DNA of 63,627 nt, counting the filler, from Hausera hauseri (Eukaryota), in assembly GCA_046269625.1 (NCBI GenBank). It is 12 parts of 12 records of this genome, joined end to end, with 100 filler letters (N's around TTAATTAATTAA, not from the genome) between each part and the next. Parts side by side here need not be neighbours in the genome. Positions count along the whole stretch, not along the records: positions 8,973 to 13,517 come from JBJURY010533343.1; positions 13,618 to 19,120 come from JBJURY010240516.1; positions 19,221 to 23,395 come from JBJURY010720435.1; positions 23,496 to 31,626 come from JBJURY010758762.1; positions 31,727 to 36,638 come from JBJURY010393368.1; positions 36,739 to 41,034 come from JBJURY010650219.1; positions 41,135 to 45,876 come from JBJURY010453357.1; positions 45,977 to 50,620 come from JBJURY010491243.1; 4 more parts are not named here. The stretch is one strand, 5' to 3'. Shown here one piece after another: positions 1 through 63,627 of this stretch; within the stretch, counting starts at the first letter, position 1, and each line of letters opens with the position of its first letter. Position numbers and translations under genes: made by a program. The notes beneath the pieces are model-generated. The model saw only the letters and a program-made list of their open reading frames with translations, was not told where the DNA came from and did no database searches.

Positions 1-119
1 CATAGGTTGGTTGCGTTGTGCATGATGATTGTATTAAAAATTGGATTGTTAAAGGTTAGATTGTTGAATGAGTGTGCGTGAAATAAAAAAGAGTGTGAAA
101 AATAAATGTGAGTGTGACA

Positions 120-265
120 TGATCCCTGGCAGGGTTCGGAGGACTGGGAGAGCAAGAGTGATCATAGCTTACCAAGAGTTGAAAGCCGTTAGACGGTCTT
201 TACAAAACTATTGTTTTATAATTGCATAATAAATGACGGCAGTGGAAACAATTGAAAATATAGAC
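120..265 (+). pseudogene. Possible DIRS-type RNase H remnant
   Basis: Broken frames give IAYQELKAVRRSLQ and MTAVETI, resembling DIRS RNase H motifs (I.xLEL.AV ... DN.TAV..I); short and degenerate. Confidence 0.25.
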
Positions 266-339
266 AAATACTCGACATTTGGTAAAAAGAATTGTACAAA
301 AGTCAGAAACATATTCCAATTGTACATTACACTTTAATT

Positions 340-612
340 AAGGAAGATGATGTCACGGATGAGTTGAAAAGAAGCAAATATGTCGACGTTGAAAAGATTG
401 TTAATCTAGTATCTCATCCACATTCGTCAACGTTATACGAACGTCATTCATTGGCTCTGAAGAAACTCCTAAAGTACTCAAGTCGAGGATTTATGGTGAG
501 AGATTCACTTCATGTCAGTAAATTGCTAATGATTTGTACTGATAGGAGCGCCATCCCTCCTCAAATTTATCTTCAATCATTGGTGGGTATTCTGGATACG
601 TGTTCTAGAGAA
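340..612 (+). pseudogene. CFAP69: Intronless N-terminal fragment of CFAP69-like protein
   Basis: VDVEKIVNLVSHPHSSTLYERHSLALKKLLKYSSRGFMVRDSLHVSKLLMICTDR resembles the CFAP69 N-terminus (DLNRVIKLL...L..L.KL...Y..G..L.DL..I.KIL.LC); truncated. Confidence 0.6.
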
Positions 613-1480
613 TGCTGAAGAGAATAATAATTCTCATAAGTGAAAAAATGAAGCTGGATGAAGAAATAATTCAATTGAAACGAGAAAATTCTAAACTCAA
701 AGCTGCTGTAAAACTCAACAACGTAAGCGCACCCGACAAAATTCAGTCGCAATTGAAACAAATCGCTGATCAGTATTTTAAAGAAAGTAAAGGCCTCAAA
801 AGTAATCTGAATGATAGACTAAAGGAGATAAATGAATTAAAAGATAAACTCGAAACTATACAATCTGAGGTGGAAGTACTGCGAAAAAGTGGACTGGGTA
901 TCGACACACAAATCGTAACAGACAAACGAGACGAAGCGCGAAATCAATTGTGTGGCTTGGAAGAAAACGTTCAGCGAGAGGCAACGACATTGAATGGTTT
1001 GAGAAAAGTCTCGCAGAACTGAGAGAGAGAAATAAAAAGATGGGTGAAAAATCTATGCTTAGACATTTTTTGAAGTCGAAGATGAATTTATTGGTGCTGA
1101 GAAACTGACTCCAGAACAAAGAGAAAGAATTTTATTCCTTGAAGTGTCATTGGATACTTTGACAAAATCAAATAGAAAAACACTTCGAGAAAATACTGAC
1201 CGAATTCGACGAAAATATCTCACAAAAACGTTTAATCGACAAACCTTAGACGCCACAATGAGAAGTATGAAGGAATCATTACATGAGAAAGAAAAGGATG
1301 ATGAGAGTTTAAAGCAAAAACTGTTAGTATGACTAGCAAATCGGGTAAAAAGAATTTGGATGTTTTTGGAACAAGAAAATTCGAATAAAGAAAGAGATTT
1401 CCTAAAGAATCTCTGCGAAAAAATATCGTTACTAATTATTTTGCATCGGTCTATGGAAAACAATTCATTTTTAATGAAGT
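612..1480 (+). pseudogene. Frameshifted coiled-coil protein fragment(s), source unknown
   Basis: K/E/L heptad-rich ORFs 612-1022 and 1144-1332, separated by stops and frameshifts. Confidence 0.4.
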
Positions 1481-1569
1481 GGTTGAATTGAAAACTCTGA
1501 ATATGTCTATGAAAATAATTTTTACAAGTAGAGAAAATACAACAAATAAAGAAAAACAGAATAATAAAG

Positions 1570-2275
1570 ATCAATGCATTGAGGATTTCTGTCATGATCA
1601 AGACGCTAAATCTGCGGTTACCTTTATAAAGACAAAGGAGGCAGTGTGTATATTAAAGCTGAATTATACCGTTTCCCAAATAGTTATGACAAAGACAAAT
1701 TGTCGTGCAGCAAATGAACACATACAGATCGCCAGTTTGGAGGAGTACGAAATTGATCATCGAATTGCACAATCCTATCGTGAAAAGATACAGACGTATT
1801 GTCAAAATGAATTGACAGGTAAAAGGGAGGATGGTGATGATCATCAAGGTAATTAAATAGTAACGAAGGTGGCCATTATATCGTGTTTGAATGGGAAATT
1901 GTTGGAGGTATCATCAAGTAATGGAAAACCGGCATTTGACGACAAGTACCGTAAAAAATTCTCATTTGAACTGTTGCAGCGATCAGAAACGGTGAAATTA
2001 GATCCATTATTGTTGAAAGATTGTAAAAGAGAGATTTAAATGTATTGTAAAGATAAAATTTTAGAAGAAATATCTACCTGTCTACGCAAACCTCAAGACA
2101 AATTATCGGACGACTACCATCTGCGTACTTTCAAAAGTGAACGACTAGAATCACTTGATGCGAATCGAGATAATAAATTGAAAAGAGTTTGTAGAAGTAT
2201 GATTGAGAAATTTTGTATTGACAGATCTGGTAATGAACTGTTCCAATGTCTTCGATTAAAAATAGAATATGATAA
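1570..2275 (+). pseudogene. GLG1: Intronless fragment of GLG1 (Golgi apparatus protein 1) Cys-rich repeats
   Basis: Across frameshifts: IEDFCHD...CRAANEHIQIASLEEYEID...IQTYC...ELLQRSETVKLDPLLLKDCKRDLKMYC...CLRKPQDKLS...DNKLKRVCRSMIEKFC...LFQCLRLK; follows the GLG1 repeat order. Confidence 0.75.
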
Positions 2276-2352
2276 ATGTTGTGAATTGAGTTTGTTGAGA
2301 TTGGAGAGACGAACGAATGACGGTTGTTTGAATTCTGACTCGGCGAAGAATT

Positions 2353-3198
2353 ATGAAAGAGACAAGAAAGATTTGCAAAGTTCAAAAATTGAAAGATCTC
2401 CGATCAACAAAAAAGGTCAAAATTGAGAGAGCTAATTTTATGTGCTTGATAAATCAAAATCTTAACGATATTCAGAAAATACGGCTTAAATGTCGGCATA
2501 GACTTCTTGAAATCATCATCGAGGACCATCATCGAAAATTATCGATAAAAGAAAGCGGTTATAACAATGACAGTAACATGGAAATAAAGATGACTAGGAA
2601 CGACGACAAAGATAAAAACAACGATCTATTAATGAAGAACGATCAGTTGAGTTATGACAATTTTATTCTATGTCAGATGATTAATGTGATCCGAGCGGTG
2701 CTCTTGAGAATGTTAACGGCTCTCATTAGAGCCACAATTACTGATTACGATGGGGTTCCGGATCCCCTTAAAAAATCCATAACAATCATTATATTGATAA
2801 AACCAATCCGAGATTACAGAAGCATAACCGAATTATACCTTACTGGTCGGGTAAACAATCTACTCTACAATCGAAGGACCGCTGGACATGGAAAGCATGG
2901 AATCACTGATATCACATTTGAGAATCGAACCAGCAAAGATGAGATCGAGGAGATAATATCAAACAAAAGAAAGGTCAGTTATTCTACATTGCTGTATATA
3001 TTATCGTTACCCGTTTCTGCTCCCCGCCTCAAACTTCCTTTTGGTGATTACCGTAATAAAACTTATTGGGGGAAATTGTCTCGCGTTTATATTATCGTTT
3101 TAAGCCATTTAATAATAAACATAAAAATAAACCTACTCTACTTTGAGAATTTGTCTTCAAAGGTAATTACACAAAACATTGAATTCGACATCTCATAA
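2353..3198 (+). CDS. Unassigned ORF, 281 aa, probably a chimera of fragments
   Basis: ORF track only; no recognisable motif. Confidence 0.2.
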   Translation: MKETRKICKVQKLKDLRSTKKVKIERANFMCLINQNLNDIQKIRLKCRHRLLEIIIEDHHRKLSIKESGYNNDSNMEIKMTRNDDKDKNNDLLMKNDQLSYDNFILCQMINVIRAVLLRMLTALIRATITDYDGVPDPLKKSITIIILIKPIRDYRSITELYLTGRVNNLLYNRRTAGHGKHGITDITFENRTSKDEIEEIISNKRKVSYSTLLYILSLPVSAPRLKLPFGDYRNKTYWGKLSRVYIIVLSHLIINIKINLLYFENLSSKVITQNIEFDIS

Positions 3199-3359
3199 TA
3201 TTTCATTGTACCTATATCGCTCCAGACCTATATTAACATTACAACAGATGGTTGGAAAAATTAAATACAAGACAAGTAACCAACTGCCTGTTGGGCGGGT
3301 TTGTCCGTTAAATAAATATATAAATAAAAGAATTTTGTATTTATATTTGAGGAACTGTA

Positions 3360-3952
3360 TGAGTAGGTTCGTTGCGTTGTCACCAGATATTCTTATCATT
3401 CTTTATAGTGGAAAAATTGTAAATATTTATAATAATACAAATGAAATGATAGCTTTTTGCGAAATTATGACAAACCATACTTGGAGAAAGCCCATTGTTG
3501 TTAAATTAGATGAGTTAAAAACTTTAAGTTTTATTCTAGCGAAGTATTACTCATATAGAGATTACATGTACCATTTAGAACCAGATGTTTTGAATTCTTT
3601 TCTAGGAAAAAGATACCTACGACCTAATGGTGCTTTAATTTCCATTGGGAAACTCGTTATCGGAATTGGCTATGCCAGCCAACATATGCCAAGGTTAATA
3701 GATCAAAAAACTGTCGATGTTGTTGTAGGATTTATTAAAGATGTTGTTAACTGCATGTGGAACTATTTGGGATGTAAAGGAGCAACATATACCAATAAGA
3801 ATGTTTTATTTAAGCAAGTGGATGAAGCCGATGAAACAAAATCAAATCTATTGGTAAAGTGTTTTATAAGAATTATGGAAAACAAGTTAGGGATCAAGCT
3901 ATCGATTGATGAAATTCTAGTTGCTATTCAAAAGATTGTTATAATAGTTTAA
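3360..3952 (+). CDS. Unassigned ORF (ATG near 3359, about 197 aa), globular-looking orphan
   Basis: Long open frame in AT-rich DNA with ordinary composition; family not recognised. Confidence 0.35.
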
Positions 3953-4581
3953 ACCGGTATGAAAGGGATTATTAAGTGGCCATAAAAAGGAAAACAAAAA
4001 ATATCGTATAATACTCAAAAGATGTAGAAACTGGAATACAAAAAGACTCTAAAATCACAGTAATGAATCTGGATAACGTTAAAAACTATAATAACAAATG
4101 CAGTGAAAAAAGGAAACTGTAGAACGATCATGTTCAAACCATCAAAAAGATGGTTGGAAATGGAAAGTGTAAAGATCTGACATCGCTAAGAAACACCATC
4201 TGGTTAAACACTCTATCCAAAATTTCATAACTGATATCTGATCTTCATATACAGCATCTCAAAGGTTCATCTCTTACCGAGACCTTCAGCCGGCTTGGCT
4301 CTTGCTATCCCTGAGTCCAAAAGTCATGGATTTCATTATTAATCTTCATGATAACTGCCAGCAAAAGGGGGCAAACATGCCAAGACAGATTAAAAGAATT
4401 ATAAGCTATCATTATCACTCATCAAACATAATAACCAAATAAAGAAAACAACACCAGAATTTGAATTTGCTTCAACAAAGAAAAGTTCACTCATTTTTAC
4501 ACTTTCTCGAGTCAATTGAGGTGTTACATTTGAGGTGTCAATTAAAAAAAAAAACAGAACAATAAATTAAAGTGCTCGAGA

Positions 4582-4681
4582 NNNNNNNNNNNNNNNNNNN
4601 NNNNNNNNNNNNNNNNNNNNNNNNNTTAATTAATTAANNNNNNNNNNNNNNNNNNNNNNNNNNNNNNNNNNNNNNNNNNNN
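4582..4681. other. Artificial contig linker N44-TTAATTAATTAA-N44; also at 8873-8972, 13518-13617, 19121-19220, 23396-23495, 31627-31726, 36639-36738, 41035-41134, 45877-45976, 50621-50720, 59554-59653
   Basis: Identical 100-nt block occurs 11 times; TTAATTAATTAA gives stops in all six frames; flanks are unrelated. Confidence 0.98.
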
Positions 4682-5098
4682 GAATGCTACGTAAAGATGT
4701 CATTCTTCCTCTTCAATTGTGCCTATTATTCCGGAAATTCGGCCATTAACGAGCCAACAACACCCTTCGAACCAATAGTAATATCACGAGCAGAATGTCA
4801 GGATGCTTTTATGACCGGAATAATAACGAATCAAAATGCACAAATACCTGCAGTAAGAAATAGATTATTTGGAAGAGATTATTTGAAAAAAGTAACCAAA
4901 AATGTTATGGAAAAGATATGGGGAAAGTTTCTATATTTCGGCCAAGCAGCCTCTGGTTTTCTAGCGATATACTTTATTATTAGTGCTCTATGAACAGTAT
5001 TCACTGCGCTTGGTAAAGCATATGGAACACATGCAGCAGTAGGCTGCTCTTGGAAGATTCTAATAGCAGTGATACCGGCAGTAGCAAGTTGTTTGTAG
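4682..5098 (+). pseudogene. env: Chuvirus-like envelope glycoprotein with in-frame internal deletion
   Basis: N-terminal EC..FLFNC...PTTPFEPIVISRAEC..A..G joined near 4860 to membrane-proximal KIWGKFLYFGQAASGFLAIY, a motif shared with 33240-33330. Confidence 0.75.
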
Positions 5099-5509
5099 CA
5101 AACCACGAAGCACAATGGAAAAGAAAGGTACTCCGAAAAAAGGAAGAGATTCACCATATAGTACGCTAAACGACAAAAACAACGATGATGGCAATCTAAA
5201 TTTTAAATTGAAAAACGGCAAACACATGTCTAAATTCAGGTGATTCGTACTGAAACCGCAAAAGCAGAGATATAGGCAAAGATTGGTAACCGATTTACCT
5301 CAATTAAATGCAACAGATGAATACCACGGACAGGTTTATAACGAGCAAGTGATGGTAAACGCATCAGCTCCTTGGAATATAACCTATGCAGAGCTGTACC
5401 CCACGTATCAACTACAACAGATGAAACAGAGTTTTGACGAAAAATCCAACGCCTTACAAGCATGAACCTACATATAAAACACACTATAAGAACGAACGGC
5501 AGCTACCCA

Positions 5510-8500
5510 TAAGACCGGATGTAAAACAGAGGTAAATGGATATCCGTTGAGGGCTTTACTAGATACAGGATCTACGACCACAATAATGGGAGAGTCAATT
5601 ACCGAAAGAATTAAAGAAAAAATTAAGGGAGCAAAAAACAAAGCTAGTAAACATCGGAGCATTTGGCATAGAAGAAATCAAGATGGTCCTGTACGCCGAA
5701 ATTAAGATCGGTAAGCAAACCTTAAAGCACACCATAAGGATAGCAGAGAATTTGACCAATGAAATCTTGATCGGATACGATATATTGAACCAAATAGAAA
5801 ATGCTTACATTGATGTGAGAACAGTCCAACTTAAAACGTTTGATAAAGATCAAAATGAAGGAACAGTCTCATTAGTAAAATACATCATAATCCCACCACG
5901 CTCCGATATAGTGGTACACGGAAAAATAGAAAGTAAATTACTAATTGAGGCTGTACACTTTGAACCATTCTCACAAATTATGGAAAAATATGAAGTCCTT
6001 GTTGCCCCACACGTAGACAAAGTAAGGAATGTAAAAGTCCATTTAATAATTTGTAACATGACGAACAAAGAAAACGATTAAGAAAAGATACTAGATTGGG
6101 AAAAGTAATGACTATTGAAGAAGTAATAAAGGAAGAACTTAACTCGGTAATCTCAGATGTAGATAAAATAGGAAAATGATGAAGGAAAGTTAAAGAAAGA
6201 GACAAACAGAGGCAAAGGAGGAATGAAAACTACCAGTATTAACTGGGAGGATAAGTAACAGCAATGTGAGGTTCTGACTAAAGAAGAGAAGAAGATGGTA
6301 ACGAAATTTTTAGAGAAAAGTCACAATCGATTTGCGCAGAACGATTACGATTTGGGAACAATGAGCGTAATACAACATACTATTAAGTTAAAAGGACAGG
6401 AGAAACCGATAAAGAAAAGGATGTATCGATTAGCTTATGACAAAAAGCAAGAAGCACGAAAAATAGTAAAAGAATTGAGAGAAAATAAGATCATTCGGCC
6501 ACGTTGCTCCCCATGGACAGTTGCAGTAATAATGTCAAGAAGAAAGATAGGACTATGAGATTTTGTATAGATTACAGAGCATTGAATGAAATGACTTAAA
6601 CGGATACATATCCGTTACCAAGAATTGGCGAAATATTAGATAAATTATACGGATCGACAATATTTACTACTATCTATTTACAGAAAGGCTATTGGCAAAT
6701 AGAAATGAAGGAAGAAGATAATCCAAAGACAGCATTCTCAATCGGCCAAGGATTATGGAAATTTAACAGAATGCCATTCGGAGTAAAGAATGGTCCGCCA
6801 ACATTCCAAAGAGGGACAGAACTTCTACTCTTAGATGCCCCTCACGCCATGGTATATATTAACGACGCAATAATAGCATCGTCAAACTTTCAGCAGCATT
6901 TGAAGGATTTACAAGACCTCTTCGATAGATGCGAAATAATGGGCTTAAAGATAAATCAAAAAAATATTCGTTTGCCCAAGCTGAAGTAGATTTCCTTGGA
7001 CATTAAGTTGATAGACATGATGTAAAGCCTCCAGATAAACTCTTAGGAAAAATCACAGACTTTGCGAAACCAACTATGGCTAGAGATTTACGTCGATTCC
7101 TAGGTTTGGCAAATTATTATCGAAGATTTATAAAGGATTTCAGCAAAATTACGAAACCTTTGTATGAACTGCTGCGGGAAGACCTAGAAAAAGTATTACG
7201 GACTAACGAGTGCAAAAAGCTTTCGAATACCTGAAAGATGGACTATTAATGGCTCCAATGTTGATCCATCCATATATGACCAAGCCATTCATCTTGGCAA
7301 CCGATGAAAGTGACTAGGGAGTCGGAGCAGTGTTATCACGAAAGAGTGAGGATGGAAAAGAACATCCAGTGACCTATGCCTCGAGGAAACTTAACAAACA
7401 TCAAAAGAAATATGCGGTGATTGAAAAGGAATTATTAGCAGTAATATTTCCCTTGGAAGTATTTTCGCAGATCATAAACCGCTCCAATGGTTAAATCAGC
7501 ATGGGAATCCAAATATTAGATTGCTACGATCGGCTTTAAAGCTACAGCCCTATATGTTAAATTTTCAGTATAAACCTGGATCGCGAAACACAAATGCGGA
7601 TTACCTATCTAGAATACCCAATAATCCAGGAACAGAAAAAGCAGTAGTTGCAGCCGTATGGAGCATGAATGGATCCGTAGAAAAAATTAAGGCAAATCAA
7701 AATGAAGACGCTGAAATAAGGACCATTCGGAAACACATAAAGGACAAAATCATACCGGCTGATAGAGAGTTAACCGGCCATCTGGCCCGATTTAGTGAAG
7801 CTTACGAAGAAGGAGAGGAATTTTTATACTTCATTCATCAAAACGGACCCGCTTTAGTAATTCCTAAAAAATAGAGCAGTTCTATTAACCCAATACCAAG
7901 ACGGACTACTTGGGGGACACCAATCAGCCAGTAAAACGCTTAATAAACGGAAACGGAAATACTTTTGGCCGACGATGACGAAAGATGCACAGGAATGGTG
8001 CAACAGTTGTAAATTATGTGCTACCCGGAATAACACGGGATCAAAATACAAAGCACCTCTGAACGTTTGGGTTAATTCTCCAGCACCGTTCGAGTTTACT
8101 GCTATGGATATAACAGGACCATTACCGCTAACACGGAATGGAAATAGATATATATTAGTTTTTCTTGACTGTCTCACTCGATTGGTTGTTGTCCTACCAA
8201 TGGCTGATATGAAGGCCGATACAATCTCTGAGAAATTCGTGGAGAATATAGTATTTAACTATGGATCCCCGAGAATCCTCTTAATTGATCAAGCATCAAA
8301 TCTAACCGGCACTGTAATGCAATCGATATATGGCACTCTAAAGATATTAAAACTCCGATCCACACATGGACATCCGGAGAATAATAGAATGATCGAGAGG
8401 TATATCGGAGATTTAAAAGAGAGATTACAAACGGTGGTAAATACTAGACAAGACGATTGGAATGAGTATATCAATGCATGTATTTTTGTAAACCGGACAT

Positions 8501-8872
8501 TGGTCCATGAAGGTACTAAAGAAACACCATTTTACATAATGTACTTAAGGGACGCAAGACTACCAATCGATTTAGATTTTAATATGAAACCAGTTTTACA
8601 CTTAATGGAAATAGAAGACTATAAACATCTAATGCAGGAACGCCTTCAGTTAGCAAGTAAAACAATTAGAAGTAATCAAAAAGATTATAAATTGAAATAT
8701 AAAAAGTAGTACGATAAAAAGACCAAGCAGCCAAAAATTAAGATAGGGGACCAAGTTATGTTATATTCACCGACAATTAAAAAGGATAAATCATCTAAGT
8801 TGGATAGGCCATATAAAAGACCATATGAAGTAGAAAAATGGACCTACCGAATATTTGTCTGAAAAAATAACA
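5510..8872 (+). mobile_element. pol: Decayed Ty3/Gypsy pol (PR-RT-RNaseH-IN)
   Basis: PR ALLDTGS (Asp codon 5562-5564); RT SPW, FCIDYRALN, KTAF, MPFG.KN, YIND; RNaseH LATD..D.GVGAVL; IN GGH..YFWP..C..C, MDITGPLP, GPY/F-like end; stops and frameshifts. Confidence 0.93.
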
Positions 8873-8972
8873 NNNNNNNNNNNNNNNNNNNNNNNNNNNN
8901 NNNNNNNNNNNNNNNNTTAATTAATTAANNNNNNNNNNNNNNNNNNNNNNNNNNNNNNNNNNNNNNNNNNNN

Positions 8973-9152
8973 TTCATCTAAATAGAGAGGTATTCTACTG
9001 ATATAGGCTTGTTGGTCAACACCTAATCCTTCGCTTAATAAGCGATAAGTTTTTAAACACTTAAGTAAACCGGCCGGGTCACTGTATATTTTTGGAATAT
9101 TCAAAGTCTAATGTATAGTTAAGTTAATGGGTTGCTGTGTGGCTTGTGCCAT
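8973..9152 (-). pseudogene. gag: Gypsy gag N-terminus, truncated by contig end
   Basis: MAQATQQPINLTIH*TLNIPKIYSDPAGLLKCLKTYRLLSEGLGVDQQAYISRIPLYLDE, downstream of LTR and PBS; capsid-like LPLYL motif. Confidence 0.55.
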
Positions 9153-9787
9153 TTCGTTTTGTAAATCGGGATATAGTAATGTGAGATTTAAAGATTCTAG
9201 TGCTATTACTAAATCTTTAAGTTCTAGAAGTTGGGTGGAGTCGACAGTGGCGCGTTTAATAGGATTTCATTTTGTTTTTCTGGGTATATTTGTGTTTTAA
9301 CTTTAACCCTGTTTTAGAGAAAAGTCCTGCTAGGGTCGCAAGAAATGTTGGTTCTCTGTCCAAAATTTCCACTTTACACGAAAGTTTTATTTGGATTCTT
9401 GTCTCTTTTGCTATTTGAATTTTATCCAAATAGGAACGTCCGTAGTTTTATTGCGTTATAGCACAAATCTTTTGCTGATTGTTTTTAGCAAAAATTATAT
9501 AAATCAAATTGGTAATGTTGTTAGTAGTCCTATGTTGTAGTATGGAGTAGACTTTAAGAAGAAGATATTTGTAATCTTCTTTCGATTTAAATGCCAAATA
9601 GGCAGAGCAATTTAACTCTGGCCTTACTGAAAACAATGGAATTAAATAGTATTTTTTGGGTTGCTTTTTCTGTATTAACTTCCTTTATAAGAATTTTAGG
9701 ATTTCCAGTTTAAAGCAGACAGTTAATTAACCTTAATGTTTAAATTTATTTAGTTAATGTGTTCAGCGTTGGTCTACTATGTTTTCG

Positions 9788-9797
9788 ACCGCTGCCA
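9788..9797 (-). promoter_or_regulatory. Primer-binding site, tRNA-Leu type
   Basis: Minus strand GTAACA-G-TGGCAGCGGT: TGG-starting tRNA complement 1 nt after the LTR-terminal CA. Confidence 0.75.
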
Positions 9798-9798
9798 C

Positions 9799-10566
9799 TG
9801 TTACTTAGTGGTTAATAAATTAAATTATTTCAAACAAAGTAAATCAATTAAGTCGTGAAATAATTTTATAACGATGAACAAAAATAAACAAACCGAACGC
9901 AATGTCGACTGACAATGAATTAGTTTGTATTTGCAGTACAAGAGGAGATCGGGAAGAGGCTGACTCCACAATATCAAAATTGAAATTGAAAAGATTTCGA
10001 CTGATTCAAAAATCTCTGGTTTCACTGTCTTCTTTTATTTAGAAGCGTGCTACTCAGTTAGTTTTAATTTTTTGTCGTCGTTATTATTTTATCTTTACAT
10101 TATATAATAATTTTTATATCGGGTGGAAAACTTACAATACTGTAGGTGTTGTTCTAATTTTCTAGTAGGTGAGTGATTATCTGTGGGTGCTTTTTCGTTA
10201 CAGATACTATTAGTACATAAAGTCTGTGGGTGCTTTTTATTTACTATGCGTAAATCGTTGCAGATATTATTAGTGCATAAAGCGTAAATTGCTACCAATA
10301 TTGTTGTGAGTATTCTGTTGTGCGTAGATTGCTGTCAGTGTGATGATCTTGTAAATTGCAGCGGATATCATCGCTAATAATTTTACTAATTGAATGCAAA
10401 TTACTACGAATTGTTATCGTGTTTCGATTGAATATTGAATTGATTGTTAGACGTAAATTGAAACGTTAAATGCAAATTTCTATTGCATTTGGTTAAATTA
10501 ATTCGTGTTCCTTTAATTCTATTGACATTTTATGTTCTATAAAAATTTGCTCATTGTTCCTCAACA
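9799..10566 (-). repeat. LTR, 768 bp
   Basis: Minus strand begins TGTT right after a PPT and ends AACA right before a PBS; short internal repeats around 10180-10290. Confidence 0.8.
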
Positions 10567-10578
10567 TCTCCCCCCTTT
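10567..10578 (-). promoter_or_regulatory. Polypurine tract
   Basis: AAAGGGGGGAGA directly before TGTTGAGG. Confidence 0.8.
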
Positions 10579-10798
10579 AAAAGAAAAAATTTTCATTTCG
10601 TTTAAAAGGAAAAATTTTATCAAATTTAATCAAATGAGGTCGATTTTCTCGTAGCAAAAAAAATAAAATGTACATAAATATTACAATTTATCATAAAAAT
10701 ACAGAGTATGAAAACATAATAGATAAAGGAGTATAGACAGAAGCAATAATGAAATATATACAATGTAAGAATGTCCGTTCTTGATCCACTGGTTACTA

Positions 10799-12541
10799 TC
10801 ATATCTGGATTGTGATGAGTGTTTTGATTTGGAAATCAGTATTTGATTCTTGGACTGTAGTTATTCTGTATAAATTTTCCAGAATATAATTGTTCTTTGT
10901 TGCAAATAAGATCATTCTGATCTTGCTTTTATTCGTATTTTTTAATAGCAGCGGTCGGCCTCCCCTTGGTTTAGGAAGAGGTATGATATCCAGTTGTATA
11001 GGAATTGGTTGGAATGTAAGAATGGGCTTATGATTAAGTAGTTTAATAGATTCTAATTTTCCTCCAATTAATGCTAGATGGAGGGTATTGTATATTGTAT
11101 TTTTATATACAATACCAATTGGAGTTCCAAAATTATTATTTGGAACCAAGAGACGATTATTTGTGATAACTGAAACAGGTTGTGGTACATATCTAACATT
11201 GATACATTGGCTGATTTGTCCGTATAATAGCATTGATAGTTCCGTTTGAGGTTTTGGTTCTATGTTTTTGGGTATAATATCCGTACTTTTCTTCAATTGT
11301 TCGATTGGAGATAATTCCTTATTTTGAATCTTTTCATATCTATAATTTTCGTGGTAAGATGATGGTATCTTTGGTAAACTACCATAATCAATTAAGTTAT
11401 TAGAGGGTGGTTCCCAATCATAGATCCACTTCTCGTTTGAGCAGGAATTTTCTATTTTACTAAATATTTGAATAATGCTTTTTAAAATTAATTCTGCTGT
11501 TTTTGGAAAACTATAATCAAAACCATACACCATTGGCATTTGAGTTAAATTTGGCTTAAGTCCCTCTTCCTGGAATCTTTGTTTGGTATTCTTTGTTGCC
11601 AATAAATCTAGTTTTCCGAATGTAAAATCTTCTGGAATTCGAAGGGCTTTAAGGATGGTGCTTGTATTAGCACTAATAACGAAATAGCCAAAGAGATATT
11701 GAATTATTTCGTTTCGAACTTCGTTTTCGTCAGGTGATTGCTGGATGATCTGCATGGTTAATCCGTGTATATGTTCATTGGTGTTGGCTATTCTTCTTCT
11801 TGGATTAATGAAGGACTGGTATATCACCAATTGGTTTTCGTCGGCAATAATAACCTCTATGGGTAGCGGGTCTCCATTAGAGGCATAGGCCAATGATACC
11901 GCTAAAAATCGGTAATTATAAGTCGTGGTTAATCCATAATTATAGATATTACTATTCGGATACTGATAGAAAACTGGTGAAGTAAATCCTGCTTTGTTGT
12001 CAGTATCTTGACATGATTCAATACCCATTACTACAGGGGTAACTAAAATTCGGAAATATAATTTAGTTTTCAATGCTATAGCCTTGATTTTCATTGTATT
12101 CCTTGATACAAATACTGAAATTCTTTCTGATAGTCCGTCATAATTATCAGAGTGGGCTCTCAACTGTATCTTTCCTTGGGCCATATGGATTAAAATTTTC
12201 TTAGTGGATTCTTCTATTTGTAATAGGTTTGTTAAATCTACATTGTATAAGGGTTTATCGAATTTTATTATTCGAAACGAACGGTTTGAGAGTGTATTAG
12301 TTTTCAGTGTATTGTCCAAGTATTTACACTCAGGATAAAGAATATCTGTGGATTCGTTTGTTAGTTCTGTTAAACGATTATAGAACTTTGTCGAGTAGAG
12401 ATTTCTCCTGGTATCATAAATTCGGATAAGATTTTTGTCATATAGTTCATTCAATGATTTATTCTTAATTCGGTTCATTTCATTTTCTTTTAAATTTTCT
12501 TGTACCGTAGCTTGTAATTTTCTTTGTTTAGTTTCACGCAA
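10799..12541 (-). CDS. 3' accessory ORF of LTR element with DEDDh (REX4/ISG20-like) exonuclease fold, catalytic acids substituted
   Basis: FLAVSLAYASNGDPLPIEVIIADENQLVIYQSFINPRRRIANTNEHIHGLT...SPDENEVRNEIIQYLFGYFVISAN...LKALRI (about 11480-11915) follows the RNase T/REX4 pattern; ends about 220 nt before the PPT. Confidence 0.6.
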   Translation of the reverse strand: MRETKQRKLQATVQENLKENEMNRIKNKSLNELYDKNLIRIYDTRRNLYSTKFYNRLTELTNESTDILYPECKYLDNTLKTNTLSNRSFRIIKFDKPLYNVDLTNLLQIEESTKKILIHMAQGKIQLRAHSDNYDGLSERISVFVSRNTMKIKAIALKTKLYFRILVTPVVMGIESCQDTDNKAGFTSPVFYQYPNSNIYNYGLTTTYNYRFLAVSLAYASNGDPLPIEVIIADENQLVIYQSFINPRRRIANTNEHIHGLTMQIIQQSPDENEVRNEIIQYLFGYFVISANTSTILKALRIPEDFTFGKLDLLATKNTKQRFQEEGLKPNLTQMPMVYGFDYSFPKTAELILKSIIQIFSKIENSCSNEKWIYDWEPPSNNLIDYGSLPKIPSSYHENYRYEKIQNKELSPIEQLKKSTDIIPKNIEPKPQTELSMLLYGQISQCINVRYVPQPVSVITNNRLLVPNNNFGTPIGIVYKNTIYNTLHLALIGGKLESIKLLNHKPILTFQPIPIQLDIIPLPKPRGGRPLLLKNTNKSKIRMILFATKNNYILENLYRITTVQESNTDFQIKTLITIQI

Positions 12542-13517
12542 ATCTCCAAAGTGAAACCCTTTCGTCTAATTTCAAATACTGATGTAGAAGATTTTGTAGT
12601 TTCCATGGTTTTAGTTAAAATGGGTTGTGATAGGATCCCTCTACTCATTGAATAGGTCAGGTTTGGTATTTGAAAACTGAATGAGCAATTAGTACTCGAA
12701 TTTATCATACGCAGTTGAGTTGGTATAACCTTGCGTTTAGGGTTAGGGACCACTGTTTCGTTAGAATCATTTGAACTATTTTCATTATCAGATTCATCCA
12801 AATCAACACTGATTTTCTTTGAGTGATCGTTTGGTATATTGTCATTTGAAAAATTCTGTTCATAATCTGGAGTATTCAAAAAATCCATTCTGCTAAAAGA
12901 GAAACAACTAGTATAGCAAGTCATATTTAATGGCTTGCTAGAAGGGTAGGAGGTTACCCTTCTATATTTTATTGGTCTTGTATGCTGCTGCAAATCTATT
13001 GGTTTAGATTTGCTATAGTATTGTGATATGTGTGTTAGTATTATTGTTCTAGTTGGTGTGTGTATTTTAGTGTGTTTGCTTTCGTCATTAGATATTTTAT
13101 CCCCTTTCACGGCCACTATCCACTCCACATTATAATTCACTAAGCAAATTAGGTTGGTTGTTAGCAACAAAGTTTTATTCATGATTGCTTTCTTTTTAGA
13201 GAATCTTTTTATTTCTAGTATTACGAAGGGTGTGGATATGGACAGCAGTAGTAATATTATGATAATAAAAGGAATTGTAATTTTCAACAGGTTTGTTTGG
13301 GTACTAGGCTCAGTTGTTAGTTGCAATGGGGTGTAATTTGGAAATTCCTCATGCACTAAATATTTTTCGGTTCTCGTTTGAGTTCGGGTTGCTTGATGTC
13401 GGGTTTTAGCATAATTTTGAGTAAAAACAATCAGGTATTCTTCATCAGGCTGAAGATCGTTACATCTAGTTATTCGCTCATGTTCTTTTATAACAGCATA
13501 TATATTATGGTATTTTC
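12490..13517 (-). CDS. 5'-truncated FN3-like plus transmembrane accessory ORF
   Basis: Frame stays open to the contig edge: ITRCNDLQPDEEYLIVFTQN, T/P-rich stalk, TM ITIPFIIIILLLLSISTPFVIL, basic KRFSKKK. Confidence 0.55.
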
Positions 13518-13718
13518 NNNNNNNNNNNNNNNNNNNNNNNNNNNNNNNNNNNNNNNNNNNNTTAATTAATTAANNNNNNNNNNNNNNNNNNNNNNNNNNN
13601 NNNNNNNNNNNNNNNNNTACATTCAACTTTACCATAGTGCGATTCAGTTATAAAACCGAATATCAAATCAATTTTAAAAAATAAAAATTTTGTAAATAAT
13701 TTTGTACATTATAATACC

Positions 13719-16300
13719 TTGAATACCTACATTTCGAGCGTTGAGAGTAATGAGTCTTCCTCTTCCGGCAACATCATCTCAAAAACCACCTTACCCAATG
13801 ATCAAGTGTCTACGTCGTCATCATCCTTCATCCAACTCTTATCTGATCTTCAAGCGTTTGTCACTACTCAATGCTCAAGAATTCTCAAAAAAGATCCATT
13901 CTTTAAGCGTTCCTCCATCACATTTCACTACATTTTTACTTCTCATCAACGTCCAATTTGGCAAAAAGTGCAACCTCTCTCACCACGTCGCAGAAAAGCA
14001 GTTGCTGAGGAATTCCAGACGTTAGAGAACGCTGGCATTATCAGACGTTCTAAATCATCATGGGCATCACCTTTACACGTCATGCCCAAGAAGGAGGGCA
14101 CCTTCAGACCTTGTGGTGACTATCGCCAACTAAACACCATTACAATCATGGACGCATATCCATTACCTCTGATCAACGATATTCTGCACAGACTGCATGG
14201 TAAAACAATTGTTTTGGCCATCGATCTTCATAAGGCATATCACCAAATTCCTGTTATTCCGGCTGACATACCGAAAACGGCCGTAATAACACCATTCCGT
14301 CTTTTCGAATATGTCTATATGCCTTTTGGGCTTCGCAGTGCCTTACAAACATTCCAGAGATACATTGATACAGTTCTTGCCGGATTATACTTCGCTTTCC
14401 CATATATAGACGACATTCTTATCGCGTTGTCATTCCCCAAACAGCATGCGGAACATTTGCGCATAACTTTCCAACGCTTGCACCAGAACAACTTTGAAGT
14501 AAATTTTGCTAAATGTTGTTTTTTCCAACATAGAATCAACTTCCTTGGACAAGTTATCACCAAATTTGGCCATTCTCCCCACCAAGATCGCATCTCTCAA
14601 CTTAAAAATATCGAACTATAAACCACATCAACAGAAATGCACTCTTTCCTCGAAACGCTTCACTTTGTGCACAAGTATGTGCATCACTGTTCAACACTCA
14701 CGGCACCTGTCGCCTCACTCATCTCCGGTAAGAAGAAACAGATTATTCACTCGACTGCTGACTTAGTCAATTTTTTCGATCACCTCAAGGATAATTTAAA
14801 AACTGTGGAAATCCTCGTATACTCTGATCCACATTCGGACCTCTTCTTAACAACTGACACCTCCACAACAGCAGCAGGTGCAGTACTGCATCAATTGAAG
14901 GACGGTTCTCATCAGCTTCTTGAATTTTTCTCACGAAAATTCTCGAAAGTCAAATAACGCTACTCGACTTTTAACAGGGAACTTCTTGCAATGGTCCTAG
15001 CATTAAAGCATTTTAAACATCTTCTAATTTCACGCACATTTACCATTCAAACGAACCACAAGCCCATACTTCATATTCTCACTATGAAATCTTTATCTGC
15101 ACGTCAAGAGAGGCAGATTTTGTATCTCTCAACGTTCGCGTTCGAAATAAAACATATTTCAGGAGTTGACAATTTAGTGGCTGTTTTGTCGCGTTCCGTC
15201 GACTCGAACACACTTGCACCCATTTTTGATAGTGAGTTACTCCCACGGAACCTGCCAGACGAGTCAATTCTCTCCGTTTTCAAATCTTACAAAATCATTG
15301 ATGGCGTAGCTTTGGACACCTCTAATTTTGGGTTTACTAAAATTTATTCTATCACCTCCTTTGCATAAAACTGCTTTCACCAATATCCATTCCTTGCGTC
15401 ATCCAGGATCCAAAGTTACTTATCGCCTTCTTAAACGCCAAGTTATATGGCCATCAATGTGTACATATGTGCAGGGCTGGGTTAGGGAGTGTGGCATGCC
15501 AGAAGGTTAAAGTAGTAAGACACCTCAAGGCGCCACTATCATTTTCCTTGCACATCACGTTTTGACACCATCCACATCGACATAATCGGACCTCTTCAAC
15601 ATGATAACGGTCATCAGTTCATTCTCACAATGATGGATCGTGCTTCTAGATGGCCAGAAGCCGTTCCACTTCGTTCAACCAACAGTGAGACCATTGTAGA
15701 TGTCTTCATACGCACATGGCTCAGCAGATTCGGCTCACATAAGCACATAATCACTGATCAAGGCCCCCAATTTGAATTGAATTTTTTCAAATCATTTGTA
15801 AATTGACTTGGGATCAAGCATATTCACATAACACCTTACCATCCTCAGTCGAATGGGCTACTGGAGCGTTTTCGTCGTACTATGAAAATCTTCCTTAAAA
15901 TTTTAGCCGACTCCAATTAACACAGGGTAAACCTTCTTTTTTACGTTCTACTTGGATGGCGGAACGCCCCATCTACGACCACTGGCTGCTCGCTGTCCGA
16001 GACACTCTTTGGTACACCAGTGCGTACATTGTTCGAGTTTGCGCAGTGCGATGAAACACCCACTTACGAAACAATGCGGGCAGTGCAGGAGCACTTTGTT
16101 GCGCTGAATAGCGATTCGTTCTGCAGGATTTTAAATCACAACGAAGCATACATTCCCGACATTATACAACCAAATTTGTTTGGCAAAAGAATCCAGTGTC
16201 GCATGGTTCCAACCTCAGTACGTTGGGCCATTCAAGTTAATTCGTCTGAACTCATACTGCTATAATCCTCAAAAACGGAAAACAATGCTCGGTGCAATTA
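13719..16300 (+). mobile_element. pol: Decayed Gypsy pol (RT-RNaseH-IN)
   Basis: SSWASPLH, RPCGDYRQLN, KTAVITPF, MPFGL, YIDD, TDTS...GAVL, HPG...WP, HIDIIGPL, YHPQSNG.LERF. Confidence 0.93.
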
Positions 16301-16887
16301 ACTAAATCAAACCAGCATTCTTTATCAATGACAACCCTGATTATTCTGTTCCGCTTCGCAACAATTCCTTTCTTGATGCTTTTACCAAGCCTTCTATTCC
16401 ACCTCACAACAAACCTCTCTGACTTTTCTTCTCAGCCTTCACTAAACCTTCAATCCTGTCCTGATACTTCTCATCCTTTGTCAAACGCACAATGTTCTAA
16501 TTCGTCATTTCACAATAACAGTTCACTTCATGCCTTTCCTCAATCTTCTTCAGACCTTCAATCTTTCAAACCTACTTTACCTTTTTCCACTTCGTCTTCG
16601 ACTTATTTTCCTTCACAATCTTCATTCTCTTCGACACACACAACATCAAACACAAAACCCAAAAATCTAAGAAATCTTCCGCCACTACACACCTCTCTGC
16701 AACCTAACACAATGCACACAAACAAAACACACAGTAACATTTAGCACGTACAGTAGGGAAAAATTATTAGAAGGTATTTAACGTTTTGTCCGCACTAAGA
16801 CTGACTAAAATAAACTTCTTTTTTGGCGCCTTTCATTTCCCGTCTGTTTTTGTCTTTTATAGTTTTCAGTTCAGCCACGGGGGGTGA

Positions 16888-17135
16888 TGTGGTGCCGCGG
16901 GCGTTGCTGCGGTCTGGCTTTTGTTCTGTTGCACCGTGTGTTGGGGGTTTGTTTTCTCTTACCCGAAATTTGGCTGCTTTGAAGAATTCGGAACAGGAAG
17001 AAAAATCAAATGAATTTGGGAAATATGTATAATTTCTTTTTCTGTTCAAACATATAAATTCAAGGACACATTTATTCATAAACTTTATATACTCGATTGT
17101 TGACATTGTGTTCCTTCTTCATTTATTGAATTTAA
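16888..17135 (+). repeat. 3' LTR-like segment after PPT (GGGGGGTGA at 16879-16887)
   Basis: Starts TGTGGTGC after a G-tract; about 250 bp repeated at 17521-17768. Confidence 0.7.
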
Positions 17136-17426
17136 ATTGAAACTGAGTAAATGTTTTAAACGCCGGGCCTTGTAATTTTTGTTTTCTTTAAAATTTTTTG
17201 AAAGTGAAAAGAGAACGAGTAATTCCGCTAGGCAGTATCCACGGCACTCGTTTCTTGAGAAAAATTGAAAAAGATAAAATGAAAATAAAAGGTGAAAAGG
17301 GAAGTTTTATTTATAGCTAGGTGGTATTCGTATTTCGGAACACAGAAATTCTTTTGGAGCAACATTTAGTGATATAATATAAAATGATAAAACTTTTTGA
17401 GGACAATAATATTGCAAATTATTTTG

Positions 17427-17504
17427 AAGCTGATATTTCGATCGTATTAAGATCATCGTTAGAGTACTCTGACGAAGATCTTAATAAGATCAAAATATCA
17501 GCTT
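17427..17504. ncRNA. 78-bp imperfect palindrome made of two inverted degenerate minimal hammerhead-like motifs
   Basis: + strand CTGACGA-A-GATCTT-AAT-AAGATC-AAAA-TATC; - strand CTAACGA-T-GATCTT-AAT-ACGATC-GAAA-TATC; arms differ at 4 positions. Confidence 0.5.
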
Positions 17505-17520
17505 AAAAAGAATTGCAACA

Positions 17521-17789
17521 TGTGGTGCTTTGGGCGTTGCGGCGGCCTGGCTTTTGTTCTATTGTGCGGTGTGTTAGGGGTTTGTTCTCTCTTATCGGGA
17601 ATTTGGCTGCTTTGAAGAATTCGGAACAGGAAGAAAAATCAAATGAATTTGGGAAATATGTATAATTTCTTTTACTGTTCAAAGACATAAATTCAAGGAC
17701 ACACTTATTCATAAACTTTATATACTCGATTGTTGACATCGTATTCCGCCTTCGTTATTGAATAAAATTAAAAGCGAAAAGATATCAAC
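17521..17789 (+). repeat. Second LTR-like copy (solo LTR or local duplication)
   Basis: Similar to 16888-17135; starts TG; possible end TATCAACA; no TSD seen. Confidence 0.65.
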
Positions 17790-18652
17790 AGTAATGCTCG
17801 ATTACTATTAACTTTTGAACAACTTTCAATTCAGTCCTTAATCAGGGAAACTCGTCTCATTTCGTTCGGCCAATGGGCGAGAGGCCGTGCTCGTGCGGCG
17901 ATGTCGGTGGCCTTGAGCGTCGGGCCGTTTTCGGGTATCCAAAATTTACAAAGCGCGAATGCGTTTCAAACAGTAACATCAATAACAGTAATCACAACCA
18001 CAGTTTCTTGTCCGACACCGAAAATCAGTTTTTTGCACGTGAGGTTAATAAATAGCAGTAAAACATTAACTGCATCGATAACCAAATCAGCGCAACAAAG
18101 CAAACCAAATCAGAAGACTAAAAATCAATACACCGATCACGGAATTGATATTTATCGGAAATACTAAAGAAAAAAAACCGCAGAACGTAAATTCCATCGA
18201 TCGACGAATCACAAATATAAACATCATAGATTGCGCAATAAAAACAGTAAATATGGTAGAAAAACTGAAATCGATAAAATTCTACATTGCCAGTCAACAA
18301 TTTTCCTTGCAAATATTCAGACTAATGTAAACAAGTGCCGAAAAGTGACACATGGTCGATTCGCCCGACCTTAATAATTTTTTGTATTATGGCAAAAAAT
18401 TTATTTCTTGTTTAAATTTTGAAAAGAAAATAATTTTTTTTGGTTTCACAAGAATTTTCTAGTTTTTTGGAAGACATATTGTTACATATGCTATCATGAC
18501 CATTACCCGCAAGATTCAAAACTCATTCTCCGACGATAACAAAATTAAGGGGGTTTGAATCAGACCGCTACCAGGGCGCAATCAAACCCCCCCCCCCGAA
18601 AGATTTCTTGTAAAATGATTCAGGGAAAATTCGCATTCCGTTTGGAACTAAC

Positions 18653-19120
18653 ATGGCTACTGTTTTCAACAAAAATCGAAAGCGAATTGTCCTCACCGTG
18701 GAACAAAAACAGGAGATAATTGACAAACTAAAAAAGGGTGTAAAGCGATCAGATCTTGCCAGAGTCTACAATAACAGATATTAAGAACAGTGAATCAAAA
18801 TGGCAAGAATTTGTTTCCGAAATTGATTGTGCTGCTGCAACCGACTGCAGGAAGGTCATTCGTTTGTCAGAAAATCCAAAATTGGACAGGGCCTTAAAGT
18901 TATGGTTTATTCAAGAAAGATAAAAAAGACAACCAATATCTGGACCAATATTGATTGAGAAAATTCCGGTGATGATGAATTGGTACAGCTAGCAAAGAAC
19001 AGTCATAATGATGCACTCAACACCATCAATACAACAATAGACTGGATTGAACAACAGTCTGAATGTCGGTCGGAACAACTGTTGCTTCTACGCCGTTTAA
19101 AAGATTTAGCTGCTTCCAAA
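18653..19120 (+). mobile_element. Internally deleted Tigger/pogo (CENP-B/jerky-like) transposase
   Basis: KRIVLTVEQKQEIIDKLKKG (HTH_psq), LDRALKLWFIQER...PISGPIL (HTH_CENPB), joined to C-terminal SHNDAL...WIEQQ...LRRLKDLAASK; DDE domain absent. Confidence 0.85.
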
Positions 19121-20433
19121 NNNNNNNNNNNNNNNNNNNNNNNNNNNNNNNNNNNNNNNNNNNNTTAATTAATTAANNNNNNNNNNNNNNNNNNNNNNNN
19201 NNNNNNNNNNNNNNNNNNNNAATTTTGGATTCATTGGTCGCTATTTTGTAAGTACATAAATAAATGCACTATTGCCTACATTGCCAAAAATATGTTGGTG
19301 ACTGAATAGTTGTATCTACGTTCATGAAGACACTTTCTATTGGACTGTTCAAGTAAAAGAGGAAATCCAGACTTGGAAAAAATGCTTTGGGCATCTAATT
19401 ATGCTTTTCATAATTGTGACTACTGTCTGTATACCAGTATCATCCATTTGTCTTTTTTTCATGGCATAGTTTCTGTTTTAATTTCATTGTCAGGGATCCT
19501 TCTCTGGGGTGTTGTTGGTATCCTGATCCTCCTTTGACCCCCTGGGAATTCCAGTGCAATGCATGTCGTCGCCAATGTTATTTTGCTGTCAGTGTAATAT
19601 GTGTCCATTCTATTTCCTTTATATGATTGCTAGGCTTCTGACATTTCATGTGTGTAGATCATGTTTAATGCATCTGCTTATGTTATTCATTATAGTTCAC
19701 TAATTGTTGATGTAGTTTTTCACACTGATACTTTTTCTTTAGAAGAACAATATGTGATATTATCCTTCTGACTTCACATACTGTACTAATACCTGTGTTA
19801 TACATGTTTGCTGTTTTATGTTACTCAGTAGGTTATGTTAATGAACCATCATCATTACACATGGATCAAGAACTTGTATCCGGATATCAGAATGAAGTAC
19901 ATACTAGGCATAATATTTGGTAGGAATGTTTTTTTGTCAGAGGAGTGGCTTTTAAGCCTGCTGTATTTCAGTTTCCAACCTCCAGAGATTGTGGAAGTGC
20001 ATAACTCTCACATGGGACTGCATAATCTTTTGTGATAGGGTTAGATGCTTGGTCCCTCCCACCTTGAGACTAAGAGGTGGAATTCTCGTTTATTTAATCC
20101 TGTGAAAAAATTTGGCATCAACAACACAGTTAACTGCCTATGTTTCACGCCTTTGTCATTCGTAGATGAAAGGCCAGAAGAGACAATGCTGTCTGATAGG
20201 GTGCCCCTTGTCTGTAATATAATATGTATATAGTTAGGGTAGTTAAAGTAGTGGCTATTTCGTGGCTTATTGTCATGGCAAGGCGATGGTGTCATTTCAG
20301 TGTTGCAGGTTCAATTCCTGGAGTGGCCAATTTCCTTTCTAATTTTGTTATTGTTCAGTGTGTTCTTCTCCTTATTTATTTCTTTCAGTCTATCGAGTGC
20401 CCTTTTCGTTGATTTAATTGTTACCTTCATCCA

Positions 20434-20448
20434 ACATCGGGGTCATCA
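20434..20448 (-). promoter_or_regulatory. Possible degenerate tRNA-Trp PBS
   Basis: TGATGACCCCGATGT versus TGGTGACCCCGACGT (13/15); no clear LTR end next to it. Confidence 0.3.
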
Positions 20449-20877
20449 TTAAGAAACGATGCCAAAGATGGTCGAAAATGTAATTTTGAAGACACGCAGA
20501 GAAGTAGATGTATTTCCACCGTTTCCGGCAGGAAGTAAACAATGTCAGTAGTTATACGTGCGCGTTTCGCGCCTTATTTGTAGGTGGATCTAATGGGCTC
20601 ATATAGCGAAATATTTTACCTGGATCTGTAGGTGGAGTAATGATCTCATATGAGAAAATATTTTAGGTGGATCTGTAAATCAACCTATAGTAAGATTATA
20701 TAAGAAAAAAGTTAATAAGAAAGGGTCTTTTTCTGCAATGCAAGCATTTTATTTTTCATCATCATCATCATCATTCTTTTGAAGACATGTGTAGTTAGTT
20801 AGGGATGATGGAACGAGGGTGGTGGTAGGAGTGTTGGGGCGTGTGTAGTAGTGTTATCATAGTAGTTAGAGTCGATG

Positions 20878-21020
20878 GGTCTCTGGTGGGCTGCCTCCTT
20901 ACCTGGGCGTGCTTCCTCTAGTAACCTCTGGCGTGCTGCCCCCTTAAGGGGCTCTAGCGGGTTGCCACCTTATAGGGCTCTGGTTTGCTGCCTCCTTATA
21001 GGGCTTTAGTGGTTTGCATT
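20878..21020. repeat. About 26-bp degenerate tandem repeat (GGGCTCTGGyGkGCTGCCTCCTTATA-like)
   Basis: About 5 diverged units; one inverted unit at about 22552-22577. Confidence 0.7.
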
Positions 21021-21721
21021 ATCTCCTCGGTTACAAAAATTGCGCCTCGTGATCTAGAGTCAAACTGTTCTAGCTTGCTTTCGTTTAGACGGTTTTGACG
21101 CGTGGACAATGTTAAACTTTTCTTTCACATTGTATACAAACGCCTTTTTAAAAGACAGAAGTTCTATTTCGATATATGTAAACAGGCTAGACCCGGCCAA
21201 CTCCATGAAAACAATATCACACAATTGTTGGTAACAATAATAATTGTATGTTTGTTTGGTTCGCATTTTCTAAGGGGAGATTTTATTACCCGATAAATTA
21301 TTCGTGGGGGAAAAATGTTGAGGCGTTTCAGCCATGTTGGTCGATTTCAAAGTAGAAGTAACAGTCAGGATCTAAGCCAAATAAACGCATGCACTGTTGT
21401 GTTGAAAGAATAAGGATACGCCTCGTAAAATACTCGTGACAACTAAAAATGTGACAACTAAAATGTGTGCAGATTGCCTGGAAGACCAAATAAAATCAAC
21501 CGTCGAGATGTTTGAAGACCTAAAGATGTCCGACTTGACAAAATTATAAGTAACAAAATGTAAATTTCTCATGACACTACACATAGATGCCGTGTATAGT
21601 TTGTATAAATGTGGTTTCTCGAATAAAGTTGTAATAAAACATGTAGTATTTGCCTTGCAAAATGTGATTAAAATAAAATGTACATTTTCCTTATGTGAAT
21701 ACAATAGAATGAACTTTCAAG

Positions 21722-22394
21722 TGTTACAGGGACTATAATAAAATGTGATTTATAAACGTTACAAGGAATAATCACCGCAGTCCAACTACACTGTACTTTA
21801 TATCTTATTCACAAGGCAATTACTCTCGCCCCTCCGATCTGTCAATACAAAACGATCTCCCCTTATCTACTCGAGTACCCTTCAGCTACGATCTTGACTA
21901 GCCTCCCCTTGACTTTGCCCTCGCCGACCCTTCAGGCGTCATCTTGCCTCTGCTTTCCTATGCCTATCTCCGACTTTCTACTTATCCCGTCGCTAGTTGC
22001 CGATCAAGAATATATGACATGCCTTATCTCCGCCCTCTTCCTCTGTCTTCTGACTTTTCCTGACTTTCCCATGAGGACCTTTCAGACACCATCTTGACTC
22101 TGCCTTCCTAATTCTCCGCAACAAGACGAGCCCTATCACCGGTTACCCCTCACACTGCTGACGAATACCCTCGTTCTTGTCAATGTTTAATATCAAATAT
22201 ACAAAATTTATCACTTACTGTTATCTCCCCTCTGCTGACGACCAGCTTCCTACCTCCATCTCAGATTCCATAAGAACGAACCATAATTTAATAGTCCTCC
22301 CAACTTTTCTGCAAAGGAACATAATGATGAAAAACTGCTAACGGAAGGTCTTGGTCACTAAAAACAATAAAGCCTTACAAGGTACATGATAACA
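21722..22394. repeat. Possible solo LTR
   Basis: TGTTA...TAACA termini, CT-skewed internal repeats; no TSD found. Confidence 0.3.
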
Positions 22395-23495
22395 CCACGA
22401 CCCATCGCCTCTACCCTCGCTCTATCACCCCTAACTAACTACACATGTCATCAAAAGAATGATGATGATGATAATTATAATTAAGAGCTATAAAGAAGAA
22501 CAACACACTCCCCCAACGCCTAAATATTTGTCCTATATAACTTATCACTACATAAGGAGGCAACCCGCCAGAGCCCCATCGCCTCTAACTACACATGTCA
22601 CCAAAAAGAATGATAATGATAATTATAATTAAGAACTATAGTGTGGCCCCCACCCGTCATTCAGAGTACATAAGAAAAAAGAACAGCACACCCCTATCCC
22701 CCAACGCCTAAATAGTTACCTACATAACTACACGGACCCTTTGCCTATAGGCCCCTTACCCATAAGGCCATGTGACCCTCTTGACATAATTTCCGGGTAC
22801 ACGCAGGTGGCACCCTGCGCCGCCTGCACCAGCCTTGCTCCGCCTGCTCCCTCTTTGCGCCAGGTTGCGCCAGCATTGCGCCAGTTTTTCCTTATATAAG
22901 CTATATGCGGTGCCTGTAAACTACTTACACATAACGGCATGAAAACAAAGACACGGAACTTTAACATGTGATGTAGCTAAACATTAGGGCAGGAAAACAA
23001 AGAAATGAGGAATGAAAATGTTCGAACTTTTCCAGCCAAGCACTTCTCAAATTATATCTCCATTCAAGGAAAAAAGACAGAGAAACATAACATACCTGTA
23101 GTGAAGCAATGAATTGTCATACAGTTTTAACGAGTAAACGTGTCCAGCTTCACAGGGTAAAACTCGGTTTGACCATGAAAGCGAGAACGAGAAAACCGGA
23201 TGGGTAAAACCTGGTTATGTCCCTTTGACATCCTGCAAAATAAGAAACTTTTTTGTGTTGGTCTAATTCAGGTGCTGTGATAATTTACTGGGGGAGGGGT
23301 GTTAAGGGGTGGCACTTTCTAGGTGTGCCATTTAAGGCAATCGTAACTTCACGTCGTCCTGGGGGAATGTTGTTTTTAGTAAGCTTCATTCAACTNNNNN
23401 NNNNNNNNNNNNNNNNNNNNNNNNNNNNNNNNNNNNNNNTTAATTAATTAANNNNNNNNNNNNNNNNNNNNNNNNNNNNNNNNNNNNNNNNNNNN

Positions 23496-23573
23496 ACAAA
23501 TAAAAAACAACAACAGTGTATTTAGAGGTCAATAAAATGGGCCAAAAGTGCATGACCCTTGTTGGGCGCAACA
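23496..23573 (-). repeat. Start of 3' LTR, truncated by contig end
   Basis: Minus strand GCGGGGGCGGGATTGA then TGTTGCGCCC, downstream of integrase. Confidence 0.55.
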
Positions 23574-23639
23574 TCAATCCCGCCCCCGCGGCAAAGCAAC
23601 GATTAGAGAGGCAAGAAAGTAGAAAATGTGTAGAAGCGG

Positions 23640-26600
23640 TGTAGGCTTTTTAAGTGGTCTTTGTGTGAATAAGACGTTGTATCCCTTCAGTGTTAATCAC
23701 CTTACTGTAGGTACTAAATGTGACTAATTTGAGATTTTTCAATGTCTTTGAATCTGGTTGCTCAGGTGAGTGGAGTAAAACAATGTTAGATTTCATTGTG
23801 TAAGGTGGTGTGTCTTTCAAGGACGAAGAAAGAACTGGAGGAGATGTANNNNNNNNNNGTAGGTAGGAGATCCAATTTTGGGGGTATCGTCTACGAAATA
23901 GGCAGGCTTAACGTTGTTGATATGCACCGATAGTTCATTACGGTCTTCAGAAATAATGGCATTGTAATAGTGCAATTGCACGAGTTTGTAGGGCCCCAAA
24001 TACCATGGTTGAAAACCGCACGGCGTTTAGTTCCTCAGCCAGACAAACTTTGCTGACTATAAATCGTCGGGTAAATACGTTTTATTATTATGTATTATTC
24101 TGCAGAATGAATCTTTGCTGATTGTAACAAAGTGATTCTGTGCCGTTTGGATAGCCTCGTCTGTAAGTGTATCTTTGAAAGCAATAAGCTCAAATAATGA
24201 ACGTGCGGGTGCTCTGAATAGGGCTTCCATAGGTAAACAACCTGTAGACGTGGAGGGAATGTTTCGCCAACCCAGTAGAACTAACGGAAGAATAACAGTC
24301 CAACTGCCATTGGATTCAGCGAGGATTCTCAGTAAAGTTTTCAATATTTTTTGGAATCTCTCTAGAAGGCCGTTCGATTGGGGGTGATACGGTGTTGTAT
24401 ATATACGGCTGATTCCTGCTGGGTTACCGAGTGATTTAAATAAGTTGGACTCAGACTGAGTACCTTGGTCCGTGATAATGAACCTAGGGTATCCAAACCT
24501 GCTGATTCAAGTGCGTATGAAAACGTAGTCTATTGTGTCCATGTTAGTATTCCGCAGAGAGACAGATTCTGGCCTTCGTGAGAAACGATCCATTATGGTC
24601 AAAATGAACTGATGACCGTTGTCAGGAGGGAGCGGGCCAACAAGATCTACATGTACGGACTTGAAACGCGATGTGCAAGGGAAATGATACAGTGATGGAT
24701 TCAGATGCTTGATGTTTTTAAATTTCTGGCAGGCCACACATTCTTTAACCCACGATTGCGCATCAGAACGCATAGACGGCAAAATTACCTGTCGGTGGAG
24801 CAAGCGATAGGTAACTTTAGCTCCAGGGTGATGTAGTTAATGTACGCCGTTGAATGACTGTTTTTGCCAGGCAGGAGCTAAGATTATTTTAGGCTGTCCT
24901 GCTTTGGACGTGTCGAAAGCCACGCCATCAATAATATTACAGGAATTAAAAGATCTAAGGATGTCTTGAGGTGGTTGGTTTTTCTGAAACTGGGTTAGAG
25001 TGAAAATAGGCCTAAAGTTAATTGAGCTTACTGATCTAGATAAAAAGTCGGCGACTAAGTTGTTAACGCCGTTGATGTGTTTTATTTCGAAATTAAATGT
25101 TGACAAGTACGAAATCTGCCGTTCTTATCGAGTAGAAGGATGTTTCTTCCCCATGATGCTTATTAAGGGTTTATGGTCAGTTTGTATGGTGAAACCCCGA
25201 GCAGTGAAAAAATGTAAAAAATGTTTGAAGGCAAGAACTGTCGCTAGTAGTTTTTGATCGAACGTGGTGTATCTGGTTTCAGGGGGGTGTCATTTTGCGT
25301 GAAAGAACGACAGAGGCTGACTTTCGCCTTTACGAATCTGGTGTAGTACAGCGCCTACGGCGGTAGTAGAGGCGTGTGTAATAAGGATAAGCTCAGCATC
25401 AGGTTTAGGGTATGCTAATATATCGACTGTTTTTAGGCCTTTTCTTAACTTATCGAACTTATTTAGCAGTTTGTGTGTCCATAGTATTGGCTGGAGCTTT
25501 TTTCTGCTACTGAGGTAAGCAAAAGGCGCGGTTAGTTCGCAGCAATATTGAACATACTTGTGGACGAAATGTAATGTACCCAGGAAGCTTCTCATTTCAG
25601 TGGTTGTACACGGTAATTGTACGTTTTTGAGGGCTTTGATACGGTCAGGCTGAGTAGACTGCCCTTCAGGATAGATAACGTGTCAGAGGAAATTTATGCA
25701 TCGTTTGAAGAAATGACATTTTGTAAAGTTTAGCTGGAGGTTGTATTGATGTAAACAGTAAAAAATGGATTGTAGATGTTCCTCATGCTGTTTGGTGGAT
25801 AAAGAAACAATTAGAATATTATTAATGTAAGGATGGGCTTAAGGAAGATCAGAACGAATTGCATCTATGTGACGCTGGAAAGTTTGTGCTCCATTCCGTA
25901 GGCCAAAAGGCACATATAAATTTTCGTAAAGGCCCAAATGTGTAGTAATGGCGGTTTTTTCGATATCTTCGAGTGCCACCGGGATTTGGTGATAAGCCTT
26001 GGCCAAGTCAATGGTGGAATAGATTGTGGTAGAATTGAGACGATGTAATATGTCTTTTATCAATGGTAAGGGGTACGCGTCCATTATAGTCAAAGAATTT
26101 AGCTTCCGGTAATTACCACAAGGCCGCCACGATCCGTCTTTTTTTTCATCACATGTAAAGGAGAAGACCATGGCGACTTTGATCGACGTACAATTCCGGA
26201 GCGTTCAAGGTCTGCGAATTTGGCTTCAACCGCCTGTCTGCGTCTCGACCTCAATAGTCGTACCTTTTTACGAATGGGCCTTTGGTGTTGCATAATAATG
26301 TGGTGTAAAGTGCCATTTTTGGTGTGAAAGACTTATCTTTTTTAAGTAGGCGAGTGCATGACGGATTAAGGTACCTTTGAAGATTTTTCGGCAATTGTGA
26401 AAGATCAGGCGGGAGCCATGTGGTACTGTCATTAATAGTAGAAATTTGAAAGTTACTCGGTGTCTCAATACCTGGAAGTATTTGAGGTAGATTGGATGTG
26501 TTGAAAAATAAATCTGAGATAGTGATTTTATCCTATGTGTGTACTCTGGTGACGAAATCGCACTTGTGGTGTTTAATCTTGCTTTGTTGTCAATATCGTA

Positions 26601-28100
26601 TTTTATTAATTTACGAAATATCATGATTATGTAAAATAACCGGTTTATTAGTTGGTATTTTCAAAATTGACTTCCTTGTGATACTCGTCCGTGCGACGGT
26701 TGAAATGCTATTTATCTTTTTGGTCTGATTTTTATTGAAGGTACTTTTCAAACAACGTTGTTTACAATCTACTAGAAGATTGTAGTGCGACCGAAAATCG
26801 GATTCAAGAATTGCTGTCTGACATTGGCGACTGTAAATATCCAATGAAACTCGGAGGAGAAGTTTGGCAAGGTGAAGGAAAGTTTAGAAGTTCGGAAAAT
26901 ATGCAACGGTTGTCCGGAAGCTGTAAAAAAACATTTTACTTTAGATATAACGTTTTGAACGGTAAAGGTGTGCGGTAGAAGTTTATATGTTGAGGCGTCG
27001 GTGCGATGATAGAAGCTTTTAATGTGAACACAGCGAAAGAAAATTTTCGGCTATTAGAAAGTGAAGAGTGGCCTTCTCCAGTGCTTGCCGAAAGCTCTGG
27101 TAGCGAAGTTAGTTTTTTGAAAGCGGGGAATCTGGGCGGCTGTTAGTAGCGAGGGTTGTACGTTCGTCATTTGCATGATGATATTTGTTTCTAAAAGTGC
27201 AACCTGGAATGCATCTGCGTGCATTATGTCTGAATTTTGCATGATATATGCAAACGACGTTGTCTGTGCGATATTTCTTGTTATAAAATTTGCATCCTAG
27301 GTGGCATTTGTGTGCACTATTATCAAACCTACCATCATAATAGCAAATCAGTGATCGTCCAGTTGAAGGTGACCGACCACGAAATACAGAACGGTTACGG
27401 TCAGGTATAAAACCTGTTCGTTTTGTCAGCGAAATTTTATTTAATTTGTTATTAATATTATTAATTGTTGTCTGTAAGGTCGCATTTTCAGCCCGTAGTT
27501 GATTTAATTGTTGTTCGAATGCTACAAATTGTCGAAATATATCTAACAAATCATGAATAGACGTTTTAACTGCTGTCGGTAAGAGACAAAGTAAGCTATA
27601 AGCTTTGGCTGATGGATCGGTGATGCCACTGGACTTCAGCCAAAGTTTATAAAAATTAAACCATATTTTGTTTGAATTTTCATGATCTATAAAATACTCA
27701 GTGCATTGGGAAGAAGTATTTTTTAGATTGCAGAGTGGTGGTAAAAGTAGTCATGTTGGATGGTGTGATGACAGTCGTTGAATTCTGAGGAAAAGTGGCG
27801 GGTATTGGTGTAGTGGAGGTTTTGTCCGTTGTATCAATTGAATGGGAAGAATCCATGCCACCACGAATACGAATACATGGATAACGAGATGTGGGGTTGA
27901 AGAAAAGGAAAGATTGTGAACATTGGCTTTAACTAGTCGTAGATAATTAAGGGCGAGGTAAAAGTCGGAGAATGTAGTAAAGTGTTGTATATATTTGTGT
28001 AGGTACAGTGCGTCTATATGATATGTTATATTGTGTGTCAGTATTTGGGAGTTATTTATTAAAAAAGAAAATGAGAGGGGTGTCAAAGACCCTTGCAGGC
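23640..28100 (-). mobile_element. Decayed Gypsy gag-pol related to the 13719-16300 element
   Basis: Gag with two CxYH/D..F...A..C...C.F motifs (27109-27549); RT RPCGNYRKLN, PFGLRNGAQTFQR; RNaseH ASTTAVGAVL; IN HVDLVGPLP, YHPQSNG, GPY; C-terminal VTFSTYS shared with about 16735. Confidence 0.92.
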
Positions 28101-29869
28101 GATGCCCTAACGACAAGGACGGTGGTGAAGAACCTAGTGATATAGGGCTGATGGCCGGGCTCTCGTTCCTATAAAAATGCCTCTGAAATTTCGGGGTGGC
28201 CAATTCCTCCGTGTCGAGTACGGTCCAAAGAAGGGTGCTAACTTTAGCAGCGTTTATTAGAGAAGTAGATGCTAGATGTTTTTGAAAATTCTCTAATTTA
28301 TATTCACTTTTTATTGGCATTGGTCCTGTCATATTCAACGGTTCAGAAATGGAAGGGTTTGGACGTTGTATAACTTCGGTTTCGAATTTCTTTACCTGTT
28401 CGACGATATTGAGACGGAAGGTGTTTGTCATTTCCTTAAACGGCCGATTACTTTGAGATTTAACCTTTTGCTTAAAAGATGGATGTAAAACAATTTGGCG
28501 ATTGTGAACGCGGTCTGCCATTACAATACTGTTGTTATATTTGGTATTTGTGCGGTTATAGGCTGTTTTAAAGGTTTCAATAAAGTAGTTCAAATCAGGG
28601 TGTAAAGTGGTGTGTTTTAGAACAATTCGGAAAGTAGTCGTCGATGGTTTATTAATTGATAATGCGATCTGAATTTGTGCCGTGGTATGTGTCACGAATG
28701 TTGCAAAACAAACATCGATAATATTTTCGTCTTTCTGAAACTCCAGTGAGCCAGGAAATTTTATAAATTCAAGGGAATTTCCGATTTTCGATGATTCTAA
28801 ATAAAGGAGCGAAAACTGTGAACATTTCCGTATTGAGTGACAGTTAAATTCACGAAAAGCTTTGATGATACGTAAATTAGACAAAAAGGTCAAATAGGTC
28901 CTATTGAAAAGGCATTTCAATGGTATCAAATAACTGTGATAACAAGAAATAGCTTTGATATTTCTAGTTGCTATAAATAACTGGATTTTATCATTTATTT
29001 AAATTAGAAGGTAGGCGATTTCTTCCTGAGTGAATATGTGAGCGTTTTCTAACTTGTCGTGTTGTTTGGATACTTCAAAGATGTGGATCATCGAGGTTAT
29101 CTGATAAGGAAGAATAAGCCTCCGCCTTGGCATATAACTGTGGAGCAAATGAGTTCAGCATCCTTCCACATGCCGTCTGGACTTTATTTTGAACTATTAA
29201 ATGAAAGTGACTTTTTATTACTCGAAACATTTCAATCGTGACCAAAAACGCCAGCAATGGTTTAATTAAATCATACTCTGACTGTGTTGAATAATACAGT
29301 AATTTAATAGATGCATATTCTAATGGTTCGAGTTTGCTTTCCTCAGTCATTGGCGAGTTCGCACGAAATGATTCTTGTTAAATTGTTGAATATAAATATG
29401 TCGAATGAAAGTTCGGCTGAACAAATCAGAATTTTTGTGAAGGTGCAATTATATTGGTCTTCGCTTAGACCGGTCAGATTGTTACGGATTAGATGTGGTT
29501 TAGCGTAACATGTAAAAGGTTTGATATTATAAGGTTCCTTTGTTTCCGGGATATAAAAATTAGTGGATGCATCACAGGCTATTAAATCGTTTCGAGGAAG
29601 TAAGTTCAATGTAACGTTACTAAATGTACTTTCTGTTTTCATACAATACATCGTGATATCTTCGATTCGTTGACGAGTGACTTGCAGATTCGATGGAAAT
29701 ACTAATAAACTGCAAGGAAGGATTTAAAAAGATTTGTAGGGTATTTTATAAGAGGCATGAATAATAATATGATTTAGCAAGTCGTCTTTTTGTGTTTGAC
29801 TGAAATGGTTGGAATTGTACAAATGAGAAAGTAGTAGGAATGTTTTCAGGAATTCAGACAATAAAATAA

Positions 29870-30610
29870 GGTTATAGAAAGCGTATTTGCGTTTCATATC
29901 AACTTCATCCAATTTCGGTGGCATTTTTAAAGATGAGTTCTGATCAATATTAAATGTAACAAGAGTTTCGATTAGAAAATCAGTTGCATCTGGAAGCGTA
30001 ACAAGACGATTCATTGGTATATTCAGATGTTTTAAATGACATCCTCGATATAAGCTTTTAGGAATGTTCTCCAGAAGGTTTTCTGAGGCACTGAAAACTT
30101 CCAAATTTGACAATTTCCCAATACATGGTGGTATGCCATTAAAAGTTAATTGATTACTATCAAAATAAAGCTTTTTGAGCTTTGAAAGACGTGCAATAAA
30201 CGATAATAAAACACTGAATTGATTGCGACTAAGATTGAGAACTTCTAAATTTGGCCAGCAATCGACCAGGCTACTGAGTTCATTGAAGGTATTACCACTC
30301 ATATTCAATCTGATCAAACTAGAAATTTCGTAAATTGTCTGGGGAACTTTTGGCAAACTATTTTCGGAAATATTAAGGTCCGTTAAAAACTGAAGTTTAT
30401 CAAGGTCTGATGGAAAATTATCTAATCGTCTATTTGTACATGAAAGGGATAATGTGGTTAACTGATTCAAACTGATGACGGATCGAAGCTGCGATACTGA
30501 TAACGGATTATTATTAAAAGATATAATGACTGCAAATTTGGCATTCGTCTAAGGTTTGTGGGAAATGAATCTATATGATTATTGCATAGATCTAAAAGCT
30601 GTAGACACTG
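29870..30610 (-). pseudogene. FLII: Intronless Flightless-I LRR-domain fragment
   Basis: WPNLEVLNLSRNQ..., LSKLKKLY...NQLTFNGIPPCIGKLSNLEVF, NRLVTLPD...FL, LKMPPK...FYN follow the FLII LRR C-half; gelsolin domains absent. Confidence 0.82.
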
Positions 30611-31289
30611 AAAACATTAAAGACAGCCAGTTGTAGACCTTTTCAGGCCTTCTATGTCATTGCAAAACTATGGGCTGGCCAACCTTTGGATATAGTTCTG
30701 CCCTTTCCAGAAAACGTCTTGCTTTATTGTTCCAAACCGGGGGAAAGCGAGCAAAAGTGGGCGAGTCAAATGGTGGCTGCACAACGTTGTACATTAACGA
30801 CTTTAACATAACAAGATATTTTAAATAATATTTAACACCATCTATTTGGATTTTCTATTAAAATTGCGTTTGGCTAAAAAGGTACATTTACAGAACATAA
30901 CAAAAATTTTTTACAAGATTCATAGTACATATCCTCCATTCAGCAATAGAAAAATTACATCAAAAAATAAAAGAATACAGGTTCAGCACCGAGACACATA
31001 AAACGAGTCATTGACAATTTGTCGGCAAATACGACTGTCAGATCCATAATAATTCAAATGGTGTAGAAGGAGTTTAATCATTGATGGCTATGATGCACAG
31101 TTAGCACCGATGTGTAATCGGTGATCTAAGGGTAAAACTACCCAAAGCTGTTGGCCCGACCATTTGTCGGCTCAGCAACAAATGCAATACCATGGCAATA
31201 CATTGTCACGGATTCATGCATGTGTGTATGTGTTTCACTCTGTTTTTCCTAAATTAATCAATTTTCACATTACGTGAGAAGTTCATGCT

Positions 31290-31626
31290 ATTGATACATT
31301 AAAACAAATGTACAAATGCAGTATGTTGGAAATACAAGTGCAACATGTTGGCAACAATATGTAGTGCCGAATTTACCCTACTATTAAAAATATTTATTTT
31401 TCCTTACGTGTGTTTTGTTTTACCGCATCCATAATCAAATGTAGAATCCTGTTCACAAGTCGAGTATTCGAATACTTGAAAATTGATTAATTTCGGTGTT
31501 TCACTGTGAATTTCAAGGTGGTGAAGCAAATTTAGTGGGCAAAACCATTTAATTTATGCATTAAAACAAATGCAACACGTTGGTAATACAAGTGTAACAT
31601 GTTGACAACAATATTCAGTGCCTAAT
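31290..31626. repeat. Dispersed or satellite duplication, period about 260 bp
   Basis: ATTAAAACAAATG...ATACAAGTG.AACATGTTG.CAACAATAT..AGTGCC at about 31298-31370 and 31560-31626. Confidence 0.65.
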
Positions 31627-31726
31627 NNNNNNNNNNNNNNNNNNNNNNNNNNNNNNNNNNNNNNNNNNNNTTAATTAATTAANNNNNNNNNNNNNNNNNN
31701 NNNNNNNNNNNNNNNNNNNNNNNNNN

Positions 31727-33462
31727 AAGTTTAAGCTAGGACAGAAATATTCTCTAATGGATTTAGAAGTATGCGACGATGCCAGACCGCACAAGTTAGA
31801 AACGAGAGAAAAGTTATTTTCTATATCAACAACAAGAATTGGTATCATTGGATGGAATGGAATGTATGCTGAGACGATCTCGTAGCATTTTTCACTGGAT
31901 TAATGCACGGACATTCTTCAATAATCCAATGAATTTGGAACGCCAACATTGTAAGCAGGCCAGGGAAACCGGAAGATTAAAATGGGAGAGTATGAAACTA
32001 GAGATGCAGCCGGGAAAGATAATTAGAGCATATAAGGTAGTGGTTGGAAGACTAGACATGCATAACTGACATTGTAACGGGGCGGAATACGACACCGGAA
32101 AAGGATTAGAAGCAAACGTAGTGGTTGTAGATTTCTATGAATCAGAGATGTGAATACAGAAAGTAATGTTCCATAGTGTCACCAAACTATATACTTAGAA
32201 TCAAAAATGCCATCTACAAGACGGAACATGTGCTTTTAGAAGCTCTGTTATAATATGGGAACCTCCTTCTGGAAGAAGCTGTAATTTTATTAAAATTAAA
32301 GAATTAAAATTTAATGAAACTACCGGAAAACGATATGTAGATAAATCTGATACCAATTCAAGGACACGCGAAGACGTATCAGAACATCCTACACCTACTA
32401 TATTAATCTCTGACCAGCATGGACTAAAATTTATTAAGAAATGATCTCTCGTTGCGAAGTAGTGATGTTCGCCACTAATTATGAAGCATTTTTCGTCGCA
32501 GAATCGAAAATAAATGCGAAAAGTTACAAATTAGAAACGCAGAACATTCGTATTAAGGATTACCTGAAAAACCTAGACAATTACTTTCATTACAAAGGAC
32601 AAGTTGGGATAACCGAATTATATCATAAAATGATAATGAATGATTGTAAATTGGATATGGAAATTATGAGGAAAAAACTGGCTCTTAGCTATGCTACCCT
32701 GAGTTAGCCTTCCCAATAATTCCGATGAGAAGGAATCTTCGGTCTAGTTACCGGTGAAGTCCTATTGACTTATGAATGTGAAAAACGGGACGTACCGATC
32801 AACGTCAAAGAAAAACGATGTATGCAAAAACTTCCCGCCATTTATCGGAACAACCCACGGCTAGCTATGCCACTTACTAGAGTATTGTTAGACAACGCGA
32901 CTCAGCCTACGGTCCTTAAAGATTGTAAAGCGAGCTTAGGAGAACCAATGTTCAGGCACAGTGAAACGGAGTGGGTGAGTTTGCTAACAGAGGTATCACT
33001 ACCGCTCCAAATAAATTAACAGGAACAAATCTCGCAAAGGGAATTACAGACTACAAATTTCAAGACACCTTATCGAAAGGTATATATAGGCCTAAGGAAA
33101 TTGAAGCTTTCAGATAATTCCTCGCTTTTCCGCGACAACGGACACACGAGTTAAATCGAGCCATGGCATCCGTAGTAGATGATACTCGATATCAAGCTAA
33201 ACGGGAATCATTGCTTGGTGTAAACCATTACCAGCGAGTAACTACAGAAATGCTCTACAAAATTTGGGGTAGATTTTTAATTTTTGGACAAGCCGCATCC
33301 GGATTCTTAGCAATATATTCCTTAATACAAATGATTAAGGCCGTCATCCAAGCGGTAATAAATGGGTATGAAATATTTACATTGACCGGATTTTCATGTA
33401 AAATTTTGACTGCGATAACACCATTAGAAAAGTTTCTTAAGGCCTACGAAGAGAGTAGATAA
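31727..33462 (+). pseudogene. env: Near full-length chuvirus-like fusion glycoprotein, decayed
   Basis: Cys pattern EC.LRRSR..FH, RQHCKQA..TG, HCNGAEYD, C...DGTC....IIW....SC, GEV...YEC, C...LP..Y.....A.P.TRVL, then KIWGRFLIFGQAASGFLAIY...I...INGY.I....GFS TM region. Confidence 0.8.
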
Positions 33463-34119
33463 AAATCGGACGCAAACGTCATGTCGGTTATTATAATCGT
33501 AAACGAAAAGGAAAACCAATGTTCTTGTACAAGCGAAAAATGACAAAACCTACTACGCGAAGAAATAATGCAGGCGATGACGAGCCTAAGGGAAAAGTAC
33601 TTCCAAGAACAGATAGACATAAGATGTATTCCATCATTAAAGCACTATTACCTATGCTACCCCCGACTCTCCAGTCTATGAAGACTGTGACAAGTGATCA
33701 ATGAGCTCATATCAGACAGAAATCTATAAAAGGATGATTAGTTTAGAAGACCCTTACGAAGGAACGAAACGTTATGGAGTCCTACGGAAAATGAGTTATC
33801 GACAGCCCGTGGATGACCCAAGAATATTGTATTTCCCCAGAGAACCTCGGAATATAGAGACTAGATCGCCTGTCTGGGAAAATCCAAGGCTAAAAACTTT
33901 CCAGAATAAAGAACCACACACTAACAATCAAGAGCCATTAATTAGTACTCATGAAGCGGAAGAAGTGAACATCGAAAACAATGAATTGTATCCAAACGGA
34001 GAATTAAGACAATTATCGGAAAATATAGTATCTTCCCGGGAAATCTGAATAAATGGACATAAAATATCGGCGAAAAAACGCCTAAAAGCTGCATCAAACT
34101 GTTTTGGGACAGTAATAGA

Positions 34120-36638
34120 AGGAAAACCCTTCGCCAAAATCCTTATTGAAGACTGGGAAGTTTATGCATTAATCGATATAGGTTACGAAATCTCTTACAT
34201 TAAAATTGATTTAATACCTCAAACGCTGAGAGGACAGTTATACCCACCATCCGCAAGAGATCCCGGAAGCACAGGACCTTTCGGTCAAATGTCAAAGCCG
34301 ATGTTCAAACGGAACCCGGAAGTTCAAATAGTTGGACAGTTTTTCCATCACGAATTTGCAATTATGGAACAATTAACCGACGACGTAGTTTTAGGATGTG
34401 ATCTACTGAAAAGACTACCAAATATAGCGATCGACTTGCATACTGGAAGGCTTATAGAGATTAGGCCGAATAAAGGCGTAAAAAATGAAAAAAACAGGAA
34501 AATTGGAGGTGTGGATTCCAGTAGATGAAAATATTCCACCGAGAACCGAAATGATAATTTATGCGCAGATTCAACAAGATGACGATCAGCTGGTATATTT
34601 TGAACCAAAAAAAACATCAAATCCGAATATAATACTCAGTAACATACTGACGAGAGTACATTCGGGTCGTAAATAATGCACTAGTAAGGATAGGAAATAA
34701 TGCACCAACTCCAGTTAAACTTCACGCTTACACCACTTTAGGAAATACGTATAGTGTCGTCTATAACTATCGAAGAAAAACCATACAAATATGCGGAATT
34801 TCCACCTCATGTTGAAACTAAGTTTTCACCTGAATCTTATTGTCGATTCTGTGAACTATTATATCGTTACAAATCAATCATCGCTAAAGACGACAAAGAT
34901 ATCGGTAGAGCAAAAGCATTTAAATTGAGAATCCCTCTTAAGAAGCCTGTTTCTAATGAAGAAATAGATCTTGAAGATCAAAAGATGCCGAAATGTATCC
35001 TCCGCCGCATTCATTAAGGCCCGAAATAACAAGGGGTTAAACGGATGCTTAAAGCTGATATAGTCAGGCCAAGCTATAGATCTTGGTACTCACCAATTCT
35101 GCATCGACTACATAGCATTGAATAATCTTGTGATGAAGGATTCTCTTCCATTGCCGTCAGTTAAAGAAACCCTAGATAGACTATCAGGAGCAACATGGTT
35201 TACCACTCTGGATTTACAATCCGGATATTGGCAAGTGGAAATAGAGGACGAAGATCCATATAAAACAGCGTTTAAAACTCACGATGGTGTCTATAAATTC
35301 AACGTCATGCCATTCGGTATTACTACCGGACCAGCAATTTTTACAAAAATGATGAACAAAATGTTAATGGGACTAGATCATGCTTTTGCGTACTTAGATG
35401 ATGTAATGATAGCGTCGAGGACAGAAGAGGAACACTTGAAGGATACTGAGCACACGCTGATGCGACTAGAACAGGCCGCATTGAAATTAAATCCGAAATG
35501 TAAATGGGCTCAAAAAGCAGTATCCTACCTTGACCATATAGTTGGAGAAGGAGGATCAAAACCGGATAAATCTTTATTGAACAAGATATCAAACTGCATT
35601 GAGCCACAAAATCAAAAAGAATTAAGACACTGGCTAGGTTTATGTGGATATTATGCTACCTGTGTGCCAGACAACTCAAAGATAAACGCACCATTATATC
35701 TTCTACTCAAAAAAGGGATTAAATGGAAATGGACAGACGTCGAACAGAAGGCTTTCGACGAAATGAAGATATTAACAAGTGAACCAGTTCGACGATATCC
35801 GGACTTTAACTTACCCTTTATAATCAAGATTGATGCTAGTAAAGAAGGTATTGGGTATGAATTAGCTCAAAAAAGAGAAGATGAAAAATTGGAACATCCA
35901 ATCGCTTATGGAGAACGTTCCTTGAAGGCCGAGAAAAATTATTCTGTTACTGAATTAGAAACTCTAGCCGTAAAAGAAGCGCTCCGACACTTTAACGTTT
36001 ATGTGTACGGGCAGAAAATCATAATTGTTACTGATCATAGAGCTGTCACGACCTTAAAAGGTCGAGCAAACAACCCGGCATGCAGACTAAACAGATGGAT
36101 CGAAGAAATTTCTAGACATAATATCGAATTCCAATATAAGCCGGGAAATAAACACGTAGATGCTGACGCACTATCCAGACTAAAAACTAAGATGATTTCA
36201 ATTACTGTTATGAAGAAAATTCAACTCAAAGAAATAATAGACCGCCAACGTGCTCTAACGTTGGATAAAGCAATTAAAATTTAAACAGAACAATAGAAGA
36301 ATAAAATTATTCACCGGATCATAGAATTTGCCAAAAAGGACACCATGCCAAAGGGACGGCAGCTAAACAAACATTTACACAGGCACGGGCATAAATACTG
36401 TGTCTTGAATGACAAAAGTAGTGAGAATATTCTATATTATAAGCGAAAGGGAAGGAAATTGATAGTTATTCCGAAACACTTACGAATTGAAGTTTTGATG
36501 TAGGAACATAATTAATATTTGGCAGGACACATGTCCTGGAAGAAAACATAAGAAAGAATATTGAATAAATATTTTTGGCCCACCATCTATATTGATGTAA
36601 AGAATTGGGTGAATGCTTGTGAAGTATGCGCAACTAAA
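34120..36638 (+). mobile_element. pol: Gypsy pol (PR-RT-RNaseH-IN zinc finger) directly downstream of env
   Basis: PR ALIDIGY (degenerate DTG); IPPRT region; RT LDLQSGYWQ, KTAF, MPFG, YLDD; RNaseH IDAS, ELETLAV, TDH, DADALSR; IN AGH...YFWP...C..C. Confidence 0.93.
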
Positions 36639-37369
36639 NNNNNNNNNNNNNNNNNNNNNNNNNNNNNNNNNNNNNNNNNNNNTTAATTAATTAANNNNNN
36701 NNNNNNNNNNNNNNNNNNNNNNNNNNNNNNNNNNNNNNTGAAAGACTTAGCCAATAAATGTCGTCCAAAAAAGAAGCAAGTTGAGTTCGAAAAGCTCTCA
36801 TGAACTTTGTCACCCAGTAAAAAACGTATATTGATAATATTAAATGATAGAGAAATTACAGCCGAATATTTGGTACTCCGGTCCGGAAGTGGTATATTAA
36901 TTAAAATGCATAGAGTATTTATTTTGTGATAAACGTCTATGTGGCTGGTTTGGTTTAGCTCCGATTTCGGGCCGATTGGAAAACGTGATAACTATAGTGA
37001 TTAAAAAGAAGGTAATGAACACGAGTGTAATATAATTATTAAAACCAATACTTGCATAATTTACACAAACATTGAAATTGTCTAGACAAGGCAGATCAGT
37101 CATCAGAAGATATGGCGAATATAAATCTGAATTGTTAATAATCCTAAATTATCTGGTTTGGTTTCGATAATGTAGAAACTGGATTTTATATATTTTACGG
37201 AATCTATAAGTAACCATAGTTACTCTTGAAGTACTTACGCACTATCATTACCATTTCCCAGTCATAAAGACTTCATTATTATTTCATGAAGGAAAGCAAT
37301 GCAGTAGAAAAGCCAGATATAATAAGCGGTTTAAAGCACAACAGTCATGGAGGGCATATTGTTTGAAAA

Positions 37370-37535
37370 CTAGAAAATGCTGGTTAGAAAATGTTTTAAA
37401 GTCGTAATAATCGGTTTACCGTGGAAAATATAGGTTAGAATATGTGTTAAAGTGGTAAAAATCGGTTGAAAAATATTTTAAAGTGATAAATATTGGTTGA
37501 AAACTTGAAAGTATTGGTTAGAAAATGGTCTAAAT
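37370..37535. repeat. Degenerate AT-rich minisatellite (GGTTAGAAAATG..TTAAAGT.GTAA.AATC-like)
   Basis: Recurring GGTT(A)GAAAA cores at about 20-31 bp spacing. Confidence 0.6.
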
Positions 37536-37600
37536 ATGTTTTCAAATAATGTAAGTTTTTTGTTTTATTTCTTTTTGCTTTTTCACCGCTGTCTTTTCGT

Positions 37601-37676
37601 TAATCTATTCATCCATTGAAACATCAAATTTTCAATGAAAATTGGAAATTTGATGTTTCCATGGATGAGTAGATTA
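37601..37676. repeat. Hairpin with 36-bp arms and GAAA loop
   Basis: 37601-37636 versus reverse complement of 37641-37676: 3 mismatches. Confidence 0.85.
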
Positions 37677-38658
37677 TGTTTCACCTCTGAAAATAAACAC
37701 ACGATTGTCCCACAGGCCCTGCAAACACCGTTACAAGTCCTGGATTGAGCACCAAGCTCCACTCATGATCCCAAAGTCCTGGCTTGAGCCCCAGGCAAAA
37801 AGTCCTCAAAATGAGGCAAACTAGACGAAATAAATTTAAATTATAATGACCAGTTTGTCGTTTATGTTATCAAAGTTTAACAAATTTTTCCTCGTATGTG
37901 AAATGGGGAAAAGCAGCTTTATTTTCCTGCTTGTTGATCATGTTATGTTAAAGTATAATATGAAAATTGTAATTCTCTCGCTACCATGCCGGCGCGGCAC
38001 ATTTCTGGCGAGCCATAGTAGCAAGTGGGCTGAGCCGCCGTCTTAAAAGATGCGGTCTCCACATTGCCAAACCTGATCCTCCGGTTCAACATGCGGAGTT
38101 CGAGGTGGGAGGCTGAAGTTTATTTCACCGTTTGTTGTAATTTTTTACAACATTGCATATCTATTATAGTAGGGTGAAATCATCTCCAAACCGTATGGGT
38201 GTATGGGCCTAAAAAAATGGAAATGCAATGATTTTCTTTTTAGTCTTGAGGTACATTAGGATATAGCTTTAGCATTAATGTAAAATCTTTGAATTTTTAA
38301 TCAGTTCTTTAAATACATCACCCCGAATATAATGGGAGGGGTTTTATTAATAAATCACCCCAAAGATAATGGTAGGGGTTTATTAAAATTTTTACAAATT
38401 ACTAAAATTCAGTTTTCATAAAATCATTTAATTTGTTGAAGACTGAATTTCAGTAATTATATATAGTATTAAATAATTATAGTATTTTACTAAATAATTA
38501 TGAATTAATTATTTTAGGAAATAATGTCTTCAAATAATGATAAACCTGAGACTGCTAAGTCAAACTTTAAAATCCCCAGAAAACAACGTGATTATAATCA
38601 ATACCAAAAACGATGGACAAACGAAGATCCACAATTAATTAAACCGAAAATTTTACAT

Positions 38659-38746
38659 AATAAGAAAGTTGATGCAATAGACAATAAGAAAGTTGATGCA
38701 ATAAACAATAAGAAAGTTGATGCAATAGACAATAAGAAAGTTGATA
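38659..38746 (+). repeat. 24-bp tandem repeat, about 3.5 copies, encoding NKKVDAID in ORF 38524-38790
   Basis: AATAAGAAAGTTGATGCAATAGAC units. Confidence 0.9.
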
Positions 38747-39419
38747 AGGTTTTAACATCAGTAATTAACATCTTTGTAATTAACGAATAGACAGTCATAT
38801 TATTGCCTATTAGTTAATTACAAAGATATCCTCATCAAGAGACGAGAGGTGCTGGAACACAACAGCGACATACAGCGAATCGAAGCGAAAAGAGACCAAG
38901 TACGGTGAGGAGAAACAACTCCTTTGTCGGATAGCCAGTACTTCCTGTGGAGAATGAGTATCCTTAACAAACGCCTGGAAATCCTCGAGGACATAAAGGA
39001 ACTCAAAGACCGGTTAAAACTATGCCGGAGACTGATCACATGGGATATCAACAAATTCGTTGATTACATCTATTACGATATCCTATATGACTATCAAATT
39101 GATTCTGATTAATTGCATATTTGCATGAAATAAATTAAATGTTTTTGCTTTTGTGTTATAATAAATTTTTATTATTGTTTTTTTATATTCATTTTTTGTG
39201 TTAAAATATAAAAAAAATTATTCTACATAAAAAATGAGCATAATAATATTAATCACAATATTTAGGGTTACAATTAATGCTACCTACTAAATAACTAGTA
39301 GAAAAAAGAAATTAACACTTATAATCATACCACCCAAACCGCTTAGTGAAACAAAAAACTCAGTCAGAAAATGAGAAGCATGCGGTAAGTATTAAAGCCA
39401 AAATTGGATATTGTCTTTA

Positions 39420-40950
39420 ACAATTCTTTTTGGTGATCATAGCAATTTCCCTGCGAACATTGATTTACGATAAGGTTTTAAAATTTGAGAAATAAACTTT
39501 TGGCTTATTCTGTGTAAATTCGTATCAACATTCGTTCAAAATCTCAAAATTTTAGATTTGGTAAATCATGGCTGACTCATGGTTGAAAAGGTTACCCCCT
39601 ACAGACGGTGTTTTTCGTGATGATAATTTTGGTAGAATCATTATAGACGGTTCTAAAAAAATTTGCGGTGTCTGTACATTTGATCGGTAATAATCAAAAC
39701 AATCACCACAACACGTATGTAAATTTTCGACTGTTATTCTGTGATTTGATTGTTTCCAGAAATCAGGATTATAGACCGGAATTACTATACGGCGATTTTG
39801 ATCATTTCAAGTGCGAAATATTTTTGGAATTGATTTGATCTTGTTCTTCAATAAATTAAGCATAAGCAATTGTTCTGATTAGGGTAAATCAGGAACAATT
39901 TTTAATTTATTGTAATCCAACAACAGTTCCTGTAAAACCATTTGTAATACGTTTAAAGACTTCATCTCTTCAGTTTGATTCTTTTGTAAGTTGAGTGTCA
40001 TTAGTTTTGATAGGTTTGAAAATACATAGGGAGTTAATTTGGTTTCATTATGAGATATATTCAAATAAACCAGCTTTGTTAAACTGCCAAATTGTCTAAC
40101 ACTGCCAACTTGGTTAAGTGGCATAAGTTTGATATTCTTGGAGAAATGTGTGATAAACATAACTTTGGAATCCTTATATAATTAAAGTTTTGGATAAAAG
40201 GATCAATAGCTCTGATTGCAGCAGAGATCCTCCGAGGACAGAAAACGGGCCCGGGAAACCGGTGCAACAGTGGCCAATCTATTGCGCCCAATTGTGTCCG
40301 ACAGAAAAATGCCAGGGTGCCGGAACGCACGAAAGGCACCACAATGTAGACAGAGGTATATGGTCGTTTCAAGTGGTATTTTTTCGTGGTCGTAGTAATT
40401 GCATTATATGATTTGACGTTGGATTGAATGTGACATGTTAGATTATGGTCGTCATTAGAAATAATTAAGAAATAAAAACACTTGACTGAAAAGGTTCATC
40501 GACATTTGTAGATAACATTCATATCAATAACATTCAGTTGTATTCACTGAATAAGTTTGATTTGTTTTGACATAATATAGTAGGAAATCCAAAGACCCTA
40601 TTAGGGCGGGGCTAGTGTGTTAGGATGTCGTATAGGAACGTCCAATAAGCGTTACAATTGGTCTAGAAACAAGAAGATCTCTTAAGGAAATGGTTTAGTC
40701 AATTTGAAAAAGATGTTTTTGTTGTGTGAAAAATAAATTGGTCATTATCTTGTTTGTTTCTTGTCTTTGTCCTTAATGTAGTTGCATCAAATGGATATTA
40801 AACAATTCAACCTGGAAATCTGAACTACCAAAATCGACCATGAAAAATATAACCGAAATGTATGGAGGATCCGGTGGAAGCTTGCTGGTTCGTTAGTCAA
40901 ATCTAAGTTGGTACAGTCTGCTATGACGATAACTTGATAGCTGTGAATAT
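39420..40950 (-). pseudogene. Decayed Toll-like/extracellular LRR protein
   Basis: LRRNT-like IADCTNLDLT near 40920; LTKLVYLNISHN, FSNLSKLMTLNLQKN, LQELLLDYNKLK; many stops; an unrelated GC-richer stretch at about 40190-40400. Confidence 0.55.
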
Positions 40951-41134
40951 TTGTATTGAAATCTCAGGAAACATCATTTGAGATGTTTTTTGGTTTAGAA
41001 AGGATTATGTGGGACGCATAAACACAATTGTTCANNNNNNNNNNNNNNNNNNNNNNNNNNNNNNNNNNNNNNNNNNNNTTAATTAATTAANNNNNNNNNN
41101 NNNNNNNNNNNNNNNNNNNNNNNNNNNNNNNNNN

Positions 41135-41692
41135 TTTAGTAACGCTATGAAACATCGCTTTCTGTATACGCATTTCGGTTTCGTAAAAATCCACTACTAC
41201 GATGTTTGATTCTAATCATTTTCCGGTATCGTATTCCGCACCGTAACAATGTCCATTGTGCATATCTAGTCTTCCTGCTGCCACTTTATACACTCTGATT
41301 ATTTTTCCCTGCTACATTTTTATTTTCATATCGTCCCATTTTATTCTTCCCGCTTTTCTAGCTTGCTTACAATGCTGTCTCTCCAAATTCATCGGGATTA
41401 ATGGGGTTGTTGGCTTAATTACTGACGAGTGCCCATGCACCAGTACATAATGGAAAATGCTGCGAGATCGCCGCAACATACATTCTACTCCATGCAAGGT
41501 AACTAGTTCGCGTTGATGACATAATATATAACTTTTCTCTTTTGTTTCTAATCTGTGGGGCCTCGCATTTTCGCACATTTTCAAGTCCATTAACAAATAT
41601 TTTTGGCCAAGTCTAAATTTGTCACAATCATATACCGTGACTGCGCCAATTTGCCTTATTAACATCATTATGGTAAAAAATTGATTAGCCAA
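41135..41692 (-). pseudogene. env: N-terminus of chuvirus-like glycoprotein
   Basis: Hydrophobic FFTIMMLIRQIGA then VTVYDC; ECMLRRSRSIFH, RQHCKQA, HCYGAEYDTGK; closely similar to 31727-32200. Confidence 0.8.
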
Positions 41693-41778
41693 TTCGATTC
41701 ATTTCCTCTGCGATTTCCAGTTACATTTCGTAGCAGATCTCCGAATCTATTGTTATCAAAGAAGAATCCACTCAAATG

Positions 41779-44700
41779 TTATTCCTGTTTTTCGAATAAC
41801 TTAGACCTGTTCACTTCTCGGGGTAGCTTCCTGGCAGCCTTCCTTGTCAAGCTAGTAGCCTTGTTAAACTCATTTTCTCGATTCGGATTGCTTTTGATGG
41901 CCATATATAGCAACACTTTTCTCAGTTCCTCTATGGTATTTTCTACCAAAATTTTCTCAATTATAATTTCATCGCTTAAAGTACTTTTGGTTAATTTACA
42001 CTGGAGGTTCTTTATGGCCTTGGCGGCGTTCGCTATGGCCTTCTCCTTCTCGTTTAATATATCACCATCGAGGTTAGAGTGGTTTACTATTCGTACCAAA
42101 TTTTTCATAAGTTCGTTCAGCTCCTCATTATCCGCATTAAAGGTTGGTATGGACATCTGCCTTAATTCTCTGATTAAGTCTCCATTATAGTCGATCTCCT
42201 TCCGCATTTTCCGTGGTCTGCCGACAGGACACTTTTGTTTTGTTATAGGAAGTACATTGATATCGATCGGTACTAAATTTTTATCATATTGCTCATTATC
42301 TTCATCTTTTGCAGGTACTCGAAATATACTGCTGCATCTCCGACTCCTATTATTCTTCCTACCTGTTGTTCGGCTTTAGCCTTCCTTATGGCCTCTTCTT
42401 TTGTTTCATTGATAGTGGTGGTTACCACCAACCGGTTTAATTCTCCTGGATAATTTTAACATCATCAATAATTCTGTCTCGTCTAGTATTCTTCCTCGGA
42501 AATAAAGTCTATAGCTCAGCTCATGGACGTATCCGTTATTCTTTATCCACAGTAATACATATTTTACAAGGGAGCGCGTAGTGAACTCTTGTTCTTTTCG
42601 TCCATCCAGTCCGATGCTAATTTTACTAGAATCGTCTCTTCTGCTTTTGCTTTTAGGATTTTGGCATATTCTTTGTGTAAACGCTTAGGTACTGTACTGA
42701 AGATCGTACCTTCACTAGCTAATTTAGTTAGAGTGGGGACTAACCGTCTTAACTGAATTTCAGTGAGATTTACCTCGATCAGCTGAGTTAAATTTTTCTC
42801 GGTTTGTGCTGGGTCCAGAATCATCCCTATATCGAACCTTTGGTCTGGAGAATATATCTCCATTTCGCCTAAGTATATTGGGGTTTTCGGATTCTCCGCA
42901 ATCATTGCATCTAAATAGGCCTCCCAATCTGGTTCATTTTTATTATCTGGCAGTTGATAGCTCCTCGACGGTATATCGGCTGGCCTGTCTACACCCGCGA
43001 GCTATGTAATTGCTCTGAGTTCTTGTAGTTTCTGTTGCATTTGGACCATTTTCGTCGTTCGGAAACATCGCCCATTAGCGGACGTTTGGTGGAGCAGTGT
43101 TAACATTGAACATAAATTAGCCCATTTTCTTGAAAATTTTTTAGTTCAGACGTGACATCTCTTTGCCATCTTTGCACGAATTGTGCCTTGTCCGCTTTTT
43201 CAGCTTCTGTAAGGGCGTATTTGTTTTTATACACTTCGAGTACTCTAGCTAGTTCGTCTAATCTTATCGCTCTCTGCTTCGTCTTAATGCAAATTTCTTC
43301 GACTTGCTGTATTTGTTGCAACAATTGTCTTAATTTACTGTCACTAATTTCTGCCATTTCCCCCATCAATAGCGCTAATTCGTATATCTCATTAATGCTG
43401 TTTGAATCTGGATCGATTGCATCTAATAATTTTTTACAAATTTGATCTCTTTGGAATTAAGGTTGCGGTCCTTCTTTATTTTAATTAGTTCGGCATAATG
43501 CCTTTGATCCGTTCCGTCCATCCATCCTTGTGGCTGGTGTAAGAATTTCACCGTTTCTTCAACAATCGACCGATTTTCGCGACAAAAGTCCAAGGTTTTA
43601 AGGTCTTGGATCGAGATTTCTTCAATAAGTTTAGCTGTCAACCATCGTATCCTTTCAGACCGACATATCTTAATCGCGGATAGAAATCGCAAGTCGCATT
43701 CCGTTTTCGAATAAAGTTTGTTTCATAGATCATCTTATATATATCATTTAGTATCATCGTTTCTTGTTTCTTTTCCATAAAATTCAATTGACGTAGCGTC
43801 TCGAATTGGGTTTGGATGTCATTTTCTGCTCTCATTGTATCTAGATTTCGGGCGTCTTTCTCTAATTGCTTCTTCACTGTAGGCTCACTCTCGGAAAATT
43901 CTTTTTTTCGATCGCCTACTAATTTACTCAGCCTCGTTATTATTTCGGACCATTCTTTCAACTGATTAGCGATTTCTGGCTTTGCCAGTATTGCTTTGTT
44001 CAAAAATTTGCGAGCGTCTTCTAGCTAGTCATCTAAACCTTTAATAAAATCGATGATCCGGTAGGCATAGTCAAACTCGTCCTTGTATTCATCGGACTCG
44101 AGGATACAAGTCAGAATTATTTTCTGCATTTTATTATTTGCCGGGTGCATGATCCTAGTTCTTATACTATATATCTGCGACCGTTTTTCGACTTCAATTT
44201 TAATACGATTCTCCAGATTTGCATATTGCTTGGAGGCCGTCGAAGCGATCTTTATCATTTCTGTTAAGGGTGAAATATCTATTGGTTCTATGCCCAACAT
44301 CTCTAAGTCGTTTGCATCTCGTTGCTCGACTATGATGAATCTAATTTCGTCCATGACACGCTCCAAATTACGTACTACTTTTTTTAATTTCGGGTTGGCT
44401 TCTAATATAGCTAATAACGACTGAGCCTTGTTGATCCTAGTTTCAATGTCTTGGGTAGTTTTGTCCCACGTCTCCGGAAATTTCGCCTTGCGTTTGATCC
44501 ACCGTTCTAATTCACGTTTCTACTGAACAAGTGTTTCTTTAGCCACTTTTTCGGGCTGATCTAGATCTATAGCTTCGCTTAGTTTTCCTTCACTACACAA
44601 CTTCATCTTTTTATATAGTCTGTCTACGAACTGCTGTTCCTTACCAGAAATATCAATTTGTTCGCTTATTGCTTTGAGCTTCTCTAGGTTCTGTCGTAAT

Positions 44701-45482
44701 ACCTCTGGATTGCGACAATTCATCCTCATTCTTTTTAACTCCTCTGCATTTTTCCACAAACGCCTTATCTTCCACTTTTTAGGATAAAGTTTCTCCTCTT
44801 GTTCTGTTTCCTCTTCGCTAGTGAGTAAAGGACATACGTCATTTATTTCATTTATAGATTTTGTCGGCTCATTCATTTCGCTTGGCGTAACTAAATTTAT
44901 TTCTGGAACGTTCGAGGCACACTCCGTGTCGCTTTTTAACGCGATTTCGGTTTCTCTCTCTATCTTAGATTTCTGTTTGATCATTGGGGATCTCGAACGG
45001 TCTTTACGTTTCCGTCTCAGTAATAGGCTACGGCCTCTATTTTTGGTAATTTTAAGTATAAATGGTTCGATATATTCTTCTTTTTCGTCCACCACTGCCT
45101 CCTTAGTTACCGTTTTTATAATATATTTAGGTTCTACATCCGAATCGGCTTCGCCTGTGGTCTCAGGCTTTTCTATTTCATCTAACTTTTTGTTTATTGT
45201 AAGAACGTTCTTTTCCCCTACCATATCACTGAGCCTTGGTGGGGCAATGGAACGTTCATACTCCGTTTCTGGTTCACGCAGGCCATGGTAAACTTCCATT
45301 AGTCGTAATTTGTGCTCATATTCGTTTCTAGCCACTAAAACTTTGGGGTCCTTGGTTTCAGGCTGGGCTTTTAAAAAACGCCGTAAATCCTGTATCTCGA
45401 TAATCATTCCTGTTTCTCTACGAACACCGTAAATTGCTTCTAAATTTTCATTTTTAATTACGTTAGTGTTACTAGGTTCCAC
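41779..45482 (-). pseudogene. About 1200-codon charged/helical region between gag zinc knuckle and env, decayed
   Basis: ORFs 44520-45482, 44025-44366 and 43638-44003 share one frame (single TAGs between them); four more co-oriented pieces follow after frameshifts. Confidence 0.7.
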
Positions 45483-45876
45483 AAACGAGACACTTCGCGG
45501 ATTCGGACAGGACCTTGCTATGTGTCCTTCTTGTCCACATGTGAAACAGACTAAATTGCCATTTCTTCCAACTCTTTGCCGGCCATCTTCGTTTAATGGC
45601 GATTTAGATCTACTCGGATTTCTATTGTAGTTTGGTTGCGACGGAGCCTGTCTAGGCGATTATCATAATTCCGGTTGTCATTCTGTCGACTAAAGTTTTT
45701 AGAGCCATCTAAGCGTTTATCTGTTTGATAATTTGATTTATTAGAAAAGCTATTTCGACTATTATCAAAATTCTGATTACTGTATCGATCGTTTCTTCGA
45801 TCATAATTACCGTTCTTGTTCCGATCCCGGTTAAACCGTCTATCATTTCTATTATTTCGGTTTCTATCGCTCCGAT
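45483..45876 (-). CDS. gag: Gag C-terminus with R/N-rich tract and CCHC zinc knuckle (45507-45548)
   Basis: CFTCGQEGHIARSC, in frame with ORF 44520-45482. Confidence 0.85.
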
Positions 45877-46399
45877 NNNNNNNNNNNNNNNNNNNNNNNN
45901 NNNNNNNNNNNNNNNNNNNNTTAATTAATTAANNNNNNNNNNNNNNNNNNNNNNNNNNNNNNNNNNNNNNNNNNNNTATATATTGATGATAGACTGGTTC
46001 GAATTTAATCAATTGACTCAATGAATAGGTTTTGACATCCTTATTATCTCTCAGCGTAGAGATAAACAATTCATTCTTCCTCGGTCATTTCTTTCAAGTT
46101 ATTGGGGATTTCACCAGTCTGATTGTACTCTACATACGTACTCTCGTGCAATTTATTGCTGATTTGCCTATAAATAGATTTTGATTTGGGGGTAAACACT
46201 ATAAAGCATTTCTGTGAGAACTCGTCGATGCTACGACGCTCGGTTCCTATCTTCGTTATCGTTGTGGTACTTACCGCTCTAAATAATAAGCAATAATGGT
46301 TAATCATATAGCAAAGTATTCTTTTGAATTAAAACCAATTCTTTGTTTGATGATGGAATAAGTCGATCTGTATTTATCAGGTTATTTCACCATAGGTTT

Positions 46400-47710
46400 T
46401 GCCTTGGGGCACCATTACTCTTAATTCTCTTTGTTTCATTTTATTGCGCTTAGTCTGGTAATTTTAGGTAACTAAGCAAAAGGTCGCAATTATCATTATG
46501 CGAGCGAACGTTGATAGTCCAATAATTGACAAAATTGGCAAAGTCGTCAATCCAGTTGGATGTTGTGTAGTGATTGGAGTTGTGATCTCGTCGTCTGTGT
46601 TTTCGTATAAATGTGGTTCTTCATCGACTTCGTCTAAGGTACGTAAAGTGAACGTTTGGTTTTGTTTATTTTGTGCATATACTTGTATTATATAATCCGA
46701 CTGTGGTTTTAATAAGTTACATTCTGTCTGATAACTTTTTAAAAGTAATGTCACAATTTAGTTATACATTTTTGAGCAGCTTATATGAATGTCGTAATTT
46801 ACTTTTTCTTACACGGAAAGCACAATCTTATGTCGCTGGGTCAAATATTTAATAGGTATACTTTCTAGTTCTCTTTTAGGCATTCTACTCGAAGTGGTCA
46901 TTTCAGTGGTAGTACTTACTTGAGTATCTGGTCTTCTTGTTGTCGTTTCCAATGAAATTTTCTGTCTCAGTTTTTGGGCGATATCCTTGTAGGTAAATTC
47001 TTGATTTCTTCGGTGGGGTTGCGTATAAATCGAATAGTATTCTGTATTCGTTTACCAATAGAATTTTACGGCAAACGTTCGTTTTACCTCATGCGATATA
47101 ACAGTAATTCGCTAACAGAGCTATCTTTTCTATCGAAAGGAATCAAATAGAGATTTGTCTATCGCCGGGCAATCTTGTTTTTGTTTTAATCTGGATACAA
47201 TTATTCCTTATGTCCCTAGAAATTCCGATTGTTATCTTCCAAAATTCGTCTATGAGGATCAATACTTCGCATAATCCCTAAGTTTTGCTTGATTAGTTTC
47301 GTTCCGCTTGGGCATGTCTATATTGAGTTGTGGTAGTGTGTAGGCTGGGGCTCCATGAAAATGATAATAAAACATTTGACGTTTACATCCTCACGATCGT
47401 TCAAATTCTAGTTCGCAGCATTTTTGTTGACTTTCATAGAAAAGTCACAGGTTTTTATTATTTTACTGGCTTTATCTATAAATCGTATCTGAAATTTTAC
47501 ATGACTTCTGACGGATCTATCTTCTATGAACTAGGCGCATGGTGTTTTCCAGTTCATGTCGTAGACTCGTAATGACTTTAAATTCTGCATATCTTCCCAT
47601 CTTTCTATATGCTGTAGTCTCTTACAGGAAGGATTGTCTCCTTTACTTTTTGGAAAATAAGAAGCTATTAATGATAGTGCCAAATTATCTGTACGTATGA
47701 TATTTGTCTG
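46400..47710 (-). pseudogene. Post-integrase type I membrane protein (Cys-containing ectodomain, Thr-rich, FN3-like, TM), decayed
   Basis: TECNLLKPQSDYIIQVYAQN, TTPITTQHPTG stalk, TM ILSIIGLSTFARIMIIATFCLV; possible splice acceptor TTTCCAG near 47708. Confidence 0.5.
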
Positions 47711-47799
47711 GAAATTATGGAAGAAGTTTTCCTTTCTTTTTGTTCTTATTTACGTCCTTCGTTCATAATTTTTAACGTTTATTTATTTTTATTTCCGTT

Positions 47800-50414
47800 T
47801 TGACGACTCTGAATTGATACGACTTCTTCTTTTCCATTCTTGTTGATATAAACTATAGTCGGAGTGGTTCTGATAATTTTGTACGGTCCTCTACCAGTAC
47901 GAGTCAATTTTAATGATGTGCCTTTCTTGGCTACTGGATAGTGCACATATATCCAATTTCTTTGTTTTAAATCGCGTGGTTTTGCTTTCTTATTATACTG
48001 CTTTTTAAACTGTTCTTGATATTCTTTGGATAATTCTTTGGCAACTTCCCAACATTTTTGTAATCGTGTCTATAATACTTCTGCGAAATTTTGTTATAAA
48101 TCTTCGGGATTTATGGTATATGGTATCATTCTTAAATCTGTTGGTAATATAGATTCTCGTCCATACAGCATGAAGAAAGGTGTGAATCCAGTTGCAGGAT
48201 GTGGTGTTGTATTAATAGCAAATTAATTCATTCTAAAAATTCGTCCCAATCTTTTTTATCTTTTGCGACTACTGTTGAAAGAATACGTATAACGACAGCA
48301 TTCATGCGCTCGACCAGTCTGTTGCATTGAGCGTGTTATACCGCAGTAGTTAATCGTTTGATCGCGAATATTTTGGTAATTTTCTCATAATAATTCGCTT
48401 GTAAAATTTCTTCCTCGATCAGTTCGGATCTGATCCTGGGTCCATATCGGCAAATAATTCTTCTTACTACACATTCAGCTAGACTTTTAGCTTTTTGGTC
48501 GATTAGTGCTACTAGCTCCACAAAATGAGTCAGTCGATCAATACAGGTTAGAATATATTTGTTATTTTTGTAAGTTGTATGTAGTGGTCCTACAATATCC
48601 ACTGACATAGCCTGCACGGATCTATCTGGTACGTTAATTGGCTTTAGTTCCTCTGTGTAGTTTTTCGTCTTTTCCTGCTTGGTTGCGCATAGTTCACAAG
48701 GGCTTACCCGTTTTTTACGTCAATGTAAATATTAGGCCAAAAGTATTTATTCAGTATTCCCTCTAGCGTCTTTTTCCAGGACACGTGTCCAGCTAGGTAT
48801 GAATCGTGTTCTGTCGTTAGAACTTCCTTTCGTAGTCCTTTTGGAATGACTATCAGTTTCCGTCCTCTTCATTCGTAATATAAAATATTTTCGTGACCCT
48901 TATTATTCAAAACTCAATATATATGTCAATGTCCCTCTAAATGTTTCTTTAGCTGTCGTCCTTTTGATATTATATCTTTTGCAACAAATTCTAAAATCTG
49001 CTGAATGACTTTATCCTTTTTCTGTTCCATTGAACTTTTGATTGCTTTATCTATGGTAAGGCGCGTTGAAGGTTTACTAACGATTAGAGCTGAGTCTTCT
49101 TTATCACGGTAATTACACTCGTCTTAGCTTTTAATCTCGATATTTCGTCAGCATCTACCTGCTTATTTCCGGACTTATACTGAAATTCGATGTTACACCT
49201 CCAGATTTCTTCGATCTATTTATTGAGTCCACATGTTGGATTGTTTGCCTGTCCTTTCAAGGTCGTGACGGCTTTATGATCGGTAACAATTATGATTTTC
49301 TATCCGTACGCATATACATTGAAGTGTCGTAGTACTTCTTTTACAGCTTATGTCTCTAATTCTGTAACGGAATAATTCTTCTCGGCTTTCTTTAACAATT
49401 GTCTTCCATATGCAATTGGATGTTCCAGTTCTTCATCTTTTCGTTTCTGAGCTAGTTCATATCTAATACCTTATTTACTGATATCTGTCTTAATTATGAA
49501 TGGCAAACTAAAATCAGGATACCTTAAAACTGGTTCGCTGGTTCATCGAAGACCTTCTGTTCGACATCCGTCCATTTCCATTTAATGCCTTTCTTAAGTA
49601 AGCGATTTAATAGTGCATTTATTTTTGAGTTATTCGCCACGTAACTGGCAGTATCCGCATAATCCTAGCCAGCATCGTAACTCTCTGATTTTGTGGCTCC
49701 ATGCATTCTGATATTCTGCAGTGATTTATTTGGTTTCGATCCTTCTTCTCCAACTATGTCCAAGGTAAGATACTGCATTTTGAGCCCATTTACATTTCTT
49801 TGAGTGTAGATTTAATCCAGCTTATTCTAATCGCATCAGCGTATCTTCGATATCCATTATTTATTCTTGTTTTTGAGGCTATCATTACATCATCTAAGTA
49901 GATGAATGCATGATATAATCCCATTAGCATTTTATTCATCATTCTTGTACAAATGACCGGTCCAGTTGTAATGCCAAACGGCCTGACACTGAATTCGTAA
50001 ACGCCGTTGTTTTAAATGCCGTTTTATAACGGTCTTCATCTTCAATCTCTACTTGCCAGTATCCAGATTATAAGTCCAGAGTGGTAAACCACTCCTGAGA
50101 GTCTATCCCGAGCTTCTTTAACGGACGGCAGTGAGAAAGTCTAATCATTAAAGTATTCAATGCTCTATAATAAATGCAAAATCGATGTTTCGTAGTACCT
50201 TTCTTTTTACCCATATGTATCGGCGAATACCAAGATCTATAGCTTGATATAATTATATCGGCCTTAAGCATCTGCTCAACTTCTTGTGATTTGAGATCTT
50301 AGTAAATGAGGTGGATGATACCATTTCGGCATCTTCTGATCTTCGAGATCAATGTCTTCATTTATCCCAGGCTTTCTTAAGCGGGATTGTTAACCTCAGA
50401 GCTTTAGCTCTACC
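47800..50414 (-). mobile_element. pol: Decayed Gypsy RT-RNaseH-IN, same family as 34120-36638
   Basis: RSWYSPI, RFCIYYRALN, LDL*SGYWQ, IYLDD, EHPIAYG, AGH..YFWP, VDIVGPL, GPYKI. Confidence 0.92.
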
Positions 50415-50620
50415 AATTTCCATGTATAATTTACAATCGCTTGTTATCATCTTGTGGTATAGTTCGGCTATTTCAACTTGTCCTTTGTAGAAATAATCGT
50501 CTCGATTTTTCAAGTAATCTTCAATTCGGATGTCGTGCGTTTTTAACTTGTAAGTTCGGGCATTTATTTCCGTTTCTGCGATGAAAAATGCTTCATAATT
50601 AGTGGCGAACATCACTACTT
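50415..50620 (-). pseudogene. env: Mid-ectodomain fragment of chuvirus-like env, fused by deletion to the pre-RT region
   Basis: MFATNYEAFF...LYHKMITSDCKL.MEI (matches 32460-32665) continues directly into GRAKA...IPLKK (matches about 34904). Confidence 0.85.
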
Positions 50621-50720
50621 NNNNNNNNNNNNNNNNNNNNNNNNNNNNNNNNNNNNNNNNNNNNTTAATTAATTAANNNNNNNNNNNNNNNNNNNNNNNN
50701 NNNNNNNNNNNNNNNNNNNN

Positions 50721-53700
50721 TTACCAATATGGGTTTTGAAAATTGTTTGACCTATACCAGTTATAATCTAGATTGATACCACCATTATTCCATTTTCTTC
50801 GCGTTCTATAATTAACGTTTTGACCTTGGTTATTCCCGAAATTTATATATTTCCTTTGGTTGTAATAATTTGTTTTATCCTTTTGATATGGCCTCTTAAA
50901 ATATTGCTGGGATTGATAATTATTAGAAGTTCTTGTATCATTTCTGCGACGATCTTGAAACTTAGTATATTTTTGCGTTTCATTATAGTAACTTTGCTTC
51001 GTATGTGTGTTATTATTTTGGTACGGGTTATATTTCTTCCACCTATTGTCCTGTGCGATGTATTTATTTGCGTCATATGTTCTGTAATAATTATTATAAT
51101 TTCGTTGATATGTGCGCGGCTTTCTATACTTTTGGTTATATTGAGCTTGATTCCCTCTTTGCTGTCGTTGGGTATAATAATTACTATCCTCATATTTTCG
51201 ATTAATATTTTTTCGTTGGTATTTGTTGTAGCTACAGCGATTTTCATACTCCCTATTTTTGTTATACTTTCTCTGATTCTGAGAAGTGAGTGAATTTATA
51301 TGGCTAGAGTAATTTTGTTTCTTCCGTTTGCGGAGGTTGTATCTTGTTTGTTGATTGTGGTAATTTTCATCATTTTCATTATCCCTGCTTTGTTCGTCAA
51401 TTTCCTCATTTTCTGTCTGAATTTGATCCGTTTGGTCATCATTTTCGTCATTATGGTTAAAATTTTTTCTTTGTGTTTTCTTAAAAACATGTCTCGTGTG
51501 TACATTAAATGGTTTTCTATTCTCATTTCGTGTGTCTTGCAACAGTACGTTGTGATTCCTACATATCTTTATTATTTTATAAGGGCCTGTAAACTTCGTA
51601 TCTAGTGTATTTTTTCTTCGGAAATTTTTTAAATAAACCATATCTCCTATCTCAAATACTCGTTCTTTATACGGCTTTTGGTTGTTGAATTGCTTCGTTT
51701 GAAATTTATTCTGTGCCTCTCCTGCTACTATTTTTATTTTATCAAAATCCTTTTTGTGTTTGCGGAAATACTCTTGAAATTCCTCTGGTTTCATATTATG
51801 GATGTCCTGAATAATTTTTTCCCATGTTTCGTTGTTGTCTGGTGAGTAAATAGGATCCGTAGGCATGTTCAGTTCTCTGCCAAAGAACAGTGAATTTGGA
51901 CTACAGGACGTCACACTGTGTTTAGCGGAATTGTAAAAGAATACTACCCAATTGATAGCTTTTTCCCAGAGTACATTGTCATAAGCTAGTGCACGTACAC
52001 AATCTTTAAAACTCTTATGACATCGCTCCAACAAGCTGTTCCCACGGGGATTGTAAATAGATGTATACCTAGCTTGAATACCTAGTTTATCCAATAGACT
52101 TCTATACACCTCTGATTTGAACTGTTTACCGTTATCAGATAAAATTACCCAAGGTAAACCATAATCATAACAATAATTCCATACAATATCTTTTATCTTA
52201 TGAGCTGTTATTTCTCTAACAGGAAAAGCTTGTAAATGTCTCGAAAAATGATCCACGATTGTTACTAGAAATCTATTTCCTGTCGCTGATTTTGGTAATT
52301 CACCCACAATATCTATAGAAATCATACTACCTGGCTCTTTTGCTTTTTCAACTATTGGTGTTTGCGTTTTTGGAATATTACGTGTTTTATATAATGCGCA
52401 TCCCTCGCAACTCTTTATATACTCTTTTATATCTCCGTGCATACCTGGCCATATATACTGTCTTTTAACTATGTCTGATACTTTAGAAATTCCTAGATGT
52501 GTGGAATGGGCTATTTTTAATATTGTATCTATTAATGAATCTGGTACCACAATTAAATTCTTTTTTCTTCCTTTCGCACCATCCCTAAATTTTACTACTT
52601 TGTCTTCGTCTATAAAATATTGTTTGTAAATCTTAGGTATCTCCTTTCCACTCTCTAATGCTGTAATGATTTTAATAATTCTTTGGTCTTCTCTCTGTCG
52701 TTGTTGTATATTTTCTATGGTTATATCCTTTTTTCCGTCGAAAATTTGCGCAACTATGTTATTAATTTGTTTTTCATCTAATATATAACGACTGTAGTAG
52801 TCTGAGGGATTGAATTCGCCCCTGATGTGTTTAAAGCGGAACGAATATTGGCTTAAATCTAAAAGCCACCGAGCAACCGTCGAATGCTCTTTTTGTAAAT
52901 TTAATGGATGCTTCAGACATTTTGCGTCTGATTGAAGTACGAAAGTATTATTGAATAAATACGCATGGAAATGTTTTACTGCCTCATGTATGGCGAGGAG
53001 TTCTAGCTTAAAGCTTGGGTATTTTGATTCTGCTGGCTTTAAAATCCTACTATAATATTTTACAGGAACTTCCTTCCCATTTATTCTTTGTGTTAAAATT
53101 GCTGCGATAGCCTTGGAACTTCCATCCGTGGTTAAATAGAATTTATTTTTTAAATTAATCGCATGAACTGAAGGTTTTTCAATTATTATTCGTTTTAACT
53201 CTAGAAAAGCTGTTTCGCACTCTTCTGTCCATTGAAATTGTTGCCTACCCTTTGTTAATTCAATGAGTGGCGCCACCTTCTCAGCATAATTGTTTATCAG
53301 ACTTCTAAAATAATTAGTCATGCCTAGGAATGACTGAACTTCCTTTTTTGTTTTCGGTGATTGAAAATTCTCCACTTTAATAATATTTTTATATGCAGGA
53401 GAAATTGAGTTCTTACTCACTTCAAAACCTAAGCATTGGATCTTAGTCTGGCCCACTGTTGTTTTTGCTGGATCTATCGTTAAGTTAAATTCAATGAGTC
53501 TTTTAAGTACCATTTCTGTCTTATGTTTAAGCTCTTTTAGTGTATTCGCGGCTATGAAAATATCATCGAGATAATAAAATATGTTGTCTTTTCTAAATTT
53601 TTGCAAAACTTTATCCATGAGTGTTATAAAATATGATGAAGAATTAATCCAGCCGAATGGAACTCGAGTATAAGAAAAACGTCCTCGCTCTGTAATTATC

Positions 53701-55316
53701 GCGCATTTGTCCCTCTCTGATTCAGGTAGGTGTATTTGATAAAATGCCGCCTTGAGGTCAAATTGACAATAAAATTTAAAAGCAGCCAATTCATGTAATA
53801 TATCATGGATATTCGGTACGTGAACTTTGTACAACTTTGAGTAGTGGTTCAATAGGCGAAAATCTGTAGCCATACGAAATTTTGGAGGACCATCCTTATC
53901 TTTTTGTTGCTTCCTAATAAATAAAACTGGAAATGCGTAATGTGACTGGGACGGTTCTAATAATTTTGCATCTATTAATTCAGTTAACTCTGCCTCTGCC
54001 TGTTCCTTTAATTTTTTGGGTACTGGGTAAGCTTTACACTGAAGAGCATGAGAGTGTGTTAATTGTATCCGAGGCTCAACGGCATCGGAAACACCAAGCG
54101 TTCTGTAACATTTTGAGAAGGCTACAGCATTCTCCATGAATATTTTTAAGAAGTCATTCTTATCTTCCTCCTCTAAATGATCCAATTTGAAATCCGTTAC
54201 ACTTAAATCCTGTCTCCTCATTTCTAACACTTCCTCCGTTGGTTGACTCGTAATTGAATTTATATAAGTTACTATTTCATCCGAATCTTCTGCTATTTCA
54301 GTATTTTCACCTAAATTCTCAACCTTCCCCACTCTCATCTGCTTATTTAAATGTATCTTTTGCGAAGTTTTATTAGTTATGAAAATATCTATCTCTCCGT
54401 TATCATTAATTGTTTGTATGCAATTGTCATCATTTAATATTCCTAATGAGTGGTCTATGAGTATTATGTCTGTCTGCGGACGGATTGGTCGGTCTAATAT
54501 TAAATTTACTATTCGGGTTTCCTTCGGTTTTAATACCATTTTATATTTTATTCTAGCAAAATTCTCAGTTATTTTATTGTTCTTATTCTTATTTTCCCTT
54601 TTTTCTACATTATCATCATTTTGTTCTTTATCTCCTCTGTTACTATTTACACTCAGTATATTAATATTCCTAATTTGAATATTATTTGTTAGGGCTATCT
54701 TTTCCCTATTTATCGTTATTTCTCTATTGCACAAACTGATATCTATTTGATTTTTAAACATAAAATCAGCTCCCAAAATAATACCATACCGCTCATGAAT
54801 CTTTGTGTGTGTAACACAAAATACTCCAGAACATCTCTTTTTCCCAATGTTTAATGAAAACTCGACTACTTTAGAAAAATTTATAACTTCTCTTGTGACT
54901 GTCTGTAATTTAATCTGCCTTGATACATATACAATTTTTGTGTGTTGCTTAATAATTTGGAATACATTGTGTTCTAGAATGGACATTTGCGCCCCACTGT
55001 CCAAAAGCGCAATAAATGCTTTATTTTTCACTTTAATTTCAATTGTTGGCAGAAAATCCTTATTTCCCTGATTATCACCTACAGACATAACCTGATGGTT
55101 CAATGCCTGGTGATCCTTCCATTGAAATGAGTAATTATCATGTTGATATTTCTGATTATATGGTAACCTTATATTCCTGTCGTAATTGTTTTGGAAACGA
55201 CCTCTATTCCTTCTGTTTATATTTGTTTGAGGGTTGTAATTAATATATAAATCCCGGGGGACCCGACGGTTATTTTCTTGTCCTACCATCTGGTTCCCCG
55301 ACCATACCCTAAAAAA
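50721..55316 (-). CDS. pol: Intact Gypsy pol (PR-RT-RNaseH-IN) with N/Q/Y/R-rich tail
   Basis: 1522-aa open frame: LLDSGA, YLDD, TDGS, H..H/C..C, IDIVG, SDNG, LER, GPYKI. Confidence 0.96.
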   Translation of the reverse strand, partial: FFRVWSGNQMVGQENNRRVPRDLYINYNPQTNINRRNRGRFQNNYDRNIRLPYNQKYQHDNYSFQWKDHQALNHQVMSVGDNQGNKDFLPTIEIKVKNKAFIALLDSGAQMSILEHNVFQIIKQHTKIVYVSRQIKLQTVTREVINFSKVVEFSLNIGKKRCSGVFCVTHTKIHERYGIILGADFMFKNQIDISLCNREITINREKIALTNNIQIRNINILSVNSNRGDKEQNDDNVEKRENKNKNNKITENFARIKYKMVLKPKETRIVNLILDRPIRPQTDIILIDHSLGILNDDNCIQTINDNGEIDIFITNKTSQKIHLNKQMRVGKVENLGENTEIAEDSDEIVTYINSITSQPTEEVLEMRRQDLSVTDFKLDHLEEEDKNDFLKIFMENAVAFSKCYRTLGVSDAVEPRIQLTHSHALQCKAYPVPKKLKEQAEAELTELIDAKLLEPSQSHYAFPVLFIRKQQKDKDGPPKFRMATDFRLLNHYSKLYKVHVPNIHDILHELAAFKFYCQFDLKAAFYQIHLPESERDKCAIITERGRFSYTRVPFGWINSSSYFITLMDKVLQKFRKDNIFYYLDDIFIAANTLKELKHKTEMVLKRLIEFNLTIDPAKTTVGQTKIQCLGFEVSKNSISPAYKNIIKVENFQSPKTKKEVQSFLGMTNYFRSLINNYAEKVAPLIELTKGRQQFQWTEECETAFLELKRIIIEKPSVHAINLKNKFYLTTDGSSKAIAAILTQRINGKEVPVKYYSRILKPAESKYPSFKLELLAIHEAVKHFHAYLFNNTFVLQSDAKCLKHPLNLQKEHSTVARWLLDLSQYSFRFKHIRGEFNPSDYYSRYILDEKQINNIVAQIFDGKKDITIENIQQRQREDQRIIKIITALESGKEIPKIYKQYFIDEDKVVKFRDGAKGRKKNLIVVPDSLIDTILKIAHSTHLGISKVSDIVKRQYIWPGMHGDIKEYIKSCEGCALYKTRNIPKTQTPIVEKAKEPGSMISIDIVGELPKSATGNRFLVTIVDHFSRHLQAFPVREITAHKIKDIVWNYCYDYGLPWVILSDNGKQFKSEVYRSLLDKLGIQARYTSIYNPRGNSLLERCHKSFKDCVRALAYDNVLWEKAINWVVFFYNSAKHSVTSCSPNSLFFGRELNMPTDPIYSPDNNETWEKIIQDIHNMKPEEFQEYFRKHKKDFDKIKIVAGEAQNKFQTKQFNNQKPYKERVFEIGDMVYLKNFRRKNTLDTKFTGPYKIIKICRNHNVLLQDTRNENRKPFNVHTRHVFKKTQRKNFNHNDENDDQTDQIQTENEEIDEQSRDNENDENYHNQQTRYNLRKRKKQNYSSHINSLTSQNQRKYNKNREYENRCSYNKYQRKNINRKYEDSNYYTQRQQRGNQAQYNQKYRKPRTYQRNYNNYYRTYDANKYIAQDNRWKKYNPYQNNNTHTKQSYYNETQKYTKFQDRRRNDTRTSNNYQSQQYFKRPYQKDKTNYYNQRKYINFGNNQGQNVNYRTRRKWNNGGINLDYNWYRSNNFQNPYW
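55255..55316 (-). promoter_or_regulatory. -1 programmed ribosomal frameshift signal
   Basis: Gag-frame AAT TTT TTA GGG (heptamer 55310-55316), 9-nt spacer, stem CGGGGAACCAGATGGT / ACCGTCGGGTCCCCCG; the -1 frame is open into pol. Confidence 0.85.
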
Positions 55317-56314
55317 TTCTGCTGATTATTTCGAAAAGCTCCTCTAGCTCTAAAATTTCTACCTCGGCCTCTATTACTAGTATATCTTTGGGTTATACTC
55401 CGCGGGCGCTCCCGGTACCAACAATCTTTTGCTGAATGTCCCATTTTATCACAAATTTGACATATTATTGCGTCCTGACTCCTATTATTACTTTGTATCC
55501 TGCTATTGTTTTGACGCTTTTGAGTTTGATTTTTCTTTGATTCATTTTTATTTTTATTTTGATTATTTTCCTGTTGTTCCTGACCCATCTGTGGTAAATA
55601 ATTTATATTTTTGTTTGCCGTATTATAAACCCTTTCTAAATGACATGCCTTCTTTAATGCTGTGTCAAAATCATCATAATCTAATTTTTGGAGTTCTAAT
55701 TGTATGTCTGGTCGTACGATCTGTACCAATTTACCTAGCATAATTGACTGGTATTCGGTTGCATCCATGGGCAATGTACTATCCTTTCCCATCATTGCTC
55801 TGGCTTTTTGCCTAATTAATTGTCCGAGTTCGGTCACGGACATGTCTTGTTTATGCTGCAAATTTTCCCATTCGTCTATGCATTGTGATTTGGTTTTAAC
55901 TACTGGAAATAATGACTTTAATAATTTCACCACTTGATCATAAGTACCTTTTGTAAATAATTCTCTATCATTCATTAGCAATTGTGCTGCCTTATCCTTT
56001 AATTTATTTTTTATGACAAATGTCCTATTTTCTGGTGTCCAATTATATTCATTAGCGACACATTCAAATTTCATTAAGAAATGCTCTATATTTTCCCCTG
56101 GTTTTCCATGAAATGAAGTAACCAAATCAACCGTCTTTGGGTTGGGCGGTGCGGCCGGGCCCCTAGGCTGCGCTAAAGTCGGGCTTGCGCTAGCACCCCT
56201 TTTTTCCAGAACTTGCATCTCTTCGCTATATGCTACACTGTCCGTATCATTTATTCTCTCCTCCACCGGCGCTGGAGACAACTGTCTACGCGTGTTCCGT
56301 CTTTTTGGAGGCAT
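55283..56314 (-). CDS. gag: Intact Gypsy gag
   Basis: ATG at 56314 (MPPKRR); FHGKPGENIEHFL..FE...W capsid motif; CQICDKMGHSAKDC knuckle. Confidence 0.92.
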   Translation of the reverse strand: MPPKRRNTRRQLSPAPVEERINDTDSVAYSEEMQVLEKRGASASPTLAQPRGPAAPPNPKTVDLVTSFHGKPGENIEHFLMKFECVANEYNWTPENRTFVIKNKLKDKAAQLLMNDRELFTKGTYDQVVKLLKSLFPVVKTKSQCIDEWENLQHKQDMSVTELGQLIRQKARAMMGKDSTLPMDATEYQSIMLGKLVQIVRPDIQLELQKLDYDDFDTALKKACHLERVYNTANKNINYLPQMGQEQQENNQNKNKNESKKNQTQKRQNNSRIQSNNRSQDAIICQICDKMGHSAKDCWYRERPRSITQRYTSNRGRGRNFRARGAFRNNQQNFLGYGRGTRW

Positions 56315-56330
56315 CTCAAATAATAAACTA

Positions 56331-57664
56331 CGAGGGCTATCCACAAAGTAGATTACGTTTTGGAATAAAAAAGAAACAAAGTATAGGAAAAAAATTTTAT
56401 TATATACAGATGAAAGCCACACTCAAAAACTACTTTTCAACATAGTCACCATACAAATTAAGGCATTTATCGTAGCGATGTACGAGCTTGGAAATGCCTT
56501 CGTCGAAACATTCGGCCGCCTGAGCCTTCAACCACTCCGTTACCTCTTCTTGCAGCTGTTCGTCGTCATGAAAACGCTGCATAGCCAGCCACTTCTTCAT
56601 TGCTGGGAATAGGTGGAAGTCGCTCGGTGCCAGGTCGGGACTGTACGGTGGATGAGGAAACAACTCCCACTTAAAAGATTCAAGAAGTTTACGAGTGACA
56701 TTTGCCGTGTGGGGCCGGGCGTTGTCGTGAATCAACAAGATCTTAGAGCTCAACATTCCTCTGCGCTTGTTTTGAATCGCTCTTCTGAGTTTTTGGAGGG
56801 TTTGGCAATACCTTTGAGAGTTTATTGTAGTGCCTCTGTCCAGGAAGTCCACCAAAATCACACCTTTTCTGTCCCAAAAAACAGTCGCCATGATCTTCCT
56901 TGCCGACATTGTTTGCATGCATTTCTTGGGTTTTTGGGGAGAACTCGTGTGCCCCCACTGCATTGATTGCAATTTCGTTTCACAGTTCACGTGTTTCACC
57001 CATGTTTCGTCACCAGTAACGATGCGATCGAGTAAAGCGTCACCTTCCTTATGGTATGCGTCCAAAAAGTTTAACGCCGCAGCCATTCGCTGATTTTTGT
57101 GGTCCTCTGTCAAGATTTTTGGAATCCATCTTGCACAAAACTTGTGGTAACCAAGCTTTTCGCTGATGATTTCGTGCACCAAACTTCGCGAAATTTCTGG
57201 AAAACTTAAAGAAAGTTCCGTTATTGTGAAATTTCGATTTTCCCGGACTTTAGCGTCGACTTTTCCGATAAGTTCGGCGTTCACTATGCTGGGTCTCCCA
57301 CTTCGATCTTCGTCGTGAACATTGGTTCGGCCATTTTTAAATCTTATGACCCACTGACGCACTCCACCTTCAGTGATAATGTTGTCCCCATACACTTCAC
57401 AAAGCTGCCGATAGATTTCTATCGGTTTACAGTTTTTTGCAGTCAGAAACCTTATTACTGCGCGCACCTCGCAGCTCGCGGGATTTTCAATTAACGCAGA
57501 CATTTCAAACCGTCACAGTATCTGAACGAACACAGCACGAACCTCTCACTAGCACGGCTAGATGCAGACTGAGCTGCGCAACGCTCTGACCCCAAGATGG
57601 CCGCGCTAGCCCCGCCCCTAGCGGACACAAACGAAAACGTAATCTACTTTGTGGATAGCCCTCG
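56331..57664 (-). mobile_element. Complete mariner element, 1334 bp, perfect 31-bp TIRs, flanked by TA
   Basis: CGAGGGCTATCCACAAAGTAGATTACGTTTT at 56331-56361 and inverted at 57634-57664; TA at 56329-56330 and 57665-57666. Confidence 0.97.
56430..57503 (-). CDS. Mariner DD34D transposase, intact, 357 aa
   Basis: WIPK.L, TGDETW, HDNARPH, YSPDLAPSDF. Confidence 0.97.
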   Translation of the reverse strand: MSALIENPASCEVRAVIRFLTAKNCKPIEIYRQLCEVYGDNIITEGGVRQWVIRFKNGRTNVHDEDRSGRPSIVNAELIGKVDAKVRENRNFTITELSLSFPEISRSLVHEIISEKLGYHKFCARWIPKILTEDHKNQRMAAALNFLDAYHKEGDALLDRIVTGDETWVKHVNCETKLQSMQWGHTSSPQKPKKCMQTMSARKIMATVFWDRKGVILVDFLDRGTTINSQRYCQTLQKLRRAIQNKRRGMLSSKILLIHDNARPHTANVTRKLLESFKWELFPHPPYSPDLAPSDFHLFPAMKKWLAMQRFHDDEQLQEEVTEWLKAQAAECFDEGISKLVHRYDKCLNLYGDYVEK

Positions 57665-57703
57665 TATTTTCTATTATAACATAAAATAGATTGCAGACAT
57701 TTC

Positions 57704-59264
57704 TTAATATTCTGGCTCACAACTACCACATAGCATACGATAACACATCAGCAATTTTGAGCATTTTTGTATGCCTAAATGGTTTCGAAGCTTTGATTGT
57801 ATGATTCCAAAATTAGAAAATACTCTTTCTATTGAAGCAGAACTGGCTGGGCAAGAAAGGAGTACAATAGCAATTTCAACAAATTTAAAAGCACAACTAT
57901 CCTTTTCTTTACTAATGTCAGCATTAGCAATTCCTTTCCACCATGTTAGCGGATTAATCATTTTAGCATTTTCATTAAAGTAGGAGGCAGGAAATAGAAA
58001 TTCATGGGCTTCAAATGCAATTAATATAGGCAAACAATCAGGAATCTTTTCTGTCATCCACAAGCAAGCAGATTCAGTTTGCTCACTTGTCAATCCTTTG
58101 CTTTGATACTTAGGATGAAAAAGATAAGCCACAAAATGATAAGGTTTTAATGCTTGCATTATTCTTTTTTGCACCACTCTACTATGTGGTTGAAGAGAAT
58201 CTTCTTGTAATCATTGGTGAGATGAGTATTTTCAATTTCACCTTCATGTTCTTCTATGATTTTCTGAAAGAATGGCCTATTTCATAAAAATGTATCAATG
58301 CATATCAGCTGGCTGTTCCATCTTGTATCCCCTTGCAATTGAGGCTTGAGTGATCCTGGACATTCTTTAAGTCATCCTGCAGGTAGGTGGTGATTTCTAA
58401 AATATTTTTGAATTTTTGTTACTGGTTTCATTATAGTATCTGGTGTAAGGTCTTGTCCTAATAAATTTAGCCAATGTGAAGAGCACCCATAAACAATCAA
58501 GTCTTTACTATTTTCTTTAGATTGAATTAAATTTCTTGTTTTTTGCATTACTTTTGCATTGTCAGTTACAACTGCTTTTACTTCACAATCAAACTTGGTT
58601 TTGGCTTTTTCAATTGCATTTTCAATTATATGCTGGTGATATTCAGCATTTTTTACATTGCTAACTACTATCAACTGCATCAAGAAAGATAGTCTTACCA
58701 GACACATGTAAGCATGATGCAACAACAGGGTCATTATGGACATTATTCCATCCATCTTCAACTAATGTCACAGATTTTCCTGTTTGATTTGTCTTTGCAA
58801 TTTCTTCAACTTCAATGGCAACTTCATCAAGAAGTTGTCCAGATAAAGTCTTCCTGTTGGGGATATGGTAGCCTGGTCGCAAAAACTGAGATAAGGTCCT
58901 GAAAAGTAGAGTGTTCCACAATACTGAATGGAATGTTAGCAAAAAAAAAAAAAAAAAAAATTGCTATTTATAAATCTAGTTTGTGAGTAGTAATATTATT
59001 TGTTCTTACTACAAATGAGTCATGTTTGTACTTTTTGGCTGGAGTTTCAGGTTCTGATTCTCTCTTACCAGGATCATCTACATTGGCTGAATCTGAGTTT
59101 TCTTTTTTCTTCTCTAAACACTGAAACAAATGGCTTTTCATTCTCTCAACTCAATTTGCATGAATATTCCCACAATATTTACATTTAACACATTGTTTTC
59201 CATCTCTATCTACCTTATGAAAATGCTTCCAAACCAAATCTGTAGGCCTTCCACCATGATTCAT
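57704..59264 (-). pseudogene. hAT transposase pseudogene
   Basis: BED finger VWKHF...CKYC...MKSH..C; IPF.IVE; DGWNN; VTDNA; GCSSHWLNL; TRWNS; dimerisation WW...PASSASIERVFS; frameshifts including a T20 run at 58941-58960. Confidence 0.92.
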
Positions 59265-62200
59265 ATTTCTGTTGGCAAAATAAGCAAAGTTCTTATGCTC
59301 AAAGCAACCAAGTAACTGAGCTAAAAACAAAATCTAGTGTCCACCTCCTTCCACTCTAACATGATTCATTCTGTTGTCGATAAAGAGGAAGAAGAATTGG
59401 AAGAATGGAAAGAGAAGAAATCTGAGTCATCTCTCTAAGAAAATAAAGAATGAACCCTGCTTGACTGGCATTTCACCCAGAGGTCAAAAGTGGATACACC
59501 TGCAAAATTTTCTTCAAATCTAACAAAGCAAGGGTGACAGAAGCGGATAACAANNNNNNNNNNNNNNNNNNNNNNNNNNNNNNNNNNNNNNNNNNNNTTA
59601 ATTAATTAANNNNNNNNNNNNNNNNNNNNNNNNNNNNNNNNNNNNNNNNNNNNATACCTTTGGACAATGAGTATACCAATTAAAACTTTTAAGGGAAGAC
59701 TCACAAGATGAGTCAACAGAGAATATAAGTGCTTTTAATAATAAAATTCAACAAATTTCTAAACGGGAAAATTGTCCGTCAATAAAGAAACCACCGGTTG
59801 AAAAGCCGACCAATCCTGAACGGCAAGATTGCCCGTTAACTTCATTTAGCAATAAAAATCGAATAGCTAAACGACAAGATTATTAAACAGATACAATTGT
59901 ATATTACTGTACAAAGATACAGAACGAAGTTACTAAATTTTTTACCACCCCTAAAAACTATAAATCAAATAAATGTACCTTTGTTTATACTGCTTTTCTC
60001 AAACCTTCTTGGCTAATATTTATTTATTTCTTTTTAGTTCGAGAAGGATTTGAGTTTGTGGACAGAACCAAGTCCTTTTATTTCAAAATCATCAGTAATT
60101 TAAACCAAACAGATATCAAAGATTACTTCTATTATGTCAAAGTGAATCTTATACCAAACAACTTAAAAGGTAATCTTCTCCATCAAAGCTCCGGATTGAT
60201 CATGAAACTACCCAATGCCTCTACGAAACTGTCAGACTTAATCGACATTCATAATTGAACTATGTCTGTCTTCATATCCGCAGCAAAAGAAAGTTTCCAA
60301 ATTAAAAGCCGAAACCATATAAATGATTTTATTTACACGCTGGATGTCACTCCCTATATGTTGGTGGTACAGGGGTTGCTATTATCAACCTTAAGCAGTA
60401 CCTAACATATAAATTCATAATTTTTATTTGTTGACAATTCATTATCTTTTCCTTATTCTAACTTCTTTATTCCTGGACACCATTCCAACAAATCAGGATT
60501 AAATATGTATTGCTTCTCAAAATACTTTACCTTTTGGTGTTTAACTAGAACTACATGTTGGTCCCAATAATCTGAAGGATTGTGAATTCACTTTTGTTCT
60601 ATAACTCCGTTTGCTCACTTCTTTTGTTACCTTTCATTAGTCCATAGCAATGAAATTATAATTTTTCAACAAAACTAAGCCTCCGATTCCAATATATTTG
60701 CATGATGCAAAACAAAAGACCATTGGTTACTTTACAATTTACTCCGATTCTATTACATTTGTTATAATTTGGGGAACCAGCCTAAATGTGGCAGAGGGGA
60801 ATCATCATCGGATAATGATTGGGGATAGTGGATAGATGTTAGTCGTGTGTAATTATACAATAACCTAAATAGTAATTGAAACGTAAAACCTGAGTATAAC
60901 ATCTTAGGACGCCAATTCTACCACGGCCATACCGTCATCTTTATCTCGAATGTAACGGTGCAGCCAAATAATACACACGCCAGGTTATAGTTAAAATACA
61001 CCTTATTATAAATGTTGTTTTTCATATTAATCACATAACATCATTAAGTTTAAATATTATTCTTCGTATTAATTACATAACGTATTGAGGTAATCAAACG
61101 CGGGGTCTTGACCAATTAAGTCAATCGGAAACAACACTTTCTTTTACAAAAATCCAAAAGGATTTGAAGTCAAGGTCGCAATAATCTCCGGTGCCAAATA
61201 GATTAAACAGTTAGGTAAAACACAGACCCATTAAATAAGGAAATCTACAGGATATTTTCATGCAGGATTATAAGGAATTCCATTAAGGTAATACAACTCT
61301 TAATGCTTGTGGGAAATTCGCTCGTGATCAACCCAATGTTCGACAGAATAAGTGATACATGATTCTCATTTATTTTCCAATTTCGCTTCGTTAAGTCATA
61401 AAACCTCATATTAACCATCAGTGAAATCTGTATCGAGTAAACCGTTTCACGAGACCGACTGTCAGATGTTGTACGAAGCATCACAATGATACTATAAGGT
61501 CAATCTGTCCCAAAGAAATCGTTTTTTAGAGTCGAATACATGGGGATAATTACATACCTGTATATAGAAAAGGTGTAAATAAACGTGGCAATTTGGGTTT
61601 AGTATAAAACTCTTCATTCCATAGAATAATAGGTTTAATATAATACGATATATATGCAACATCGAATTTCTAATATTTCGATACTTTCAGAATGCGGTTT
61701 AATTATTAAAACATAATTACTCAGGCGAGACCACTTTATAGTCATACAAACTGTTGCAACGAATCATGATAATAGATTCCGATCATTTTCAATACAACAT
61801 CGAGTTATGACAATATAAACATAATTGTTCGACTGTTGTGGATTGGTTGTAGTCTGGAATTTATACATTTAATTGACACGTGATTCTCTATCATGCAATA
61901 TGTGTTTATGTATATATCCACATATATAAAACGACCGCCGATGTAAATACACTGGTCCCGACCTCAACTGCACAAAGAAAATTCCTCGAAGAAGTGCAAT
62001 TTACTAACATGCTTATTTCCTATGTCATAGTTAAATATAGACATGGACATTTGTCATGAATCGTTATAAGACATAAATAGACGCACACATCCGCTATTTT
62101 GTCAACGTCATTCAGTTCCGTTGGTCGTAGGCGATTGATTTTAAAACTTGAATTTGCAATCATAACCAACCATTTCCGCCCAAATTGAGTGATAAATCGA

Positions 62201-63486
62201 CACTACAGGGGCACATATTATCCAAACGTTCTGTCCTCCGGCTATCGAGTCTAGTTGACTTATCCTGAATGCTATTAATCCCTGAAATAGATCAGCTTAA
62301 AATCGACCGCATTCACTTTAACTCTACTACACTACGCAATTAACACCAACACATTTATTTATATTATTGTTTAATCATCATTTCTAAGTATCTGACTTTC
62401 GACCTTCTGACTTTCCAAGTATTTTCCATCTTCATGAGTCGCTATCATATCAATGGATCCTTTCTCCGATCACTCATCAGTTATTATCATTCCCTAAACG
62501 CTCAAATTTGATAGGATTTCTGCTTTCGTATCGATTTTCCGAATGCTCTGTCATCTTCCGTTGCCATAATTCTATTCGTAGTATCCTTCGACTCGCTGAT
62601 ATTCGGTCTTCCTATCGCTTACTTGCCGCCACCATTTCGATTTATTTTGAAAAAACTTTTATTGATATTAACAAATTTACATGACAAATAAAAATAAAAA
62701 TGAAACACAATTAAGATGAACCAAAATACACGTACCGGGTTCTCCTTGCATGGAATGATGATGATCGTCGTGGTTATTCTCTGACATTGTCCTATCATAA
62801 ATACATAATCATCTAAAATTTAGTTCAAGTCTAACCTGAACGAATAGTTCTAACTTTGAAAATCTTCAAAAGGTTTTAGTGTGTCTGTAAGGTTTTTAAG
62901 GCAAGTATATATACTTGCCTGTTTCTATTTTCGGGGTGACGTCATGTTAAAAATACAATGACGTAAATTTATTTTTGGAAATTGCGATATTATGTCGTTA
63001 TTTTCCAATTTTAATTTTGGAAAAACAGGTGTACTTTTAATAACACCATTCCCTGATTGCTGAAATCCCAACAATACTATTCTTTATATTGTTATTTCTA
63101 ATTTGATAAATCCATAAATTTTGCGTGCATTTTTGAAATTAAGTTCGTAAATTGCGTATATTTTTAAAATATAATTTCAATACACTTTGTGCGCATTTTA
63201 AAGTGTAATTTCATTTTACTTCATGTAATAATCAATATAATTTGCGTGCATTTTTAGAGTATACTTTCATTTTACTATACGACGTATCTCTCGGCTCACC
63301 AACAGGGTCAGGGGTACAATAATTGTACAAGGTACAGAAAAAGAAATATGGATGTCCATCATGTGGGACTCAACATTCAACATATTAAAATGAAGGATAA
63401 CAGGCAAGAAGACAATGGGCGAAGATAAGAATTTATTTCATTTTAAAATCATAAATGTTTAAAATCATACATGTACAGCATTGTAA

Positions 63487-63561
63487 ATGTACAAATGTTA
63501 ATCAATATGTTTGTTAAGGAGTCAATGTACAAATGTTAATCAATATGTTTGTTAAGGAGTC
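63487..63561. repeat. 38-bp tandem duplication inside a putative LTR
   Basis: ATGTACAAATGTTAATCAATATGTTTGTTAAGGAGTC twice. Confidence 0.85.
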
Positions 63562-63581
63562 GTAACATTTCTCCCCCTTTT
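63562..63581 (-). promoter_or_regulatory. PPT and LTR start
   Basis: Minus strand AAAAGGGGGAGAAA then TGTTAC; LTR would begin at 63567 and run leftward. Confidence 0.65.
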
Positions 63582-63627
63582 GAGAAGGATTCGGTCCTCC
63601 GGATCACTCTGGGTACTGGCATCAATG

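Follow-up and report, generated by a model that had tools for sequence, protein, structure and literature searches.

The window analysed here, a stretch of 63,627 nucleotides (filler included) from Hausera hauseri (GenBank assembly GCA_046269625.1), is made up of 12 unrelated contigs with spacers of the form N44-TTAATTAATTAA-N44 between them. Its retroelement-bearing contigs raise the question of whether they are parts of one very large element, as a first-pass annotation had proposed, and what the plan of such an element is. Five contigs were said to be chained by overlapping homologies; the chain in fact comprises four, hereafter called c9 (41135-45876), c7 (31727-36638), c10 (45977-50620) and c3 (8973-13517). 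The contig c2 (4682-8872), absent from that chain, shares the order of env followed by pol.

The similarity of c9 to c7 over env (486 columns, 72.2 % identity, E 4e-75) and of c7 to c10 over env (209 columns, 82.8 % identity) and pol (1786 columns, 73.0 % identity) is real, the identity between c7 and c10 being 76-84 % with gaps ignored. These are, however, not assembly overlaps: at only 72-83 % identity the first two links join diverged copies, and DNA comparison gave no similarity of c3 to c9 or c10. The composite thus stands in its domain order, which describes a lineage; since the contigs come from separate copies or families that have diverged, no single element bounded by the c3 LTR is demonstrated. 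They are pieces of several copies of one lineage, in part decayed and in part younger. The whole order is found on no contig of the window, nor does any combine env or pol with the LTR, and among the public contigs listed as matching c3 and c10 none spans either stretch or joins contigs. Near-exact public pieces, among the matches listed, reached a depth of 6-12 on c10 and 22-35 on c3. Summed look-alike depth, which is not a copy number, ran to thousands over pol, env, the TM region and the gag start and was low over the last ORF and the LTR, which hints weakly at a family that is both large and diverse.

Under a strict reading all contigs would belong to one family of 17-20 kb, with an LTR of the c3 type and several separate accessory genes. 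The order does agree across contigs, and c7, c9 and c10 could at their level of identity be old copies of one family; the lack of DNA similarity between c3 and either c9 or c10, together with disagreements in the 3′ part and in length described below, makes this reading very improbable.

Gag, env and pol

The contigs were compared with P0125, an intact database relative of 3735 amino acids, in which one ORF encodes gag, a long insert, a gB/chuvirus-type env, protease (PR), reverse transcriptase (RT), RNase H (RH) and integrase (IN), two FN3-like domains and a membrane anchor. The knuckle lies at residues 298-312 and the env domain (PF24664) at 1530-1912 (E 1e-91), followed by protease, RT, RH and IN; hydrophobic segments begin at residues 1272, 1845, 1878, 3327 and 3644. 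P0125 is collinear with env of c9, with the env-PR-RT-IN order of c7 and with RT, IN and the tail of c10.

On its minus strand c9 carries the C-terminal part of gag (45507-45876), with an N/R/D-rich segment and a CCHC knuckle recognized by Pfam, then a decayed, helix-prone insert of 3.8 kb (41700-45500) and the env N-terminus (41135-41698), which has a hydrophobic signal-like segment and matches residues 1281-1460 of P0125 (E 8.5e-15). The insert, which contains an AT-hook-like GRPRK motif at 42222-42208, has no significant similarity to the insert of P0125. It had been described as a helical region following gag; a helix-prone composition and weak coiled-coil-type Pfam matches (best E 0.0012) make it a putative helical domain.

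The plus strand of c7 begins with a gB/chuvirus-type env (31727-33459), broken by stops and frameshifts, with C-terminal hydrophobic segments and matches to Pfam PF24664 (Monjiviricetes_fusion) in two frames (E 1e-14 and 1.5e-21). It is followed at 33698-36638 by a linker, protease, a PR-RT spacer, RT-RNase H (35064-36281) and an integrase zinc finger, in Ty3/gypsy order. The spacer is homologous to residues 2281-2317 of P0125 and had no dUTPase match in Pfam. In c10 (minus strand) an env fragment (50415-50620) is fused directly to pol, without the approximately 2.2 kb which c7 has between the two, and a decayed RT-RNase H-integrase region including the GPY/F tail extends over 47824-50420. Pfam domains for RT, RNase H, integrase H2C2 and rve were found in c7/c10. 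On the plus strand of c2 (4682-8859) another family of the same lineage has an env with an internal deletion (4682-5095), then PR-RT-RH-IN. The pol order PR-RT-RH-IN is that of Ty3/gypsy elements (Metaviridae).

The gB/chuvirus-type env therefore sits between gag and pol: in c9 the knuckle precedes env, in c7 and c2 env precedes pol, and P0125 has all three. The contents given to c9, c7 and c10 in the first-pass annotation (gag, helical region and env N-terminus; env and pol; env fragment and pol) were recovered with Pfam and in the comparison with P0125. Breaks in the copies of c7, c9 and c10 are too many for a former single ORF to be recognized in them. A word-indexed search for homologs of an env piece among longer proteins returned none of 320.

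Among the 120 matches listed for c7 RT-RH, the top blastp match was P0010, a cluster-mate of P0125. Ten of the 120 pol relatives listed have a tail of more than 200 amino acids after GPY/F, and in four of these (P0010, P0011, P0012 and P0046) it includes a TM segment. These four form one clade with c7 and c2 (FastTree support 0.896, 124 rows; IQ-TREE 95/85, 39 rows) in trees whose other rows are database matches. In the IQ-TREE tree c7 sits on a long branch (0.98), and of the starred nodes the one that joins it is the least supported; c3 cannot be placed, because it has no pol or env. A metagenome scan gave three distant pol loci (31-38 %), which were set aside.

The 3′ modules and the LTR

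Behind the integrase, c10 carries a decayed FN3/TM region (46467-47088, minus strand) with two FN3-like motifs (47073-47032 and 46721-46680), a Thr-rich stalk and a TM segment. A corresponding ORF in c3 (12493-13515, minus strand) is intact, open at the contig edge, and comprises the end of an FN3-like domain, a Thr-rich stalk, a TM anchor (about 13266-13216) and a tail of 230 amino acids. The two motifs reported as similar are both present, at 46721-46680 and 13464-13423. When the two pieces were aligned, as had been proposed as a check, the score exceeded that of 2000 out of 2000 shuffles (z 6.5, and 5.9 with the FN3 part by itself). The pair gave a blastp E of 0.004 and was missed by a window-wide tblastn at E<1e-3. 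A profile of nine FN3 repeats from relatives ranked the c10 FN3 first (E 6e-4, 46799-46656) and the truncated c3 one second (E 0.15) among 48 reported domains; a profile of whole pol tails found neither contig (best E 1.4, on c10), pairwise FN3 tests between window copies and relatives gave p 0.03-0.25, and the window copies had no Pfam fn3 match. The tail of the relatives is predicted to fold into two beta-sandwiches (pLDDT 82), the top Foldseek matches of the model were all FN3 tandems (E 1e-6) and Atlas gave fn3 at 0.90. An FN3 beta-sandwich is thus predicted for the relatives' tail, and the window copies are tied to that fold through the repeat profile.

Downstream of the FN3/TM ORF, c3 has an intact ORF of 588 codons (10802-12565, minus strand, first ATG 12478), with a predicted 2OG-oxygenase-like barrel (residues 37-187) and an ISG20/RNase_T-like DEDDh fold. 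None of the five DEDDh catalytic residues is kept (A-S-I-K-I at the D-E-D-H-D columns), whereas P0003, which matches RNase_T (E 6e-6), keeps all five. Foldseek matched the low-confidence model to ISG20L2 (E 4e-5) and to the vaccinia C16 N-domain (E 1e-5), Atlas gave 0.87 for a DnaQ-like fold, and the barrel superposed on Ofd2 with Z 10.9 (rmsd 3.2, 137 aligned); pLDDT was mostly <60 in the exonuclease half. By eye, no HxD/E...H triad is conserved in the barrel across five sequences. A pseudo-oxygenase/pseudo-exonuclease is predicted. A word-indexed homolog search gave 0 of 7999 candidates and a full HMMER scan four relatives; no locus emerged when viral contigs were scanned with RT or with P0004.

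The end of c10 (45977-46238, minus strand) encodes the N-terminus of an ORF of the same oxygenase/exonuclease family, cut by the contig edge (P0001, 45-48 % identity, E 1.1e-14; P0004, 52 %, E 9.6e-13), which the first-pass annotation had missed. The contig thus runs from pol through FN3/TM to the start of this ORF, and c3 has the same family before its LTR. The step from c10 to c3, regarded at first as the weakest in the chain, is supported by these relatives matching the c10 end (E 1e-14) and by the FN3/TM shuffle test. Compared directly, the c3 and c10 N-termini gave p of only 0.027, so that a sequence 45-52 % identical to database relatives is hardly alignable to c3, and the spacing between FN3 and exonuclease ORFs differs (483 vs 974 nt); both speak against the strict reading.

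The remainder of c3, on the minus strand, was as first annotated: FN3/TM ORF, exonuclease-like 588-aa ORF, purine tract, LTR, primer site and gag start follow in that order. A polypurine tract (10567-10578) abuts a single 768-bp LTR (9799-10566) with TG...CA termini (TGTTGA...GTAACA), and the primer-binding site (9788-9797) is a 10-nt complement of the 3′ end of tRNA-Leu(AAG/UAG), as given in supplementary file 1 of PMC13524379. This single LTR may separate two elements, the 3′ end of one from the 5′ start of a second, or it may stem from an assembly that collapsed or circularized both LTRs. Among the chained contigs a TG...CA LTR with both priming sites, as in Ty3/gypsy elements, was seen in c3 only; it may bound an env-bearing element, c3 being tied to the chain only by remote protein similarity. 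The start of the gag capsid (8973-9152), with one in-frame stop, is cut off by the contig edge; its best match among 123 long proteins, many of them without gag, was residues 15-58 of P0125 (score 48, next 42; z 5.8 against shuffles), and it did not match the gags of c11 and c6.

Alternatively, c3 could represent a different element without an upstream env, its 3′ accessory module having been acquired by exchange. It has neither pol nor env, and DEDD-type ORFs are described as common to unrelated rotifer retroelements (PMC5408684). The best match of its gag start to P0125, if by a small margin, the lack of a match of that start to the gags of c11 and c6, and the two adjacent modules in the same order in c3 and c10 nevertheless render such an origin improbable.

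Probable element plan and proposed polyprotein

The reading we consider probable is that of a lineage of large Ty3/gypsy LTR retrotransposons, approximately 16-17 kb long, with a gag-to-FN3 polyprotein threaded through the ER and the FN3 protein as a second surface protein. Its plan would be LTR, gag, long insert, gB-type env, protease-RT-RNase H-integrase, FN3/membrane-anchor protein, a separate pseudo-oxygenase/pseudo-exonuclease ORF and LTR. Each part occurs in the window, the links are seen pairwise, and one natural ORF, that of P0125, runs from gag to the FN3 anchor in this order. The summed parts come to 16.3-16.9 kb, an estimate across different copies that lies at or below the lower bound of the 17-20 kb first suggested. 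A common polyprotein probably comprises env, pol and the FN3/TM protein, as in P0125, which leaves one clearly separate accessory ORF instead of several accessory genes; length and shared ORF again disagree with the strict reading.

Translated as one polyprotein from gag to FN3, the chain would pass back and forth across the ER membrane. A signal segment within it would direct Env into the lumen, and the Env anchor would bring the chain back, so that the enzymes come to lie in the cytosol. Another internal signal, behind integrase, would direct the FN3 domains into the lumen, where the last anchor would hold them, and signal peptidase and the viral protease would free the pieces. This topology would not work if the two hydrophobic segments at the C-terminus of Env both span the membrane. 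Encoded in a single ORF, Gag and Pol would moreover be made at 1:1, so some further step must set the ratio. Particles would bear two surface proteins, the gB-type fusogen and the FN3 protein, the latter most likely for attachment, and the last ORF, which would be made from a subgenomic RNA, may bind RNA or host proteins without catalysis. Replication would proceed by ordinary tRNA-Leu-primed reverse transcription. Only tentatively would we go as far as a two-glycoprotein entry like that of herpes- and paramyxoviruses, with a gB-type fusogen and an FN3 attachment protein cut by host signal peptidase from one four-pass Gag-Env-Pol ER polyprotein, and with the doubly dead oxygenase-nuclease countering host RNA defence.

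The architecture could also be right without the FN3/TM protein being an entry factor; it might instead act at the surface to modulate the host or to block superinfection, or be cargo retained for other reasons. FN3 domains are generic, host-derived regulatory domains are described in Burro (PMC6431247), and no such partner is described for the gB-like envs of most errantiviruses (PMC13524379). FN3 and other modules move around, since an additional FN3/TM unit precedes the protease in P0012 and ankyrin repeats precede the FN3 tail in P0046. Against this, the unit keeps its place behind integrase across RT lineages only ~45 % identical, with signal, stalk and anchor, and is co-translated with Env in P0125, so that a role outside entry seems possible but rather unlikely.

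Env-mediated transmission is stated to remain elusive outside Drosophila (PMC13524379). A second surface protein, conserved and derived from the same polyprotein, may be a concrete candidate for the attachment step by which an errantivirus with a gB-type Env reaches its target cell. Pipelines annotating gag, pol and env alone overlook the 3′ quarter of these elements, and short-read assemblies split them into pieces resembling separate families.

Comparison with known elements

As judged from titles and abstract openings, the papers listed by literature searches included none on an FN3/TM protein behind a gypsy integrase and none on an oxygenase-exonuclease ORF; an earlier annotation elsewhere is possible. 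Troyka was ruled out because of its CG termini. In Juno and Vesta, LTR retrotransposons of bdelloids, a DnaQ-fold exonuclease gene likewise lies downstream of pol, but their ORF3 is RNase D-like (DEDDy), has intact residues and replaces env (PMC5408684), whereas the ORF described here is ISG20/RNase_T-like, fused to an oxygenase-like barrel, without catalytic residues in c3 and additional to env. The resemblance to a complex retrovirus seen at first does not hold, as Retroviridae have a class I env downstream of pol, in contrast to the PF24664 env upstream of pol found here.

Burro/GYPSM1 comprises giant gypsy-like planarian elements of >30 kb with an ORF of 4873-5140 amino acids (PMC6431247), in contrast to 16.3-16.9 kb here, summed across different copies. 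As described there, one huge polyprotein contains Gag, an Smc-like helical region, an in-frame env matching mononegavirus glycoproteins and then PR-RT-RH-IN, and accessory ORFs and decayed copies in related genomes are reported. The in-frame env between gag and pol is likewise found in the single ORF of P0125, the window copies being too broken to read. Burro has a dUTPase-like domain between PR and RT; c7 has a spacer there, in which Pfam gave no such match. Burro also carries MATH, BIR, BCL2, ankyrin and SUMO-like domains, for which the decayed copies c7, c9 and c10 had no Pfam match, although P0046 has ankyrins; section 7 of PMC6431247, on Burro, does not mention FN3/TM or exonuclease-like ORFs.

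GAG-ENV-POL errantiviruses with an HSV/gB-type env are described from Platyhelminthes, Bryozoa and Nematoda (Chary and Hayashi, PMC13524379). They share with the lineage described here the Ty3/gypsy pol, the gB/chuvirus-type env between gag and pol and the tRNA-primed LTR organization, and the P0125 env resembles, by eye only, the printed Schmidtea env rows. The words 'fibronectin', 'exonuclease' and 'accessory' are absent from the main text of that paper, other ORF arrangements being outside its authors' search, and the seven flatworm and bryozoan rows giving LTR coordinates measure ~10-13 kb from LTR to LTR, compared with the ~16-17 kb estimated here. With env, pol and the FN3/TM protein probably in one polyprotein and one separate accessory ORF, Burro and the GAG-ENV-POL errantiviruses are therefore closer models than a complex retrovirus. 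The element is of the Ty3/gypsy GAG-ENV-POL errantivirus type, the env-before-enzymes layout of which has already been published for planarian Burro and by Chary and Hayashi.

Diverged copies in the window

The window is made up of 12 contigs separated by N44-TTAATTAATTAA-N44 spacers, so adjacency inside it carries no meaning. In contig c9 (41135-45876, - strand), an N/R/D-rich Gag segment and a CCHC knuckle come before 3.8 kb of decayed, helix-prone coding sequence, behind which env begins. Contig c7 (31727-36638, +) contains env, protease, RT, RNase H and the integrase zinc finger, and c10 (45977-50620, -) a short env piece, RT-RH-IN and further sequence behind. The homologies by which the first-pass annotation had linked these contigs are present, c9 and c7 sharing 486 columns (72 % identity) and c7 and c10 aligning over 209 columns (83 %) and a further 1786 (73 %). 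The matches are between diverged copies rather than assembly overlaps; transitions are approximately twice as frequent as transversions among the c7/c10 differences, and c10 lacks about 2.2 kb present in c7 between env and RT. The env is of the gB/chuvirus type (PF24664, Monjiviricetes_fusion). A further family with env placed before pol is found in c2 (4682-8872, +), in which N-terminal and C-terminal pieces of env abut over an internal deletion.

Elsewhere in the window, 1-4581 (+) is a series of segments that lack introns and look like host genes, matching a CFAP69 ARM repeat (E 4e-14), a coiled coil and a Cys-rich FGFR/GLG1 repeat (E 5e-4). In an unrelated gypsy element at 50721-59553 (-), both gag (379 aa) and pol (1534 aa) are intact, and there is a long tail rich in N, Y, R and Q; a mariner transposase, also intact (56433-57512), and a hAT fragment lie next to it. 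The gypsy pol copies in 13618-19120 and 23496-31626 are related to one another (approximately 52 % protein identity) and have no bearing on the c3/c7/c9/c10 architecture. Leucine-rich-repeat ORFs occur at 29727-30548 (-), upstream of the gypsy element in contig 6, and at 39882-40181 (-).

The link between c10 and c3

Contig c3 (8973-13517) carries an ORF with a fibronectin type III-like domain and membrane anchor (FN3/TM), an intact 588-aa exonuclease-like ORF (the last ORF, 10802..12565, -), a purine tract and an LTR. Its connection to c10 had been considered the weakest. The FN3/TM pieces of c10 and c3 aligned pairwise with E 0.004, and their score was reached by 0 of 2000 shuffles, with the TM part included or excluded, a result not decisive by itself because the pair had been picked by eye; tblastn across the whole window missed the pair. 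Scanning 1.84 billion representatives with HMMER yielded four relatives of the last ORF; two of these matched the final 260 bases of c10 at 45-52 % identity (E 1e-14 and 1e-12). When the four were combined into a profile containing no window sequence, c3 (E 3e-29) and c10 (E 4e-13) ranked top among 72 frames. Therefore, the order in c10 is integrase, FN3/TM and the start of an exonuclease-family ORF, and that in c3 is FN3/TM, the same ORF family, purine tract and LTR. These relatives are better evidence for the link than the FN3/TM pair, and they support it. The two copies are far apart, direct comparison of their exonuclease-family ORFs giving p 0.027, and no DNA-level match between c3 and c10 was found. 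Look-alike contigs pile up strongly over 46287-46441, in the stretch that separates the TM ORF from the last ORF; this may be a cis element under conservation or a repeat held in common.

The LTR of c3 (9799-10566, 768 bp) has TG...CA ends, the purine tract ahead of it and a 10-base tRNA-Leu(AAG/UAG) primer site behind. With a 3' end on one side of this LTR and a 5' start on the other, c3 is either a junction of tandem elements, a circle with one LTR or an assembly in which both LTRs have collapsed; public contigs aligned to c3 did not discriminate among these readings. The non-redundant parts sum to 16.3-16.9 kb if the capsid stretch that is missing is given its length in the database relative P0125. 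The original observation is confirmed in part, and its reading as a 17-20 kb element is supported in part: the architecture is real at the lineage level, but c7, c9 and c10 are diverged copies (72-83 %) and c3 has no DNA match to c10.

An intact relative and the domains behind the integrase

The c7 RT-RNase H was searched against long proteins, and of 491 matches the 120 best were considered. Among these, 10 had a tail of more than 200 aa after the integrase, four of them with a TM segment. The four clustered with c7 and c2 in FastTree (124 rows, support 0.896) and in IQ-TREE (95/85; 39 rows, being 9 chosen and 30 random draws with 8 of the top named hits left out), where c7 was a long branch. 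The RT of c2 was closer to P0010/P0125 (63 %) than to c7 (47 %).

P0125, from the cluster of the top hit to c7's RT-RNase H, is a single ORF of 3735 aa, in which the parts and their order are seen together: capsid-like start, knuckles, insert of about 900 aa, signal-like segment, env, protease, RT, RH, IN, signal-like segment, two repeats, stalk and anchor. It is collinear with the c9 env start, c7 and c10, and its N-terminus was the best match among 123 long proteins to the gag start of c3 (48 vs 42; z 5.8). The c9 and P0125 inserts had no significant match; a GRPRK motif lies ahead of env in both, and one further, off-frame copy is present at another place in the window. Among other relatives, P0012 has an extra FN3/TM unit ahead of the protease and P0046 a protease-like domain and ankyrin repeats behind the integrase.

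For P0011, the tail was modelled from an alignment with two relatives and folded as two beta-sandwiches (pLDDT 82) with FN3 tandems, e.g. LAR, Tie2 and tenascin (E 1e-6), as best PDB matches, and Atlas agreed with the FN3 assignment of the relatives' tail. When 9 repeats taken from four relatives were used as a profile, it ranked the c10 domain first (E 6e-4) and the truncated c3 domain second (E 0.15). The FN3 label is thus probably correct for the window copies, the fold being directly seen in the relatives only.

The structure model of the last ORF was weak (mean pLDDT 43), and best at residues 56-186, which matched 2OG-oxygenase barrels (Ofd2, Z 10.9) and the vaccinia C16 N-domain; the part behind it matched DnaQ folds, ISG20L2 among them. 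Of the five DEDDh residues, c3 has none, all being replaced, and P0003 has all. The C-terminal end of P0004 is a RING finger. Contig 12 has a weak match to the barrel domain (59887-60315, +; profile E 8e-4), apparently without a nuclease domain behind, possibly another 3' end.

Putative processing and comparison with known elements

The polyprotein would pass through the membrane of the ER at the signal and the anchor of env, at the signal after the integrase and at the last anchor, with signal peptidase and viral protease making the cuts. Besides a fusogen, another surface protein would result, which bears FN3 domains and most likely has a role in attachment; the dead barrel-nuclease would work through binding. 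The two C-terminal hydrophobic segments of env and the Gag:Pol ratio are problems for the polyprotein model.

Neither the FN3/TM unit behind the integrase nor the barrel-nuclease fusion was found in the portions of the published literature consulted, and either may have been annotated previously. A gB-type env in GAG-ENV-POL order is described from flatworms, bryozoans and nematodes (PMC13524379); planarian Burro has env in frame between gag and pol, together with an Smc-like region (PMC6431247), and rotifer elements carry an exonuclease ORF3 (PMC5408684). The element would work like these. It is not classed as Burro because its summed 16.3-16.9 kb falls short of the Burro length of more than 30 kb; the Ty3/gypsy and GAG-ENV-POL features tested were all found in it.

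What the first reader, a model, noticed from the sequence alone, without database searches (positions are those of the whole stretch)
10799..12888. LTR element 3' ORF with an apparently inactivated REX4/ISG20-like exonuclease domain
Seen: a 580-aa uninterrupted ORF ends about 220 nt before the PPT; an acidic segment from MDFLN (12888) may join it by a frameshift near 12545. The core follows the DEDDh pattern, but ExoI D-x-E reads S-L-A and the ExoII H...D reads A-N...I. Known: ISG20, REX4 and ERI-1 are DEDDh nucleases in antiviral and small-RNA pathways; arenavirus NP uses this fold for immune evasion. Inference: a retroelement-borne pseudo-nuclease acting as an RNA binder or silencing decoy.
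Basis: partly seen in the sequence, partly recalled or inferred. Interest (0 to 1): 0.75.

Follow-up and report, generated by a model that had tools for sequence, protein, structure and literature searches.

The report
Retrotransposon gene of two dead enzymes
A jumping gene of the LTR type carries a conserved extra gene whose RNA-trimming nuclease domain has lost all its catalytic residues and sits behind a second domain predicted to be a disabled AlkB-type oxygenase fold, so the protein likely binds nucleic acid for the element instead of cutting it.

The parts
10799..12565 (-). Accessory ORF (ORF4), 588 codons stop to stop, 559 aa from first ATG at 12478
11426..11917 (-). ISG20/REX4-like DEDDh domain, residues 217-380, catalytic sites read A222, S224, I304, K355, I360
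11990..12454 (-). N-terminal beta-rich domain, residues 38-192, predicted AlkB/2OG-Fe(II) oxygenase-type double-stranded beta-helix without a conserved metal motif
   Evidence: fold, low-confidence model; shared by all 7 family proteins; no sequence match to E. coli AlkB, no conserved HxD
10802..11425 (-). C-terminal 208 residues with no family match; not shared with homologs
12490..12888 (-). Acidic low-complexity segment from MDFLN, probable true N-terminus of ORF4; this copy is broken near 12545
12890..12910 (-). Splice-acceptor-like site (pyrimidine tract, two AG) directly before the ATG of MDFLN; ranks 1 and 2 of 70 YAG sites
13153..13515 (-). 3' end of a membrane-anchored ORF in the env position (hydrophobic segment about 13275-13219 followed by basic residues), cut by the contig end
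10567..10578 (-). Polypurine tract abutting the LTR
9799..10566 (-). Single LTR, 768 bp, TG...CA
9789..9797 (-). Primer-binding-site-like motif, same nine bases as at the inner edge of a cestode element reported to use tRNA-Leu
9622..9627 (-). Splice-donor-like GTAAG in the 5' leader (candidate only)
8973..9152 (-). Start of a gag-like frame, with an in-frame stop in this copy; no Pfam hit, resemblance to Ty3/gypsy gag judged by eye
45977..46279 (-). Degraded 5' part of a second family member (45-52% identical to P0001/P0004), behind RT-RH-IN and a membrane ORF in another LTR element
60037..60318 (+). Degraded third family member with acceptor-like site at 60037

Best explanation
This is an accessory gene at the 3' end of an LTR retrotransposon whose ISG20/REX4-like exonuclease domain has lost all five catalytic residues yet is conserved, behind a domain predicted to be a disabled AlkB-type fold, and the protein likely works as a non-cutting nucleic-acid binder that would protect or chaperone the element's own RNA or cDNA ends. 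Shown: position between a membrane ORF and the PPT-LTR; DEDDh fold; loss of catalytic residues; same loss in a cluster of distant homologs; purifying selection among copies. Predicted: AlkB/2OG fold of the N-terminal domain. Inferred: (1) the ancestor was an active captured exonuclease fused to an already metal-free beta-helix domain, as in P0003/P0005/P0006; (2) one branch lost catalysis but kept the substrate-binding part; (3) the gene is expressed from a spliced subgenomic RNA, not by frameshift; (4) it binds 3' ends of single-stranded nucleic acid and so shields element RNA/cDNA from host 3'-5' nucleases or small-RNA processing. Odds by step: conserved pseudo-nuclease 0.9; Ty3/gypsy-type host element 0.85; spliced expression 0.7; AlkB-type fold 0.65; nucleic-acid binding 0.55; specifically anti-silencing 0.25.
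Confidence: 0.5

Rival explanations
1. The two dead enzyme folds serve as a protein-binding scaffold or decoy for host factors (as inactivated prolyl hydroxylases do in poxviruses) and do not bind nucleic acid.
For: Top viral-library fold hits include poxvirus C4/C10-like proteins (ranks 1, 12, 25) and vaccinia C16 N-terminal domains; such proteins are inactivated 2OG oxygenases (10.1101/2022.11.22.517515, passages). One dead homolog, P0004, carries a RING finger (2.6e-7). DEDD domain charge is neutral.
Against: Invariant residues lie in the part of the DEDDh domain that is best conserved with active enzymes; the poxvirus hits are at 8-13% identity with high rmsd and may only reflect the shared beta-helix.
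Confidence: 0.25
2. The protein is a dedicated suppressor of small-RNA silencing that competes with a host ERI-1/Nibbler/ISG20-like trimming nuclease.
For: Closest folds are RNA 3'-end nucleases ISG20, ISG20L2, SDN1, ERI1; inactive DEDD derivatives act in piRNA biogenesis (PMC5408684, passage on Maelstrom and EXD1).
Against: It is a special case of the binder model.
Confidence: 0.15
3. The domain is still a nuclease, using a non-canonical active site.
For: E358 is near ExoIII and its register is unsure; three family members are intact.
Against: No acidic residue in the ExoI strand in any register and none at ExoII; both ExoI acids are needed for two-metal catalysis (established mechanism; PMC13659232 passage).
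Confidence: 0.05
4. The gene is a decaying remnant of a captured host exonuclease with no function.
For: This copy is broken near 12545 and in gag; the two other window copies are degraded.
Against: 588 open codons, strong silent-site bias among copies, and the same loss in proteins only 21-29% identical.
Confidence: 0.05

Closest known systems
DEDDy exonuclease ORF3 of bdelloid rotifer LTR retrotransposons Juno and Vesta, shared with Athena/Terminon elements (PMC5408684, passages read; PMC6431247, passages read)
   Same: Captured DEDD-superfamily 3'-5' exonuclease as an extra ORF at the 3' end of a gypsy-like LTR element.
   Different: Those are RNase D-like DEDDy with invariant residues intact (DEED) and replace env; this is ISG20/REX4-like DEDDh, catalytically dead in this branch, has a second N-terminal domain, and follows a membrane ORF.
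AlkB/2-ODD extra ORF of Phalaenopsis Gypsy elements (PMC9289625, abstract and section 12 read)
   Same: AlkB-type domain in an extra ORF of a Gypsy element; RNA binding shown there.
   Different: That domain is recent, recognisable by sequence and an active m6A demethylase; here the fold is only predicted, no metal motif is conserved, and it is fused to a DEDDh domain.
ISG20, ISG20L2, REX4-type DEDDh exonucleases (PDB 1wlj, 7yw5)
   Same: Best fold and profile matches.
   Different: All catalytic residues absent in the window protein; not a host single-copy gene.
DEDD pseudo-nucleases Exuperantia and PML PXL (PMC13659232, passages read); Maelstrom and EXD1 (as cited in PMC5408684)
   Same: DEDD fold without catalytic acids, kept for nucleic-acid binding: the working model.
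   Different: Host proteins; Exu and PXL use a SAM-like subdomain that is not seen here; no sign of specific kinship.
KolobokD DNA transposons with a DEDDh nuclease (PMC9587614, passages read)
   Same: DEDDh domain as transposon cargo in invertebrates.
   Different: DNA transposon; similar to Exu/TREX/ERI1 and assumed active.
Poxvirus C4/C10/C16/A37/F11/A51 inactivated 2OG-oxygenase domains (10.1101/2022.11.22.517515, passages read)
   Same: Exapted metal-free 2OG-oxygenase fold in a selfish element; among top fold hits.
   Different: No exonuclease partner domain reported in the passages read; similarity is fold-level only.

Membership tests
DEDDh 3'-5' exonuclease (ISG20/REX4, PF00929) | RNase H-like DnaQ fold | tested here: met
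DEDDh 3'-5' exonuclease (ISG20/REX4, PF00929) | Pfam RNase_T match | tested here: not met
   No hit for the window ORF; 3 of 7 family members hit, best 2.9e-6
DEDDh 3'-5' exonuclease (ISG20/REX4, PF00929) | ExoI Asp and Glu | tested here: not met
   A222 and S224
DEDDh 3'-5' exonuclease (ISG20/REX4, PF00929) | ExoII Asp | tested here: not met
   I304; silent variation at this codon in other copies
DEDDh 3'-5' exonuclease (ISG20/REX4, PF00929) | ExoIII His and Asp | tested here: not met
   K355 and I360; register less sure, E358 nearby
DEDDh 3'-5' exonuclease (ISG20/REX4, PF00929) | Nuclease activity | not testable with these tools
   needs an assay
AlkB / 2OG-Fe(II) oxygenase | Double-stranded beta-helix fold | tested here: inconclusive
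AlkB / 2OG-Fe(II) oxygenase | HxD/E...H iron triad and 2OG-binding Arg | tested here: not met
   1 of 7 N-domains has any HxD/E and it is not conserved; only conserved columns with H, D, E or R are one Arg, one His, one Glu/Asp. Motif definition recalled; E. coli AlkB
AlkB / 2OG-Fe(II) oxygenase | Sequence similarity to AlkB | tested here: not met
   hhalign probability below 1%, against a single AlkB sequence only
Ty3/gypsy-type LTR retrotransposon | LTR TG...CA, PPT, PBS | tested here: met
   only one LTR on this contig
Ty3/gypsy-type LTR retrotransposon | pol with order RT-RH-IN | tested here: inconclusive
   Not on this contig; seen in a second element that carries the same gene family
Ty3/gypsy-type LTR retrotransposon | Paired LTRs and target-site duplication | not testable with these tools
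   contig too short, no genome held
Bdelloid DEDDy ORF3 | RNase D-like DEDDy domain with intact acids | tested here: not met
   matches are DEDDh, acids absent (PMC5408684)
Programmed -1 frameshift | Slippery heptamer plus downstream structure, conserved among copies | tested here: not met
   Heptamer-type sequence in frame at 12559 but 70 of 820 random 75-nt windows have one; downstream fold z -0.46; contigs of both runs do not share the break

The most novel reading that the evidence does not exclude
An unrecognised fourth gene of animal gypsy-type retroelements, made from a spliced RNA behind a membrane ORF, in which two captured RNA-acting enzyme folds (AlkB-type and ISG20-type) were turned in two steps into a catalytically dead, two-part nucleic-acid reader that hides element RNA from host modification-sensing and 3'-end trimming; live and dead branches of the same family survive for direct comparison.
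Probability: 0.2. Interest if true: 0.82.

Novelty: new variant of a known kind. Interest (0 to 1): 0.58.

Why it matters
Animal LTR retrotransposons have few known counter-defence genes. Captured exonucleases (rotifers) and AlkB domains (orchids) are known as intact enzymes with unclear or RNA-modifying roles. Here a family exists in both live and dead forms, and the dead form is under selection, which shows that something other than catalysis is useful to the element. The pair P0003 (intact) and the window domain (dead) makes the open question of what such cargo does directly testable. No paper describing a DEDDh or AlkB-fold plus DEDDh accessory ORF in LTR elements turned up in my searches of the held library (judged from listings); Repbase-type annotations and subscription papers were not searchable.

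Tried and rejected
No whole genome held. Pfam gave nothing useful on the ORF or its parts. Word-based protein search with the ORF: 0 of 7999 candidates; with alignment A2: 1 of 7994, P0003 itself. Locus scans found no relative: metagenome contigs, viral contigs, genome contigs; so the context of P0001-P0009 is unknown. Single-sequence fold of the DEDD domain was unusable (pLDDT 41). Atlas search with the N-domain gave no usable hit, which shows neither absence nor novelty. No RNA holder listed, no evidence either way on expression. Depth was not used as copy number; the LTR is barely covered there and no listed contig bridges ORF and LTR, so 'present in other copies with the same LTR' was not tested directly. 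Silent-site test on the upstream frame was weak (7 of 15 listed rows). A fibronectin-III-like motif in the membrane ORF (recalled pattern) got no Pfam or PDB support. Programmed frameshift rejected. Papers read only in passages that added little: PMC6338049, PMC8297929 (closterovirus DEDDy), 10.1101/2024.09.25.615016. No supplements were opened; the rotifer paper's alignments are figures that I could not see. No complex prediction was run.

Full report
Setting. The window is a string of short contigs joined by N spacers, rich in broken retrotransposons. The finding lies on the minus strand of the 4545-base contig 8973-13517. No genome is held.

Observation. A frame of 588 codons without a stop runs 12565-10802; its first ATG (12478) gives 559 residues. 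At this composition chance is about 1e-20. The stop lies 220 nt before a polypurine tract (10578-10567) that abuts a 768-bp LTR with TG...CA ends (10566-9799); one base later comes a PBS-like motif and then a leader and a gag-like start. The same nine bases begin the inner region of a cestode element reported to use tRNA-Leu (PMC4558846, passages). One LTR between PPT and PBS means a tandem pair or a collapsed assembly; I cannot tell which.

The active site. P0003 has D175, E177, D257, H310, D315; P0005 and P0006 keep the same motifs. The window protein has A222, S224, I304, K355, I360 at these columns; P0002 and P0004 also lack all five, and P0001 lacks the two that its truncated sequence covers. 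The ExoIII register is less sure and E358 is near. A tree of the 7 proteins separates 4 dead from 3 live at 100/99 (27 of 500 label shuffles as low), but two dead rows are long branches and there is no outgroup, so a single loss is compatible, not shown.

Selection. Contigs of two public runs, on record as two organisms, hold the stretch; one may be the source sample. Laid on the domain at 80% likeness, 136 and 27 contigs gave 155 differing places, of which the tool listed the 40 best supported. Of these 40, 28 are silent against 0.295 expected from the same mutation types (p 1.5e-7), including silent changes at A222 and I304. Each difference was judged alone against the window codon, and 115 rows are unseen. 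The dead domain is therefore being conserved among copies.

Element layout and expression. The window holds two more family members, both degraded: 46238-45977 (45-52% identical to P0001/P0004) and 60052-60318. The first lies on a contig that reads RT (RVT_1 2.6e-8), RNase H region (by 76-78% DNA similarity to an element with Pfam RT_RNaseH hits), integrase (rve 1.4e-5), a membrane-anchored ORF, then this gene. The membrane ORF resembles the frame upstream of the finding (pairwise E 2e-4; 2 of 2000 shuffles as good), which also ends in a hydrophobic segment. So the layout is likely gag-pol-membrane ORF-ORF4-PPT-LTR, of Ty3/gypsy order. The proposed frameshift is not supported: the one contig per run listed across the junction differs in length there in both runs, in a way that fits an unbroken frame in those copies; a heptamer of slippery type is present, but 70 of 820 random windows have one and nothing folds behind it (z -0.46). 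By a simple pyrimidine score of my own, an acceptor-like site lies directly before the gene in all three window copies: ranks 1 and 2 of 70 (12893, 12890, just before the MDFLN ATG), rank 2 of 48 (46279; rank 1 precedes the membrane ORF), and rank 1 in the 650 bases scanned of the third (60037); a donor-like site is in the leader at 9627. Spliced expression is inferred; no RNA data exist here.

Mechanism. Most likely the element captured an ISG20/REX4-like exonuclease fused to a metal-free beta-helix domain, and this branch dropped catalysis while keeping the part conserved with active enzymes (P235, P255, R256, G268, D279). By analogy with Exu and PML PXL, which keep the fold and bind nucleic acid (PMC13659232, passages), it would hold 3' ends of the element's RNA or cDNA and shield them. 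The domain's neutral charge, the RING finger in P0004 and the poxvirus precedent (10.1101/2022.11.22.517515, passages) keep a protein-scaffold role open. Anti-silencing is possible and untested.

Known relatives and novelty. Rotifer Juno and Vesta elements carry intact DEDDy ORF3 genes (PMC5408684, passages); orchid Gypsy elements carry an active AlkB (PMC9289625, abstract and section 12); KolobokD DNA transposons carry DEDDh (PMC9587614, passages). Searches listed no paper on a DEDDh, dead, or AlkB-fold-fused accessory ORF in LTR elements (judged from listings; 3 papers hold gypsy, DEDDh and retrotransposon, none on this by title and abstract start). Earlier scan notes report other dead nucleases in retroelements (e1-7496230, e1-8581076), unchecked and not counted as support. 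Verdict: a real, conserved pseudo-nuclease cargo gene, a new variant of a known kind, function inferred.

Noticed in passing
window 45977-50620 (-): Degraded gypsy-type element with RT, RH, IN, then a membrane-anchored ORF (about 47700-46467) and a fragment of the same ORF4 family; its pol is 76-78% similar to the element at 35064-36281 (+).
   Followed up: partly
window 13515-13200 (-) and 46757-46467 (-): The membrane ORF in the env position has a short motif before its anchor that recalls a fibronectin type III strand pattern (recalled); no Pfam or PDB support. Its identity is open.
   Followed up: partly
window 60037-60318 (+): Third, degraded member of the family, closest in motif to P0002.
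   Followed up: partly
proteins P0003, P0005, P0006 (and P0007, P0009): Unnamed intact DEDDh proteins with the same N-terminal domain, on contigs of 14-25 kb; the likely active form of the family, context unknown.
   Followed up: partly
protein P0004: Dead family member with a long extension and a C3HC4 RING finger (Pfam 2.6e-7).
   Followed up: no
window 50721-56422 (-): Apparently uninterrupted gag (CCHC) and 1534-codon pol of a gypsy-type element with a long N/Q/R/Y-rich tail after the integrase.
   Followed up: no
window 56433-57512 (-): Uninterrupted 360-codon mariner-type transposase frame (Pfam Transposase_1 5e-23); hAT-like transposase fragments at 57707-58761.
   Followed up: no
window 29727-30548 (-): Intronless leucine-rich-repeat frame (Flightless-I-like by recall) next to a gag-pol region at 24060-28998; possibly a captured or retroposed host gene piece.
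   Followed up: no
window 41315-45659 (-): Cluster of lysine/glutamate-rich frames behind a CCHC zinc knuckle, possibly a very long gag-associated region; no family match beyond the knuckle.
   Followed up: no
window 2332-3949 (+): Two overlapping frames of 288 and 261 codons without any Pfam match.
   Followed up: no

Follow-up and report, generated by a model that had tools for sequence, protein, structure and literature searches.

The closest described systems are the giant planarian gypsy-like elements Burro and GYPSM1 (Arkhipova and Yushenova 2019, PMC6431247, where Grohme 2018 and Jurka 2007 are cited on them). As described there, the Burro elements of dugesiid planarians exceed 30 kb and encode, within one ORF, Gag, Smc-like, Ubi/SUMO-like, and BCL2-like modules and a mononegavirus-like Env, followed by PR, and they exchange modules (Smc-like, midasin-like, and MATH). 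Beyond that paper, we found no domain-level description of the accessory modules, which Grohme 2018, Sacco 2022, or Repbase may already name. The GAG-ENV-POL errantiviruses, with an HSV/gB-type ENV, have been reported from Platyhelminthes, Nematoda, and Bryozoa (Chary and Hayashi 2026, PMC13524379).

The window, i.e., the whole 63,627-nucleotide stretch of DNA analysed here, consists of separate contigs chained by N50-TTAATTAATTAA-N50 linkers, and the region studied lies on the minus strand of a 4.7-kb contig at 41135-45876. With a probability of roughly three in four, we interpret this region as a decayed coding stretch that lies between the Gag knuckle and the gB-type env in a multi-copy Ty3/gypsy-type element and that likely formed the accessory section of a giant Gag-accessory-Env-Pol polyprotein of the Burro or GAG-ENV-POL kind. 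The region likely held helical and ubiquitin-like accessory modules. This layout has already been published for flatworm elements, so the locus adds a further instance to a known design. For comparison, we used intact relatives from ENA records (P0291 and P0294-P0297, representing clusters of 5, 21, 7, 20, and 1 members), which are the nearest Pol relatives found, with a Pol identity of only 38-42%. P0291 and P0294-P0296 are unbroken single ORFs of 3,761-4,057 aa, and one further relative is partial. The order on the contig is CCHC knuckle, K/E-rich in-frame codons, frame-broken coding sequence, hydrophobic stretch, and Env start, and the following features were assigned.

45660..45876, minus strand: R/N/D-rich low-complexity Gag end, from the translation
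45501..45551, minus strand: CCHC zinc knuckle (PF00098, E 2.8e-7)
43638..45500, minus strand: proximal accessory region in the Gag frame, with two stops (frame analysis, structure model)
43100..43456, minus strand: coiled-coil-like piece past the frame switch (DegS)
42660..42818, minus strand: four-helix unit, with a match to the one ahead of the ubiquitin-like domain in the intact relatives
42410..42650, minus strand: probable ubiquitin-like domain remnant (weak), broken by frame switches, from profile alignment at the expected spacing
42208..42222, minus strand: GRPRK basic motif between the ubiquitin-like unit and Env, with the same placement in P0291 and P0297
41779..42200, minus strand: distal piece at the position of the Bcl-2-like domain in Burro and P0291
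41642..41690, minus strand: hydrophobic signal-like segment before Env, with a reading-frame switch inside (hydropathy)
41135..41641, minus strand: N-terminal part of a gB-type (Monjiviricetes-like) fusion glycoprotein, with two stops (PF24664, E 1.9e-6)

The capsid part of Gag is absent from this contig, and Env is truncated by the contig end. The knuckle corresponds to residues 37-53 of the ORF at 44520-45659; its flanks resemble the last knuckle of the relatives, and the R/N/D-rich linker ahead of it has a similar counterpart in P0291 and P0294-P0296. A preliminary description had reported that the knuckle runs in frame into K/E-rich sequence and that the first three ORFs share a frame. Both observations held: the in-frame stretch covers ~620 codons with 2 stops only, and the ORFs at 44520-45659, 44025-44519, and 43638-44024 are broken by 2 stops in 673 codons, a number as low as this (≤2 in the best frame) being found in 0 of 2,000 composition-matched Markov sequences (mean 38). 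Lysine and glutamate make up 21.8% of the four frame pieces of the region, similar to the 20.7-30.1% in the accessory regions of the relatives (3 measured). The first ~230 residues of the proximal region are charged and of low complexity, with predicted helices after them, and an AlphaFold single-sequence model of 394 residues is all-helix at low confidence (pLDDT 46). Past the frame switch, the piece at 43100..43456 matched DegS, a generic coiled-coil family, at E 0.0007-0.0012, below the family cut-off.

These properties bear on an explanation that we regard as unlikely, namely, that a host gene fragment of coiled-coil or helical-repeat type was captured separately to give the proximal ~900 codons and was added, in this lineage, to an ancestral four-helix/ubiquitin cassette. 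The all-helix prediction (from the low-confidence model) would agree with such an origin, and so would the module swapping of Burro elements (PMC6431247) and the length of the region, since the ~1,290 codons between knuckle and Env exceed the knuckle-to-YDC distance of all four full-length intact relatives (440-874 aa). However, a phmmer search with the first 648 residues against 1.84 billion representative proteins gave 114 hits, with every best stretch at the knuckle and no homologue apart from it; the Pfam matches are weak and of the generic coiled-coil type only, and the base composition of the proximal part matches that of env and pol. A captured fragment of this kind would fit alongside the main reading of the distal part.

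As to the main reading, the layout can be followed in the relatives, whose ORFs read Gag-CCHC-accessory region-hydrophobic segment-Env-PR-RT-RH-IN. Knuckle, accessory region, hydrophobic segment, and [AT]YDC lie in one ORF that continues into Pol in 4/4 full-length relatives, in line with the earlier proposal of a Gag-X-Env polyprotein in which an internal signal-like segment lies ahead of Env. Their accessory region contains a four-helix unit and a ubiquitin fold (AlphaFold pLDDT 85.8), and this AlphaFold unit gave ubiquitin-fold matches at a Z of about 10 and an rmsd of 1.5-1.9 Å over 73-78 residues. The Ubi/SUMO-like family PF11976 matched 2 of the 5 members of the relatives' alignment, and a weak Bcl-2 match (E 0.06) was found in 1 of the 5; P0291 has two units, a ubiquitin match (E 4.4e-5), a weak Bcl-2 match, and ankyrin repeats. 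The ubiquitin-like domain of the relatives ends without a terminal diglycine, which favors a binding module over a cleavage tag.

That the same four-helix and ubiquitin-like unit also stood at 42818-42410 is moderately supported by profile comparison. The stretch at 42660..42818 scored 39.8 against the profile, versus null maxima of 24.4-30.3; its hmmsearch i-E value was a modest 0.015, or 0.19 with the helical part only, and hhalign placed it top among 19 pieces (P 0.016). A motif at 42507-42448 falls on the matching columns of the ubiquitin-like profile, and its spacing, with 152 nt for 52 columns, is as expected. In a position-limited test of this putative remnant, 11/281 random stretches were equally good; in free searches the remnant was not significant, and neither the ubiquitin-like nor the Bcl-2-like profile scored above the null in free scans of the window. 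Thus, the notion of X as a single unknown domain gives way to a region whose distal part matches a unit common with the relatives. We would liken the four-helix unit to TFIIS N-terminal-type bundles; no such family was matched in Pfam at E up to 1, and the matches in fold searches with the relatives' combined unit were filled by the ubiquitin domain. The GRPRK motif is presumably AT-hook-like. Downstream, no Bcl-2-like match was detectable in 41779..42200, and an ESM Atlas search with 41779-42375 yielded no usable match, leads (under 0.9) being obtained for the four-helix piece only. PDB sequence searches with three pieces reached E 0.041 at best, with unrelated proteins, and tblastn of the relatives against the region detected no similarity except in the knuckle and env.

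The region ends, as the preliminary description had it, before a hydrophobic stretch and VTVYDC, which lies at 41641-41624 and begins the match to PF24664, the Monjiviricetes fusion protein family. The hydrophobic segment is weaker than that of 5 relatives (best 11-residue hydropathy of 1.7 versus 2.5-3.0) and frame-broken, and a 36-residue junction HMM was not significant. The env start is 26-30% identical to the env of the 5 relatives (E 5e-13 to 1e-15), and across the window contigs PF24664, a gB-type (class III) Env, was matched over profile positions 8-124, 270-437, and 464-637. This family is present in 6 of 110 long RT-bearing proteins, ahead of the protease in all 6. An Env N-terminal search among 550-1,750-aa proteins returned 0 of 1,531 candidates, and no locus emerged when viral contigs were scanned with env and RT and a metagenome with an env alignment.

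The position of the region directly upstream of a Monjiviricetes-type glycoprotein would suit capture of a second gene (N, P, or matrix) from a mononegavirus along with the glycoprotein, and mononegaviral N, P, and matrix proteins are commonly helical and fast-evolving. Nevertheless, we consider such a capture very improbable: the region matched no viral Pfam family, fold, or protein, the proximal-part model (poor, pLDDT 46) had no viral structure match at E ≤0.001, the distal part matches the ubiquitin-linked unit instead, and relatives with the same Env differ greatly in the length and content of their accessory regions. A captured mononegaviral gene is thus not supported, and an accessory section of the element's own polyprotein is the favored reading.

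None of the pieces of the knuckle-to-Env region matched a protease family. The missing protease motif noted earlier is thereby confirmed and is explained by its location after Env, as revealed by a sister contig. Two further contigs of the window are relevant here.

31727..36638, plus strand: separate contig, sister copy with the rest of env, a spacer, a protease-like region, RT-RNase H, and the integrase start
45977..50620, minus strand: separate contig, further relative with an env piece, a large deletion, and RT-RH-IN

The sister contig has the order env-pro-pol, with PF24664 matches at E 1.7e-16 and 1.5e-22 and the protease-like region at about 34124-34420 (RVP, E 0.011). Env between Gag and Pol is accordingly read from knuckle-env on 41135-45876 and env-protease-RT on the overlapping sister contig; these are different contigs, which terminate within coding sequence, and their sole link is an overlap with the env start at 72% identity over 486 nt. 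The Ty3/gypsy Pol order PR-RT-RH-IN was found on 31727-36638 and 45977-50620 and not on 41135-45876, the RT and IN past 45977 belonging to the other contig beyond the N-linker. On that contig, a Thr-rich stretch and a transmembrane-like segment follow RT-RH-IN. With the 518-aa Pol piece of the sister contig, the 8 best of 230 BLAST hits all fell in the clade of the intact relatives, and a 25-row tree placed it as sister to that clade (support 90/94). The sister contig is a long branch, and of two shorter RT trees, one left it unresolved and the other grouped it with other elements at a support of 95.

Copy number was assessed in sequencing run X1, where 7,817 contigs match the region and cover 30/30 bins, and one record connects the distal piece to the env start. 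Together with the 3 related contigs in the window, these data indicated a multi-copy family; coverage of the whole region by thousands of contigs in one run means that the sequence belongs to the family and does not represent a private insertion. A nested insertion or assembly chimera private to this copy is accordingly hardly credible, even though the evidence comes from one short contig, no retrieved locus covers the entire element, and none among the run X1 contigs listed spans the whole stretch. The covering contigs are diverged, the region is fused in frame to the knuckle, and its similarity to the relatives' cassette is collinear; neither long terminal repeats nor tandem arrays were found flanking it on the contig, and no repeats were found within it. 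The copy is dead. Its 31 best-supported differences inside the region are spread evenly over codon positions (12/9/10), which reflects decay of this copy and gives no indication on selection in the family. In env, 55 of 101 differences between two window copies lie at third positions.

In the mechanism that we infer for an intact element, the chain would be made in the cytosol as far as the hydrophobic segment, whose role would be that of an internal signal sequence. Cleavage by signal peptidase directly before the VYDC motif would let the Env ectodomain enter the ER lumen and leave the Gag-accessory part anchored to that same membrane. Through the Env transmembrane helix, the chain would return to the cytosol, and protease there would release PR, RT, and IN. 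As a long helical, matrix-like tether, the accessory section would couple the capsid to the Env-bearing membrane, and it would also carry putative host-interaction modules.

A bolder reading, possible yet doubtful, is that of an env-before-pol animal retroelement lineage with a conserved, unnamed four-helix and non-cleavable ubiquitin-like module in a membrane-tethered Gag extension, to which ~900 residues of new helical protein were added here. If true, and taken with the second membrane protein fused behind integrase in relatives, it would amount to a one-ORF retrovirus design that is multi-pass in the style of flaviviruses, has a matrix substitute of its own, and carries a second surface protein. 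On the main reading, the Burro design, where one frame holds Gag, accessory modules, Env, and Pol, is extended to another, more distant family. The accessory region seems to have a conserved core in which a four-helix unit is linked to a ubiquitin fold, and this core narrows the question of capsid-envelope coupling and of interference with host ubiquitin or apoptosis pathways. Because the copy is dead and the layout published, the gain is incremental.

Compared with the intact relatives, the element has in common the knuckle, the putative four-helix and ubiquitin-like unit, the hydrophobic segment, Env, and Pol, and differs in its longer accessory region. Nematode NERVs reportedly have the order gag-env-pro-pol, a gene order in common with the element here; the nematode example P0325 is distant (Pol rank 185/230, no match to contig 41135-45876). 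The GAG-ENV-POL errantiviruses (PMC13524379) are alike in gene order, in a gB-type Env possibly flanked by two membrane segments, and in being multi-copy, and, by eye, the env start here looks similar to the Schmidtea rows in supplement 2 of that paper. Its main text does not describe the Gag-Env interval (0 occurrences of Burro, ubiquitin, Bcl, or ankyrin), and its elements are intact, whereas the present copy is not. Burro, compared by its description, has 2-3 CCHC knuckles versus one on this contig, and the window contigs gave no match to MATH, BIR, ankyrin, or Bcl-2; with one knuckle and no MATH, BIR, or ankyrin match, the element is called Burro-like, not Burro. The likeness lies in a CCHC Gag, a long accessory region with coiled-coil (Smc-like) content, an Env, probably in frame, akin to mononegaviral fusion proteins, and PR-RT-RH-IN. 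The single giant Gag-Env-Pol ORF of Burro has an unbroken counterpart in the full-length relatives; the present copy is frame-broken. Of the Ubi/SUMO-like domain (PF11976) before Env, there is a clear form in the relatives and a weak, correctly placed putative remnant here.

The window is made up of 4- to 9-kb contigs with 11 joins, each a 100-base N50-TTAATTAATTAA-N50 linker, so adjoining segments are without physical linkage. Since the reverse transcriptase (RT) and integrase beyond 45977 lie on a different contig from the element studied here, no Pol is visible on the contig of the latter. The features concerned, including those of a sister contig with a separate copy, are as follows.

41135-45876, minus: contig of the element
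44520-45659, minus: ORF containing the Gag CCHC knuckle (PF00098, E 2.8e-7)
43100-43456, 42564-43001, 42406-42603 and 41779-42375, minus: coding-like pieces after the knuckle frame, in shifting frames
after these pieces and ahead of VTVYDC, minus: hydrophobic stretch
41641-41624, minus: VTVYDC, start of a Monjiviricetes-type fusion protein (PF24664, E 1.9e-6)
31727-36638, sister contig: further env (profile positions 270-437, E 1.7e-16; 464-637, E 1.5e-22)

The knuckle frame runs for 673 codons with 2 stops, and comparably few stops occurred in none of 2000 composition-matched sequences. About 1,290 codons separate the knuckle and YDC; K and E make up 21.8% over four frame pieces of this accessory region, and a 394-residue structure model is all-helix at low confidence. 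These data bear out the preliminary description, in which the knuckle continues in frame into a K/E-rich helical protein. Two of its further statements also held: no accessory-region piece matched a protease family, and the order of a hydrophobic stretch followed by VTVYDC was confirmed at the end of the region. Neither terminal nor tandem repeats were found at the borders of the region, and its base composition agrees with that of env and pol.

The accessory region is family sequence and not a private insertion. One public run contains the stretch (share 0.22), and 7,817 of its contigs span 30 of 30 bins, mostly at 80-95% likeness; since the run and the source of the window may be related, the contigs show copy diversity and not a second host. 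A single record in the run connects the distal piece with the env start. In several cases a length difference that sets this copy apart from the others lies near a frame switch, and thus the breaks are probably decay peculiar to this copy. Among 40 best-supported substitutions listed (5 without an assignable frame and 4 outside the region), the 31 assigned ones fall 12/9/10 by codon position, an even spread as expected under neutral decay after insertion. When env was compared between two window copies, third positions accounted for 55 of 101 differences.

The sister contig matches the env start of the element at 72% identity over 486 nt. After its env and a spacer, the contig has a protease-like region that has decayed (E 0.011, with tblastn to relatives' proteases in agreement), followed by RT-RNase H. 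The family order thus reads gag-accessory-env-pro-pol, as pieced together from two copies and not one.

Searching long proteins for a similar RT turned up 110 matches, 6 of which contain PF24664, and Env precedes the protease in all 6. Four (P0291, P0294, P0295 and P0296) each consist of one full ORF, 3,761-4,057 aa long; P0297 is partial and P0325 is a distant nematode protein. The best 8 of 230 matches to a 518-aa Pol piece of the sister contig all fall in the clade P0291/P0294-P0297, and a 25-row Pol tree (24 clade representatives picked from the 230) places the contig as sister of that clade (90/94) on a long branch. Two trees from a shorter RT piece disagree, one giving an open fork with the clade and the other a different group. 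In the four full relatives the knuckle-YDC interval is 440-874 aa, similar in composition to the region of the element and closed by a clear hydrophobic segment. Each ORF in P0294-P0297 has three protease-like D[TS]G motifs, two before RT and one after integrase. Ankyrin repeats were seen in the Env-protease interval of P0291 and after integrase in the proteins P0290 and P0043.

The accessory region of P0291 contains a ubiquitin domain (E 4.4e-5) and a GRP-K motif; a weak Bcl-2 match (E 0.06) came from one of five alignment members, probably P0291. For the unit common to the four full relatives, AlphaFold predicts with confidence (pLDDT 85.8) four helices and, after them, a beta-grasp domain. 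This domain matches both ubiquitin and SUMO (Z about 10; rmsd 1.5-1.9 A over 73-78 residues). When a profile of the unit was made from the relatives alone, it found its best window site at 42818-42660 (minus) by three methods: a position-specific score of 39.8 versus control maxima of 24.4-30.2 (58 stretches) and 28.6-30.3 (40-60 shuffles); hmmsearch (i-E 0.015, top of 72 frames; 0.19 with helical columns alone); and hhalign (P 0.016, best of 19 pieces). The ubiquitin-like half is weaker and did not rise above the null in free scans of the window, but it lines up within the following frame piece at a distance of 152 nt, against 52 columns in the profile; 11 of 281 random stretches reach an equal score. 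The distal piece yielded no Bcl-2-like match. The proximal 900 or so codons gave no matches: the first 648 residues, searched against 1.84 billion proteins, returned 114 hits, all best at the knuckle. A structure search with the poor proximal model yielded no viral match.

In the relatives, which are single ORFs, Env is preceded by a hydrophobic segment and followed by a transmembrane one. By general polyprotein topology, the former may act as an internal signal, whereupon signal peptidase would release the ectodomain of Env on the lumenal side. Gag-accessory would remain tethered at the cytosolic face of the membrane, and Pol would return to the cytosol, where the protease would excise it. 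The accessory section could then serve as a helical tether with host-binding modules. The ubiquitin-like domains of the relatives lack a terminal diglycine, which argues for binding rather than cleavage by host enzymes.

In P0291, P0294-P0297 and P0007-P0009, the ORF runs beyond integrase into an extra membrane protein, possibly a second surface protein, with a hydrophobic segment, an ectodomain of a few hundred residues, a Thr-rich stalk and a transmembrane helix. The related contig 45977-50620 has a stretch rich in Thr at the matching place (46544-46463, minus) and carries a transmembrane-like segment there.

Elsewhere in the window we recorded the following.

29724-30548 and 39879-40181, minus: pieces encoding leucine-rich repeats (LRR; Pfam LRR E 4e-13 and 1e-7)
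50721-57512, minus: unrelated gypsy element with gag of 379 aa and pol of 1,534 aa, both open
10799-13515, minus: a pair of long open frames, 588 aa and 341 aa, without a significant Pfam match
38654-38745: tandem 24-base unit, three to four copies
57704-58210, minus: hAT transposase dimerisation domain remnant (E 5e-8)

The LRR piece at 29724-30548 presumably resembles the flightless-I LRR, and its contig also carries a retroelement pol; it is thus possibly a captured host mRNA fragment. The gypsy pol is stopped by the contig end and has a long N/Q/Y/R-rich tail, and a mariner transposase ORF of 360 aa, also open, lies just upstream of this gag/pol. Part of the 588-aa frame resembles, we assume, a DEDD-type exonuclease.

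The planarian elements Burro/GYPSM1 are described as having an ORF of 4,873-5,140 aa with Gag and CCHC knuckles first; Smc-like, MATH, BIR, ankyrin, Ubi/SUMO-like and BCL2-like motifs; and an in-frame Env matching mononegaviral fusion proteins, followed by the protease (PMC6431247). BURRO1 is described as active and PIWI-controlled (PMC8532177). GAG-ENV-POL elements with gB-type Env are reported from flatworms, nematodes and bryozoans; the Gag-Env interval is not discussed in the main text (PMC13524379). Neither the four-helix unit nor the post-integrase membrane protein is named in the available text of PMC6431247 and PMC13524379, whose supplements may name them. Some novelty attaches to two features: the conserved four-helix unit that precedes the ubiquitin fold, and the second membrane protein that the relatives encode after integrase. 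The accessory region of the window element is longer than in the relatives found and includes a helical part to which no family was assigned. The element shows all tested features of the GAG-ENV-POL group, and by eye its env is similar to the Schmidtea rows of PMC13524379, a likeness from which a flatworm host may tentatively be guessed. The element probably works like Burro, but it is not classed with it, since it has one knuckle only and MATH, BIR, ankyrin and Bcl-2 were not detected. Taken together, the region is real and largely explained: it belongs to a decayed element of a type already known.
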